In this document: in pieces, positions 1-64,000 of the stretch
Position numbering within the stretch: the first letter of the stretch is position 1
Layout of the letters: each line of letters opens with the position of its first letter
Assembly (NCBI GenBank): GCA_002269645.1
Contig: NIVC01000132.1
Span: 387,028-451,027, forward strand
Origin: Macrostomum lignano
Lineage: Eukaryota
Reading direction: 5' to 3'
Length of the DNA stretch: 64,000 bases
Notes under the pieces: generated by a model
Seen by the model: only the letters and a program-made list of their open reading frames with translations
Databases searched by the model: none
Told to the model about the DNA's origin: nothing
Made by a program: the position numbers and the translations under genes

Positions 1-67
1 CCTCTCTAGATCTGCCCCTGTTTATTGGATATGGGAAGCAGCTAGCCTCTCTTTGGAGGGGCATCAC

Positions 68-1180
68 AAACCCTAAAAATCACATTCTCTAAACACATTA
101 TATCATAAACCCTAAATATCATAACTCCTAAATATCACATTCTCTAAACTCCAAAATGCAGTCCCTATCATAAGCCCTAAATATCATAACTCCTAAATAT
201 CACATTCTCTAAACTCCAAAAGGCTCATTCCATATAGGATGGACATATTTGGAAAATAGAAAAAAGTCAATATTTTTGCTTGCCATTGCCTAATTAGCCT
301 ATTTTTTTACCAAATGTTTATATTGTGCAATATATACAATCTAAGAATAAAGGAATGGTAAAATGTTGGATTAGTATGTTATCAATTGGCAAAAAGTCAT
401 TTTTGTAAAAATTTGGACATTTTTCGAAGCAAAAGACATCATTAAGATTTTGTACCTTTTAAAAACAAATAGAAAGCTTTTGAAGGTTGAAACAAACTAT
501 AGATAAAAGTATAGTACTTGCATCATCAGATAAAAGCATTGGTGACCAAATAATCTATTATATTTTTAATGTATTAGTACCTCAAAGTTACTGAATTGAC
601 AGAAAAAAATATGTTACGACCATAATGTTACGACCATAAGGCTGCCTTTTCTTTTGTATCTTTGTTGCCTTTTGAGTTTATATATTCTAATAAAAGAATA
701 TGATTTCTAAAGATGTTCTTAGCTTAGTCAAATTTTAAAAATGTATTGCAAAATATCAAAAATGAAAAATGTTATAAGACTTTTACCTTTTAGTTTCTAT
801 ATGTCAAAAATCCTGTCGTTAGGACCATAAGTGTCATTTAAGGTTTAATAGCATCTATACTAATGATGATATCTATATGAAACTCTATAAATATATTCTA
901 GACAAAATAATCTTTCATTTAAAATATTGGTTTAGTATATTCTATTATTAGAATTCATTTTATAAGTAAAAATAACCTGTCATGTTACGACCATGCTTAT
1001 ATGGAATGAGCCAAAATGCAGTTTCTATCACAAACCCTAAATATCATAACCCTTAAATATCATTTCTAAAATCTTACAAGACATTTCACAAACCCTAAAT
1101 ATCATATTCTCTAACTTCCAAAACACAATCCATATCCCAAACCCTAAATATCATAACCCCATAAATATCACATAATCTAA
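68..1180. repeat. Degenerate AT-rich minisatellite with CCCTAAATATCATAAC-like units, interrupted by a MITE at 222-1012
   Basis: Recurrent aaaccctaaatatcataac / ctcctaaatatcacattctctaaac units at 68-221 and 1013-1180. The unit ctccaaaatgcagt (~151-162) is split by the insertion in the next copy. Confidence 0.7.
222..1012. mobile_element. MITE-like non-autonomous DNA transposon (791 bp)
   Basis: Perfect 15-bp TIR GGCTCATTCCATATA (222-236) / TATATGGAATGAGCC (998-1012), extending imperfectly to ~27 bp. AAAA on both flanks (218-221, 1013-1016). No ORF. Internal TGTTACGACCAT motif occurs 3 times. Confidence 0.85.
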
Positions 1181-1477
1181 GTTTATTATCCAAATGTTCA
1201 AAATAGCATAGAGAAAATCCATCCACACCTTCTATTGTAAAAGTTGTATGTTTAGTTGAGCAGTCTTGAGTGTTTGGTCAAAGTATTCCAGGTGAGCTGG
1301 GTTGGAATCTTGGATGCAATCCCAACACTATGCATCAATATAAAGAAAATAAGAAAGTACATTTGGGAAAAATGTGCTTTGGCTCCACACTCTCCTTCCC
1401 TCTTTTGTCCTCCTAATCTTTCTCTGCCTTTTTGTCTTTCTCTTTTGTCTCTCTATCTCTTTCTGTTCTTTGCCTTG

Positions 1478-1525
1478 CTCTCTCTTTCTCTCCCTCCCTC
1501 TCTCTCGCTCTCTCTCGCTCTCTCA

Positions 1526-1600
<75 letters not shown>
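1478..1600. repeat. (CT)n/(GA)n microsatellite
   Basis: About 60 near-perfect CT dinucleotides; accounts for the SL- and RE-rich ORFs at 1256-1693. Confidence 0.97.
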
Positions 1601-1603
<3 letters not shown>

Positions 1604-1682
1604 AAGCATCCAATACTAAGGCACAAAAAAGAAGACAAGAATTTAAAGACAATGTCTCTTTTTTTAAGCTTTCAAACCGAGT

Positions 1683-4600
1683 ATGAGCACTAGCCTTCCA
1701 TTTGATACCATTAGCTCAATAAACTCTGAAATAGTTCAAGGACAGTTTCAAATGTTGAGATCTGATGTAGAAGCAGTCCAATTGGCAAAGACTTCAAATA
1801 GGTTAAAGTATATATTTTTCAAAGCACCGCTAAATGAAGCCCTATGTAAGTCACTTCAAACACTGTCATCTTGTGTTCTTAAAATGAGGTGCTACTACCA
1901 TATTCAAACTCTGCAATCCAGAAAATGTAATTGTCCTTTTTGGACTGTAAGTGTCTTGCAAAGTAGCTGGATGCAGTAGAATCTACACTTTCATTATGGA
2001 ATGGCTGCCCCAAAGTTTGGAGCAGTAGGATTGGCTTGTCAAGGGAGAAGGTGTTTTTTTGCCATGACAACGGTAGCCATCCAACTTTTTGATGGATTAC
2101 CTTAGCTGAAGAAGAGTGCATTTGTCCTTTAGTCACCTCTTGTGGAGCTACTGCTTCTTACAGGCAATTACTGAATAAAGAGCATAGAGCACACATTCTA
2201 GCAAAATTTTTTGACTCTTGTAAGACAAAAAATGTGCTGAAGCAGGTTATGAAGCGCATTAGGAATGGTGAGAGTCTGCACAAAGAAGTAAGCCAAGAAT
2301 TATTTATGGTAAAGATTGCACTTTTGGATGAGTATCCTCACTCTTATTTGATAGGAGTCATTAAAGAGCATTGCTTAGATCCTGTCTGACTAATAATGTA
2401 CATGGGGCATTAGATAGAGTACCTAATTTCTGTCATCAAGCAAAGCAGCAGGACACTTCTTCATATTAATTCAACCGGCTCAATAATTAAGAAGTCCAGC
2501 GACCCTAGTTGATGTTTTTATACACTGTGGTGACCACAGCATTCAAAACTGAGCAGTCCTGCTCCATCACTGACTGCATCACAAATGAGCACAATGTAGC
2601 TTCAATTTCAACTTTTCTTCGCTTGCTGAGACACCATATCTTAAATATGATTTCCATTGTCCGGCAGTCATACCTGCCCATTATTCGGGTCACTGATTTC
2701 TCATGGGCGCTGATTTACAGCTGTTTGGAATTCACCAGTGTGACTTGGAAACATATATTGGGTTACATTTTCATTATTTTGAAAAGTCCCAAATGTATGA
2801 GCATATATACAGATATATTTTTATGCAATAACAATTTGATGCATTAAGCAAGTCAGTATTTGAGGCGCAAAAAGACACCAAAACATATCAGAGAGAAATT
2901 CTTTACCTATTTCAGTTTAATTATTACATCCAAAAGCATAGAAGTAAAAGAAATAATAAATGACATGATGACAATATTTTTATCTCAGACCAAGGAAGGC
3001 TATCTGACTTTGCAAGCTAAACTGAATGCTAAGGCAGGTAGTTGTCAGTACTTTCAGGAGCCATTATCTGATGCTGAATACAACGAAAAGCAAGAAATGA
3101 TTGAAAGTGAAAACAAAAAGCTAAAAAAATCTGCATACTGGCTGTCACCATATTATATGTACTTCAACAAGCTATGAGATTAATTGATGGAGAAACTAAG
3201 GCAGCAGCCAACCAAACACTGTAGCACTAATGAATTTTTTTGTCCAGACCTTGTAAGCCTCCTCATTTTGCACTACTTAGCATTTCTTCTATTATGGAGT
3301 GCTAGTACATGGAGTCACGCATTTAAAGCCTCGTTGATGAAGTCTCCATTCTTTCCATTCTCTCCATTAGAAATTAGAATTAGAATTAGTCTCCATTCCA
3401 TGCTCATGTAGAAAGCTGGTTTAAAAGAGTCAAAGAATCTTACAGACTACCTTTGTCCATGGGGCAGTTTGCGACAATCAATGCCAAATTTATTAAAGAA
3501 AGACTTGTTGAAGCTAGTATTATGAACTGGGTAAAATTGCACCCTCAATTTTGCAAAGTTAAAAAAAAGTTATGAAAATGCTGAGAGAGCCAAAGAGCGA
3601 TGGAGTAGAAAGCAAGCTAGATATGGAAGTAGTAAAACTCCAGGTCACTTTTTGCAAGCTTTTCCTGGTCTGTCAGCCACTCCTGCTTCACCACAAGCTC
3701 TTACTACTGGTCCATCAGCCGCTACTGCGCCATTACAAGGTTTCTCTGCAAAAAGAGTAATAATTTTGCGAGACATTCGAGGAACCCCCATTACTGATGA
3801 CCACGTAAACTCTCTGAATGGACAAAACTAGCTAGAGTATTTGGTAAGAAAAGTGGAAACTTAAACAAAAACACTTAGCAACATTAAAATCAGTTATAAC
3901 AATGTCTCATTTATACTCTTAGGTAGTGTATGGCTATCTGGCTGCTGTTGCAAGTGGAACTGACAGTGTTGTCATGCAGCAGAGCGACTTCTTCCCACTC
4001 TTCAATTTAACAGACGACATCTCTGATGCGACGTGAACTTCTCTGCAGAACTATTTTATTGGAAGAGAGGTACGCATTGATAAACTGCAACGAAACACCT
4101 GGTGACACTTTATATTCTTAGTATACGAGTATATTGCATGTATACTTCTGCATATATCCTTTCAACCACCTTGCCTAGATCACTATCCAGATAATCGTGC
4201 CCATGCTAACTCAGAGTCATTTTGGGTCTCTGGCAATCAAGTGCCATGCTCTGAGAATTTATCAACTGAACTCCATGAATCACTCTAATAAAAGGCAGCG
4301 AATAGCTTTAGAATGCGTAAACAAGTTTGAGTGAATCACAAAAGCCCCATTTACAGTAATTACATATAGAATCTCAAAATACTACTGCACTAAGTTGCCT
4401 TAAATGGTGATTTCTAATTCCACTGATGCAAAACTTATTCTAGTGCACTTCTGGCTTGAGACCCCACAGCAAGTCCACTGCCACATCCTCATCTCGAGCA
4501 GTTGTGCTATAAAACTTTCAAGTTAATAAATCAGTTGTGCACACAGCAGAAGGACTTGTACTCATGTGGTGTTCTAACTTGCATTTTTGGTTGCAATATG

Positions 4601-4996
4601 CTACTGGAAAAGTGCACCATTATTGCAAACTGCACTCAAACCAAGCTTGCGACTACACGAAATATTATTACAGCTGCACTGCAAAACTTTTGCGAGACAT
4701 GCCAACAGCCCACCTGTAAGCTCTATGGAAAGGAAGAGCCACTGGGTCAGGACAGCCAGATTGAATGGGTAAACCTATATACTTGCATAAAGCTCTTTGC
4801 ATTGCTAAGAAAATGTAGCATTAACTTTTCCACATCTTGCAGATCAAGTGTCCATCATGCCTCTTTTGACACCACAAAATCTGCTAAAACAGAAGCAAGA
4901 ATGTCAATGTGTGTGGGATGTGCTATGCCATTGACAATTAAACTTGGAAATGCAGATCATAGAAGCCACAGTGCTTATAATAATCTTTTTTCCTAA
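1683..4996 (+). pseudogene. Degenerate Mutator-superfamily (NOF/Rehavkus-like) DDE transposase with C-terminal Ulp1-like peptidase and PHD-like remnants
   Basis: Broken frames give, in order: TLLHINSTGSIIKK (~2453-2496; LHxDxTG with D>N), ITNEH..ISTFL, IRVTDFSWALI (~2683-2715), SPYYMYF, NEFFCPDLV..YLAFLLLWS, AHVESWFKRVK (E at 3411), QQKDLYSCGVL (~4544-4576), and Cys/His clusters to ~4920. Many stops and frameshifts; ends not found. Confidence 0.7.
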
Positions 4997-7768
4997 TGCC
5001 CTAACAATGCGCCTAATTCGCTTAATTGCAAAATCGCTTAATACTTGTAATAATATTAATACTAATCACAATAATAATACCAAATAATGTTTGGATTGTA
5101 ATACTGCACAATTTATAAAAATTGAAAAAATAATTGTCTTAAGCATTCTACAATACACTTGTATGTTAGCAAGGCTCTATGCAATGGTTAATAAATGGAA
5201 AAGTAGGCAAGCATCTGAACAAATATTGATTAAAAATCAGTGAAGTTTCTGAATGTGAGTTCGAGCAAAGCAATGTTTAGTCTTGAATATCTCAGCATTG
5301 AAGCTGTCTAAGGTGCCATTTTAAAGCTGAGACATGCGTAGAGTAAATTGAAGCATTTTTTAATCCAGTATCTGCTTTTAGGCTGCTACGATCAAAACAA
5401 TTTCAGTCAATGGTAAAGCAATGGCTAATCAGAGTGTGCTAAGCAATTTTTTAATCAATGCATGTCAGAAAGATTTTTACTTCAGTTAATAAATTAAAGC
5501 TTATTCAACGCCCAACACTTGCATAAATATTTGCCAAAAAGATGGTTGAGGCAGGTCAATTTTGTTAAAAGTTACAGACAATTGTTTTGAATGTCTGTCT
5601 GAATATCTGTTGTGAAACCCTCACATGAAATAATAGACAAAGACTATGGATGAGATGCCAATGGTCTAGGGACAAATAATAGTATATAACTAAAGTGGTT
5701 TGGGGTAAGGGCAACATAGCCAGAATTCCTTTATTCTGAACTAGTTGTTATGAATAGAATTTTTTATAGAAATTCAAGTTTAATGAAAATCAGTTGAGCC
5801 ATTTTTAAATCAACGACATATCTAAATAAATTTAGACATTTTAGAGACATTATTTTTAGTATTAAATAGTATCTAAATCTAAATTTCATTTAAAAAATTG
5901 ATATAGGTAGGCCTAAAGGGAATTAGTAAGGCCTAGTCATAAAGTATTAGTTAAAATTCATTGTTTTGCTTTTATTAAAAAACACGGATAAAGTTTGAAG
6001 GACAGGGGTCGGGCCCCCTAATACATAATACCTAATACTACTGTGTATTAGTATTTGAATTGAATAGAATCTTTGTTAATAATGGAGCCAATGCCTAAGG
6101 CCAATTATTAATGGAATTTAAGGTCAATTCTTAATGAAAATGAAAGCCAATTCTTAGGGCCTAATGGAATTTATTAAATAAATCAATAAAAGAAAGAGCT
6201 TAACGCTTAACTTTCCTGCCATCCATTTTTGATATGAATCAAATAGGTTTGGAAGTTAAAATGACTCAATTTACGAGAATCTTTACACGTTTGCACTTTA
6301 ATATGAACAAAGAGTTAATAAAAAGAGATGATAAAACAGAAATCAACTAACATCAACTAAGTTTCAGATCTAAGAATGACTTGAGTACAAGCAGCTTTGT
6401 TATGATTATAGTACCATTAATTCCGGAGGTTAGTTATTTTATTATTTTATGATTCTCCGACAGTGTTTCCGGCATAAATTAAAATTAAAGACGAATTGTT
6501 TTTAGATTTTGCAGAACCTCTAGTCAGTACGAGAATGTTACAACTAGACTTCAAAGTAAATTTTTCTTAAGGATCACTGTAGATAACTATCCTACATATG
6601 CTTCAAACGATTTTATTTAGTAGTTGCCCTAAAAGTGGCGCTTTTTATGCTTTTACTCCAGAAGCCTTTGAACTAAAGTTTGCTTACATTATATTAACTA
6701 TGCGTCCACAGTAGGCAGTAAGTAGCTGCTGAGAATTCTGAAGGCGTTTGAAGTTTATTCGATCGATCGCTGGCAAATATTAGACAGTATATATAAATGT
6801 AGAGCCGTTTTTAGGCTGTAGGTAGTATATATAAATGTAGAGCAAAGTTGCTAAAAGTCGTACATGTATTCGTTTTTTGTTGCTAAAACTAAAAGTGGTA
6901 CATGTATTCGATCTTAGAATACTAATATCAGACAAAAACCAAAGGCTTTCATTGTTTTAAGCGAAGTTGACTTCTAGAACAAAAATTGTATGTATGCCAT
7001 GCATATTGGCCTTACTTACCCCCTTCCTATTATTTCATTCATACTCACGTATTAATGATGTAATCCTTGCACACCCCCCTCCTTAATATGTAATAATAGC
7101 TAGCTGTACCAACTGTGAAAAATTGCACAACTTACTGCAGGGTAACTTTTTTCATGCAGCTTTAAATTGTGCTTATAGGTTAACTTAACGGCAAAACTTG
7201 CCGTAGGGCGGTACATTTTGAGCTCATGCTGAGTAATTATAGTTGATCATGCATGACTTGACAGCTAAAAATTGATACAGAAATAAGGTCATAGCCTCAC
7301 AGGCATTGAATTTACACACTTTTGACAACAACAGATCAGATACATGTAAATGTAGCCACAGCTTCGGCTACGATGGCCAGCAGGAGCGCGTGCTCGTTTG
7401 ATTTATGTCGAGTTTCAGCAGTGCCTATAAAAAGCGCGCTTTCTGTTTTCTTAATCTTATCAGCACTCGCGCGCGGCCTGTATTCTAGCAAGCTGCAATG
7501 TCGAAAAAGCATTCGTGAAATTAAGAGATAATGGTAATTGCTAGAGGCGTTTTTCAGCTTGACACAGCAGATATTCATTATCTAGCTGTCAGACACTCAA
7601 TGTTGCTGCAGCTATAAACGATAGCCTACACAAATACCTGAGCAGAGTGAAAAATAAGCATTTGTTGCTGTCTCTGACTAGCACCAGAGTCAATTCCTCA
7701 CCTGGAAAGCAAACAGAGACGCATTGATCCTCGCTGTGCAGACAGCGGGGAGAGTCAACAATAAAAGC

Positions 7769-7852
7769 ATGATGAAATTTCGCGAGCCCGACAGGGCCTC
7801 GGAATTAAACACGGAGCATCGAGTGACACCGGAGAGTCAATGGTCCGATAGT
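7769..7852 (+). CDS. Candidate first coding exon (MMKFREPDRASELNTEHRVTPESQWSDS)
   Basis: ATG at 7769; phase-0 donor AGT|GTAAGT at 7853; in frame with acceptor TTTCAG|7927. Could instead be 5' UTR, with the start at ATG 7945. Confidence 0.45.
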
Positions 7853-10800
7853 GTAAGTCAGGAAAATTGCACAATGAGAGTAGTGCAGACGGAAAAGCAT
7901 AGATACGAGTGCACCCTCACTTTCAGAGCCACATAGAGCACAAGATGTCCAGCGAGCTGTTTGTTGGCGAAGGTGTCGTAGCCAAAGGCATTCTGCACGG
8001 ACAGTAGTAAGTAGATTTGTTATACTTGTTTGTTGTTTTACTTTTCAAGCCACTTTTTCTTACACACTCCATAGAAACCGCTAGACCGTAGCAGTCAATG
8101 CCCACTGTTTTCTTTTCAGCCTCAATGTCACCCTCTCAGCCGAAAACTGGCAGTTAGAATCTATAAACATTAGCTTGAGCAGCAACGGCCAGTTTGAGAT
8201 CAGTTATCGAAGCAAAGGCAAGCAGACAGACAGGCGCGGAAGACTCAGCGAAGTGATTGTAACGCCGTACTCATTTGTCATCAAAGTTGCCGTGCAACCG
8301 CTCGGCTACGATGTGAGTTAGCCAAAATGATTTCATAGCTATCTATATGATATGTTTTTCAAAATTATTTTGACATCTATTTACGCCAGAAAAGACAGAA
8401 AAATGCGTTTGATGTCTATCTTAACCTGTAATACGAGCGTAATACTGTAACTACTGAGTAGCGTCCGAATCACACTAAATCAAGAACACAAACTTATTTT
8501 TAGCGCAAGTCTTACCCTATTGGTTTGAGCCTCAAACAACCAATGTTTAGCTGTTTGTTTGATTTTTTGCGATTTCACCACAGGAAATTGTCACTACCAG
8601 CGATTGGGGACAGGTATAAATAGTCGTAGAATTAATTGAACCATTGACGGAACAGTCATGAAATAATTTTCTGGCTTTGAGTTGAGTACTCAAACCTGAG
8701 GGAAGATTGAAGTTTCATCAAGAGTAATGCTGCTTTCACAATCAAGCGATTTCGGTCTGGTTCTGCTTCAGCAGGTTGGCACGTTCGAAAAAAAATATTG
8801 TGGCATTCCCAGATGTAAACCTGACAGTTTCGAACGCTTCACCCGGTCCCGTTCGGGGAAAAGTCCTAAACTGGACAGGAACCGTTTCATTGTGAATGCA
8901 GACTAACTGTTGTGGACAGTGGGTGAACAATCACATCAAGGACCACTAGAAATTACTGTATGGACCTCTGTAGATTCTCGGAATAAACCGGAGCAGATAC
9001 AAGTACCTGATGTACTTCGCCGAATAAAGTGTTACAATACGTTGCAATTGCAATATTGATACGATAAATCTGGCTTCAAAATATTCTAATCAAAGAGACG
9101 ATCATTTGAATCAGCAAGTAGTCTGAGAGCGCACCATAGAAATGTGATTAATTTTTTAGATAAGCCTACAAGAAAAGCACCTGGCGGAGCTCAGCCACAA
9201 CGGGAACTACTCGGCAATCTGCACCGTTATACTGGGCGGAGAGGCCGACTTCACCGAGCTGGAGATTTGCGACTCCGAAGAGCCAAAAGTTGCCACAGAA
9301 CCGGAGAACCCGTATTTGAATGTCCAACTCGGTGAGCTTCTGCCATGCTGTTATCAATTTTAATAATCTTCACGCTTAACGTATAGACAATTCTATGCGC
9401 CAAATTACAGTACATTCGGCAAGGCAACTCGGCACGCCGAGTCACGTCAAGCGACTCCGCCTCTCACTGCCTAGAGTTGAGAACTCAATCTGGAAGCCGA
9501 TCCCCATTTTCAGCGAAGAAAGCGAATGCGAACTCAAAAATGACGATAGACTGAACCACGAAATCTCGCATGGCAGTGTTCAAACGATGCCGAAATCGGA
9601 TCTTGATGCCGAGAATGCAAGGCTACGACGATGTCAACGTAGGAACGCAGACACGGCCTACATCAAACCAAGCTCAAACTTCAGCAGCGTGGTAGAATTT
9701 GAGCCGGTAGATTCGAAAACTTCCATTGAGCCGAAATTTTCAACAGCTTTGTACAAACGAGACACGCATCAAACAGTTAACGTTAATGAAGCCAACGCGA
9801 AAGCTCAGGAGAACGTCAGGAAAACGTCAGCAAACAACGTAGGTAAAGACGTCATTGAGTCTGCCTGGTTGGAATTAGACGATCCAGCAAAGGAAGGGAT
9901 TGAGACAGTCATGTTGCGAACTGGCAGAGAAATCGTATCCAAAGCATATGACGACGACAACAAGATTGAAACTGGTGTAGAAACATCCCTCATCAAGAAT
10001 TTTCAAAGAAAAAACGAAACTATGAGTATCCAAATCGGCACCTATGAATGTCTCGCAGTGACAGTTGACGAGCGTCCAAGCAAAGAAGAAATACGATTAT
10101 TTAAATATGAGCAGCAACGCAGTAAATCCCCAAAACTTAGGCGAAAACATAAAAGCCATCTCAGCCACAGCAGAACCCTATCATCGATCAAATCTATGAT
10201 GAAATTCTCAAAACTTCATCAATTACAGCAAAAACGACCCCAAAACAAAGACGACAAATCCAGTGGATTGCCATCGACAACGCTATTGAATCACACCGAA
10301 GACACCACGTCTATTCGAAAGCAGCAGCAAGGCACTGATGCTGAGCAGCGCGATGAGTCCATTGGAGCAGAAGTCGACGACATAAAGAGCTTGGTGATGC
10401 ACCTCGACCAGGACGTCGATGAGGTCCGGATCGAGTACGAGGACCAACAGGTTTCGATGGAATTGCCGGAGCCTCCGATCCGAGAGCTTCGTCACGAAAG
10501 CCAGTCAGCCGATCTCGCTGAAGAGACCGAGGAAAGCGTGCTTGCTCGAAAGCTGCAGCAGGGTACTGATGCTGAGCAGCGCGATGAGTCCATTGGAGCA
10601 GAAGTCGACGACAAAAATAGCTTGGTGATGCACCTCGACCAGGACGTCGATGAGGTCCGAATCGAGTACGAGGACCAACAGATTTCGATGGAATTGCCGG
10701 AGCCTCCGATCCGAGAGCTTCGTCACGAAAGCCAGTCAGCCGATCTCGCTGAAGAGACCGAGGAAAGCGTGCTTGCTCGAAAGCTGCAGCAGGGTACTGA

Positions 10801-13800
10801 TGCTGAGCAGCGCGATGAGTCCATTGGTGCAGAAGTCGACGACATAAAGAACTTGGTGAAGCACCTCGACCAGGACGTCGATGAGGTCCGGATCGAGTAC
10901 GAGGACCAACAGATTTCGATGGAATTGCCGGAGCCCATCATCCACGAGCCTCGCCGCTACGGGCACTCGTTTGATCGCGATAGTCAAATTTCCAAGGAGA
11001 GCGATCGATCCTGGCAGTCAGACGATCTCCTGCATCATATTAGGGACGCACCCGTCGACGAAAGAAACGAGAGTAGGTCGATAGATCTGGCTGAGCCAAA
11101 GTCATCAAAAATAGTAAAACGCTTGTCTTTGGGAAGTGCAGAGTTTCCGCCCATCGAATCAAAAGTAAGGCTGCGACACACATCTGGTGAGAGCTCGGCA
11201 AAGAGAGAAAAACCTCAGACGAGACCCCACAGTGTAAGTGTGACTGGAACGCACGACGATAAAAGTCAGAGCTCTGGTTCTCAAAGCTCGATGCCACTCG
11301 AGTCATCATACCCACCAAAGCACAAAAAGAACGTGTTCGGAAAGTTCCTGGGTGTTTTTAAGCGACACAGAGGATCGTATAATGTCTCCGACTTGGACAC
11401 AGCTGGAAACGCGGAAAACGAGGCGAGCTTCCGTAGGAAGCAATCAAGTCAACTAGCACAGAGAAATGACAGCGAGACTAACGAAACACAAGTGCCGTCA
11501 ATGTCAAGAGACCCAGATACAGTTAGTCAAACCAAAAGTAGCGAACAGGACAACCAGGAGCAAGTCGGAAGTAGCAGTGCAGCAACAAAAGAAGCTTTGA
11601 CACAGGATCAGCAACTATCAATCGAAATTTCGGAGCCTTCGATCCGAGAGCTTCGTCACGAAAGCCAGTCAGCCGATCTCGCTGAAGAGACCGAGGAAAG
11701 CGTGCTTGCTCGAAAGCTGCAGCAGGGTACTGATGCTGAGCAGCGCGATGAGTCCATTGGAGCAGAAGTCGACGACATAAAGAGCTTGGTGATGCACCTC
11801 GACCAGGACGTCGATGAGGTCCGGATCGAGTACGAGGACCAACAGGTTTCGATGGAATTGCCGGAGCCTCCGATCCGAGAGCTTCGTCACGAAAGCCAGT
11901 CAGCCGATCTCGCTGAAGAGACCGAGGAAAGCGTGCTTGCTCGAAAGCTGCAGCAGGGTACTGATGCTGAGCAGCGCGATGAGTCCATTGGAGCAGAAGT
12001 CGACGACATAAATAGCTTGGTGATGCACCTCGACCAGGACGTCGATGAGGTCCGAATCGAGTACGAGGACCAACAGATTTCGATGGAATTGCCGGAGCCT
12101 CCGATCCGAGAGCTTCGTCACGAAAGCCAGTCAGCCGATCTCGCTGAAGAGACCGAGGAAAGCGTGCTTGCTCGAAAGCTGCAGCAGGGTACTGATGCTG
12201 AGCAGCGCGATGAGTCCATTGGTGCAGAAGTCGACGACATAAAGAACTTGGTGAAGCACCTCGACCAGGACGTCGATGAGGTCCGGATCGAGTACGAGGA
12301 CCAACAGATTTCGATGGAATTGCCGGAGCCCATCATCCACGAGCCTCGCCGCTACGGGCACTCGTTTGATCGCGATAGTCAAATTTCCAAGGAGAGCGAT
12401 CGATCCTGGCAGTCAGACGATCTCCTGCATCATATTAGGGACGCACCCGTCGACGAAAGAAACGAGAGTAGGTCGATAGATCTGGCTGAGCCAAAGTCAT
12501 CAAAAATAGTAAAACGCTTGTCTTTGGGAAGTGCAGAGTTTCCGCCCATCGAATCAAAAGTAAGGCTGCGACACACATCTGGTGAGAGCTCGGCAAAGAG
12601 AGAAAAACCTCAGACGAGACCCCACAGTGTAAGTGTGACTGGAACGCACGACGATAAAAGTCAGAGCTCTGGTTCTCAAAGCTCGATGCCACTCGAGTCA
12701 TCATACCCACCAAAGCACAAAAAGAACGTGTTCGGAAAGTTCCTGGGTGTTTTTAAGCGACACAGAGGATCGTATAATGTCTCCGACTTGGACACAGCTG
12801 GAAACGCGGAAAACGAGGCGAGCTTCCGTAGGAAGCAATCAAGTCAACTAGCACAGAGAAATGACAGCGAGACTAACGAAACACAAGTGCCGTCAATGTC
12901 AAGAGACCCAGATACAGTTAGTCAAACCAAAAGTAGCGAACAGGACAACCAGGAGCAAGTCGGAAGTAGCAGTGCAGCAACAAAAGAAGCTTCGACACAG
13001 GATCAGCAACTGTCAATCGAAATTTCGGAGCCTTCGATCCGAGAGCTTCGTCACGAAAGCCAGTCAGCCGATCTCGCTGAAGAGACCGAGGAAAGCGTGC
13101 TTGCTCGAAAGCTGCAGCAGGGTACTGATGCTGAGCAGCGCGATGAGTCCATTGGAGCAGAAGTCGACGACATAAAGAGCTTGGTGATGCACCTCGACCA
13201 GGACGTCGATGAGGTCCGGATCGAGTACGAGGACCAACAGGTTTCGATGGAATTGCCGGAGCCTCCGATCCGAGAGCTTCGTCACGAAAGCCAGTCAGCC
13301 GATCTCGCTGAAGAGACCGAGGAAAGCGTGCTTGCTCGAAAGCTGCAGCAGGGTACTGATGCTGAGCAGCGCGATGAGTCCATTGGAGCAGAAGTCGACG
13401 ACATAAATAGCTTGGTGATGCACCTCGACCAGGACGTCGATGAGGTCCGAATCGAGTACGAGGACCAACAGATTTCGATGGAATTGCCGGAGCCTCCGAT
13501 CCGAGAGCTTCGTCACGAAAGCCAGTCAGCCGATCTCGCTGAAGAGACCGAGGAAAGCGTGCTTGCTCGAAAGCTGCAGCAGGGTACTGATGCTGAGCAG
13601 CGCGATGAGTCCATTGGTGCAGAAGTCGACGACATAAAGAACTTGGTGAAGCACCTCGACCAGGACGTCGATGAGGTCCGGATCGAGTACGAGGACCAAC
13701 AGATTTCGATGGAATTGCCGGAGCCCATCATCCACGAGCCTCGCCGCTACGGGCACTCGTTTGATCGCGATAGTCAAATTTCCAAGGAGAGCGATCGATC

Positions 13801-16800
13801 CTGGCAGTCAGACGATCTCCTGCATCATATTAGGGACGCACCCGTCGACGAAAGAAACGAGAGTAGGTCGATAGATCTGGCTGAGCCAAAGTCATCAAAA
13901 ATAGTAAAACGCTTGTCTTTGGGAAGTGCAGAGTTTCCGCCCATCGAATCAAAAGTAAGGCTGCGACACACATCTGGTGAGAGCTCGGCAAAGAGAGAAA
14001 AACCTCAGACGAGACCCCACAGTGTAAGTGTGACTGGAACGCACGACGATAAAAGTCAGAGCTCTGGTTCTCAAAGCTCGATGCCACTCGAGTCATCATA
14101 CCCACCAAAGCACAAAAAGAACGTGTTCGGAAAGTTCCTGGGTGTTTTTAAGCGACACAGAGGATCGTATAATGTCTCCGACTTGGACACAGCTGGAAAC
14201 GCGGAAAACGAGGCGAGCTTCCGTAGGAAGCAATCAAGTCAACTAGCACAGAGAAATGACAGCGAGACTAACGAAACACAAGTGCCGTCAATGTCAAGAG
14301 ACCCAGATACAGTTAGTCAAACCAAAAGTAGCGAACAGGACAACCAGGAGCAAGTCGGAAGTAGCAGTGCAGCAACAAAAGAAGCTTCGACACAGGATCA
14401 GCAACTATCAATCGAAATTTCGGAGCCTTCGATCCGAGAGCTTCGTCACGAAAGCCAGTCAGCCGATCTCGCTGAAGAGACCGAGGAAAGCGTGCTTGCT
14501 CGAAAGCTGCAGCAGGGTACTGATGCTGAGCAGCGCGATGAGTCCATTGGAGCAGAAGTCGACGACATAAAGAGCTTGGTGATGCACCTCGACCAGGACG
14601 TCGATGAGGTCCGGATCGAGTACGAGGACCAACAGGTTTCGATGGAATTGCCGGAGCCTCCGATCCGAGAGCTTCGTCACGAAAGCCAGTCAGCCGATCT
14701 CGCTGAAGAGACCGAGGAAAGCGTGCTTGCTCGAAAGCTGCAGCAGGGTACTGATGCTGAGCAGCGCGATGAGTCCATTGGAGCAGAAGTCGACGACATA
14801 AATAGCTTGGTGATGCACCTCGACCAGGACGTCGATGAGGTCCGAATCGAGTACGAGGACCAACAGATTTCGATGGAATTGCCGGAGCCTCCGATCCGAG
14901 AGCTTCGTCACGAAAGCCAGTCAGCCGATCTCGCTGAAGAGACCGAGGAAAGCGTGCTTGCTCGAAAGCTGCAGCAGGGTACTGATGCTGAGCAGCGCGA
15001 TGAGTCCATTGGTGCAGAAGTCGACGACATAAAGAACTTGGTGAAGCACCTCGACCAGGACGTCGATGAGGTCCGGATCGAGTACGAGGACCAACAGATT
15101 TCGATGGAATTGCCGGAGCCCATCATCCACGAGCCTCGCCGCTACGGGCACTCGTTTGATCGCGATAGTCAAATTTCCAAGGAGAGCGATCGATCCTGGC
15201 AGTCAGACGATCTCCTGCATCATATTAGGGACGCACCCGTCGACGAAAGAAACGAGAGTAGGTCGATAGATCTGGCTGAGCCAAAGTCATCAAAAATAGT
15301 AAAACGCTTGTCTTTGGGAAGTGCAGAGTTTCCGCCCATCGAATCAAAAGTAAGGCTGCGACACACATCTGGTGAGAGCTCGGCAAAGAGAGAAAAACCT
15401 CAGACGAGACCCCACAGTGTAAGTGTGACTGGAACGCACGACGATAAAAGTCAGAGCTCTGGTTCTCAAAGCTCGATGCCACTCGAGTCATCATACCCAC
15501 CAAAGCACAAAAAGAACGTGTTCGGAAAGTTCCTGGGTGTTTTTAAGCGACACAGAGGATCGTATAATGTCTCCGACTTGGACACAGCTGGAAACGCGGA
15601 AAACGAGGCGAGCTTCCGTAGGAAGCAATCAAGTCAACTAGCACAGAGAAATGACAGCGAGACTAACGAAACACAAGTGCCGTCAATGTCAAGAGACCCA
15701 GATACAGTTAGTCAAACCAAAAGTAGCGAACAGGACAACCAGGAGCAAGTCGGAAGTAGCAGTGCAGCAACAAAAGAAGCTTCGACACAGGATCAGCAAC
15801 TGTCAATCGAAATTTCGGAGCCTTCGATCCGAGAGCTTCGTCACGAAAGCCAGTCAGCCGATCTCGCTGAAGAGACCGAGGAAAGCGTGCTTGCTCGAAA
15901 GCTGCAGCAGGGTACTGATGCTGAGCAGCGCGATGAGTCCATTGGAGCAGAAGTCGACGACATAAAGAGCTTGGTGATGCACCTCGACCAGGACGTCGAT
16001 GAGGTCCGGATCGAGTACGAGGACCAACAGGTTTCGATGGAATTGCCGGAGCCTCCGATCCGAGAGCTTCGTCACGAAAGCCAGTCAGCCGATCTCGCTG
16101 AAGAGACCGAGGAAAGCGTGCTTGCTCGAAAGCTGCAGCAGGGTACTGATGCTGAGCAGCGCGATGAGTCCATTGGAGCAGAAGTCGACGACATAAATAG
16201 CTTGGTGATGCACCTCGACCAGGACGTCGATGAGGTCCGAATCGAGTACGAGGACCAACAGATTTCGATGGAATTGCCGGAGCCTCCGATCCGAGAGCTT
16301 CGTCACGAAAGCCAGTCAGCCGATCTCGCTGAAGAGACCGAGGAAAGCGTGCTTGCTCGAAAGCTGCAGCAGGGTACTGATGCTGAGCAGCGCGATGAGT
16401 CCATTGGTGCAGAAGTCGACGACATAAAGAACTTGGTGAAGCACCTCGACCAGGACGTCGATGAGGTCCGGATCGAGTACGAGGACCAACAGATTTCGAT
16501 GGAATTGCCGGAGCCCATCATCCACGAGCCTCGCCGCTACGGGCACTCGTTTGATCGCGATAGTCAAATTTCCAAGGAGAGCGATCGATCCTGGCAGTCA
16601 GACGATCTCCTGCATCATATTAGGGACGCACCCGTCGACGAAAGAAACGAGAGTAGGTCGATAGATCTGGCTGAGCCAAAGTCATCAAAAATAGTAAAAC
16701 GCTTGTCTTTGGGAAGTGCAGAGTTTCCGCCCATCGAATCAAAAGTAAGGCTGCGACACACATCTGGTGAGAGCTCGGCAAAGAGAGAAAAACCTCAGAC

Positions 16801-19800
16801 GAGACCCCACAGTGTAAGTGTGACTGGAACGCACGACGATAAAAGTCAGAGCTCTGGTTCTCAAAGCTCGATGCCACTCGAGTCATCATACCCACCAAAG
16901 CACAAAAAGAACGTGTTCGGAAAGTTCCTGGGTGTTTTTAAGCGACACAGAGGATCGTATAATGTCTCCGACTTGGACACAGCTGGAAACGCGGAAAACG
17001 AGGCGAGCTTCCGTAGGAAGCAATCAAGTCAACTAGCACAGAGAAATGACAGCGAGACTAACGAAACACAAGTGCCGTCAATGTCAAGAGACCCAGATAC
17101 AGTTAGTCAAACCAAAAGTAGCGAACAGGACAACCAGGAGCAAGTCGGAAGTAGCAGTGCAGCAACAAAAGAAGCTTCGACACAGGATCAGCAACTGTCA
17201 ATCGAAATTTCGGAGCCTTCGATCCGAGAGCTTCGTCACGAAAGCCAGTCAGCCGATCTCGCTGAAGAGACCGAGGAAAGCGTGCTTGCTCGAAAGCTGC
17301 AGCAGGGTACTGATGCTGAGCAGCGCGATGAGTCCATTGGAGCAGAAGTCGACGACATAAAGAGCTTGGTGATGCACCTCGACCAGGACGTCGATGAGGT
17401 CCGGATCGAGTACGAGGACCAACAGGTTTCGATGGAATTGCCGGAGCCTCCGATCCGAGAGCTTCGTCACGAAAGCCAGTCAGCCGATCTCGCTGAAGAG
17501 ACCGAGGAAAGCGTGCTTGCTCGAAAGCTGCAGCAGGGTACTGATGCTGAGCAGCGCGATGAGTCCATTGGAGCAGAAGTCGACGACATAAATAGCTTGG
17601 TGATGCACCTCGACCAGGACGTCGATGAGGTCCGAATCGAGTACGAGGACCAACAGATTTCGATGGAATTGCCGGAGCCTCCGATCCGAGAGCTTCGTCA
17701 CGAAAGCCAGTCAGCCGATCTCGCTGAAGAGACCGAGGAAAGCGTGCTTGCTCGAAAGCTGCAGCAGGGTACTGATGCTGAGCAGCGCGATGAGTCCATT
17801 GGTGCAGAAGTCGACGACATAAAGAACTTGGTGAAGCACCTCGACCAGGACGTCGATGAGGTCCGGATCGAGTACGAGGACCAACAGATTTCGATGGAAT
17901 TGCCGGAGCCCATCATCCACGAGCCTCGCCGCTACGGGCACTCGTTTGATCGCGATAGTCAAATTTCCAAGGAGAGCGATCGATCCTGGCAGTCAGACGA
18001 TCTCCTGCATCATATTAGGGACGCACCCGTCGACGAAAGAAACGAGAGTAGGTCGATAGATCTGGCTGAGCCAAAGTCATCAAAAATAGTAAAACGCTTG
18101 TCTTTGGGAAGTGCAGAGTTTCCGCCCATCGAATCAAAAGTAAGGCTGCGACACACATCTGGTGAGAGCTCGGCAAAGAGAGAAAAACCTCAGACGAGAC
18201 CCCACAGTGTAAGTGTGACTGGAACGCACGACGATAAAAGTCAGAGCTCTGGTTCTCAAAGCTCGATGCCACTCGAGTCATCATACCCACCAAAGCACAA
18301 AAAGAACGTGTTCGGAAAGTTCCTGGGTGTTTTTAAGCGACACAGAGGATCGTATAATGTCTCCGACTTGGACACAGCTGGAAACGCGGAAAACGAGGCG
18401 AGCTTCCGTAGGAAGCAATCAAGTCAACTAGCACAGAGAAATGACAGCGAGACTAACGAAACACAAGTGCCGTCAATGTCAAGAGACCCAGATACAGTTA
18501 GTCAAACCAAAAGTAGCGAACAGGACAACCAGGAGCAAGTCGGAAGTAGCAGTGCAGCAACAAAAGAAGCTTCGACACAGGATCAGCAACTGTCAATCGA
18601 AATTTCGGAGCCTTCGATCCGAGAGCTTCGTCACGAAAGCCAGTCAGCCGATCTCGCTGAAGAGACCGAGGAAAGCGTGCTTGCTCGAAAGCTGCAGCAG
18701 GGTACTGATGCTGAGCAGCGCGATGAGTCCATTGGAGCAGAAGTCGACGACATAAAGAGCTTGGTGATGCACCTCGACCAGGACGTCGATGAGGTCCGGA
18801 TCGAGTACGAGGACCAACAGGTTTCGATGGAATTGCCGGAGCCTCCGATCCGAGAGCTTCGTCACGAAAGCCAGTCAGCCGATCTCGCTGAAGAGACCGA
18901 GGAAAGCGTGCTTGCTCGAAAGCTGCAGCAGGGTACTGATGCTGAGCAGCGCGATGAGTCCATTGGAGCAGAAGTCGACGACATAAATAGCTTGGTGATG
19001 CACCTCGACCAGGACGTCGATGAGGTCCGAATCGAGTACGAGGACCAACAGATTTCGATGGAATTGCCGGAGCCTCCGATCCGAGAGCTTCGTCACGAAA
19101 GCCAGTCAGCCGATCTCGCTGAAGAGACCGAGGAAAGCGTGCTTGCTCGAAAGCTGCAGCAGGGTACTGATGCTGAGCAGCGCGATGAGTCCATTGGTGC
19201 AGAAGTCGACGACATAAAGAACTTGGTGAAGCACCTCGACCAGGACGTCGATGAGGTCCGGATCGAGTACGAGGACCAACAGATTTCGATGGAATTGCCG
19301 GAGCCCATCATCCACGAGCCTCGCCGCTACGGGCACTCGTTTGATCGCGATAGTCAAATTTCCAAGGAGAGCGATCGATCCTGGCAGTCAGACGATCTCC
19401 TGCATCATATTAGGGACGCACCCGTCGACGAAAGAAACGAGAGTAGGTCGATAGATCTGGCTGAGCCAAAGTCATCAAAAATAGTAAAACGCTTGTCTTT
19501 GGGAAGTGCAGAGTTTCCGCCCATCGAATCAAAAGTAAGGCTGCGACACACATCTGGTGAGAGCTCGGCAAAGAGAGAAAAACCTCAGACGAGACCCCAC
19601 AGTGTAAGTGTGACTGGAACGCACGACGATAAAAGTCAGAGCTCTGGTTCTCAAAGCTCGATGCCACTCGAGTCATCATACCCACCAAAGCACAAAAAGA
19701 ACGTGTTCGGAAAGTTCCTGGGTGTTTTTAAGCGACACAGAGGATCGTATAATGTCTCCGACTTGGACACAGCTGGAAACGCGGAAAACGAGGCGAGCTT

Positions 19801-22800
19801 CCGTAGGAAGCAATCAAGTCAACTAGCACAGAGAAATGACAGCGAGACTAACGAAACACAAGTGCCGTCAATGTCAAGAGACCCAGATACAGTTAGTCAA
19901 ACCAAAAGTAGCGAACAGGACAACCAGGAGCAAGTCGGAAGTAGCAGTGCAGCAACAAAAGAAGCTTCGACACAGGATCAGCAACTGTCAATCGAAATTT
20001 CGGAGCCTTCGATCCGAGAGCTTCGTCACGAAAGCCAGTCAGCCGATCTCGCTGAAGAGACCGAGGAAAGCGTGCTTGCTCGAAAGCTGCAGCAGGGTAC
20101 TGATGCTGAGCAGCGCGATGAGTCCATTGGAGCAGAAGTCGACGACATAAAGAGCTTGGTGATGCACCTCGACCAGGACGTCGATGAGGTCCGGATCGAG
20201 TACGAGGACCAACAGGTTTCGATGGAATTGCCGGAGCCTCCGATCCGAGAGCTTCGTCACGAAAGCCAGTCAGCCGATCTCGCTGAAGAGACCGAGGAAA
20301 GCGTGCTTGCTCGAAAGCTGCAGCAGGGTACTGATGCTGAGCAGCGCGATGAGTCCATTGGAGCAGAAGTCGACGACATAAATAGCTTGGTGATGCACCT
20401 CGACCAGGACGTCGATGAGGTCCGAATCGAGTACGAGGACCAACAGATTTCGATGGAATTGCCGGAGCCTCCGATCCGAGAGCTTCGTCACGAAAGCCAG
20501 TCAGCCGATCTCGCTGAAGAGACCGAGGAAAGCGTGCTTGCTCGAAAGCTGCAGCAGGGTACTGATGCTGAGCAGCGCGATGAGTCCATTGGTGCAGAAG
20601 TCGACGACATAAAGAACTTGGTGAAGCACCTCGACCAGGACGTCGATGAGGTCCGGATCGAGTACGAGGACCAACAGATTTCGATGGAATTGCCGGAGCC
20701 CATCATCCACGAGCCTCGCCGCTACGGGCACTCGTTTGATCGCGATAGTCAAATTTCCAAGGAGAGCGATCGATCCTGGCAGTCAGACGATCTCCTGCAT
20801 CATATTAGGGACGCACCCGTCGACGAAAGAAACGAGAGTAGGTCGATAGATCTGGCTGAGCCAAAGTCATCAAAAATAGTAAAACGCTTGTCTTTGGGAA
20901 GTGCAGAGTTTCCGCCCATCGAATCAAAAGTAAGGCTGCGACACACATCTGGTGAGAGCTCGGCAAAGAGAGAAAAACCTCAGACGAGACCCCACAGTGT
21001 AAGTGTGACTGGAACGCACGACGATAAAAGTCAGAGCTCTGGTTCTCAAAGCTCGATGCCACTCGAGTCATCATACCCACCAAAGCACAAAAAGAACGTG
21101 TTCGGAAAGTTCCTGGGTGTTTTTAAGCGACACAGAGGATCGTATAATGTCTCCGACTTGGACACAGCTGGAAACGCGGAAAACGAGGCGAGCTTCCGTA
21201 GGAAGCAATCAAGTCAACTAGCACAGAGAAATGACAGCGAGACTAACGAAACACAAGTGCCGTCAATGTCAAGAGACCCAGATACAGTTAGTCAAACCAA
21301 AAGTAGCGAACAGGACAACCAGGAGCAAGTCGGAAGTAGCAGTGCAGCAACAAAAGAAGCTTCGACACAGGATCAGCAACTATCAATCGAAATTTCGGAG
21401 CCTTCGATCCGAGAGCTTCGTCACGAAAGCCAGTCAGCCGATCTCGCTGAAGAGACCGAGGAAAGCGTGCTTGCTCGAAAGCTGCAGCAGGGTACTGATG
21501 CTGAGCAGCGCGATGAGTCCATTGGAGCAGAAGTCGACGACATAAAGAGCTTGGTGATGCACCTCGACCAGGACGTCGATGAGGTCCGGATCGAGTACGA
21601 GGACCAACAGGTTTCGATGGAATTGCCGGAGCCTCCGATCCGAGAGCTTCGTCACGAAAGCCAGTCAGCCGATCTCGCTGAAGAGACCGAGGAAAGCGTG
21701 CTTGCTCGAAAGCTGCAGCAGGGTACTGATGCTGAGCAGCGCGATGAGTCCATTGGAGCAGAAGTCGACGACATAAATAGCTTGGTGATGCACCTCGACC
21801 AGGACGTCGATGAGGTCCGAATCGAGTACGAGGACCAACAGATTTCGATGGAATTGCCGGAGCCTCCGATCCGAGAGCTTCGTCACGAAAGCCAGTCAGC
21901 CGATCTCGCTGAAGAGACCGAGGAAAGCGTGCTTGCTCGAAAGCTGCAGCAGGGTACTGATGCTGAGCAGCGCGATGAGTCCATTGGTGCAGAAGTCGAC
22001 GACATAAAGAACTTGGTGAAGCACCTCGACCAGGACGTCGATGAGGTCCGGATCGAGTACGAGGACCAACAGATTTCGATGGAATTGCCGGAGCCCATCA
22101 TCCACGAGCCTCGCCGCTACGGGCACTCGTTTGATCGCGATAGTCAAATTTCCAAGGAGAGCGATCGATCCTGGCAGTCAGACGATCTCCTGCATCATAT
22201 TAGGGACGCACCCGTCGACGAAAGAAACGAGAGTAGGTCGATAGATCTGGCTGAGCCAAAGTCATCAAAAATAGTAAAACGCTTGTCTTTGGGAAGTGCA
22301 GAGTTTCCGCCCATCGAATCAAAAGTAAGGCTGCGACACACATCTGGTGAGAGCTCGGCAAAGAGAGAAAAACCTCAGACGAGACCCCACAGTGTAAGTG
22401 TGACTGGAACGCACGACGATAAAAGTCAGAGCTCTGGTTCTCAAAGCTCGATGCCACTCGAGTCATCATACCCACCAAAGCACAAAAAGAACGTGTTCGG
22501 AAAGTTCCTGGGTGTTTTTAAGCGACACAGAGGATCGTATAATGTCTCCGACTTGGACACAGCTGGAAACGCGGAAAACGAGGCGAGCTTCCGTAGGAAG
22601 CAATCAAGTCAACTAGCACAGAGAAATGACAGCGAGACTAACGAAACACAAGTGCCGTCAATGTCAAGAGACCCAGATACAGTTAGTCAAACCAAAAGTA
22701 GCGAACAGGACAACCAGGAGCAAGTCGGAAGTAGCAGTGCAGCAACAAAAGAAGCTTCGACACAGGATCAGCAACTATCAATCGAAATTTCGGAGCCTTC

Positions 22801-25800
22801 GATCCGAGAGCTTCGTCACGAAAGCCAGTCAGCCGATCTCGCTGAAGAGACCGAGGAAAGCGTGCTTGCTCGAAAGCTGCAGCAGGGTACTGATGCTGAG
22901 CAGCGCGATGAGTCCATTGGAGCAGAAGTCGACGACATAAAGAGCTTGGTGATGCACCTCGACCAGGACGTCGATGAGGTCCGGATCGAGTACGAGGACC
23001 AACAGGTTTCGATGGAATTGCCGGAGCCTCCGATCCGAGAGCTTCGTCACGAAAGCCAGTCAGCCGATCTCGCTGAAGAGACCGAGGAAAGCGTGCTTGC
23101 TCGAAAGCTGCAGCAGGGTACTGATGCTGAGCAGCGCGATGAGTCCATTGGAGCAGAAGTCGACGACATAAATAGCTTGGTGATGCACCTCGACCAGGAC
23201 GTCGATGAGGTCCGAATCGAGTACGAGGACCAACAGATTTCGATGGAATTGCCGGAGCCTCCGATCCGAGAGCTTCGTCACGAAAGCCAGTCAGCCGATC
23301 TCGCTGAAGAGACCGAGGAAAGCGTGCTTGCTCGAAAGCTGCAGCAGGGTACTGATGCTGAGCAGCGCGATGAGTCCATTGGTGCAGAAGTCGACGACAT
23401 AAAGAACTTGGTGAAGCACCTCGACCAGGACGTCGATGAGGTCCGGATCGAGTACGAGGACCAACAGATTTCGATGGAATTGCCGGAGCCCATCATCCAC
23501 GAGCCTCGCCGCTACGGGCACTCGTTTGATCGCGATAGTCAAATTTCCAAGGAGAGCGATCGATCCTGGCAGTCAGACGATCTCCTGCATCATATTAGGG
23601 ACGCACCCGTCGACGAAAGAAACGAGAGTAGGTCGATAGATCTGGCTGAGCCAAAGTCATCAAAAATAGTAAAACGCTTGTCTTTGGGAAGTGCAGAGTT
23701 TCCGCCCATCGAATCAAAAGTAAGGCTGCGACACACATCTGGTGAGAGCTCGGCAAAGAGAGAAAAACCTCAGACGAGACCCCACAGTGTAAGTGTGACT
23801 GGAACGCACGACGATAAAAGTCAGAGCTCTGGTTCTCAAAGCTCGATGCCACTCGAGTCATCATACCCACCAAAGCACAAAAAGAACGTGTTCGGAAAGT
23901 TCCTGGGTGTTTTTAAGCGACACAGAGGATCGTATAATGTCTCCGACTTGGACACAGCTGGAAACGCGGAAAACGAGGCGAGCTTCCGTAGGAAGCAATC
24001 AAGTCAACTAGCACAGAGAAATGACAGCGAGACTAACGAAACACAAGTGCCGTCAATGTCAAGAGACCCAGATACAGTTAGTCAAACCAAAAGTAGCGAA
24101 CAGGACAACCAGGAGCAAGTCGGAAGTAGCAGTGCAGCAACAAAAGAAGCTTCGACACAGGATCAGCAACTGTCAATCGAAATTTCGGAGCCTCGATCCG
24201 AGAGCTTCGTCACGAAAGCCAGTCAGCCGATCTCGCTGAAGAGACCGAGGAAAGCGTGCTTGCTCGAAAGCTGCAGCAGGGTACTGATGCTGAGCAGCGC
24301 GATGAGTCCATTGGAGCAGAAGTCGACGACATAAAGAGCTTGGTGATGCACCTCGACCAGGACGTCGATGAGGTCCGGATCGAGTACGAGGACCAACAGG
24401 TTTCGATGGAATTGCCGGAGCCTCCGATCCGAGAGCTTCGTCACGAAAGCCAGTCAGCCGATCTCGCTGAAGAGACCGAGGAAAGCGTGCTTGCTCGAAA
24501 GCTGCAGCAGGGTACTGATGCTGAGCAGCGCGATGAGTCCATTGGAGCAGAAGTCGACGACATAAAGAGCTTGGTGATGCACCTCGACCAGGACGTCGAT
24601 GAGGTCCGGATCGAGTACGAGGACCAACAGATTTCGATGGAATTGCCGGAGCCTCCGATCCGAGAGCTTCGTCACGAAAGCCAGTCAGCCGATCTCGCTG
24701 AAGAGACCGAGGAAAGCGTGCTTGCTCGAAAGCTGCAGCAGGGTACTGATGCTGAGCAGCGCGATGAGTCCATTGGTGCAGAAGTCGACGACATAAAGAA
24801 CTTGGTGAAGCACCTCGACCAGGACGTCGATGAGGTCCGGATCGAGTACGAGGACCAACAGATTTCGATGGAATTGCCGGAGCCCATCATCCACGAGCCT
24901 CGCCGCTACGGGCACTCGTTTGATCGCGATAGTCAAATTTCCAAGGAGAGCGATCGATCCTGGCAGTCAGACGATCTCCTGCATCATATTAGGGACGCAC
25001 CCGTCGACGAAAGAAACGAGAGTAGGTCGATAGATCTGGCTGAGCCAAAGTCATCAAAAATAGTAAAACGCTTGTCTTTGGGAAGTGCAGAGTTTCCGCC
25101 CATCGAATCAAAAGTAAGGCTGCGACACACATCTGGTGAGAGCTCGGCAAAGAGAGAAAAACCTCAGACGAGACCCCACAGTGTAAGTGTGACTGGAACG
25201 CACGACGATAAAAGTCAGAGCTCTGGTTCTCAAAGCTCGATGCCACTCGAGTCATCATACCCACCAAAGCACAAAAAGAACGTGTTCGGAAAGTTCCTGG
25301 TGTTTTTAAGCGACACAGAGGATCGTATAATGTCTCCGACTTGGACACAGCTGGAAACGCGGAAAACGAGGCGAGCTTCCGTAGGAAGCAATCAAGTCAA
25401 CTAGCACAGAGAAATGACAGCGAGACTAACGAAACACAAGTGCCGTCAATGTCAAGAGACCCAGATACAGTTAGTCAAACCAAAAGTAGCGAACAGGACA
25501 ACCAGGAGCAAGTCGGAAGTAGCAGTGCAGCAACAAAAGAAGCTTTGACACAGGATCAGCAACTGTCAATCGAAATTTCGGAGTCCTCGATCCGAGAGCT
25601 TCGTCACGAAAGCCAGTCAGCCGATCTCGCTGAAGAGACCGAGGAAAGCGTGCTTGCTCGAAAGCTGCAGCAGGGTACTGATGCTGAGCAGCGCGATGAG
25701 TCCATTGGAGCAGAAGTCGACGACATAAAGAGCTTGGTGATGCACCTCGACCAGGACGTCGATGAGGTCCGGATCGAGTACGAGGACCAACAGGTTTCGA

Positions 25801-28800
25801 TGGAATTGCCGGAGCCTCCGATCCGAGAGCTTCGTCACGAAAGCCAGTCAGCCGATCTCGCTGAAGAGACCGAGGAAAGCGTGCTTGCTCGAAAGCTGCA
25901 GCAGGGTACTGATGCTGAGCAGCGCGATGAGTCCATTGGAGCAGAAGTCGACGACATAAAGAGCTTGGTGATGCACCTCGACCAGGACGTCGATGAGGTC
26001 CGGATCGAGTACAAGGACCAACAGATTTCGATGGAATTGCCGGAGCCTCCGATCCGAGAGCTTCGTGACGAAAGCCAGTCAGCCGATCTCGCTGAAGAGA
26101 CCGAGGAAAGCGTGCTTGCTCGAAAGCTGCAGCAGGGTACTGATGCTGAGCAGCGCGATGAGTCCATTGGAGCAGAAGTCGACGACATAAAGAGCTTGGT
26201 GATGCACCTCGACCAGGACGTCGATGAGGTCCGGATCGAGTACGAGGACCAACAGGTTTCGATGGAATTGCCGGAGCCTCCGATCCGAGAGCTTCGTCAC
26301 GAAAGCCAGTCAGCCGATCTCGCCGAAGAGACCGAGGAAAGCGTTCTTGCTCGAAAGCTGCAGCAGGTTTCTGATGCTGAGCAGCGCGATGAGTCCCTTG
26401 GAGCAGAAGTCGACGACATAAAGAGCTTGGTGATGCACCTCGACCAGGACCTCGATGAGGTCCGGATCGAGTACGAGGACCAACAGATTTCGATGGAATT
26501 GCCGGAGCCTCCGATCCGAGAGCTTCGTCACGAAAGCCAGTCAGCCGATCTCGCTGAAGAGACCGAGGAAAGCGTGCTTGCTCGAAAGCTGCAGCAGGGT
26601 ACTGATGCTGAGCAGCGCGATGAGTCCATTGGAGCAGAAGTCGACGACATAAAGAGCTTGGTGATGCACCTCGACCAGGACGTCGATGAGGTCCGGATCG
26701 AGTACGAGGACCAACAGGTTTCGATGGAATTGCCGGAGCCTCCGATCCGAGAGCTTCGTCACGAAAGCCAGTCAGCCGATCTCGCTGAAGAGACCGAGGA
26801 AAGCGTTCTTGCTCGAAAGCTGCAGCAGGTTTCTGATGCTGAGCAGCGCGATGAGTCCCTTGGAGCAGAAGTCGACGACATAAAGAGCTTGGTGATGCAC
26901 CTCAACCAGGACCTCGATGAGGTCCGGATCGAGTACGAGGACCAACAGATTTCGATGGAATTGCCGGAGCCTCCGATCCGAGAGCTTCGTCACGAAAGCC
27001 AGTCAGCCGATCTCGCTGAAGAGACCGAGGAAAGCGTTCTTGCTCGAAAGCTGCAGCAGGTTACTGATGCTGAGCAGCGCGATGAGTCCCTTGGAGCAGA
27101 AGTCGACGACATAAATAGCTTGGTGATGCACCTCGACCAGGACGTCGATGAGGTCCGGATCGAGTACGAGGACCAACAGGTTTCGATGGAATTGCCGGAG
27201 CCTCCGATCCGAGAGCTTCGTCACGAAAGCCAGTCAGCCGATCTCGCTGAAGAGACCGAGGAAAGCGTGCTTGCTCGAAAGCTGCAGCAGGGTACTGATG
27301 CTGAGCAGCGCGATGAGTCCATTGGAGCAGAAGTCGACGACATAAAGAGCTTGGTGATGCACCTCGACCAGGACGTCGATGAGGTCTGGATCGAGTACGA
27401 GGACCAACAGGTTTCGATGGAATTGCCGGAGCCTCCGATCCGAAAGCTTCGTCACGAAAGCCAGTCAGCCGATCTCGCTGAAGAGACCGAGGAAAGCGTG
27501 CTTGCTCGAAAGCTGCAGCAGGGTACTGATGCTGAGCAGCGCGATGAGTCCATTGGAGCAGAAGTCGACGACATAAAGAACTTGGTGAAGCACCTCGACC
27601 AGGACGTCGATGAGGTCCGGATCGAGTACGAGGACCAACAGATTTCGATGGAATTGCCGAGGCCCATCATCCACGAGCCTCGCCGCTACGGGCACTCGTT
27701 TGATCGCGATAGTCAAATTTCCAAGGAGAGCGATCGATCCTGGCAGTCAGACGATCTCCTGCATCATATTAGGGACGCACCCGTCGACGAAAGAAACGAG
27801 AGTAGGTCGATAGATCTGGCTGAGCAAAGTCATCAAAAATAGTAAAACGCTTGTCTTTGGAAGTGCAGAGTTTCCGCCCATCGAATCAAAAGAAAGGCTG
27901 CGACACACATCTGGTGAGAGCTCGACAAAGAGAGAAAAACCTCAGACGAGACCCCACAGTGTAAGTGTGACTGGAACGCACGACGATAAAAGTCAGAGCT
28001 CTGGTTCTCAAAGCTCGATGCCACTCGAGTCATCATACCCACCAAAGCACAAAAAGAACGTTTTCGGAAAGTTCCTGGGTGTTTTTAAGCGACACAGAGG
28101 ATCTCCGACTTGACACAGCTGACGCGGAAAACGAGGCGAGCTCCGTAGGAAGCAATCAAGTCAACTAGCACAGAGAAATGACAGCGAGACTAACGAAACA
28201 CAAGTGCCGTCAATGTCAAGAGACCCAGTTAGTCAAACAAAAAGTAGCGAACAGGACAACCAGGAGCAAGTCGGAAGTAGCAGTGCAGCAACAAAAGAAG
28301 CTTCGACACAGGATCAGCAACTGTCAATCGAAATTTCGGAGTCCTCGATCCGAGAGCTTCGTCACGAAAGCCAGTCAGCCGATCTCGCTGAAGAGACCGA
28401 GGAAAGCGTGCTTGCTCGAAAGCTGCAGCAGGGTACTGATGCTGAGCAGCGCGATGAGTCCATTGGAGCAGAAGTCGACGACATAAATAGCTTGGTGATG
28501 CACCTCGACCAGGACGTCGATGAGGTCCGAATCGAGTACGAGGACCAACAGATTTCGATGGAATTGCCGGAGCCCATCATCCACGAGCCTCGCCGCTACG
28601 GGCACTCGTTTGATCGCGATAGTCAAATTTCCAAGGAGAGCGATCGATCCTGGCAGTCAGACGATCTCCTGCATCATATTAGGGACGCACCCGTCGACGA
28701 AAGAAACGAGAGTAGGTCGATAGATCTGGCTGAGCCAAAGTCATCAAAAATAGTAAAACGCTTGTCTTTGGGAAGTGCAGAGTTTCCGCCCATCGAATCA

Positions 28801-31800
28801 AAAGAAAGGCTGCGACACACATCTGGTGAGAGCTCGACAAAGAGAGAAAAACCTCAGACGAGACCCCACAGTGTAAGTGTGACTGGAACGCACGACGATA
28901 AAAGTCAGAGCTCTGGTTCTCAAAGCTCGATGCCACTCGAGTCATCATACCCACCAAAGCACAAAAAGAACGTGTTCGGAAAGTTCCTGGTGTTTTTAAA
29001 GCGAACAGAGGATCGTATAATGTCTCCGACTTGGACACAGCTGGAAACGCGGAAAAACGAGGCGAGCTTCCGTAGGAAGCAATCAAGTCAACTAGCACAG
29101 AGAAATGACAGCGAGACTAACGAAACACAAGTGCCGTCAATGTCAAAGACCAGATACAGTTAGTCAAACCAAAAGTAGCGAACAGGACAACCAGGAGCAA
29201 GTCGGAAGTAGCAGTGCAGCAACAAAAAGAAGCTTCGACACAGGATCAGCAACTGTCAATCGAAATTTCGGAGTCCTCGATCCGAGAGCTTCGTCACGAA
29301 AGCCAGTCAGCCGATCTCGCTGAAGAGACCGAGGAAAGCGTGCTTGCTCGAAAGCTGCAGCAGGGTACTGATGCTGAGCAGCGCGATGAGTCCATTGGAG
29401 CAGAAGTCGACGACATAAAGAGCTTGGTGATGCACCTCGACCAGGACGTCGATGAGGTCCGGATCGAGTACGAGGACCAACAGATTTCGATGGAATTGCC
29501 GGAGCCTCCGATCCGAGAGCTTCGTCACGAAAGCCAGTCAGCCGATCTCGCTGAAGAGACCGAGGAAAGCGTTCTTGCTCGAAAGCTGCAGCAGGTTACT
29601 GATGCTGAGCAGCGCGATGAGTCCCTTGGAGCAGAAGTCGACGACATAAAGAGCTTGGTGATGCACCTCGACCAGGACGTCGATGAGGTCCGGATCGAGT
29701 ACGAGGACCAACAGGTTTCGATGGAATTGCCGAGCCTCCGATCCGAGAGCTTCGTCACGAAAGCCAGTCAGCCGATCTCGCTGAAGAGACCGAGGAAAGC
29801 GTGCTTGCTCGAAAGCTGCAGCAGGGTACTGATGCTGAGCAGCGCGATGAGTCCCTTGGAGCAAAGTCGACGACATAAATAGCTTGGTGATGCACCTCGA
29901 CCAGGACGTCGATGAGGTCCGAATCGAGTACGAGGACCAACAGGTTTCGATGGAATTGCCGGAGCCTCCGATCCGAGAGCTTCGTCACGAAAGCCAGTCA
30001 GCCGATCTCGCTGAAGAGACCGAGGAAAGCGTGCTTGCTCGAAAGCTGCAGCAGGGTACTGATGCTGAGCAGCGCGATGAGTCCATTGGAGCAGAAGTCG
30101 ACGACATAAAGAGCTTGGTGATGCACCTCGACCAGGACGTCGATGAGGTCCGGATCGAGTACGAGGACCAACAGGTTTCGATGGAATTGCCGGAGCCTCC
30201 GATCCGAGAGCTTCGTCACGAAAGCCAGTCAGCCGATCTCGCTGAAGAGACCGAGGAAAGCGTGCTTGCTCGAAAGCTGCAGCAGGGTACTGATGCTGAG
30301 CAGCGCGATGAGTCCATTGAGCAGAAGTCGACGACATAAATAGCTTGGTGATGCACCTCGACCAGGACGTCGATGAGGTCCGGATCGAATACGAGGACCA
30401 ACAGGTTTCGATGGAATTGCCGGAGCCTCCGATCCGAGAGCTTCGTCACGAAAGCCAGTCAGCCGATCTCGCTGAAGAGACCGAGGAAAGCGTGCTTGCT
30501 CGAAAGCTGCAGCAGGGTACTGATGCTGAGCAGCGCGATGAGTCCATTGGAGCAGAAGTCGACGACAAAAAGAGCTTGGTGATGCACCTCGACCAGGACG
30601 TCGATGAGGTCGGATCGAGTACGAGGACCAACAGGTTTCGATGGAATTGCCGGAGCCTCCGATCCGAGAGCTTCGTCACGAAAGCCAGTCAGCCGATCTC
30701 GCTGAAGAGACCGAGGAAAGCGTGCTTGCTCGAAAGCTGCAGCAGGGTACTGATGCTGAGCAGCGCGATGAGTCCCTTGGAGCAGAAGTCGACGACATAA
30801 AGAGCTTGGTGATGCACCTCGACCAGGACGTCGATGAGGTCCGGATCGAATACGAGGACCAACAGGTTTCGATGGAATTGCCGGAGCCTCCGATCCGAGA
30901 GCTTCGTCACGAAAGCCAGTCAGCCGATCTCGCTGAAGAGACCGAGGAAAGCGTGCTTGCTCGAAAGCTGCAGCAGGGTACTGATGCTGAGCAGCGCGAT
31001 GAGTCCATTGGAGCAGAAGTCGACGACAAAAAGAGCTTGGTGATGCACCTCGACCAGGACGTCGATGAGGTCGGGATCGAGTACGAGGACCAACAGGTTT
31101 CGATGGAATTGCCGGAGCCTCCGATCCGAGAGCTTCGTCACGAAAGCCAGTCAGCCGATCTCGCTGAAGAGACCGAGGAAAGCGTGCTTGCTCGAAAGCT
31201 GCAGCAGGGTACTGATGCTGAGCAGCGCGATGAGTCCCTTGGAGCAGAAGTCGACGACATAAAGAGCTTGGTGATGCACCTCGACCAGGACGTCGATGAG
31301 GTCCGGATCGAATACGAGGACCAACAGGTTTCGATGGAATTGCCGGAGCCTCCGATCCGAGAGCTTCGTCACGAAAGCCAGTCAGCCGATCTCGCTGAAG
31401 AGACCGAGGAAAGCGTGCTTGCTCGAAAGCTGCAGCAGGGTACTGATGCTGAGCAGCGCGATGAGTCCATTGGAGCAGAAGTCGACGACAAAAAGAGCTT
31501 GGTGATGCACCTCGACCAGGACGTCGATGAGGACCGGATCGAGTGCGAGGACCAACAGATTTCGATGGAATTGCTGGAGCCTCCGATCCGAGAGCTTCGT
31601 GACGAAAGCCAGTCAGCCGATCTCGCTGAAGAGACCGAGGAAAGCGTGCTTGCTCGAAAGCTGCAGCAGGGTACTGATGCTGAGCAGCGCGATGAGTCCA
31701 TTGGAGCAGAAGTCGACGACATAAATAGCTTGGTGATGCACCTCGACCAGGACGTCGATGAGGTCCGGATCGAATACGAGGACCAACAGGTTTCGATGGA

Positions 31801-34800
31801 ATTGCCGGAGCCTCCGATCCGAGAGCTTCGTCACGAAAGCCAGTCAGCCGATCTCGCTGAAGAGACCGAGGAAAGCGTGCTTGCTCGAAAGCTGCAGCAG
31901 GGTACTGATGCTGAGCAGCGCGATGAGTCCATTGGAGCAGAAGTCGACGACATAAAGAGCTTGGTGATGCACCTCGACCATGACGTCGATGAGGTCCGGA
32001 TCGAGTACGAGGACCAACAGATTTCGATGGAATTGCCGGAGCCTCCGATCCGAGAGCTTCGTCACGAAAGCCAATCAGCCGATCTCGCTGAAGAGACCGA
32101 GGAAAGCGTTCTTGCTCGAAAGCTGCAGCAGGTTACTGATGCTGAGCAGCGCGATGAGTCCCTTGGAGCAGAAGTCGACGACATAAAGAGCTTGGTGATG
32201 CACCTCGACCAGGACGTCGATGAGGTCCGGATCGAGTACGAGGACCAACAGGTTTCGATGGAATTGCCGGAGCCTCCGATCCGAGAGCTTCGTCACGAAA
32301 GCCAGTCAGCCGATCTCGCTGAAGAGACCGAGGAAAGCGTGCTTGCTCGAAAGCTGCAGCAGGGTACTGATGCTGAGCAGCGCGATGAGTCCATTGGAGC
32401 AGAAGTCGACGACATAAAGAGCTTGGTGATGCACCTCGACCAGGACGTCGATGAGGTCCGGATCGAGTACGAGGACCAACAGATTTCGATGGAATTGCCG
32501 GAGCCTCCGATCCGAGAGCTTCGTCACGAAAGCCAGTCAGCCGATCTCGCTGAAGAGACCGAGGAAAGCGTTCTTGCTCGAAAGCTGCAGCAGGGTACTG
32601 ATGCTGAGCAGCGCGATGAGTCCCTTGGAGCAGAAGTCGACGACATAAAGAACTTGGTGAAGCACCTCGACCAGGACGTCGATGAGGTCCGGATCGAGTA
32701 CGAGGACCAACAGATTTCGATGGAATTGCCGGAGCCCATCATCCACGAGCCTCGCCGCTACGGGCACTCGTTTGATCGCGATAGTCAAATTTCCAAGGAG
32801 AGCGATCGATCCTGGCAGTCAGACGATCTCCTGCATCATATTAGGGACGCACCCGTCGACGAAAGAAACGAGAGTAGGTCGATAGATCTGGCTGAGCCAA
32901 AGTCATCAAAAATAGTAAAACGCTTGTCTTTGGGAAGTGCAGAGTTTCCGCCCATCGAATCAAAAGTAAGGCTGCGACACACATCTGGTGAGAGCTCGGC
33001 AAAGAGAGAAAAACCTCAGACGAGACCCCACAGTGTAAGTGTGACTGGAACGCACGACGATAAAAGTCAGAGCTCTGGTTCTCAAAGCTCGATGCCACTC
33101 GAGTCATCATACCCACCAAAGCACAAAAAGAACGTGTTCGGAAAGTTCCTGGGTGTTTTTAAGCGACACAGAGGATCGTATAATGTCTCCGACTTGGACA
33201 CAGCTGGAAACGCGGAAAACGAGGCGAGCTTCCGTAGGAAGCAATCAAGTCAACTAGCACAGAGAAATGACAGCGAGACTAACGAAACACAAGTGCCGTC
33301 AATGTCAAGAGACCCAGATACAGTTAGTCAAACCAAAAGTAGCGAACAGGACAACCAGGAGCAAGTCGGAAGTAGCAGTGCAGCAACAAAAGAAGCTTTG
33401 ACACAGGATCAGCAACTGTCAATCGAAATTTCGGAGTCCTCGATCCAAGAGCTTCGTCACGAAAGCCAGTCAGCCGATCTCGCTGAAGAGACCGAGAAAG
33501 CGTGCTTGCTCGAAAGCTGCAGCAGGGTACTGATGCTGAGCAGCGCGATGAGTCCATTGGAGCAGAAGTCGACGACATAAAGAGCTTGGTGATGCACCTC
33601 GACCAGGACGTCGATGAGGTCCGGATCGAGTACGAGGACCAACAGGTTTCGATGGAATTGCCGGAGCCTCCGATCCGAGAGCTTCGTCACGAAAGCCAGT
33701 CAGCCGATCTCGCTGAAGAGACCGAGGAAAGCGTGCTTGCTCGAAAGCTGCAGCAGGGTACTGATGCTGAGCAGCGCGATGAGTCCATTGGAGCAGAAGT
33801 CGACGACATAAAGAGCTTGGTGATTCACCTCGACCAGGACGTCGATGAGGTCCGGATCGAGTACAAGGACCAACAGATTTCGATGGAATTGCCGGAGCCT
33901 CCGATCCGAGAGCTTCGTCACGAAAGCCAGTCAGCCGATCTCGCTGAAGAGACCGAGGAAAGCGTGCTTGCTCGAAAGCTGCAGCAGGGTACTGATGCTG
34001 AGCAGCGCGATGAGTCCATTGGAGCAGAAGTCGACGACATAAAGAGCTTGGTGATGCACCTCGACCAGGACGTCGATGAGGTCCGGATCGAGTACGAGGA
34101 CCAACAGGTTTCGATGGAATTGCCGGAGCCTCCGATCCGAGAGCTTCGTCACGAAAGCCAGTCAGCCGATCTCGCTGAAGAGACCGAGGAAAGCGTGCTT
34201 GCTCGAAAGCTGCAGCAGGGTACTGATGCTGAGCAGCGCGATGAGTCCATTGGAGCAGAAGTCGACGACATAAAGAGCTTGGTGATGCACCTCGACCAGG
34301 ACGTCGATGAGGTCCGGATCGAGTACGAGGACCAACAGGTTTCGATGGAATTGCCGGAGCCTCCGATCCGAAAGCTTCGTCACGAAAGCCAGTCAGCCGA
34401 TCTCGCTGAAGAGACCGAGGAAAGCGTGCTTGCTCGAAAGCTGCAGCAGGGTACTGATGCTGAGCAGCGCGATGAGTCCATTGGAGCAGAAGTCGACGAC
34501 ATAAAGAACTTGGTGAAGCACCTCGACCAGGACATCGATGAGGTCCGGATCGAATACGAGGACCAACAGATTTCGATGGAATTGCCGGAGCCCATCATCC
34601 ACGAGCCTCGCCGCTACGGGCACTCGTTTGATCGCGATAGTCAAATTTCCAAGGAGAGCGATCGATCCTTGCAGTCAGACGATCTCCTGCATCATATTAG
34701 GGACGCACCCGTCGACGAAAGAAACGAGAGTAGGTCGATAGATCTGGCTGAGCCAAAGTCATCAAAAATAGTAAAACGCTTGTCTTTGGGAAGTGCAGAG

Positions 34801-37800
34801 TTTCCGCCCATCGAATCAAAAGAAAGGCTGCGACACACATCTGGTGAGAGCTCGACAAAGAGAGAAAAACCTCAGACGAGACCCCACAGTGTAAGTGTGA
34901 CTGGAACGCACGACGATAAAAGTCAGAGCTCTGGTTCTCAAAGCTCGATGCCACTCGAGTCATCATACCCACCAAAGCACAAAAAGAACGTGTTCGGAAA
35001 GTTCCTGGGTGTTTTTAAGCGACACAGAGGATCGTATAATGTCTCCGACTTGGACACAGCTGGAAACGCGGAAAACGAGGCGAGCTTCCGTAGGAAGCAA
35101 TCAAGTCAACTAGCACAGAGAAATGACAGCGAGACTAACGAAACACAAGTGCCGTCAATGTCAAGAGACCCAGATACAGTTAGTCAAACCAAAAGTAGCG
35201 AACAGGACAACCAGGAGCAAGTCGGAAGTAGCAGTGCAGCAACAAAAGAAGCTTTGACACAGGATCAGCAACTGTCAATCGAAATTTCGGAGTCCTCGAT
35301 CCAAGAGCTTCGTCACGAAAGCCAGTCAGCCGATCTCGCTGAAGAGACCGAGGAAAGCGTGCTTGCTCGAAAGCTGCAGCAGGGTACTGATGCTGAGCAG
35401 CGCGATGAGTCCATTGGAGCAGAAGTCGACGACATAAAGAGCTTGGTGATGCACCTCGACCAGGACGTCGATGAGGTCCGGATCGAGTACGAGGACCAAC
35501 AGGTTTCGATGGAATTGCCGGAGCCTCCGATCCGAGAGCTTCGTCACGAAAGCCAGTCAGCCGATCTCGCTGAAGAGACCGAGGAAAGCGTGCTTGCTCG
35601 AAAGCTGCAGCAGGGTACTGATGCTGAGCAGCGCGATGAGTCCATTGGAGCAGAAGTCGACGACATAAAGAGCTTGGTGATTCACCTCGACCAGGACGTC
35701 GATGAGGTCCGGATCGAGTACAAGGACCAACAGATTTCGATGGAATTGCCGGAGCCTCCGATCCGAGAGCTTCGTCACGAAAGCCAGTCAGCCGATCTCG
35801 CTGAAGAGACCGAGGAAAGCGTGCTTGCTCGAAAGCTGCAGCAGGGTACTGATGCTGAGCAGCGCGATGAGTCCATTGGAGCAGAAGTCGACGACATAAA
35901 GAGCTTGGTGATGCACCTCGACCAGGACGTCGATGAGGTCCGGATCGAGTACGAGGACCAACAGGTTTCGATGGAATTGCCGGAGCCTCCGATCCGAGAG
36001 CTTCGTCACGAAAGCCAGTCAGCCGATCTCGCTGAAGAGACCGAGGAAAGCGTGCTTGCTCGAAAGCTGCAGCAGGGTACTGATGCTGAGCAGCGCGATG
36101 AGTCCATTGGAGCAGAAGTCGACGACATAAAGAGCTTGGTGATGCACCTCGACCAGGACGTCGATGAGGTCCGGATCGAGTACGAGGACCAACAGGTTTC
36201 GATGGAATTGCCGGAGCCTCCGATCCGAAAGCTTCGTCACGAAAGCCAGTCAGCCGATCTCGCTGAAGAGACCGAGGAAAGCGTGCTTGCTCGAAAGCTG
36301 CAGCAGGGTACTGATGCTGAGCAGCGCGATGAGTCCATTGGAGCAGAAGTCGACGACATAAAGAACTTGGTGAAGCACCTCGACCAGGACGTCGATGAGG
36401 TCCGGATCGAGTACGAGGACCAACAGATTTCGATGGAATTGCCGGAGCCCATCATCCACGAGCCTCGCCGCTACGGGCACTCGTTTGATCGCGATAGTCA
36501 AATTTCCAAGGAGAGCGATCGATCCTTGCAGTCAGACGATCTCCTGCATCATATTAGGGACGCACCCGTCGACGAAAGAAACGAGAGTAGGTCGATAGAT
36601 CTGGCTGAGCCAAAGTCATCAAAAATAGTAAAACGCTTGTCTTTGGGAAGTGCAGAGTTTCCGCCCATCGAATCAAAAGAAAGGCTGCGACACACATCTG
36701 GTGAGAGCTCGACAAAGAGAGAAAAACCTCAGACGAGACCCCACAGTGTAAGTGTGACTGGAACGCACGACGATAAAAGTCAGAGCTCTGGTTCTCAAAG
36801 CTCGATGCCACTCGAGTCATCATACCCACCAAAGCACAAAAAGAACGTGTTCGGAAAGTTCCTGGGTGTTTTTAAGCGACACAGAGGATCGTATAATGTC
36901 TCCGACTTGGACACAGCTGGAAACGCGGAAAACGAGGCGAGCTTCCGTAGGAAGCAATCAAGTCAACTAGCACAGAGAAATGACAGCGAGACTAACGAAA
37001 CACAAGTGCCGTCAATGTCAAGAGACCCAGTTAGTCAAACAAAAAGTAGCGAACAGGACAACCAGGAGCAAGTCGGAAGTAGCAGTGCAGCAACAAAAGA
37101 AGCTTCGACACAGGATCAGCAACTGTCAATCGAAATTTCGGAGTCCTCGATCCGAGAGCTTCGTCACGAAAGCCAGTCAGCCGATCTCGCTGAAGAGACC
37201 GAGGAAAGCGTTCTTGCTCGAAAGCTGCAGCAGGGTACTGATGCTGAGCAGCGCGATGAGTCCCTTGGAGCAGAAGTCGACGACATAAAGAACTTGGTGA
37301 AGCACCTCGACCAGGACGTCGATGAGGTCCGGATCGAGTACGAGGACCAACAGATTTCGATGGAATTGCCGGAGCCCATCATCCACGAGCCTCGCCGCTA
37401 CGGGCACTCGTTTGATCGCGATAGTCAAATTTCCAAGGAGAGCGATCGATCCTGGCAGTCAGACGATCTCCTGCATCATATTAGGACGCACCCGTCGACG
37501 AAAGAAACGAGAGTAGGTCGATAGATCTGGCTGAGCCAAAGTCATCAAAAATAGTAAAACGCTTGTCTTTGGGAAGTGCAGAGTTTCCGCCCATCGAATC
37601 AAAAGTAAGGCTGCGACACACATCTGGTGAGAGCTCGGCAAAGAGAGAAAAACCTCAGACGAGACCCCACAGTGTAAGTGTGACTGGAACGCACGACGAT
37701 AAAAGTCAGAGCTCTGGTTCTCAAAGCTCGATGCCACTCGAGTCATCATACCCACCAAAGCACAAAAAGAACGTGTTCGGAAAGTTCCTGGGTGTTTTTA

Positions 37801-40800
37801 AGCGACACAGAGGATCGTATAATGTCTCCGACTTGGACACAGCTGGAAACGCGGAAAACGAGGCGAGCTTCCGTAGGAAGCAATCAAGTCAACTAGCACA
37901 GAGAAATGACAGCGAGACTAACGAAACACAAGTGCCGTCAATGTCAAGAGACCCAGTTAGTCAAACAAAAAGTAGCGAACAGGACAACCAGGAGCAAGTC
38001 GGAAGTAGCAGTGCAGCAACAAAAGAAGCTTCGACACAGGATCAGCAACTGTCAATCGAAATTTCGGAGTCCTCGATCCGAGAGCTTCGTCACGAAAGCC
38101 AGTCAGCCGATCTCGCTGAAGAGACCGAGGAAAGCGTTCTTGCTCGAAAGCTGCAGCAGGGTACTGATGCTGAGCAGCGCGATGAGTCCCTTGGAGCAGA
38201 AGTCGACGACATAAAGAACTTGGTGAAGCACCTCGACCAGGACGTCGATGAGGTCCGGATCGAGTACGAGGACCAACAGATTTCGATGGAATTGCCGGAG
38301 CCCATCATCCACGAGCCTCGCCGCTACGGGCACTCGTTTGATCGCGATAGTCAAATTTCCAAGGAGAGCGATCGATCCTGGCAGTCAGACGATCTCCTGC
38401 ATCATATTAGGGACGCACCCGTCGACGAAAGAAACGAGAGTAGGTCGATAGATCTGGCTGAGCCAAAGTCATCAAAAATAGTAAAACGCTTGTCTTTGGG
38501 AAGTGCAGAGTTTCCGCCCATCGAATCAAAAGTAAGGCTGCGACACACATCTGGTGAGAGCTCGGCAAAGAGAGAAAAACCTCAGACGAGACCCCACAGT
38601 GTAAGTGTGACTGGAACGCACGACGATAAAAGTCAGAGCTCTGGTTCTCAAAGCTCGATGCCACTCGAGTCATCATACCCACCAAAGCACAAAAAGAACG
38701 TGTTCGGAAAGTTCCTGGGTGTTTTTAAGCGACACAGAGGATCGTATAATGTCTCCGACTTGGACACAGCTGGAAACGCGGAAAACGAGGCGAGCTTCCG
38801 TAGGAAGCAATCAAGTCAACTAGCACAGAGAAATGACAGCGAGACTAACGAAACACAAGTGCCGTCAATGTCAAGAGACCCAGATACAGTTAGTCAAACC
38901 AAAAGTAGCGAACAGGACAACCAGGAGCAAGTCGGAAGTAGCAGTGCAGCAACAAAAGAAGCTTTGACACAGGATCAGCAACTGTCAATCGAAATTTCGG
39001 AGTCCTCGATCCAAGAGCTTCGTCACGAAAGCCAGTCAGCCGATCTCGCTGAAGAGACCGAGGAAAGCGTGCTTGCTCGAAAGCTGCAGCAGGGTACTGA
39101 TGCTGAGCAGCGCGATGAGTCCATTGGAGCAGAAGTCGACGACATAAAGAGCTTGGTGATGCACCTCGACCAGGACGTCGATGAGGTCCGGATCGAGTAC
39201 GAGGACCAACAGGTTTCGATGGAATTGCCGGAGCCTCCGATCCGAGAGCTTCGTCACGAAAGCCAGTCAGCCGATCTCGCTGAAGAGACCGAGGAAAGCG
39301 TGCTTGCTCGAAAGCTGCAGCAGGGTACTGATGCTGAGCAGCGCGATGAGTCCATTGGAGCAGAAGTCGACGACATAAAGAGCTTGGTGATGCACCTCGA
39401 CCAGGACGTCGATGAGGTCCGGATCGAGTACGAGGACCAACAGGTTTCGATGGAATTGCCGGAGCCTCCGATCCGAAAGCTTCGTCACGAAAGCCAGTCA
39501 GCCGATCTCGCTGAAGAGACCGAGGAAAGCGTGCTTGCTCGAAAGCTGCAGCAGGGTACTGATGCTGAGCAGCGCGATGAGTCCATTGGAGCAGAAGTCG
39601 ACGACATAAAGAACTTGGTGAAGCACCTCGACCAGGACGTCGATGAGGTCCGGATCGAGTACGAGGACCAACAGATTTCGATGGAATTGCCGGAGCCCAT
39701 CATCCACGAGCCTCGCCGCTACGGGCACTCGTTTGATCGCGATAGTCAAATTTCCAAGGAGAGCGATCGATCCTTGCAGTCAGACGATCTCCTGCATCAT
39801 ATTAGGGACGCACCCGTCGACGAAAGAAACGAGAGTAGGTCGATAGATCTGGCTGAGCCAAAGTCATCAAAAATAGTAAAACGCTTGTCTTTGGGAAGTG
39901 CAGAGTTTCCGCCCATCGAATCAAAAGAAAGGCTGCGACACACATCTGGTGAGAGCTCGACAAAGAGAGAAAAACCTCAGACGAGACCCCACAGTGTAAG
40001 TGTGACTGGAACGCACGACGATAAAAGTCAGAGCTCTGGTTCTCAAAGCTCGATGCCACTCGAGTCATCATACCCACCAAAGCACAAAAAGAACGTGTTC
40101 GGAAAGTTCCTGGGTGTTTTTAAGCGACACAGAGGATCGTATAATGTCTCCGACTTGGACACAGCTGGAAACGCGGAAAACGAGGCGAGCTTCCGTAGGA
40201 AGCAATCAAGTCAACTAGCACAGAGAAATGACAGCGAGACTAACGAAACACAAGTGCCGTCAATGTCAAGAGACCCAGTTAGTCAAACAAAAAGTAGCGA
40301 ACAGGACAACCAGGAGCAAGTCGGAAGTAGCAGTGCAGCAACAAAAGAAGCTTCGACACAGGATCAGCAACTGTCAATCGAAATTTCGGAGTCCTCGATC
40401 CGAGAGCTTCGTCACGAAAGCCAGTCAGCCGATCTCGCTGAAGAGACTGAGGAAAGCGTTCTTGCTCGAAAGCTGCAGCAGGGTACTGATGCTGAGCAGC
40501 GCGATGAGTCCATTGGAGCAGAAGTCGACGACATAAAGAGCTTGGTGATGCACCTCGACCAGGACGTCGATGAGGTCCGGATCGAGTACGAGGACCAACA
40601 GGTTTCGATGGAATTGCCGGAGCCTCCGATCCGAGAGCTTCGTCACGAAAGCCAGTCAGCCGATCTCGCTGAAGAGACCGAGGAAAGCGTGCTTGCTCGA
40701 AAGCTGCAGCAGGGTACTGATGCTGAGCAGCGCGATGAGTCCCTTGGAGCAGAAGTCGACGACATAAATAGCTTGGTGATGCACCTCGACCAGGACGTCG

Positions 40801-43800
40801 ATGAGGTCCGAATCGAGTACGAGGACCAACAGGTTTCGATGGAATTGCCGGAGCCTCCGATCCGAGAGCTTCGTCACGAAAGCCAGTCAGCCGATCTCGC
40901 TGAAGAGACCGAGGAAAGCGTGCTTGCTCGAAAGCTGCAGCAGGGTACTGATGCTGAGCAGCGCGATGAGTCCATTGGAGCAGAAGTCGACGACATAAAG
41001 AGCTTGGTGATGCACCTCGACCAGGACGTCGATGAGGTCCGGATCGAGTACGAGGACCAACAGGTTTCGATGGAATTGCCGGAGCCTCCGATCCGAGAGC
41101 TTCGTCACGAAAGCCAGTCAGCCGATCTCGCTGAAGAGACCGAGGAAAGCGTGCTTGCTCGAAAGCTGCAGCAGGGTACTGATGCTGAGCAGCGCGATGA
41201 GTCCATTGGAGCAGAAGTCGACGACATAAAGAACTTGGTGAAGCACCTCGACCAGGACGTCGATGAGGTCCGAATCGAGTACGAGGACCAACAGATTTCG
41301 ATGGAATTGCCGGAGCCCATCATCCACGAGCCTCGCCGCTACGGGCACTCGTTTGATCGCGATAGTCAAATTTCCAAGGAGAGCGATCGATCCTGGCAGT
41401 CAGACGATCTCCTGCATCATATTAGGGACGCACCCGTCGACGAAAGAAACGAGAGTAGGTCGATAGATCTGGCTGAGCCAAAGTCATCAAAAATAGTAAA
41501 ACGCTTGTCTTTGGGAAGTGCAGAGTTTCCGCCCATCGAATCAAAAGAAAGGCTGCGACACACATCTGGTGAGAGCTCGACAAAGAGAGAAAAACCTCAG
41601 ACGAGACCCCACAGTGTAAGTGTGACTGGAACGCACGACGATAAAAGTCAGAGCTCTGGTTCTCAAAGCTCGATGCCACTCGAGTCATCATACCCACCAA
41701 AGCACAAAAAGAACGTGTTCGGAAAGTTCCTGGGTGTTTTTAAGCGACACAGAGGATCGTATAATGTCTCCGACTTGGACACAGCTGGAAACGCGGAAAA
41801 CGAGGCGAGCTTCCGTAGGAAGCAATCAAGTCAACTAGCACAGAGAAATGACAGCGAGACTAACGAAACACAAGTGCCGTCAATGTCAAGAGACCCAGAT
41901 ATAGTTAGTCAAACCAAAAGTAGCGAACAGGACAACCAGGAGCAAGTCGGAAGTAGCAGTGCAGCAACAAAAGAAGCTTCGACACAGGATCAGCAACTGT
42001 CAATCGAAATTTCGGAGCCTCCGATCCGAGAGCTTCGTGACGAAAGCCAGTCAGCCGATCTCGCTGAAGAGACCGAGGAAAGCGTGCTTGCTCGAAAGCT
42101 GCAGCAGGGTACTGATGCTGAGCAGCGCGATGAGTCCATTGGAGCAGAAGTCGACGACATAAAGAGCTTGGTGATGCACCTCGACCAGGACGTCGATGAG
42201 GTCGGGATCGAATACGAGGACCAACAGGTTTCGATGGAATTGCCGGAGCCTCCGATCCGAGAGCTTCGTCACGAAAGCCAGTCAGCCGATCTCGCTGAAG
42301 AGACTGAGGAAAGCGTGCTTGCTCGAAAGCTGCAGCAGGGTACTGATGCTGAGCAGCGCGATGAGTCCCTTGGAGCAGAAGTCGACGACATAAAGAGCTT
42401 GGTGATGCACCTCGACCAGGACGTCGATGAGGTCCGGATCGAATACGAGGACCAACAGGTTTCGATGGAATTGCCGGAGCCTCCGATCCGAGAGCTTCGT
42501 CACGAAAGCCAGTCAGCCGATCTCGCTGAAGAGACCGAGGAAAGCGTGCTTGCTCGAAAGCTGCAGCAGGGTACTGATGCTGAGCAGCGCGATGAGTCCA
42601 TTGGAGCAGAAGTCGACGACAAAAAGAGCTTGGTGATGCACCTCGACCAGGACGTCGATGAGGACCGGATCGAGTGCGAGGACCAACAGATTTCGATGGA
42701 ATTGCTGGAGCCTCCGATCCGAGAGCTTCGTGACGAAAGCCAGTCAGCCGATCTCGCTGAAGAGACCGAGGAAAGCGTGCTTGCTCGAAAGCTTCAGCAG
42801 GGTACTGATGCTGAGCAGCGCGATGAGTCCATTGGAGCAGAAGTCGACGACATAAAGAACTTGGTGAAGCACCTCGACCAGGACGTCGATGAGGTCCGGA
42901 TCGAGTACGAGGACCAACAGGTTTCGATGGAATTGCCGGAGCCTCCGATCCGAGAGCTTCGTCACGAAAGCCAGTCAGCCGATCTCGCTGAAGAGACCGA
43001 GGAAAGCGTTCTTGCTCGAAAGCTGCAGCAGGGTACTGATGCTGAGCAGCGCGATGAGTCCCTTGGAGCAGAAGTCGACGACATAAAGAGCTTGGTGATG
43101 CACCTCGACCAGGACGTCGATGAGGTCCGGATCGAGTACGAGGACCAACAGGTTTCGATGGAATTGCTGGAGCCTCCGATCCGAGAGCTTCGTCACGAAA
43201 GCCAGTCAGCCGATCTCGCTGAAGAGACCGAGGAAAGCGTGCTTGCTCGAAAGCTGCAGCAGGGTACTGATGCTGAGCAGCGCGATGAGTCCATTGGAGC
43301 AGAAGTCGACGACATAAAGAACTTGGTGAAGCACCTCGACCAGGACGTCGATGAGGTCCGGATCGAGTACGAGGACCAACAGATTTCGATGGAATTGCAG
43401 GAAGCGTCTTCAGGGCAAGAGAAAGCTTCAAGTGATCTTGAAAAAGGCACTAACGAAATTAGTTTTCCAAGTGAAGCCATAGATATAGTACGCTGCCTTG
43501 AGTTCAATGATAATCCTAACACTAGCGTGCCATCTTATATTTATGCAAAGCCGACTATAAAAGAAGGCATGGATCCGATGAGTAAGTTGGATTTCACTTG
43601 TCTAGACGACACGTCGACAGATATTTCAAATAGAACCCCAGCAGCTGCAGGTGTCGAAAACGTGACTTTTCAAACTGAAAGGTCAGTCAAAGGCTTGCTC
43701 GACAGGAACCTAGCTGAAGAATCGGATAAATCAACTGCATCGCACGCCAGTCAAAACAGTCCTGAATTTGAAGGAGCCTCCCCTCTGTCAGAGACCGCGT

Positions 43801-46800
43801 CATTGGATCAAAATCACAGTTTGTCTGTACACACTGTCACTCAGGGAGGCTTTCAGCCAGAACACATTGAATCAGAAGAAGAAAAAACGTGCTTTAAAGA
43901 TGCTCACAGCGAGGATAAGCCGTTTGACTCAAATACTAACAGTAGCGTGGTAGATACTGTTTCACCCTCGAGTACTGTCTCTCACTACTACGACAACCAG
44001 CCTTCACGCAAGTCGTACAGCTTAGAAGAATCGAATTCGCCACGTTCCAACAACGAAAATTTGCGGGATTCTTCACCTCTAAGCAACGATAGCAAACTCT
44101 CGAATGATAAGGCACTTGTCCAAACCGAGGTTCAACAAGCAGAGCTTAAACAAGAGCAAGCAGAAAATTCTTCAGATCCTGAATTGAATGCAATTGAGAT
44201 AAGTGCCGCTACAACTGCGCATGAAATCAGTTTGCCAAAAGTGCTCGATGGAACCCCAACACTGGTGCGCCAAGAGTGTGAATCCAGAGAATCGCTCCAG
44301 TCAGTAATCGAGTCTGCCAGTTCTGCAGCAGAAGGCGCCGACACAGGCACTCGTGGCCAGTTGGATGATGTTGTCCAGCAGCCGGGTCGCCTGTCTGCCA
44401 GTGAGGACGAGGACAGCGAGGCGGACAATGACGAGCCTCCGTACTTCTTTGATGGCGGCAGTGTAAGCTTTTTTTAATCTACTAAATTATTTTTGTTTCA
44501 GTATGCATCGTCTCTTTTGGGGGGGGGGGGGCGTAGCCCAGCGGTCTAGCGCAGGCTCTGGTGTGCCAGCGACCCAGGCTCGATTCCAAGTGCAGTCACA
44601 TTAATTTGGGGCTAAATTGGAATCTCGGCTTGGCTCTGCTCGTGCAATTAACGGCCTTGAGAGCCAACCCCCCAAGGCGCAGTGAAGTGTACATGCCTAA
44701 CGATAATATAAAGTTAGGGCCGCTGTACACTCCTGTGTGAGTGTGTGCCTGCGTACGTATCCGCGCTTGTATGCCTGCTCAGGGGAGTCGGCGGAATGGG
44801 CAGTAATGCCTCTCGCCGGTTGTGTGTTGATGTCGCTTAAAGTGCGCCAGGGTGCACACAACCCATTTGCCTCTAATAAAAAATGCGTTACCTTAAATGT
44901 GCCTCGCAAGGGCGCCTATAGTAAATGATTTAGTATATTCGAAGATATTGAGAAGCAATAGTTTCAAAGGGTGAATAAGATTTTCCCGCTGAGGTTTACG
45001 AAGGAAATATACTACGATATTTTTATTTAGATGATGAGATGAGATTTAGTTGATGAGACAAACTAATGGGAAAAATATCGTCGGAAAAAATTCTTTGCAT
45101 GAAATTTTAATGCTCCAGCTTTAAAGCAATGCCTCTAAAAGCGATTTTCTTGTAACTCCTTCATAGATTGCCGCTAATCAGACCAACGCTACGCTCAATT
45201 CCAAATGGACCGAGCAGAGCAAATTACGGGATGGCCGCAGTCCGGAGCCGATCGGTCCAAACACGCATGTCGAAGAAGCAGACCACCATGCCATAATGTC
45301 CAACGGCACTGATGTTATGATTTCGACACTAGCCAAGATGCCTGGAGCGAATCAGAAGCCATCCAGGGCTCAAGACGCTGCCAAGTTCGGAGTATTTCGA
45401 TACAGTTCCTATAACTTGCAAGGCGCCAGCGGATTTGTGAAAGGTGACCGTCTGGCCTCCGGTTGCAGCAGCGAAACTGACGGCAGCAGCAGCGACGACA
45501 GCAGCAGCTGTAGCGAAGATTCGTTCAAACAGCGACTGGCTAAGAAGTTCTCAGCTGAGCCAGCATCGTTAAGGTTGAGTAGGCGGCAAGTCAACTGGAA
45601 AAAGCCCTCTGGAGACCACTGGCAAAGCGAGGCGTTTAACAGCCCGAGCGGGGACGGGCCTCGAGCCGGCTCAGACAGAGAGCTCAGCAATTCTCTGCAA
45701 TTCGGCGACGGCAGCCATGGGGACACTCTGGAGTTCCAGCTGACGAACGAATCTGCCATTGAAGATTTGGAGCGGCGAAAAAATGCCAAAGGATTCTCAA
45801 CTCTGAAGCCGGTAAGAGTTCTTTTAGATAGGAAATCGAGGGATAGCAAGGATGTAACCTAAATGGGATATCTCGGGATAGGAAATCGAGGGATAGCAAG
45901 GATGTAACCTAAATGGGATATCTCGGGATAGGAAATCGAGGGAGAACAATGATGTGACCTAGATCGAATGTCTCGGAATAGGAAATCGAGGGAGAACAAG
46001 GATGTGACCTAGATGGAATATCTCAGAATAGGAAATCGAGGGAGAACAAGGATGTGACCTAGATCTAGGTGGAATGTCTCCGAATTTTTTTTCAACCAGT
46101 CCGACAAGTTGTCGATAACAGTCGGTTCGGTATGGAGCTTTACTTTGGGCTGCATTCCGGCGAATAAGTTGAAAGCTCCTTTACCTGTGATATTCTACAG
46201 GTGACATGAAGCTATATATATATTTTTGAACTATACAGATAATTCCATTCCGAGCGCGACTCCCAGTGCAAATACGGTATGGACACAGCATTGTGATTTA
46301 CGGCCGAATGACCAACTACTCTTCAGCTGGGTGAGACTAACTGTTAAAATGTATCTTTAAATATAGTTTTTCATGCGCTGAACAAGCGTTTAAAATATTG
46401 GTAAAAATCACACTGCTGCTCTTCAGGCTTAAATTGTCTTTGGAAAATCTCGATTACTCGCCCGGTGCCCAGGCCTTCGAGTTGCTGATTTCCTTCCCTG
46501 GCGGAGCCGACCAGCCGTCGCTGATGCACACCTGCCAGCTAATTGGGGGGCAACCCGTCTGCGAGGCGAAGGCGCTGCTGTCACCAAAGCAGAACGACGA
46601 GTTTCGTCTGGTGATTTGTTTCAAGCGACTGGGACTCAGCGTAAGATTTCTAACCTTACTTCTTGGGCATCTGACGAGTAGCCGCAGACCAGAACAGCTG
46701 GGAGTTTGAAGAGGATTTAATGAGGAGTCCACCGTTTTTTTCATCCAACTCTTGTTTAATTCGAAAGGCGACGAAAAGTTGTTTGCAATCTGGAAGGATC

Positions 46801-49800
46801 TGTCTTGGCATTGAGTTGGCGTAGGTTTAACCTGACGAACTATTTTTTTCAACCGGTTTTCAGACGGCTCTCGCCGACACGGAATGCGTGTTACCGCATC
46901 ACATTCCGGTGTCCGACTTCACTCACCTGGTGCTGCACCCCGACTGCGAGTACACTAGCGTGGAGTTTCACGAACGCCTGGAGCTGCCGCTACGCGAACA
47001 CCTGGCCTGCCCGCTCAGCCTGGTTGAATCTGTGCGGCTCGGCCTTCGGCCGGACAGCAGCTCCACCGGCCTCCTGTTCGGCCTGGCCGACGGCGCGGCC
47101 ATGACCTGCTCGCTCAGCATCGCCAGCCTGACAGCTACGGTAGGTCGAGCCGATCCGGACGACACTTGCAGCAGCAACGGCGGCGACGACGGTGGCGGCT
47201 TCGTCAAGGAGATGGAGAAACGCGGTTTAAACCAGCTGGCGAAACTGCGCAGCGTTTTGCTGACAATTCACGGCCAGGTGGTTCGGGTGAGTTTCTCAGG
47301 GGTGCTGCAGCCAATTAAGGCGAAAATGGAGTCGCAGCTAACAGGAAGGCAGAAGTACGAGTATAGCCCTGGAATTCTCCTTGTAGGGCATGTACAGGCA
47401 TGTGGGTAGTTTAATGTTTCAGGTTTCTTAAGTAGTCTTTAGGTCAGACTGTTTTTCCACTCTGATACCTGCTAATCCACCGCGTCTAATAATAGAACTA
47501 GACAACATAGATCAGACCATTTTAATGTACTTGCATAGGCAATTAAAGTAGAAGGACACGAAACTTTATTTTCCTAGAAATGGGCTGGAGGCTGCGTTGA
47601 ATCCAGCAACGCCATAGACACTTGTGCGCGTGATCTAGGCGTTGCTGAATTTAGCACACTCGTGCGCCACCCATTATCCCGAGTTCCGACCTTCGTCTAA
47701 CCACCCATTTGTCGCTCGGAAGTACCATAGACAAAACCATTATCCAGAACTCAAGGACTAAATGCTGCCGTATTGGAGAAGTATGGGGGAAACTGTACGC
47801 CTACATTTTCTGGAAGTACAGTACATTTTGTAATTTATAGTATATGTGCCAATAGGAATTATTGACTGATCGGTGTTCGTTTATTGTGTCTGAAATGCAT
47901 TAATAATGAGTTTCAATTAGGCAGATTTCTCGTTAACTCCGAATTCAGATTCATATTAATGGCGAGTACATAATGACGTACTTGATGAAGTTGGATGCTA
48001 GAAGAGTGAAGAGCCTGTACATTGAAGGCGATCTAATGCTGGAGGATTTCAAAATCAAGGAGATGGTGAGAGTTTGAAATTATAAAATTTTGTTTTAAGA
48101 AAGCACATGCCTAATTGCAATTAACAATTTTTAACAAAAAATCTCTCATATCTTGCCATATCTCGTCCAATCAGAGCTCACTACCTCACCCATAGCCCTG
48201 CCCGATGAATCGTGTCTGCTATCCGCTCAGCCAATCGGAGCTCACTACCTCACCCATAGCCCTGCCCGATGAATCGTGTCTGCTATCCGCTCAGCCAATC
48301 GGAGCTCACTACCTCACCCATAGCCCTGCCCGATGAATCGTGTCTGCTATCCGCTCAGCCAATCGGAACTTACTACCTCGCCCCATCATTCCCTCCAGCG
48401 AGCCAATCCACTGACGGCTCTTCCCAAGCAGCTGCCAGTAGGCGGCCAGATTCGAATCTGGGCCCGGTTGCTGCCGTCGGCCGCTTCGATGCCGGCCGGC
48501 AACAACTGTCGAATTTCGCTTCGAACCGGCGCTGACCCGAGCTCAGCGGACTTTGCCCTCCTTGCCCGGGTGGCGCCCAGCAGAGAATCGGACAGCGGCG
48601 CCGTCGGCTGTCTGGCCCTCAGCGCCATCGTCAACGGTCAGCAGAGCGACGAAGCAGTGGACGCCACCAGCCGCAGCGACGCAAAAGATAGGGACGGCTT
48701 CGCCTTCGAGACGACGATCGTCCGACGCTTGAAGGACTTCTACGTAGTGTTGGACAGCGGGCACAACGCCAGCCTGCGCCACCGGATCGACCCGGACCTG
48801 GTGACTCATCTGCACCTGGCTGGCGCCGCCACCGCCTTTCTGTTTGTCAGCTTCCCAGCCAGCCTGTGGCTTCCCTACACCAATCGCCTGCCGCCGATGG
48901 ATCCGAGTCGGCCGGGCCGGTTGATCCGTCTCGGTCTGTCGGACGGGGCCGACCTGGCCGAGACCGACGGGGGCAACTACGGAGCGTAAGTGTCGATTAG
49001 GCCCAGGGTCCAGATTTCAGTATCCCATGCAGTTTGGCCTTTTTACAGAAAATCTTAAGATGAAAGAGACATCAGGTTTGGAAGAGATATGGAAGCAACG
49101 ACCAAGCAAACCCGGTACAGTTTAACTTGGTGTTTCAAGCCGTTTTCCACTGATGAAGTAGGGCGCTACCTCAAAAAGTCGAATTAGATAGTCTACGCTA
49201 CTTATCAAGTAGTATGACGCATGTCTTACACGTGTATGTTATTTTAATGTTTAATAAAAATGAGGGCAAAGTAGATCAGCGGTTAACGCGTCTGTCTGAT
49301 TCTGCAGCGCAGAAGTGCCCGGGTTCGATTCCGTGCGCGGCTTGAGACATGCAACTGCGCCCATCAGCTTAGCTTCTTTCGATGGGAAACGTTCTCATTT
49401 TCTTGAGAATTTCCAATTTGCAGCAGCCGCACCGTTTCGCTGGCCATCGGCGCCGATCCGGACGGCGTCAAGCCGCTGATCTGCGAGTTCTGCCTGACCG
49501 ACAGCGGCCAGCAGGCGGCCCTGGCCTGGATGAACGACGCCCGCCAGACTCGAGTGGCTGAGCTGTGCCCGGTGCCGCTGTTTAGCGAGATTCGAACCAT
49601 CGACCTACTGCTGGCGGATAACGGCGATTGCAAAGTGAGTGGCAAAGCAAAAAGTTGATTTCCCTGTCCGATCGTTGATTTCCCTGTCCGATAGTTGATT
49701 TCCCTGTCCAAATGTTGATTTCCCTGTCCGATAGTTGCTTACCCTGTCCGATAGTTGATTTCCCTGTCCGATAGTTGATTTCCCTGTCCGATAGTTGATT

Positions 49801-51874
49801 TCCCTGTCCGATAGTTGATTTCCCTGTCCGATCGTTGATTTCCCTGTCCGATCGTTGATTTCCCTGTCCAAATGTTGATTTCCCTGTCCGATAGTTGCTT
49901 ACCCTGTCCGATAGTTGATTTCCCTGTCCGATAGTTGATTTCCCTGTCCGATAGTTGATTTCCCTGTCCGATCGTTGATTTCCCTGTCCGATAGTTGATT
50001 TCCCTGTCCGATCGTTGATTTCCCTGTCCGATCGTTGATTTCCCTGTCCAAATGTTGATTTCCCTGTCCGATAGTTGCTTACCCTGTCCGATAGTTGATT
50101 TCCCTGTCCGATAGTTGATTTCCCTGTCCGATCGTTGATTTCCCTGTCCGATCGTTGATTTCCCTGTCCGATAGTTGCTTATCCTGTCCGATAGTTGATT
50201 TCCCTGTCCGATAGTTGATTTCCCTGTCCGATAGTTGATTTCCCTGTCCGATAGTTGATTTCCCTGTCCGATAGTTGATTTCCCTGTCCGATAGTTGATT
50301 TCCCTGTCCGATAGTTGATTTCCCTGTCCGATAGTTGATTTCCCTGTCCGATAGTTGATTTCCCTGTCCGATAGTTGCTTATCCTGTCCGATAGTTGATT
50401 TCCCTGTCCAATAGTTGCTTACCCTGTCCGATAGTTGCTTATCCTGTCCGATAGTTGCTTATCCTGTCCGATCGTTGCTTACCATGTCCGATAGTTGATT
50501 TCCCTGTCCGATAGTTGCTTATCCTGTCCGATCGTTGCTTACCCTGTCCGATAGTTGCTTATCCTGTCCGATAGTTGATTTCCCTGTCCGATAGTTGCTT
50601 ATCCTGTCCGATAGTTGATTTCCCTGTCCAATAGTTGCTTACCCTGTCCGATAGTTGCTTATCCTGTCCGATAGTTGCTTATCCTGTCCGATCGTTGCTT
50701 ACCATTTCCGATAGTTGATTTCCCTGTCCAATAGTTGCTTACCCTGTCCGATAGTTGCTTATCCTGTCCGATAGTTGCTTATCCTGTCCGATCGTTGCTT
50801 ACCATTTCCGATAGTTGATTTCCCTGTCCGATAGTTGCTTATCCTGTCCGATCGTTGCTTACCCTGTCCGATAGTTGCTTATCCTGTCCGATAGTTGATT
50901 TCCCTGTCCGATAGTTGCTCATCCTGTCCGATAGTTGATTTCCCTGTCCAATAGTTGCTTATCCTGTCCGATAGTTGATTTCCCCGTCCAATAGTTGCTT
51001 ACCCTGTCCGATAGTTGATTTCCCTGTCCAATAGTTGCTTACCCTGTCCGATAGTTGCTTATCCTGTCCGATCGTTGCTTACCATGTCCGATAGTTGATT
51101 TCCCTGTCCGATAGTTGCTTATCCTGTCCGATAGTTGCTTATCCTGTCCGATAGTTGATTTCCCTGTCCGATAGTTGATTTCCCTGTCCGATAGTTGCTC
51201 ATCCTGTCCGATAGTTGATTTCCCTGTCCGATAGTTGCTTATCCTGTCCGATAGTTGCTTATCCTGTCCGATAGTTGATTTCCCTGTCCGATAGTTGATT
51301 TCCCTGTCCGATAGTTGCTTATCCTGTCCGATAGTTGATTTCCCTGTCCGATAGTTGATTTCCCTGTCCGATAGTTGATACTTCAATTGCAAGCCTCAAT
51401 TTAACATTCCAAGCCTCATTCTAACATTCCAAGCCTCAATCTAACATTCCAAGCCTCAATTTAACATTTCAAGCCTCATTCTAACATTCCAAGCCTCAAT
51501 CTAACATTTCAAGCCTCATTCTAACATTCCAAGCCTCAATCTAACATTCCAAGCCTCAGTAAAACACTGTGCTCTGGTTGTTAGTTCAGAGCACAGATTG
51601 TGATCACAGTTTAAGAAGCCGCTACATTGCAGCTTGTAGTCAACAAGCGAATAGTCTCCAGCTACAGAGCTGACATCTCTCCTAAGGACGCCAGATGGAT
51701 AGTCATCACTGGCAATATCAGTCTGCTCAATGTTGAATTGGAAAATCAGGTAATTATTTAACTATCTATTTTTGATTGTATTTAAATATAATTAAATATA
51801 AGCTACTTAAATTCGCAAAAAGGTAAAAACTCCGCAATTTTAAGGTCCCGACAAGTCGTTGTTCAGTCTCTTAG
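7769..51874 (+). CDS. Giant multi-galectin-like protein: Gal-like D1, ~11,700-aa A/B repeat spacer, Gal-like D2-D5; ~12,700 aa spliced model
   Basis: Hand-spliced join(7769..7852?,7927..8006,8120..8312,9160..9331,9411..44462,45167..45811,46239..46330,46427..46640,46864..47286,47949..48065,48399..48985,49424..49634,51633..51749,51845..51874?). All introns are GT-AG and phases match at every junction. Domains follow the galectin strand pattern, e.g. IHINGEYIMTYLMKLDARRVKSLYIEGDL and FETTIVRRLKDFYVVLDSGHNASLRHRIDPDLVTHLHLAG. Confidence 0.75.
7927..8006 (+). CDS. Exon, start of galectin-like D1 (SHIEHKMSSELFVGEGVVAKGILHGQ+TA)
   Basis: Acceptor tttcag; ATG at 7945; phase-2 donor TA|GTAAGT at 8007; TA+C gives Tyr with the next exon. 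Confidence 0.7.
8120..8312 (+). CDS. Exon, core of galectin-like D1 (LNVTLSAENW...PYSFVIKVAVQPLGYD)
   Basis: Acceptor ttttcttttcag; open frame of 1+192 nt; phase-0 donor GAT|GTGAGT. Confidence 0.78.
9160..9331 (+). CDS. Exon, end of galectin-like D1 (ISLQEKHLAELSHNGNYSAICTVILGGEADFTELEI...) plus linker
   Basis: Acceptor tttttttag; 57 codons+1; phase-1 donor G|GTGAGC. Matches the galectin v.vng.h...f.hr....i..l.i.Gd pattern. Confidence 0.78.
9411..44462 (+). CDS. Giant ~35 kb coding block: unique basic head, A/B repeat array, unique acidic Ser-rich tail; frameshifted between 24.2 and 37.5 kb in this assembly
   Basis: Acceptor aaattacag|TA gives G+TA=Val in the frame of ORF 9395..24334. The same repeats continue in ORFs 24256, 25341, 28204, 29214, 29884, 30345, 30641, 33502 and 37563..44477. 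Phase-0 donor AGT|GTAAGC at 44463. Confidence 0.75.
10320..43397 (+). repeat. Coding higher-order tandem array: 231-bp (77-aa) A module x ~83 and 696-702-bp (~234-aa) B module x 20
   Basis: ORF-track offsets of 231 and 1395 bp (=3A+B). A modules per block read: 3 (first partial), 3 x10, 9, 1, 15, 5, 5, 1, 1, 3, 4, 6. Confidence 0.95.
44528..44930 (+). mobile_element. Putative tRNA-derived SINE in intron
   Basis: Pol III A-box TAGCCCAGCGG (44534-44544) and B-box-like GGCTCGATTCC (44577-44587); no valid cloverleaf; GC-rich body; 3' end gtgcctcgcaagggcgcctatagtaaat resembles L2/CR1-type SINE tails. Confidence 0.55.
45167..45811 (+). CDS. Exon, Ser/Asp-rich linker before D2 (IAANQTNATL...KGFSTLKP)
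   Basis: Acceptor ctccttcatag; 215 open codons containing ORF 45296..45862; phase-0 donor CCG|GTAAGA. Confidence 0.75.
45827..46082. repeat. 50-bp intronic tandem repeat x5
   Basis: Unit gataggaaatcgagggatagcaaggatgtaacctaaatgggatatctcgg; two near-identical copies followed by three variant copies. Confidence 0.9.
46239..46330 (+). CDS. Exon, start of galectin-like D2 (IIPFRARLPVQIRYGHSIVIYGRMTNYSSA)
   Basis: Acceptor ctatacag; galectin vPy...l..g...G..i.i.G pattern; phase-2 donor GG|GTGAGA. Confidence 0.78.
46427..46640 (+). CDS. Exon, core of D2 (LKLSLEN...SPKQNDEFRLVICFKRLGLS)
   Basis: Acceptor ctcttcag; 1+213 nt; phase-0 donor AGC|GTAAGA. Confidence 0.8.
46864..47286 (+). CDS. Exon, end of D2 (VLPHHIPVSDFTHLVLHPDCEYTSVEF) and most of D3
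   Basis: Acceptor ggttttcag; 141 codons; phase-0 donor CGG|GTGAGT. Confidence 0.8.
47949..48065 (+). CDS. Exon, end of D3 (IHINGEYIMTYLMKLDARRVKSLYIEGDLMLEDFKIKEM)
   Basis: Acceptor gaattcag; 39 codons; donor ATG|GTGAGA; clear galectin C-terminal v.vNG...i..l.i.GD motif. Confidence 0.85.
48170..48385. repeat. 64-bp intronic tandem repeat, x3 plus partial
   Basis: Unit gagctcactacctcacccatagccctgcccgatgaatcgtgtctgctatccgctcagccaatcg; ORFs 48269 and 48333 start identically, 64 bp apart. Confidence 0.92.
48399..48985 (+). CDS. Exon, complete galectin-like D4 and start of D5
   Basis: Acceptor cattccctccag; lies within ORF 48333..48989 (LPKQLPVGGQIRIW...ADFALLARV...FETTIV...LRHRIDPDLVTHLHLAG...LPYTNRLP); phase-2 donor GC|GTAAGT. 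Confidence 0.85.
49268..49345 (+). mobile_element. tRNA-derived SINE head or tRNA pseudogene fragment
   Basis: A-box TAGATCAGCGG (49272-49282) and perfect B-box GGTTCGATTCC (49322-49332); the anticodon arm and acceptor stem are not canonical. Confidence 0.45.
49424..49634 (+). CDS. Exon, core of D5 (SRTVSLAIGADP...IRTIDLLLADNGDCK)
   Basis: Acceptor tttgcag (tandem CAGCAG, alternative start 49427); 1+210 nt; phase-0 donor AAA|GTGAGT. Confidence 0.78.
49653..51379. repeat. 20-bp satellite, ~86 copies (GATAGTTGATTTCCCTGTCC and variants)
   Basis: Strict 20-bp period; variants ..GCTTATCCTG.., ..GCTTACCCTG.., GATCG.., AAATG..; no spacers. Confidence 0.98.
51391..51558. repeat. Second 20-bp tandem repeat, ~8 copies (AAGCCTCAATCTAACATTCC)
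   Basis: Direct 20-bp period immediately after the first satellite. Confidence 0.95.
51633..51749 (+). CDS. Exon, end of D5 (LVVNKRIVSSYRADISPKDARWIVITGNISLLNVELENQ)
   Basis: Acceptor acattgcag; 39 codons, the same length as the D3 terminal exon; donor CAG|GTAATT. Confidence 0.8.
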
Positions 51875-51955
51875 CCAGAGCCTCGAGCAGAACGATCCGA
51901 CTACCTTTTGCGGCATCTGCTGTCAGATGATTCAAAACAGGGCGAAACAACTTGA
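51845..51955 (+). CDS. Candidate terminal exon: VPTSRCSVS* (51845-51874), or PEPRAERS...QGETT* via acceptor 51875
   Basis: Two phase-0 acceptors (tttaag at 51844, ctcttag at 51874); AATAAA at 52241. The choice is unresolved. Confidence 0.4.
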
Positions 51956-53082
51956 TTAACTATAAACAGTGCATGTATATTCACTGAGCTGCCAACTGAA
52001 CCTATTGATCAGTGTTAATGCAGTTCACTTGTAAATTGCCTTATTTGCTTTGCGGTATAGCTAACTTCAAATCGGTGCGCCCCCCCAGTGAGTTAGGCGA
52101 GCTCATATTTACAGATATTTTAACAAAATTGGCGGAAAGGTCATTTTATTTTCTTAGAAATTAAATAGCAATACGTTTTTGGTATTAACCGTCACTACAT
52201 GTGGCGTGATCGTTCATAACAGAAATATTTAGAAAAGCCTAATAAATTTCTTAATAGTTTATCCATACACTTCACAGAAAAAATAACATGCTCGAAAGCT
52301 GCACCCACTATACTACTGTCGGATTTGTACTACTGTAATTTTATGCAATACGTAAATGCAATCTTGCTCGCGTTCAACAAGGTAAATACAATATATTTAA
52401 CGTACACCACAGAGGAGTTGCATCTGTGTACATTTTATTAAAACGCTACCCAATCTAAAAAAATACCTGTGTTTTCTTTTGTTTAAATTAAATTACTTAA
52501 TTTTCGAGAAAATAAACATTTCCAGCGATAGATTTGTTATAATCTTTGGTTTTGAAACAGCCCACTCCACCCTCCTCAGATTAGATATCCAAAAACACCT
52601 TGCTTGGTTGGATGCAGGAAGTTGAATTATAATAAAGTGCATCAGGTGAAAATGAATAAAATATGGGACTGTTCTCAAAACATGTGCATTTTCCATGCAT
52701 CAGCGTGTAATCAATTTACTACAGGCAAGGAGACTCGGAGCAAGGTCCTGAGGTGAAGACTCCCCAGTAAGGTCAGACAACTGTAAGCTGACTGCAGTTT
52801 TTAAGTTTACACAGGAAAGATAAGCGACTTTCTGTGTCATCATATACCTACATGTAAAACTCTTACTGATATTCAAATTTTTACTTAAGTTCTCCGGATC
52901 ATTGCATTTTGAGCAATATGAGCGTATGTAGCCTGTGAGCTTACTGCTGACATAAGTATTGATAAAACAGAATTTTCACATTTTTTTATCTTTGACATAA
53001 AAGCACTGTCATAGTTATAGTTGCATTTTGTGTCCAGAAAGCACTGGGCCGCGTCCAATGGGGGCCAGGGGGGGGGGGGCTG

Positions 53083-53410
53083 GCCTCTGAGTTAGACCAC
53101 AGGGCCCTCCTATGACCCCCTATCAGGCTGCACCTCCCCTATGACCCCCAGTCAGGCTGAAGGCTCCTCTATGACGACTAGTCAGGCCCCTCTATGACGA
53201 CTAGTCAGGCCCCTCTATGACCCTTAGTTAGACCACAGGCCCTCTTATGACCCCCAGGCAGGCCACAGGCCCTCCTATGACCCTTGATCAGACCGCAGGC
53301 ACCCTATGACCACCCCCAGTCAGGCTTAAACCCCCTATGGCCCCCAGTTAGACCGCAGGCCCTGTTATATGACCCCCACCCAATCAGGCTACAGGCCCCT
53401 ATTTGACCCT
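53083..53410. repeat. GC-rich degenerate minisatellite, ~30-bp unit (aggccctcctatgacccccagtcagaccac)
   Basis: About 11 recurrences of the cctatgacc core, preceded by a G-run at ~53068-53079. Confidence 0.8.
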
Positions 53411-54772
53411 CTGTCGGCTCTTCTTAATGACACTTCACTACAAAATCTAAAATCATAGACCGATCTTAGACCATGCACTGTTCAAAAGGATAATATATTT
53501 TCTGCATAAAAACTTTTTTATATCTAACTTGAAAGGTGCAATGAATTTCGAATCAAATGCAGATAGTAATATTCAGCTTAAAATTGAGATTCTGAAGCAG
53601 TAAATTTTGTTACTCCCAGGTTCTGGCTCGAGTTCTCCATGATTGCGGCAAGGTGAATAAAAGGTCGAAAGATTTTAGACTCCCGGCCGTGAGCTGCAGA
53701 CGCACCTGCTCAATTAATATCACGCAAGATTTTCCATTGCCGGCCAGTGCGCGCTCCCACCGCCTATTCACGAGGCAATTCAGGGCCTTCCGTCCCCGCA
53801 GCCAGTGTTGTCCCTCGGTTATAAGTGCAGTCCCGGCTCTGGGTGTATTGGGGCTGGGAGGGACATTGGGGTGGGAAGAGGGAGAGTCTGAACTGCTAGT
53901 AACCCGCTAGGAGAGAGCAAGGGCGGGGAAGAGGATGAGGAAAGTACAGCTTGCGACACAGGGGGTGGGCATTGGAATTGCATCAATCGATGCCGGAGAA
54001 CTCCAGCTGTCTCGCCGCCACAGCTCATCTCTGAGTCATCTGGCCTGCTGGCCGGTTTCTGCTCAAACGAGTGTACAAAATCAGAACTCTGTCAAAATGT
54101 ACGCTTTGACCAGCTGACACTGTTATAGGGGTGACTAATGATCTGGCTTGACTTGCACAATTGTCAATCGATGCCAAAGCCAATCACGCTTCATCCGTGT
54201 ATATATATTTCTGCTTGAGACTCAGGATAATGATCAGAGAGAGAGATGACGAATGGGCATTACAATTACAAGCATAGTTGGAAAATAAACCTAGTAGACT
54301 GACTTATTGGGTGTTTTAAACAATTAAATAGCAAATTATTTCACTTTAATTTAAACATATAGTTCGTGTCAATTGAGAAAATCGAGCTCTGATTTCAATA
54401 CAATATACGCTCGTAGGCATTGAATTGATCCGCACGAGGCAAGCGACCGGATACGGAGGTACAATGAGAATCGGATGAATGAACGATGACAAAGTCGAAC
54501 GTTAAGCACAGCGAAAAAATTAAGACGAAAAGAGAGGCGAAGAAAGAGTAAAGCGCGCTTAGAAAGACCAATGTGCGCATTTATGTTATACGGGCTTATG
54601 AATTGGTTGCCAATACCTAAATCGCGAGGTATCGGAGCGTTAAAACAAAGATTAAGATAGAGAAAATAAAAAGGGCCTTTTGTTTTATCAGTCCAACTTT
54701 GTCGCAGCCATCGCGTTGAGAGCCAGTTACAGTTTGCCTAGCCTATCAGTGCATCAGGCGTCAACTTCGCCA

Positions 54773-54885
54773 TCAGTGCTTGCATTTGTAGATGACCACG
54801 CCCAGGCCAATGACGCCGAGAATCGGGCTCAGGCCGATAACCAGGGCGAGGCCGATTGGCACGGCGATGACTATACCGGTGGCCT
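54773..54885 (-). CDS. RNF217: RNF217-like E3 ligase, exon 2: C-terminal TM anchor (EATGIVIAVPIGLALVIGLSPILGVIGLGVVIYKCKH*)
   Basis: Minus-strand acceptor ctagtcctag|AG completes the phase-1 codon G+AG; long hydrophobic stretch with a short basic tail; TGA at 54773-54775. Confidence 0.85.
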
Positions 54886-55241
54886 CTAGGACTAGAATAT
54901 TCAATGAGACAAGGGAATTGGAGCGAATAAAGATTAGAGTGCAGATTGTGTTGGGGCTAACTATAACACCTACTCGGCGGGCGAACGAAGTGATCGAACT
55001 CTAACGCTGCTAGCTATAGGCTGTTAGGCAAACACCAGCGTTATCGATGCAGCCATAGGCTACGAATTTGTAAATCATTGCAGGTAAACTTATTGCAAGA
55101 TTGGCTGCTATCGGATTGTTTAAGAATACATTTACTGGCAATACTACATGTATTCATTTAGTTCTCGAAAGGAAAATTGTTTCCAGCTATCCAAACTAAG
55201 ATTCAACCGTAAAATTCTATTTAGTTATAGGCTCAACCTAC

Positions 55242-56979
55242 CGAAGAGTGTTCCGCGGACGAGCTTGCGCAGAGCCGGTCTGCCCGGAAACAGCTTCTGC
55301 TTGCAGCCGAATATGCTGAGGCGACTGCTGTGCCGACCGAAAACAAAGTTGCCAGCGCGCCAGTTCTTGCCGCACACGTAGCAGAATTGATAGCTGCATC
55401 GGTTGCAGGTCATGTGATTGCAGCCTTGATTCTTCTCGATGTACACTTTGCAGGACGGACACTTGCGAGCCTTCCGAATGAACTGCGACCCGTCGAAGTA
55501 GGTCTCCAGACCCCAGTCGCGCAGCATCTGCTTGCCGCTACTGTTGGCGCTGCAGGACATATTCGGGTGTGGCGGCGAGTGGCAGCGGAAGCACCAACTG
55601 AACTCGCAGCGCTGACAGCGAGTCAGCTCGCCACCGAGCCGCTTGCTGGCCTTTTCATTTGGATTTTTCGTCACCATATTGCACTGCGGGCAGGTCTTCT
55701 TGTTTGGATCGCCGTTGAGGTCCGTCAATATTTCGTAGTACCGATCAGCCCTGTCGCCAAGGAATTCGATGATCTCGCTGACGGTGAGGAAGCAGCTACA
55801 GCAGGGGCAGCCGACTTCCACGGTGCGGGCATATACTTTGGTGCGGACCCACTCGTTGTAGCAGGCGTAGCAGACATGCTGCCCGCAGCAGGTGCGAGCC
55901 ACCACCAACTGATCATCGAGCAGGCACAAGGAACACGTGGCAGAGCAGCGGAAGTTCATGCGCTCCAATCCACTGACCACTCCAGTTCGCGACTGGTACA
56001 CCTGAAAGCACTCGGTTAGCATGCCGTGAAGCATAAAGATGTCATGATAGTTTTCCCAGCGTGTTATGCGATCGTTGATAACATTAATCTGCAGATGCGA
56101 CTGTGTTTCGGTCAGCTTTTCGTAGACCTGTCTGAAGGTGTGCGGGGCGAGGCCCGTGTCAAACAGGCGCTTGTAGAACACCAGCGTGTCAGTAGTCCGA
56201 GACAAATTCACCGATTTGCTACGGCTCTCGAAGTCGTACTCGCTTTCCAGGTGATACATTAGCAAGTATTTGAAAAGCTTGAAGAGCGAAATTAAACTGA
56301 TCGAGTGAAAGTAGTCTCGCTCTTCCGACAGAAAATTCTGCAGCGCCTCAAGCATAATGAGATGCTCTTCCGAGTCGTCATTGAACAGGGCAGCGTGTTC
56401 AGGAAACAGAAGTATCTTTGCAGAACGTTCCGACCCTGAAGCCGAATCGGATCCTTCGACATTCACTGGCATATCCCGAGTTGCCTCGCTAGATGTGTCG
56501 CTCGCAAACCTGCGTCTGACGGGATCCATGGGCAATGGGCTTGACGTTCGACTGGAAGTCCGACTCGGGGGCTGACTCGAGGATTGAACCGCATCCGCCT
56601 CCCTAACAACACTGGAAGTGCCAGGTTCAGCCTCCGCCTCCTTGCTGCTCAGCGACTTGAGTTCGCTAAAATACTTCTCGGTGAGCCGGGCGAAGATCTC
56701 ACGATCCTGACTAGATAGCGATAGCTTCCTAGATTTGTTGCATACCCACATTTTAAGGCGTTCCAGCGCCTCCTCTGTGTCCTGCTTAGCAAGAACATCC
56801 AGCTGTTCTAGGTCTAGATCATCAGCTAGCTCTTCGTCCGACGCACTGTCCGACTGATCGGAAACAGTGGCTGTGTCCGGATTCAGCTGAGTTACTTCGT
56901 TTTCGACAGTCTGATCGCAGCCATCTGCTACGCGAATTTCTTGCAGCGACAGCGACACTGGCTCCTCCTCTGTAGTCAT
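55242..56979 (-). CDS. RNF217: RBR (RING1-IBR-RING2) E3 ubiquitin ligase, RNF217-like, exon 1 (616 aa after splicing)
   Basis: RING1 CSLC..CCGQHVCYAC..CPCC; IBR CPQC..CQRC..WCFRCHSPPH..C; RING2 CPSCKVYIEKNQGCNHMTC..C..FCYVC with catalytic Cys. The tail RHSSRLSIFGCKQKLFPGRPALRKLVRG matches remembered RNF217 (HTSNLSIFGCKYRYLPERPHLRRLVRG). Donor G|GTAGGT at 55241. Confidence 0.88.
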
Positions 56980-58850
56980 ATCTGTCTGTTGAATAGATAT
57001 TTGCTGAGCACTGGTGCTTATCCTACTAGCTTTATGTGCGTTGCGTATGGCGTATTAAATACGTGTTTCGTGTACGCAATACCGCTAAGTCTAGTTGGTA
57101 AGAACCGTGCGCGCGTCGACTTTACACTGTAGCAAGGCGGTGAGAGAAGAGAGAGGGTTTATATTCTCTTTCTGCCCTCTCTACCCTCTCTTCGTGCCCC
57201 AAGCAAAGCCCTTTCCACTGCGGCCCTCCTCGTCCCTGCAATATTGCATCTCGTTGGCATGCCAACAGCGCGCCCAGCCCTACTTCTATTTCTTACCCAA
57301 TGTGCAATCTGAGTACATGCATGTACGCTCGTAGCAGTTCCAATGGCGGGTGCACCTCACCCTCACCCACTCAGATGGGCATACGGAATAGTTTAACCAA
57401 CCTCCCTCCCATTGCCAAATTTTTGGCGTCAAACGTCATTGCAGTTTCAGATTGTTGAAAGAGTTACGCACAGAGTTAAAATTAGAATCGCGCCTATACG
57501 TCAGTGCGGGGCCACGCTGGCCTCACTTTCCGGGTCTGGTGTTCACTGTTTTTATTCCCAAAATAGTTTTCCGCTTACCCTTCTTTCTGTCACTTAAAAG
57601 TCTGGATGTACAGTCCGACTGCTAAGTGTGCTCGGAAACCCAGCTGACCACACATTCGAATTCGAATAAGCTTAGCCAAGACAAGAGAAGACAGAACTCA
57701 AGAGGGCCATTATATGCTCCACCAATGCAGCTGGAATACGCCACTACGCAGAGCTCACAATGTGCCTCTGTCCCTAATACCAACTAGACTTTGCATTTCT
57801 TCAAGTAAGCAAGAAAAGAGTAGCCTTAGTCCAAAACCCTAATGCTGTCATTTTCTGTGACTTCTTTTCTGTGAGAACAACGAACACAGAACCCGTACGA
57901 ATTGTTGCCCGTGAACTATAATACTTCAGTAGAACACTTCTGCTGTACCCTTGCGTCTCTCTCTCCCTGTGCCAAAGGAAATTCGACCGTAGACTGGCAC
58001 TGTTGTCGCTTCTTCGCTTCTCGTCTTTATTCTTGGCCACATGCATAAAAAGTGTAGCTAAAAGCCTCGCAACTTGCGCACATGCAGGGCAGCTTGTTGG
58101 AATTGCTTTTCGTGTGGGCGTTTTCTATGGATATCATGTCCTGAAGATTGTGAAAGAATTTTGCCGAGTTGTCTTTCTTGGCTTTAAAAAATGCCAATAA
58201 ATGTAAAAATTACACACGCAAGCCCAAATACGTGTACAGAGTGTGTAAAATTCATGTAAAATTGAGTCTATCTCTGTTTTTGCTTCCCGCAATTCAACTT
58301 GAGTTCAATTTACGAGAGAGAGAGAGAGTGTACAAAACAATTTGCACATATACAATTCGTATGGGTATTTTTAATTTGACACAAAAATGCTAGTGAAATA
58401 GCGCAGTTTTGTCTGTAGAAGGGAATTATTAAAACTATTTCTAAATTAAAATTCATGCTTCTATTGTAATTAGTCATAATAGCATTATATCAGCATATAG
58501 TCTGGGGATTTTTAAAGTATTCATACACATAATGTACTGAACGCATACTGAAATGCTCAGGATTACTGTCAAAGTTCAAATTACACCCAATAGACAGCTT
58601 CAGCTAAACGGTTTGCCTGGTCATATGTATCTATTAAAATGTATCCTGCATCTGCATGTACACAGTACATCGTTAAAATCGCGCAAATTTTGTGTCATAT
58701 AATTGCAGCCAGCAAAAGGTTTGATTGTTTCAGTTGATTCAAATGTATACCCATAAAAATAATTTTATTATTTTCTAAGTATTTTCTTTCTGCTTCTAAT
58801 TGCTTCGCGAATTACAGCTTGTTAGCATCTTTATACTCATGTAGAACAGC

Positions 58851-59023
58851 CAGTAGCGCAACCAGAAATTTGTGGGGGCGGCTGATTCTGGAGGGTAAGA
58901 CGGTTAAGACCCAAGGGGGGGGGGAATGGGCCACGGGGCTGCTCTGTTTTTTTGTGAAGATTTGCTTGGCCCCCCTTTGATTTTTTTCTGGTCTCCGGCC
59001 GCCCCATCCTGATTGCGCCACTG
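58851..59023. mobile_element. hAT-like MITE (173 bp)
   Basis: TIR CAGTAGCGCAACCAG / reverse complement CAGTGGCGCAATCAG (13/15); G-rich/C-rich quasi-palindromic interior; 8-bp flanks AGAACAGC and AGTACAAT match only 5/8. Confidence 0.65.
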
Positions 59024-59295
59024 AGTACAATAGTACTTTACTTTAACACGTACTTAGGCTATCTGTCAGGAATCATCATACTTAGTCATGTTCAATTTAA
59101 AAATGACGCCAATCCGAAGTATTAAATATGTACACAGTATAACAATGCATGTTAACAAACAAAATTAATATCTCGCTTTTAGCAATAATTATATTTAAAA
59201 AATATGAAAAGTAACAACAAATTAGACTTACATTACTAAAAACTTTTCAGTCATTATTATTCCATATATGCACCGGAAATCGAATGAGTGGACAG

Positions 59296-60441
59296 GGCCC
59301 GTGCCATAGAATCTTAACTCTTAACTCTCTACTTACTCATACTCTTAACTCCTAAATCCTTAAGAGTGTCCTAACTCCTAGCTCCTAGCTGGCTTTTCTG
59401 TGCTATAGAATCAAGAGTAAATTTTAAGAGCTAGGAGGCTCCTTAAGGACGTTAGGAGACTCCTGGGTGAATTTAGGAGACCTCATTAAGGTCCGTGGCA
59501 TGCTATAGAATTAGGTTAGGAGAGGAAGTCTAGGAGCTAGGAGTTGGCTTTTAGGAGTGATTCTAGGAGCGTGTGTCCTATAGAATGAGAAAATTTCGCT
59601 CCCAACTCTTGACTCCTAAGCAAGAGTTCAAGGGTCAATTTTCACTTTTAGACAAGCTAGGATTATAATGTTTTCGGACAATTCTTTGATAATTAGACTG
59701 GTGTATTATTTTCTTTATTGATATTTACAAGTATACATGTACATTTAGACTTCTTACTTTTAAATTTGACCATGCATACTTTTTTGTGACTACTACAATT
59801 ACAGTACATGTACATGTATATACTCGTACATGTATGTATTAAAGCGTGGTATTTAATACTGAAGAAATCAATGATTTTGAATGCAGCTAGGCCTATCTGG
59901 TAACAAAGTAAAAATTACTAGAATGCAACTATTATTTATTATTATTACAGCATTTGATACTCTTCTGCATTGCTTGGTCAACACATAATAAAACGAGTAA
60001 ATACGCTAAGTATAATTTATATAGGCAGTCACAGATGTGTTTCATATTATGCTATTAATGGTTATCATAAATTGGCACTGCTTAGTTGTTATAAATTTGT
60101 ACTAAATGCACCAAAGAGAACCTCATTGCGTGCAGCGATGGCTCTCACAAATGATATTTTTTGAGCAATTTGCATTTTCACTCCTGAGATTCAATCTTTA
60201 AAGACCATAAAGTTAGGATTGTGATATAGCACACAATTCTCTATCATCCTTAAACAATTGTGCAACACTCCTTGAACACACCCCCACTCCTAGGCTGCAC
60301 TCCTTGCAAGAACTCTTAGCTCCTAACTCTTAACTCCTGAAATCTTTAGCATACAAAATTCAATCACTCCTTGTCAAGAGTATTCTTGAGTCCTAGTTCG
60401 TAGCTCCTAACTCCTAACTCCTGATTCTATAGCATAGGCCC
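59296..60441. mobile_element. MITE/foldback-like element with TTAGGAG/CTCCTAA repeat arms
   Basis: Imperfect TIR GG(G)CCCGTGCCATAGAATC / GGGCCTATGCTATAGAATC; CAG on both flanks (59293-59295, 60442-60444); internal TGCTATAGAAT repeats and heptamer arrays in both orientations. Confidence 0.65.
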
Positions 60442-61264
60442 CAGTGAAGCAAACCATGTACAACATTCTCACATTGAGTGATATCAAAAAATGTGTCTAA
60501 GGCTAAGGCAATTTTTAACTTTAGAATTGTTCATATAACTTCTTGCTTGCAGCCTAGTTGATCTTATAAGCACTCGATTATATCATGCATTGTCATGCCA
60601 TAGCCTAGGCATCAGCCAGCATGCAGCAATGGATAGACCTAGCCCTAGACCTAAGTAATTAGCAGTCCCAGTTCTTACATTTTCAATACATGACAACAAT
60701 TGTTTGATAAATGCATTAGGCGTAAGCCATTATAAGCAATTCCTTGTCACATGCTATGACCCCTGATTTATTGCATTATTTAGCTATTTGACGATCCTAC
60801 AAGCAATGCATTTGTTCTGCACAAAAATTGTCAAATTGCTAGGTAATTTATCATTTTGCCTTTCTGTAACTACATAGTATAAAGTGTAAAGGCACAGGCA
60901 CTTATAAATCTCAACCATATGATTAAAAATAAAATTTCACAAAAATGTAATAGTTGAACACAACCTGAACAAAGCAACAAAACAAAAAGCAAAAGAAAGA
61001 AATTCAATAAGGGGTAATATTTGCAATTCTTATTGGTTTCAAGCATTTTTTTTCTTTTATATTCTATCTACAAAGTATAATCTATGTAGATAGACAGAAA
61101 TTGTATCATGTGCCAATTCTAGTTGCTAATGCCTATATTTAGGCCCTATTGATAATTATATCTGCAATTGCCAATTGTTGCCTTAGTCTAGGGCCTAATT
61201 GGTTATTGGTTTTTTGCTAATCCTAAAATGCAAAATCGCATCCAACATCCAGATACTATAGGGC

Positions 61265-63056
61265 CACCATTTTATCTCCTTGTTCAAAAAAACAAGCAAA
61301 ACTTCAATTGAAACACTTTAAGAAAAATTAGTGCTTACAGAAATTCAATTCAAACAAAGTCCTTTTCTATTAAAATAGAAGAACTTCAATTTAGACTATC
61401 TATGGCCAAAACTGTCCCTGAGTGACAGGCATGCACAAATTTGAAATTCAAAAGAAACAAAGTCACATTCTATTTCAACAAGTTTATATACATAGATACA
61501 AATACATTTTTAGTACATTAATCTAACTTTTTGTTTTTCTTATACTGCAGAACTGTACAATTGTTGCTCAATGAGAAATGATATCAATGCTGAAGATCAG
61601 ATTGAAGAAGACAATGAATTGTTGGAAAAAGATAAAATCAATAAATTTGAAGCAGAATTTGATAAAGATACATATTATGGAACAGCAGCCTTGTCAGTAT
61701 GCTATTCTAAGTAATAATGACAAAAACCATATCATCAAGGCTGCTGAACATAGGGATGACTTTGTGGAACTGGCGCGCCAACTTGGAATCAAGAGGTCAA
61801 TGGCGTACACAATTGTAAGGTCAGGAGAGTGGAAAGCAGCCCAAAGGTGGAGCCAAATGATTCAAGTGGGATTAAAAATGCAGGCCTACAACTTAGTCTC
61901 ATCAAAGCAAATCTGCTTTATCATTCTAAAAGAAATGAATGCTAATCTATGCCAGCAACTCTAGAAAAGCTGCATGTAACAGAGAAAATGATCAGCATTA
62001 AGCTTGATAGAGCTCTGTACACCACTAAGATCTCCTGCAGATTGCAACTCCTGTTATATGATCAAAGTGAGGAGAGAGTTTTATAAGTGGCTTTGTTCTG
62101 TTGATGTTATATCTGGTTACAAGATTTTCATTGATGAATTTGGCTTTAATATGTAGATGAGACAATCAATAGGATGCTCTTGATGTAGTAAATGCATATA
62201 TAGGCAAGTGGCTATTCAGAAGGGACTTTAAGTTACAATCTGCTTGGCCATTTGTCCAGGTGTTGTGCACTACCAAATTTATGATAAGGGCATGACTAAA
62301 GAGAAGTTTAATGAGTTCCTGCAGATCACCATTGGCAACTTCCAAGCTGAGTTCCCAGTCTTGTGTTTTTATGTTGTCATCAACAATGTAAGTTCTTACC
62401 ATATTGATAGTTGATACTGAAGACTTACGAGATTCTGGACACCATTTAGGTCAAGTAGCTTCCACCATACAGTCCATTTTTGACTCCTATAGAGAACTTA
62501 ATCTCTTGTTGGAAGGCTGCTCTGAAGAGAGAACTGGCAGCAGACTAGCAAGAGTTCATTGCTCCAACAGCTGAGCAGCATGGGAATCAGTCAATGGTGG
62601 CCTATTGGCAAGACATTCTGTACATAGTGGACAGAACATTGGCTGCATCTTTGCAGACAAGTGCAATGAGTGGTTCAACCATGTGTTTACATATGTCCCA
62701 TTGCTGCCTTGATAGACGGGCAATTGATGGTTAGGTGTTGCAAGTTGGCCAATTAACACTGTCTTGTTCTTGTTTTTCATTTACTCTTAGGTTTGTCAAT
62801 TTATTATGTTTTATCTCTTGAGTCTCTGTCAAAATAGAATATGACTTTGTTTTTTTGAATTTCAAATTTGCGAGTGCACGTTTCTTGGGGACAATTTTGG
62901 TCATAGACAGTCTGAATTGAAGTTCTTTTGTTTTAATAGAAAGGACTTTGTTTGAATTGAATTTCTGCAAGGGCTAATTTTTCTTAAAGTGTTTGAATCA
63001 AAGTTTTGCTTTTTCTTTTGAATAAGACTTTGTTCAAAATAGGACATCAAATGGTG
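61265..63056 (+). mobile_element. Degenerate Tc1/mariner (IS630-like) transposon with ~200-bp TIRs
   Basis: 61265-61480 is the reverse complement of ~62825-63056 (e.g. aaacactttaagaaaaattag..cagaaattcaattcaaacaaagtcc); TA at 63057. Transposase remnants: HTH ELARQLGIKRSMAYTIV, IFIDEFGFN (~62124), VVINNVSSYH, LPPYSPFLTPIENLISCWK (~62459-62515). Several stops and frameshifts. Confidence 0.85.
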
Positions 63057-64000
63057 TAGTATTAAAAATGTGATAAATTATAAAAAATAAAGATTATGAA
63101 ACTTTGACTTTTTGTTGATAGAAATAAGTATCTTGAGTAATTTTATTTAGTATTCAAAATTTAGGATACCAAACTAGCATTGATTTAGTGCCTCCTATTA
63201 AGGGACCCAACAAAATATTTTTTAATAAACTTGTGTAGCTTCTAAGCTATCAGCCTTGAAGTCTTAGCATTTCCTCCTAGTAGCCTAAACCTTTTATATA
63301 TCTTAGCAATTCCCTCTATAAACTTTGAAATCTTACCAATCCTCCCTTTCCCTAAGCTTTAACATCCAAATAGCAGTTATAATCCATTTTTGTCATTTAC
63401 TAAATAATATTTTTCATTATGATTATGACTCTATCTATATAATTTTATTTATAGACACCTATAGTACACTGAGTATTTATGGCAGCAACAAATATAATAT
63501 GCCTATGGAAATTATTGACTGTGGTTTAAAGCTTTGATTATTAGAAAAGTTAAAATCATCAAAATGTTACAAATATGTATATATTAGTTAATAAGATTAA
63601 GATCCAAAGAACTGTTTCAAAAATTCACAAAAGTAGTTTTGTTATATAATATATAATATATAATGGTGGCCATATTATATTAAAATAATATAGCTTTTTG
63701 CAGCCCATTCGGGCTAATGCACATTTAATTTAATCCAAGATAGTTTGCAATGTAATGGAGCTTTTGTCTATGGTAGCAAGGCTGGCACAGCGCATTTAAT
63801 TTGGTCCAACAAGCATTCAGTTTAGTCCATAGTTTCATTTGCAACTGCTGCGGAGGAGCTAGATCAGCCCAGAATTGTGGACCATATGCTAGGCTGTCAA
63901 ACGAATGCATTGACTTGTGATCGAAGCACTCGACAGAGGTGAACACCCAAAGGCTGCTGAATGTAAAAGAAAATATGGTTTACAGCATCCAGCAGCGCGT

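What the first reader, a model, noticed from the sequence alone, without database searches (positions are those of the whole stretch)
7769..51874. Hidden giant gene: five galectin-fold domains split 1+4 around a ~11,700-aa repeat spacer (~1.4 MDa)
Seen: 13-14 exons with GT-AG sites and matching phases join small, unannotated exons at 7.9-9.3 kb and 45-52 kb to the repeat ORFs. The small exons translate to five beta-sandwich units with the galectin pattern (vPy..l..gl..G..i.i.G / F.inL / Fel.I.v...f.v.vNG.h...f.HR....i..L.i.GD). No signal peptide or TM helix is evident. Knowledge: galectins normally carry 1-2 CRDs with short linkers, four-CRD forms are known in bivalves, and they are made in the cytosol. 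I know of no galectin with a titin/AHNAK-scale spacer. Inference: a bipolar tether or molecular ruler linking targets over hundreds of nm, or a non-classically exported matrix/adhesive polymer.
Basis: partly seen in the sequence, partly recalled or inferred. Interest (0 to 1): 0.95.

Follow-up and report, generated by a model that had tools for sequence, protein, structure and literature searches.

The report
Giant flatworm gene with galectin-like ends
This stretch of the flatworm Macrostomum lignano genome very probably holds one enormous gene (about 12,700 amino acids): a long acidic repeat region followed by four degenerate galectin-type domains, and probably preceded by a fifth; public databases hold only fragments of it and its function is unknown.

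Summary
The window is Macrostomum lignano (assembly Mlig_3_7, contig NIVC01000183.1). All introns are GT-AG and all phases match.

The nine 3' junctions are validated. They give exactly the tail of UniProt A0A1I8J927. They are also colinear, with 5 substitutions in 811 aa, with the NCBI model PAA89866.1 of a sister copy, whose record annotation is described as transcriptome-based. That model reads from about 2,300 aa of repeats into the galectin exons.

The four C-terminal domains are galectin-family. Pfam PF00337 scores 38.5 bits, and a profile of the domains hits only galectins in the PDB. An AlphaFold2 model of one domain matches galectin-8N (TM 0.71-0.79). They lack the canonical sugar-binding residues.

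The N-terminal domain is probable only. Its link to the repeat exon (9331|9411) is inferred from sequence alone.

The 35-kb repeat exon is broken by about 18 one-base indels. The same kind of lesion recurs in the sister copy, so these are most likely assembly errors, not introns or pseudogenisation.

"Unannotated" is overstated, because the 3' part is already named "Galectin domain-containing protein". The proposed tether function is untested.

The parts
7769..7852 (+). Exon 1 with the predicted start codon (MMKFREPDRAS...); phase 0 donor GTAAGT
   Evidence: Best splice/codon path. First ATG after an in-frame stop. Donor in the 96.5th percentile. No independent transcript evidence.
7927..8006 (+). 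Exon 2. Alternative start at ATG 7945. Begins the N-terminal galectin-like domain (SELFVGEGVVAKGILHGQ)
   Evidence: GC 0.53 against 0.37-0.45 in the flanking introns.
8120..8312 (+). Exon 3, the middle of the N-terminal galectin-like domain
   Evidence: Acceptor in the 100th percentile and donor GTGAGT in the 98.6th.
9160..9331 (+). Exon 4, the C-terminal strands of the N-terminal galectin-like domain (…HLAELSHNGNYSAICTVILGGEADFTELEI…). Donor GTGAGC, phase 1
   Evidence: Pfam PF00337 profile positions 82-130, 12.4 bits, E 0.11. hhalign P 0.0025. Best non-training hit of a galectin HMM among 1,186 window ORF segments, E 0.006 for the spliced domain.
9411..44462 (+). Giant exon of 35,052 nt: 300 aa of unique basic sequence, then the repeat array 10315-43402 (about 78 acidic 77-aa A units and about 20 Ser/Lys/Arg-rich 234-aa B units; super-repeat AAAB of 1,395 bp), then 353 aa of unique acidic sequence
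   Evidence: NCBI partial protein PAA88545.1 maps to about 31393-32982. The end of the exon is contained in UniProt A0A1I8J927.
24193..37484 (+). About 18 frame-breaking one-base indels inside the repeat exon. Positions: 24193, 25299, 27825, 27859, 28991, 29000, 29005, 29053, 29147, 29150, 29224, 29732, 29864, 30319, 30611, 33496, 37484, plus a garbled patch at 28104-28142. Most are in runs of 2-4 identical bases. Read as assembly errors
   Evidence: Alignment of each copy to the consensus unit and the frame path. The sister copy L003 carries the same kind of lesion, twice in the same sequence context.
45167..45811 (+). Exon 6: a Ser-rich linker with the basic motif AAKFGVFRYSSY and an acidic Ser cluster
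   Evidence: Junction 44462|45167 is present in A0A1I8J927 and PAA89866.1.
46239..46974 (+). Galectin-like domain a, spliced from 46239-46330, 46427-46640 and 46864-46974
   Evidence: Identical to A0A1I8J927. HMM exon hits. Aligns with domain 1 of the paralogue.
46975..48065 (+). Galectin-like domain b, spliced from 46975-47286 and 47949-48065
   Evidence: Pfam PF00337 16.6 bits alone. Junction 47286|47949 is in A0A1I8J927 and PAA89866.1.
48399..48869 (+). Galectin-like domain d, within a single exon
   Evidence: Pfam 16.1 bits, profile positions 4-123. AlphaFold2 pLDDT 82.3 and pTM 0.80 with a 10-row alignment. Foldseek best hit galectin-8 N-CRD, E 3.7e-9, TM 0.71/0.77.
48870..51749 (+). Galectin-like domain e, spliced from 48870-48985, 49424-49634 and 51633-51749
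   Evidence: Identical to A0A1I8J927. Colinear with domain 4 of the paralogue.
51845..51874 (+). Last exon (VPTSRCSVS, stop TAG at 51872-51874) as in the sister-copy NCBI model. The UniProt model uses 51879-51959 instead

Best explanation
One very large protein-coding gene of Macrostomum lignano spans 7769-51874 on the + strand. It belongs to the same gene family as the NCBI loci Mlig001996 and Mlig005900. It has 14 exons and a CDS of about 38 kb, giving about 12,670 aa (about 1.4 MDa).

Shown. A single 35-kb exon encodes a tandem array of acidic 77-aa units (pI 4.1, net charge -16 each), interspersed every third unit with a 234-aa Ser/Lys/Arg-rich unit. That exon is spliced to eight small exons encoding four tandem galectin-fold domains, plus a short terminal exon. 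These domains lack the canonical beta-galactoside-binding residues. They are conserved relative to the spacer between genomic copies, and they are colinear with a 31%-identical paralogue.

Inferred.
(a) The frame breaks in the repeat exon are consensus errors of the PacBio-based assembly, so the real product is continuous.
(b) Four upstream exons, encoding a fifth and more degenerate galectin-like domain, are cis-spliced to the giant exon.
(c) The protein is made in the cytoplasm, since it has no signal peptide or TM helix. It works as a long polyanionic scaffold or tether. The galectin-like folds act as end-binding modules for protein or non-canonical glycan ligands. The repeat array, with about 20 regularly spaced basic amphipathic/Ser-rich B units, sets the distance and offers periodic secondary attachment or phosphorylation sites.
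For: Gene continuity at the 3' end. The window's spliced model equals UniProt A0A1I8J927 from the last A repeat to domain e. It is colinear with NCBI PAA89866.1 (3,568 aa; repeats followed by four galectin domains) of the syntenic sister contig, with 5 substitutions in 811 aa and no gaps. PMC5730564 describes that annotation as transcriptome-based.

Coding nature.
- The first open frame runs for 4,984 codons, and open frames overlap across most breaks.
- Against the sister copy, exons are 0.57% diverged with no indels. Introns are 1.26% diverged with 8 indels (Fisher p 0.005).
- Between the two UniProt copies, the galectin module has 1 substitution in 613 aa. The repeat/acidic part upstream of junction 44462|45167 has 28 in 419 aa (p 1e-10).

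Galectin identity.
- PF00337 scores 38.5 bits against a cut-off of 22.1 on the four-domain region. The paralogue scores 98.6 bits.
- A profile of the five domains hits 38 PDB sequences, all galectins or congerins.
- phmmer gives E 2.5e-37 to a 12-CRD fish galectin.
- The AlphaFold2 model and Foldseek search support the fold.

Indels as artefacts. Nearly all are single-base losses in short runs, and 13 of 18 cluster in 27.8-30.6 kb. The sister copy has six more, two of them at the same contexts, TTAGGGACG and CCTGGGTGT. The assembly was Canu on PacBio reads polished with Pilon using short reads, which I expect to work poorly in near-identical repeats (my own inference).

5' link. The reading frame is continuous across 9331|9411. 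The donor is in the 98.8th percentile. Exon GC is 0.49-0.54 against 0.37-0.45 in the introns. The spliced N-domain is the best non-training match to the galectin HMM in the window.

No signal peptide or TM helix.
Against: No transcript, annotation or second genomic copy supports the 9331|9411 junction. The sister locus fetched does not reach the 5' end. M. lignano uses spliced-leader trans-splicing and polycistronic precursors. The acceptor at 9410 could therefore be a trans-splice site, with the N-domain exons forming a separate upstream cistron that would end at the stop at 9361.

The N-domain matches only the C-terminal half of the galectin profile and is below every curated threshold.

Copy number and exact length of the array are not trustworthy, because ten super-repeats are 99.9-100% identical.

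A test of selection on the A units had no power: 22 unique variants, 7 synonymous, p 0.17.

The AlphaFold2 alignment contained two canonical galectin rows, which may pull the model toward the galectin fold. The single-sequence model was useless (pLDDT 33).

The proposed function rests only on architecture and composition.
Confidence: 0.55

Rival explanations
1. There are two genes, or two cistrons of one precursor. The four 5' exons encode a small stand-alone galectin-like protein of about 186 aa, ending at the stop at 9361 when the 9332-9410 interval is not spliced. The giant repeat protein starts separately, either at ATG 9395 or at a downstream ATG after spliced-leader trans-splicing at 9410. 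In that case it carries galectin-like domains only at its C-terminus.
For: An in-frame stop follows 30 nt after the 9331 donor, and an ATG (9395) opens the long frame inside the putative intron. Acceptor 9411 is the weakest of the set, in the 85th percentile. M. lignano has widespread trans-splicing, and about 7% of its transcripts are polycistronic. All database models of this gene family are 5'-truncated, so none shows an N-terminal domain.
Against: Donor TCG|GTGAGC ranks in the 98.8th percentile and the phases match, which has about a 1 in 3 chance. Neither stand-alone product is in the 15-billion-protein collection by exact look-up. Only 33 nt separate the stop at 9361 from ATG 9395.
Confidence: 0.27
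2. The window's copy is a decaying duplicate and the frameshifts are real. Translation would then stop near 24.3 kb, after about 5,100 aa, and the 3' galectin module of this copy would not be made from the same reading frame.
For: The assembly as given has about 18 frame-breaking indels. M. lignano is a recent polyploid with many redundant copies. NCBI calls only a 530-aa partial protein in this copy.
Against: The only lesions are one-base indels in short runs. No nonsense substitution breaks the chain of open frames. The sister copy, which carries the 3,568-aa NCBI model, shows the same lesion type, at recurrent sequence contexts. The 3' exons of this copy are intact, have no indels against the sister copy, and are identical to a UniProt model.
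Confidence: 0.1
3. The gene is real, but the protein is an exported structural or adhesive polymer. It would resemble the giant repeat adhesives Mlig-ap1 and Mlig-ap2 of the same animal.
For: M. lignano does make secreted repeat proteins of 5,407 and 14,794 aa. From my own knowledge, galectins can leave cells without a signal peptide.
Against: There is no signal peptide, no TM segment, and none of the domain types reported for Mlig-ap1/ap2 (vWD, TIL, EGF, TSP1, C-type lectin). There is no Cys in the repeats. The composition is strongly acidic, whereas Mlig-ap1 has extremely basic KR-rich regions. Non-classical export of a 1.4-MDa chain has no precedent that I know of.
Confidence: 0.06
4. The repeat block is non-coding satellite DNA lying between unrelated genes.
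For: It is a 33-kb tandem array with very high copy identity. A long antisense ORF is also present.
Against: One frame of the 1,395-bp unit is stop-free, while the other frames are not open for more than about 107 codons. NCBI and UniProt models read from the repeats into the galectin exons. Exon 5 joins in phase at both ends.
Confidence: 0.02

Closest known systems
Tandem-repeat galectins (galectin-8, -4, -9; four-CRD bivalve galectins; a predicted fish lgals4 with at least 12 CRDs, XP_051512913.1)
   Same: Same Pfam family (PF00337). Same 11-strand beta-sandwich: the Foldseek best hits are galectin-8 N-CRD. Head-to-tail domains with short linkers that carry the '...F-P-x-x-L-x-LPY...' transition. 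No signal peptide.
   Different: The five core residues of the carbohydrate site (H, N, R, N, W) are absent from all four C-terminal domains. The module sits at the end of a chain of about 12,000 aa rather than forming a 15-36 kDa protein. Sequence identity to canonical CRDs is only 15-22%.
Galectin-related proteins without lactose binding (LGALSL/GRP, GRIFIN, galectin-10/Charcot-Leyden crystal protein). The comparison with LGALSL and GRIFIN is from my own knowledge
   Same: Galectin fold with a degraded or altered sugar site. Galectin-10 structures are among the best Foldseek matches.
   Different: Those are single-domain small proteins. Direct homology to them beyond the family level was not tested.
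M. lignano paralogue A0A1I8GPB3 / A0A1I8I464 (825 aa, N-terminally truncated model)
   Same: Colinear four-domain galectin module, 31% identity over 617 aa, E 3e-73. It is preceded by acidic and Ser-rich sequence and a similar basic motif (GGLWRLFRRSKSY against FGKFLGVFKRHRGSY). It is named 'Galectin domain-containing protein'.
   Different: Its first domain keeps W, E and R of the sugar site and scores far better in Pfam (98.6 bits). Whether it also has a giant repeat or an N-terminal domain is unknown.
AHNAK, titin and other giant intracellular repeat scaffolds (functional analogy only, from my own knowledge)
   Same: Megadalton size, a very large repeat-coding exon, small recognisable binding domains at the end(s), and no secretion signal.
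   Different: No sequence or domain relationship: Pfam finds nothing credible in the repeats. The repeats here are strongly acidic and of unknown structure.
Mlig-ap1 / Mlig-ap2, the giant adhesive proteins of the same species (PMC6410801)
   Same: Same organism. Proteins of 5,407 and 14,794 aa, with long arrays of 221-255-aa repeats in Mlig-ap2. Their transcripts were also recovered as separate, unconnected fragments.
   Different: Those proteins have vWD, TIL, EGF, TSP1, LDL and C-type lectin domains and extremely basic KR-rich regions, and they are secreted. None of these features is present here.

Membership tests
Galectin family (Pfam PF00337 Gal-bind_lectin) | Sequence match to the family profile above the curated whole-protein cut-off (22.1 bits) | tested here: met
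   The spliced four-domain C-terminal region scores 38.5 bits, E 9.3e-10. UniProt A0A1I8J927 scores 33.8 bits. Individual domains score only 12-19 bits each.
Galectin family (Pfam PF00337 Gal-bind_lectin) | Galectin beta-sandwich fold | tested here: met
   Tested for domain d only. AlphaFold2 gave pLDDT 82.3, pTM 0.80 and 11 strands. The Foldseek top 50 are all galectins, best E 3.7e-9, TM 0.71/0.77. Caveat: the 10-row alignment included two canonical CRDs. Domains a, b and e were not modelled, and the spliced N-domain could not be submitted.
Galectin family (Pfam PF00337 Gal-bind_lectin) | Conserved beta-galactoside-binding residues (H-x-N-x-R, V-x-N, W-x-x-E-x-R) | tested here: not met
   Columns aligned to a canonical CRD show 0 of 5 core residues (H, N, R, N, W) in each of domains a, b, d and e. 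Only the Glu is kept, in a and d.
Galectin family (Pfam PF00337 Gal-bind_lectin) | Binding of beta-galactosides | not testable with these tools
   Needs recombinant domains and glycan arrays or lactose-column binding.
Galectin family (Pfam PF00337 Gal-bind_lectin) | No signal peptide (synthesis in the cytosol) | tested here: met
   Charged N-terminus. The highest 19-residue hydropathy mean is 1.66, inside a beta-strand. This was a simple hydropathy scan only, not a dedicated predictor.
Galectin family: N-terminal domain (7945-9290, spliced) | Significant match to a galectin profile | tested here: inconclusive
   PF00337 gives 12.4 bits, E 0.11, on profile positions 82-130 only. phmmer against PDB sequences finds nothing. 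hhalign against the domain alignment gives P 0.0025 over 54 columns. An HMM of the C-terminal domains gives E 0.006 among 1,187 sequences, the best non-training hit.
Mlig-ap1/ap2-type flatworm adhesive proteins | vWD/TIL/EGF/TSP1/C-type lectin domains and Lys/Arg-rich repeats | tested here: not met
   Pfam finds no such domains. The repeats are acidic, with pI 4.1-4.6. The family description is from PMC6410801.
Giant intracellular repeat scaffolds (AHNAK/titin-like; functional class, not a homology family) | Continuous megadalton ORF with terminal binding modules | tested here: inconclusive
   The ORF is continuous only if about 18 one-base indels are assembly errors, which searches support. 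The C-terminal modules are shown. The N-terminal module and its link to the giant exon are inferred.

The most novel reading that the evidence does not exclude
A megadalton, non-secreted protein capped with galectin folds. One galectin-like domain at the N-terminus and four at the C-terminus would be held apart by about 11,700 residues of polyanionic repeat. The galectin folds would have been re-purposed from sugar binding to anchoring, making a bipolar tether or spacer. It would be the largest galectin-fold protein known, and the repeat number would be free to expand and contract.
Probability: 0.3. Interest if true: 0.75.

Novelty: new variant of a known kind. Interest (0 to 1): 0.55.

Why it matters
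As far as I know, galectins are treated as small soluble lectins with one or two sugar-binding domains. A chain of about 12,700 aa ending in four sugar-site-less galectin folds, and possibly starting with a fifth, would extend the known uses of that fold to the end modules of a giant scaffold.

It would also add a third megadalton repeat protein to M. lignano, a genetically tractable flatworm in which in situ hybridisation, RNAi and transgenesis are in use.

There is a practical lesson too. Public databases hold this gene only as fragments of 530, 1,166, 1,177 and 3,568 aa, because near-identical repeats defeat both assembly polishing and transcript assembly. The same is probably true of its paralogue.

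Tried and rejected
- Frame switches as introns. I checked whether the frame switches inside the repeat block could be small introns. They are one-base gaps against the consensus unit, so they are not.
- Homology search with domain d. The first word-indexed search found nothing. The exhaustive HMMER search later found the relatives.
- Spliced sequences. Later, sub-sequences of proteins already on record were accepted.
- Single-sequence AlphaFold2 of domain d. It gave pLDDT 33 and was discarded.
- First exon chains. My first automatic chain inserted spurious mini-exons: 46100-46129, 47655-47780 and an acceptor at 48324. I also considered a fifth C-terminal domain built from 47287-47948. Both were dropped once the direct 47286|47949 join proved better in Pfam and matched the database models.
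- Internal intron of the UniProt model. Inside exon 6 it uses a donor AA|GTTCGG and an acceptor ...CAAAG|C. It is absent from the NCBI model, so I treat it as a predictor artefact.
- Selection test on the A units. It was underpowered.
- Pfam hits in the repeats (GBBH-like_N, DUF211, DUF7084 and others). They are weak matches on repetitive sequence with no consistent meaning.
- tRNA-like motif near 49270-49345. Neither ARAGORN nor Rfam confirmed it.
- Literature. Full-text searches for Mlig005900, Mlig001996, the UniProt accessions, and galectin plus Macrostomum found nothing relevant. The supplements of PMC5730564 do not mention Mlig005900 or Mlig030936.
- Exact look-ups. Neither the 4,979-aa ORF nor two stand-alone N-domain products is on record.

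Full report
**Source.** The window is eukaryotic. Its flanks and introns are AT-rich (33-45% GC) and its coding parts are 45-66% GC. The ORF at 55228-56979 on the - strand is an RBR/IBR ubiquitin ligase. It is 100% identical to NCBI 'BOX15_Mlig030936g3 [Macrostomum lignano]', on contig NIVC01000183.1 of assembly GCA_002269645.1. According to PMC5730564, that assembly was made with Canu from PacBio reads and polished with Pilon using Illumina and RNA-seq reads. The paper describes its annotation as transcriptome-based, and M. lignano as having widespread spliced-leader trans-splicing and about 7% polycistronic precursors.

**The repeat block.**
- *Structure.* Positions 9380-44474 on the + strand hold a chain of long open frames. 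The array proper (10315-43402) is built from a 231-bp unit (A, 77 aa) and a roughly 700-bp unit (B, 234 aa). In the first 14 kb these are arranged as an AAAB super-repeat of 1,395 bp. Copies are 97-100% identical, and ten super-repeats are 99.9-100% identical.
- *Counts and composition.* Motif counts give 78 A and about 20 B units. A is strongly acidic: pI 4.1, 30% Asp+Glu, net charge -16. B is Ser/Thr-rich and carries a basic amphipathic stretch, KKNVFGKFLGVFKRHRGSY. Neither unit has Cys. Pfam finds nothing credible in them.

**The frame breaks are not introns.** Aligning every copy to a reference unit shows that each frame switch is a one-base gap.
- *Pattern.* There are about 15 deletions and 3 insertions, mostly in runs of 2-4 identical bases, plus one garbled 40-bp patch. 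Thirteen of the 18 lie in 27.8-30.6 kb. The order of frames along the block is what successive -1 shifts predict.
- *Sister copy.* The repeat array of a sister genomic copy (L003, see below) has six more one-base deletions. Two of them are in the same sequence contexts as in the window: TTAGGGACG and CCTGGGTGT.
- *Other lesions.* No nonsense substitution interrupts the chain of frames.
- *Reading.* Recurrent homopolymer under-calls in two copies, in a region where I expect short-read polishing to fail, point to consensus errors rather than decay. I could not prove this. It also means that the unit count, and hence the figure of 11,684 codons, is only as good as the assembly.

**Gene model.** I chained exons with a small dynamic-programming script. 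It used generic donor and acceptor weights and a codon table trained on the confident exons, with no galectin information.
Spliced to 9411, it reads MMKFREPD...NVQL|VHSARQLG... without a stop for 5,103 codons.
- *3' side.* My first automatic path contained extra mini-exons. Inspection of the galectin strand pattern suggested the direct join 47286|47949, and this raised the Pfam score.

**Independent confirmation of the 3' half.**
- *UniProt models.* An exhaustive HMMER search with the single-exon domain d (48399-48983) returned three proteins. The first, UniProt A0A1I8J927, is 1,166 aa and named 'Galectin domain-containing protein', M. lignano. It starts inside the last A unit and runs through the acidic unique region and across 44462|45167. 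It then follows exactly my exon set, except for one extra internal intron with poor splice sites and a different last exon, 51879-51959. A second copy, A0A1I8GNN0, is 1,177 aa.
- *NCBI sister-copy model.* The 90% cluster of the only NCBI protein annotated inside the window's repeats (PAA88545.1, 530 aa, partial, at about 31393-32982) also contains PAA89866.1 / A0A267GV33, 'BOX15_Mlig001996g2', 3,568 aa. This protein is encoded on contig NIVC01000133.1, at a syntenic locus that is also followed by an RBR gene. It reads through about 2,300 aa of A/B repeats, the acidic region, the whole of exon 6 and the four galectin domains. It ends VPTSRCSVS.
With it, the window's 3' model is colinear with PAA89866.1 over 811 aa, with 5 substitutions and no gaps.
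- *What this settles.* All nine 3' junctions, and the continuity of repeats with galectin exons, therefore rest on database gene models of two other copies. One of these comes from an annotation described as transcriptome-based. The full model has 14 exons and 38,017 nt, about 12,670 aa.

**Selection.**
- Against the sister copy (window 43300-49660), exons differ at 0.57% with no indels. Introns differ at 1.26% with 8 indels (Fisher p 0.005).
- Between the two UniProt copies, the repeat/acidic part upstream of junction 44462|45167 has 28 substitutions in 419 aa. The galectin module has 1 in 613 aa (p 1e-10).
- A paralogue in the same species (A0A1I8GPB3 / A0A1I8I464, 825 aa, N-terminally truncated) aligns colinearly over all four domains at 31% identity, E 3e-73.
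- The four-domain module is therefore old and constrained, while the spacer evolves fast.
- Synonymous/non-synonymous counts within the A units had no power: 22 variants.

**Are the domains galectins?**
- *Pfam.* Single domains score below the Pfam cut-off, at 12-19 bits. The spliced four-domain region scores 38.5 bits (E 9e-10, cut-off 22.1). The paralogue scores 98.6 bits.
- *Other sequence searches.* phmmer of domains d+e against PDB sequences puts galectin-8 first, at E 0.001, with the alignment crossing the domain boundary in register. A profile of all five domains hits 38 PDB sequences, every one a galectin or congerin, best E 1e-4. Domain d also matches a predicted fish lgals4 with 12 canonical CRDs at E 2.5e-37.
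- *Fold.* AlphaFold2 failed on the single sequence (pLDDT 33). With a 10-row alignment of the window's and the paralogue's domains plus two fish CRDs, it gave pLDDT 82.3, pTM 0.80 and 11 strands. The Foldseek top 50 against the PDB are all galectins, best galectin-8 N-CRD at E 3.7e-9 and TM 0.71/0.77.
- *Sugar site.* In the columns of the canonical sugar site, none of domains a, b, d or e keeps His, Asn, Arg (H-x-N-x-R), Asn (V-x-N) or Trp. Only Glu survives, in a and d.
- *Conclusion.* They are members of the family by sequence and fold, but they fail the feature that defines galectin activity.

**The N-terminal domain and its link.**
- *Galectin resemblance.* The spliced 5' product shows the strand pattern of a short galectin-like domain. 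Pfam matches only profile positions 82-130 (12.4 bits, E 0.11), and phmmer against the PDB finds nothing. hhalign against the domain alignment gives P 0.0025 over 54 columns in the right register. An HMM of the C-terminal domains ranks it first among all non-training ORF segments of the window, at E 0.006 in 1,187 sequences. Because the galectin hypothesis was specified beforehand, these per-test probabilities are meaningful, but they are not conclusive.
- *Link to the giant exon.* This rests on a good donor (98.8th percentile), a moderate acceptor (85th percentile, similar to the 90th-percentile acceptor at 45167 that the database models use), matching phase, and exon/intron GC contrast.
- *Against the link.* A stop lies 30 nt beyond the donor. 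An ATG at 9395 opens the long frame. The species trans-splices. No database model reaches the 5' end, and the sister locus I could fetch stops inside the array. I put the one-gene reading at roughly twice the two-gene reading.

**Function.** Nothing here tests function. The facts that constrain it are these:
- There is no signal peptide or TM helix.
- The spacer is huge, fast-evolving, polyanionic and Cys-free, with regularly spaced basic/Ser-rich B units.
- A motif resembling the B-unit basic stretch recurs just before the galectin module, both in this gene and in the paralogue. The BLASTP similarity of the surrounding regions is not significant, at E 0.09.
- The terminal module of four sugar-site-less galectin folds is constrained.

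The most economical reading is an intracellular scaffold or tether whose galectin folds bind proteins or non-canonical ligands. A secreted adhesive like Mlig-ap1/ap2 is unlikely, given the composition and domain content.

**Novelty.** Text searches found no description of this gene or of any comparably large galectin-domain protein. Databases, however, already carry fragments auto-named 'Galectin domain-containing protein'. What is new is the recognition that these fragments, the 530-aa partial protein, and probably a further upstream galectin-like domain belong to one gene of about 12,700 aa. I rate this as a new variant of a known kind, of moderate interest.

Noticed in passing
window 49653-51379 and 51386-51558 (inside intron 49635-51632); 48167-48383 (intron 48066-48398); 45828-46064 (intron 45812-46238): The introns of the 3' part are packed with tandem arrays: a 20-bp unit x86, a second 20-bp unit x8.6, a 64-bp unit x3.4 and a 50-bp unit x4.7. 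BLAST alignments of the 20-bp array to the sister copy L003 lie on many shifted diagonals. I did not determine whether the copy number differs.
   Followed up: partly
window 55228-56979 (- strand) and beyond: An RBR/IBR-type E3 ubiquitin ligase gene (BOX15_Mlig030936g3, 617 aa) lies tail-to-tail downstream of the giant gene. The same neighbour follows the sister copy on contig NIVC01000133.1, so the duplication covers more than one gene.
   Followed up: partly
window 47287-47405 and 47432-47862 (intron 47287-47948): The frame stays open for 40 codons past the strong donor at 47286. It reads VSFSGVLQ...YSPGILLVGHVQ, which looks like the last strands of a galectin domain. Other short ORFs in this 662-bp intron have faint galectin-like patterns (e.g. 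RLIIELDN..ILMYLH, TPTFSGSTVHFVIYSI). They could be remnants of a lost domain or alternative exons. The galectin HMM does not score them.
   Followed up: partly
window B units (e.g. within 13600-14245), exon 6 (about 45380-45420), and paralogue A0A1I8GPB3 residues about 145-170: A basic amphipathic motif followed by Ser-Tyr recurs. It is KKNVFGKFLGVFKRHRGSY in every B unit, AAKFGVFRYSSY just before the galectin module, and KRRTGGLWRLFRRSKSY in the paralogue. In each case an acidic Ser cluster follows (SSSDDSSSC / SSSSDDSC). BLASTP of the surrounding regions is not significant (E 0.09). It may be a membrane-, calmodulin- or kinase-related motif.
   Followed up: partly
window 11457-24011: Nine consecutive 1,395-bp super-repeats are 99.9-100% identical at the DNA level, five of them at 100%. 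Either the amplification is very recent or the assembler/polisher homogenised the copies. Either way the repeat number is uncertain.
   Followed up: no
window 41905-43431 (- strand) and 29768-30337 (- strand): Long antisense ORFs (508 and 189 aa) lie inside the repeat array. I take them to be by-products of a stop-free reverse frame in a repeated unit, not genes.
   Followed up: no
window 49270-49345 (intron 48986-49423): A stretch containing GGTTCGATTCC, which resembles a tRNA B-box/T-arm, caught my eye as a possible tRNA-derived SINE. ARAGORN found no tRNA, and Rfam found nothing beyond a chance-level match.
   Followed up: yes
P0004 (XP_051512913.1, Myxocyprinus asiaticus lgals4 isoform, 1,981 aa): A predicted fish galectin-4 isoform carries at least 12 canonical CRDs in tandem (PF00337, 1,369 bits, 12 stretches).
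   Followed up: no
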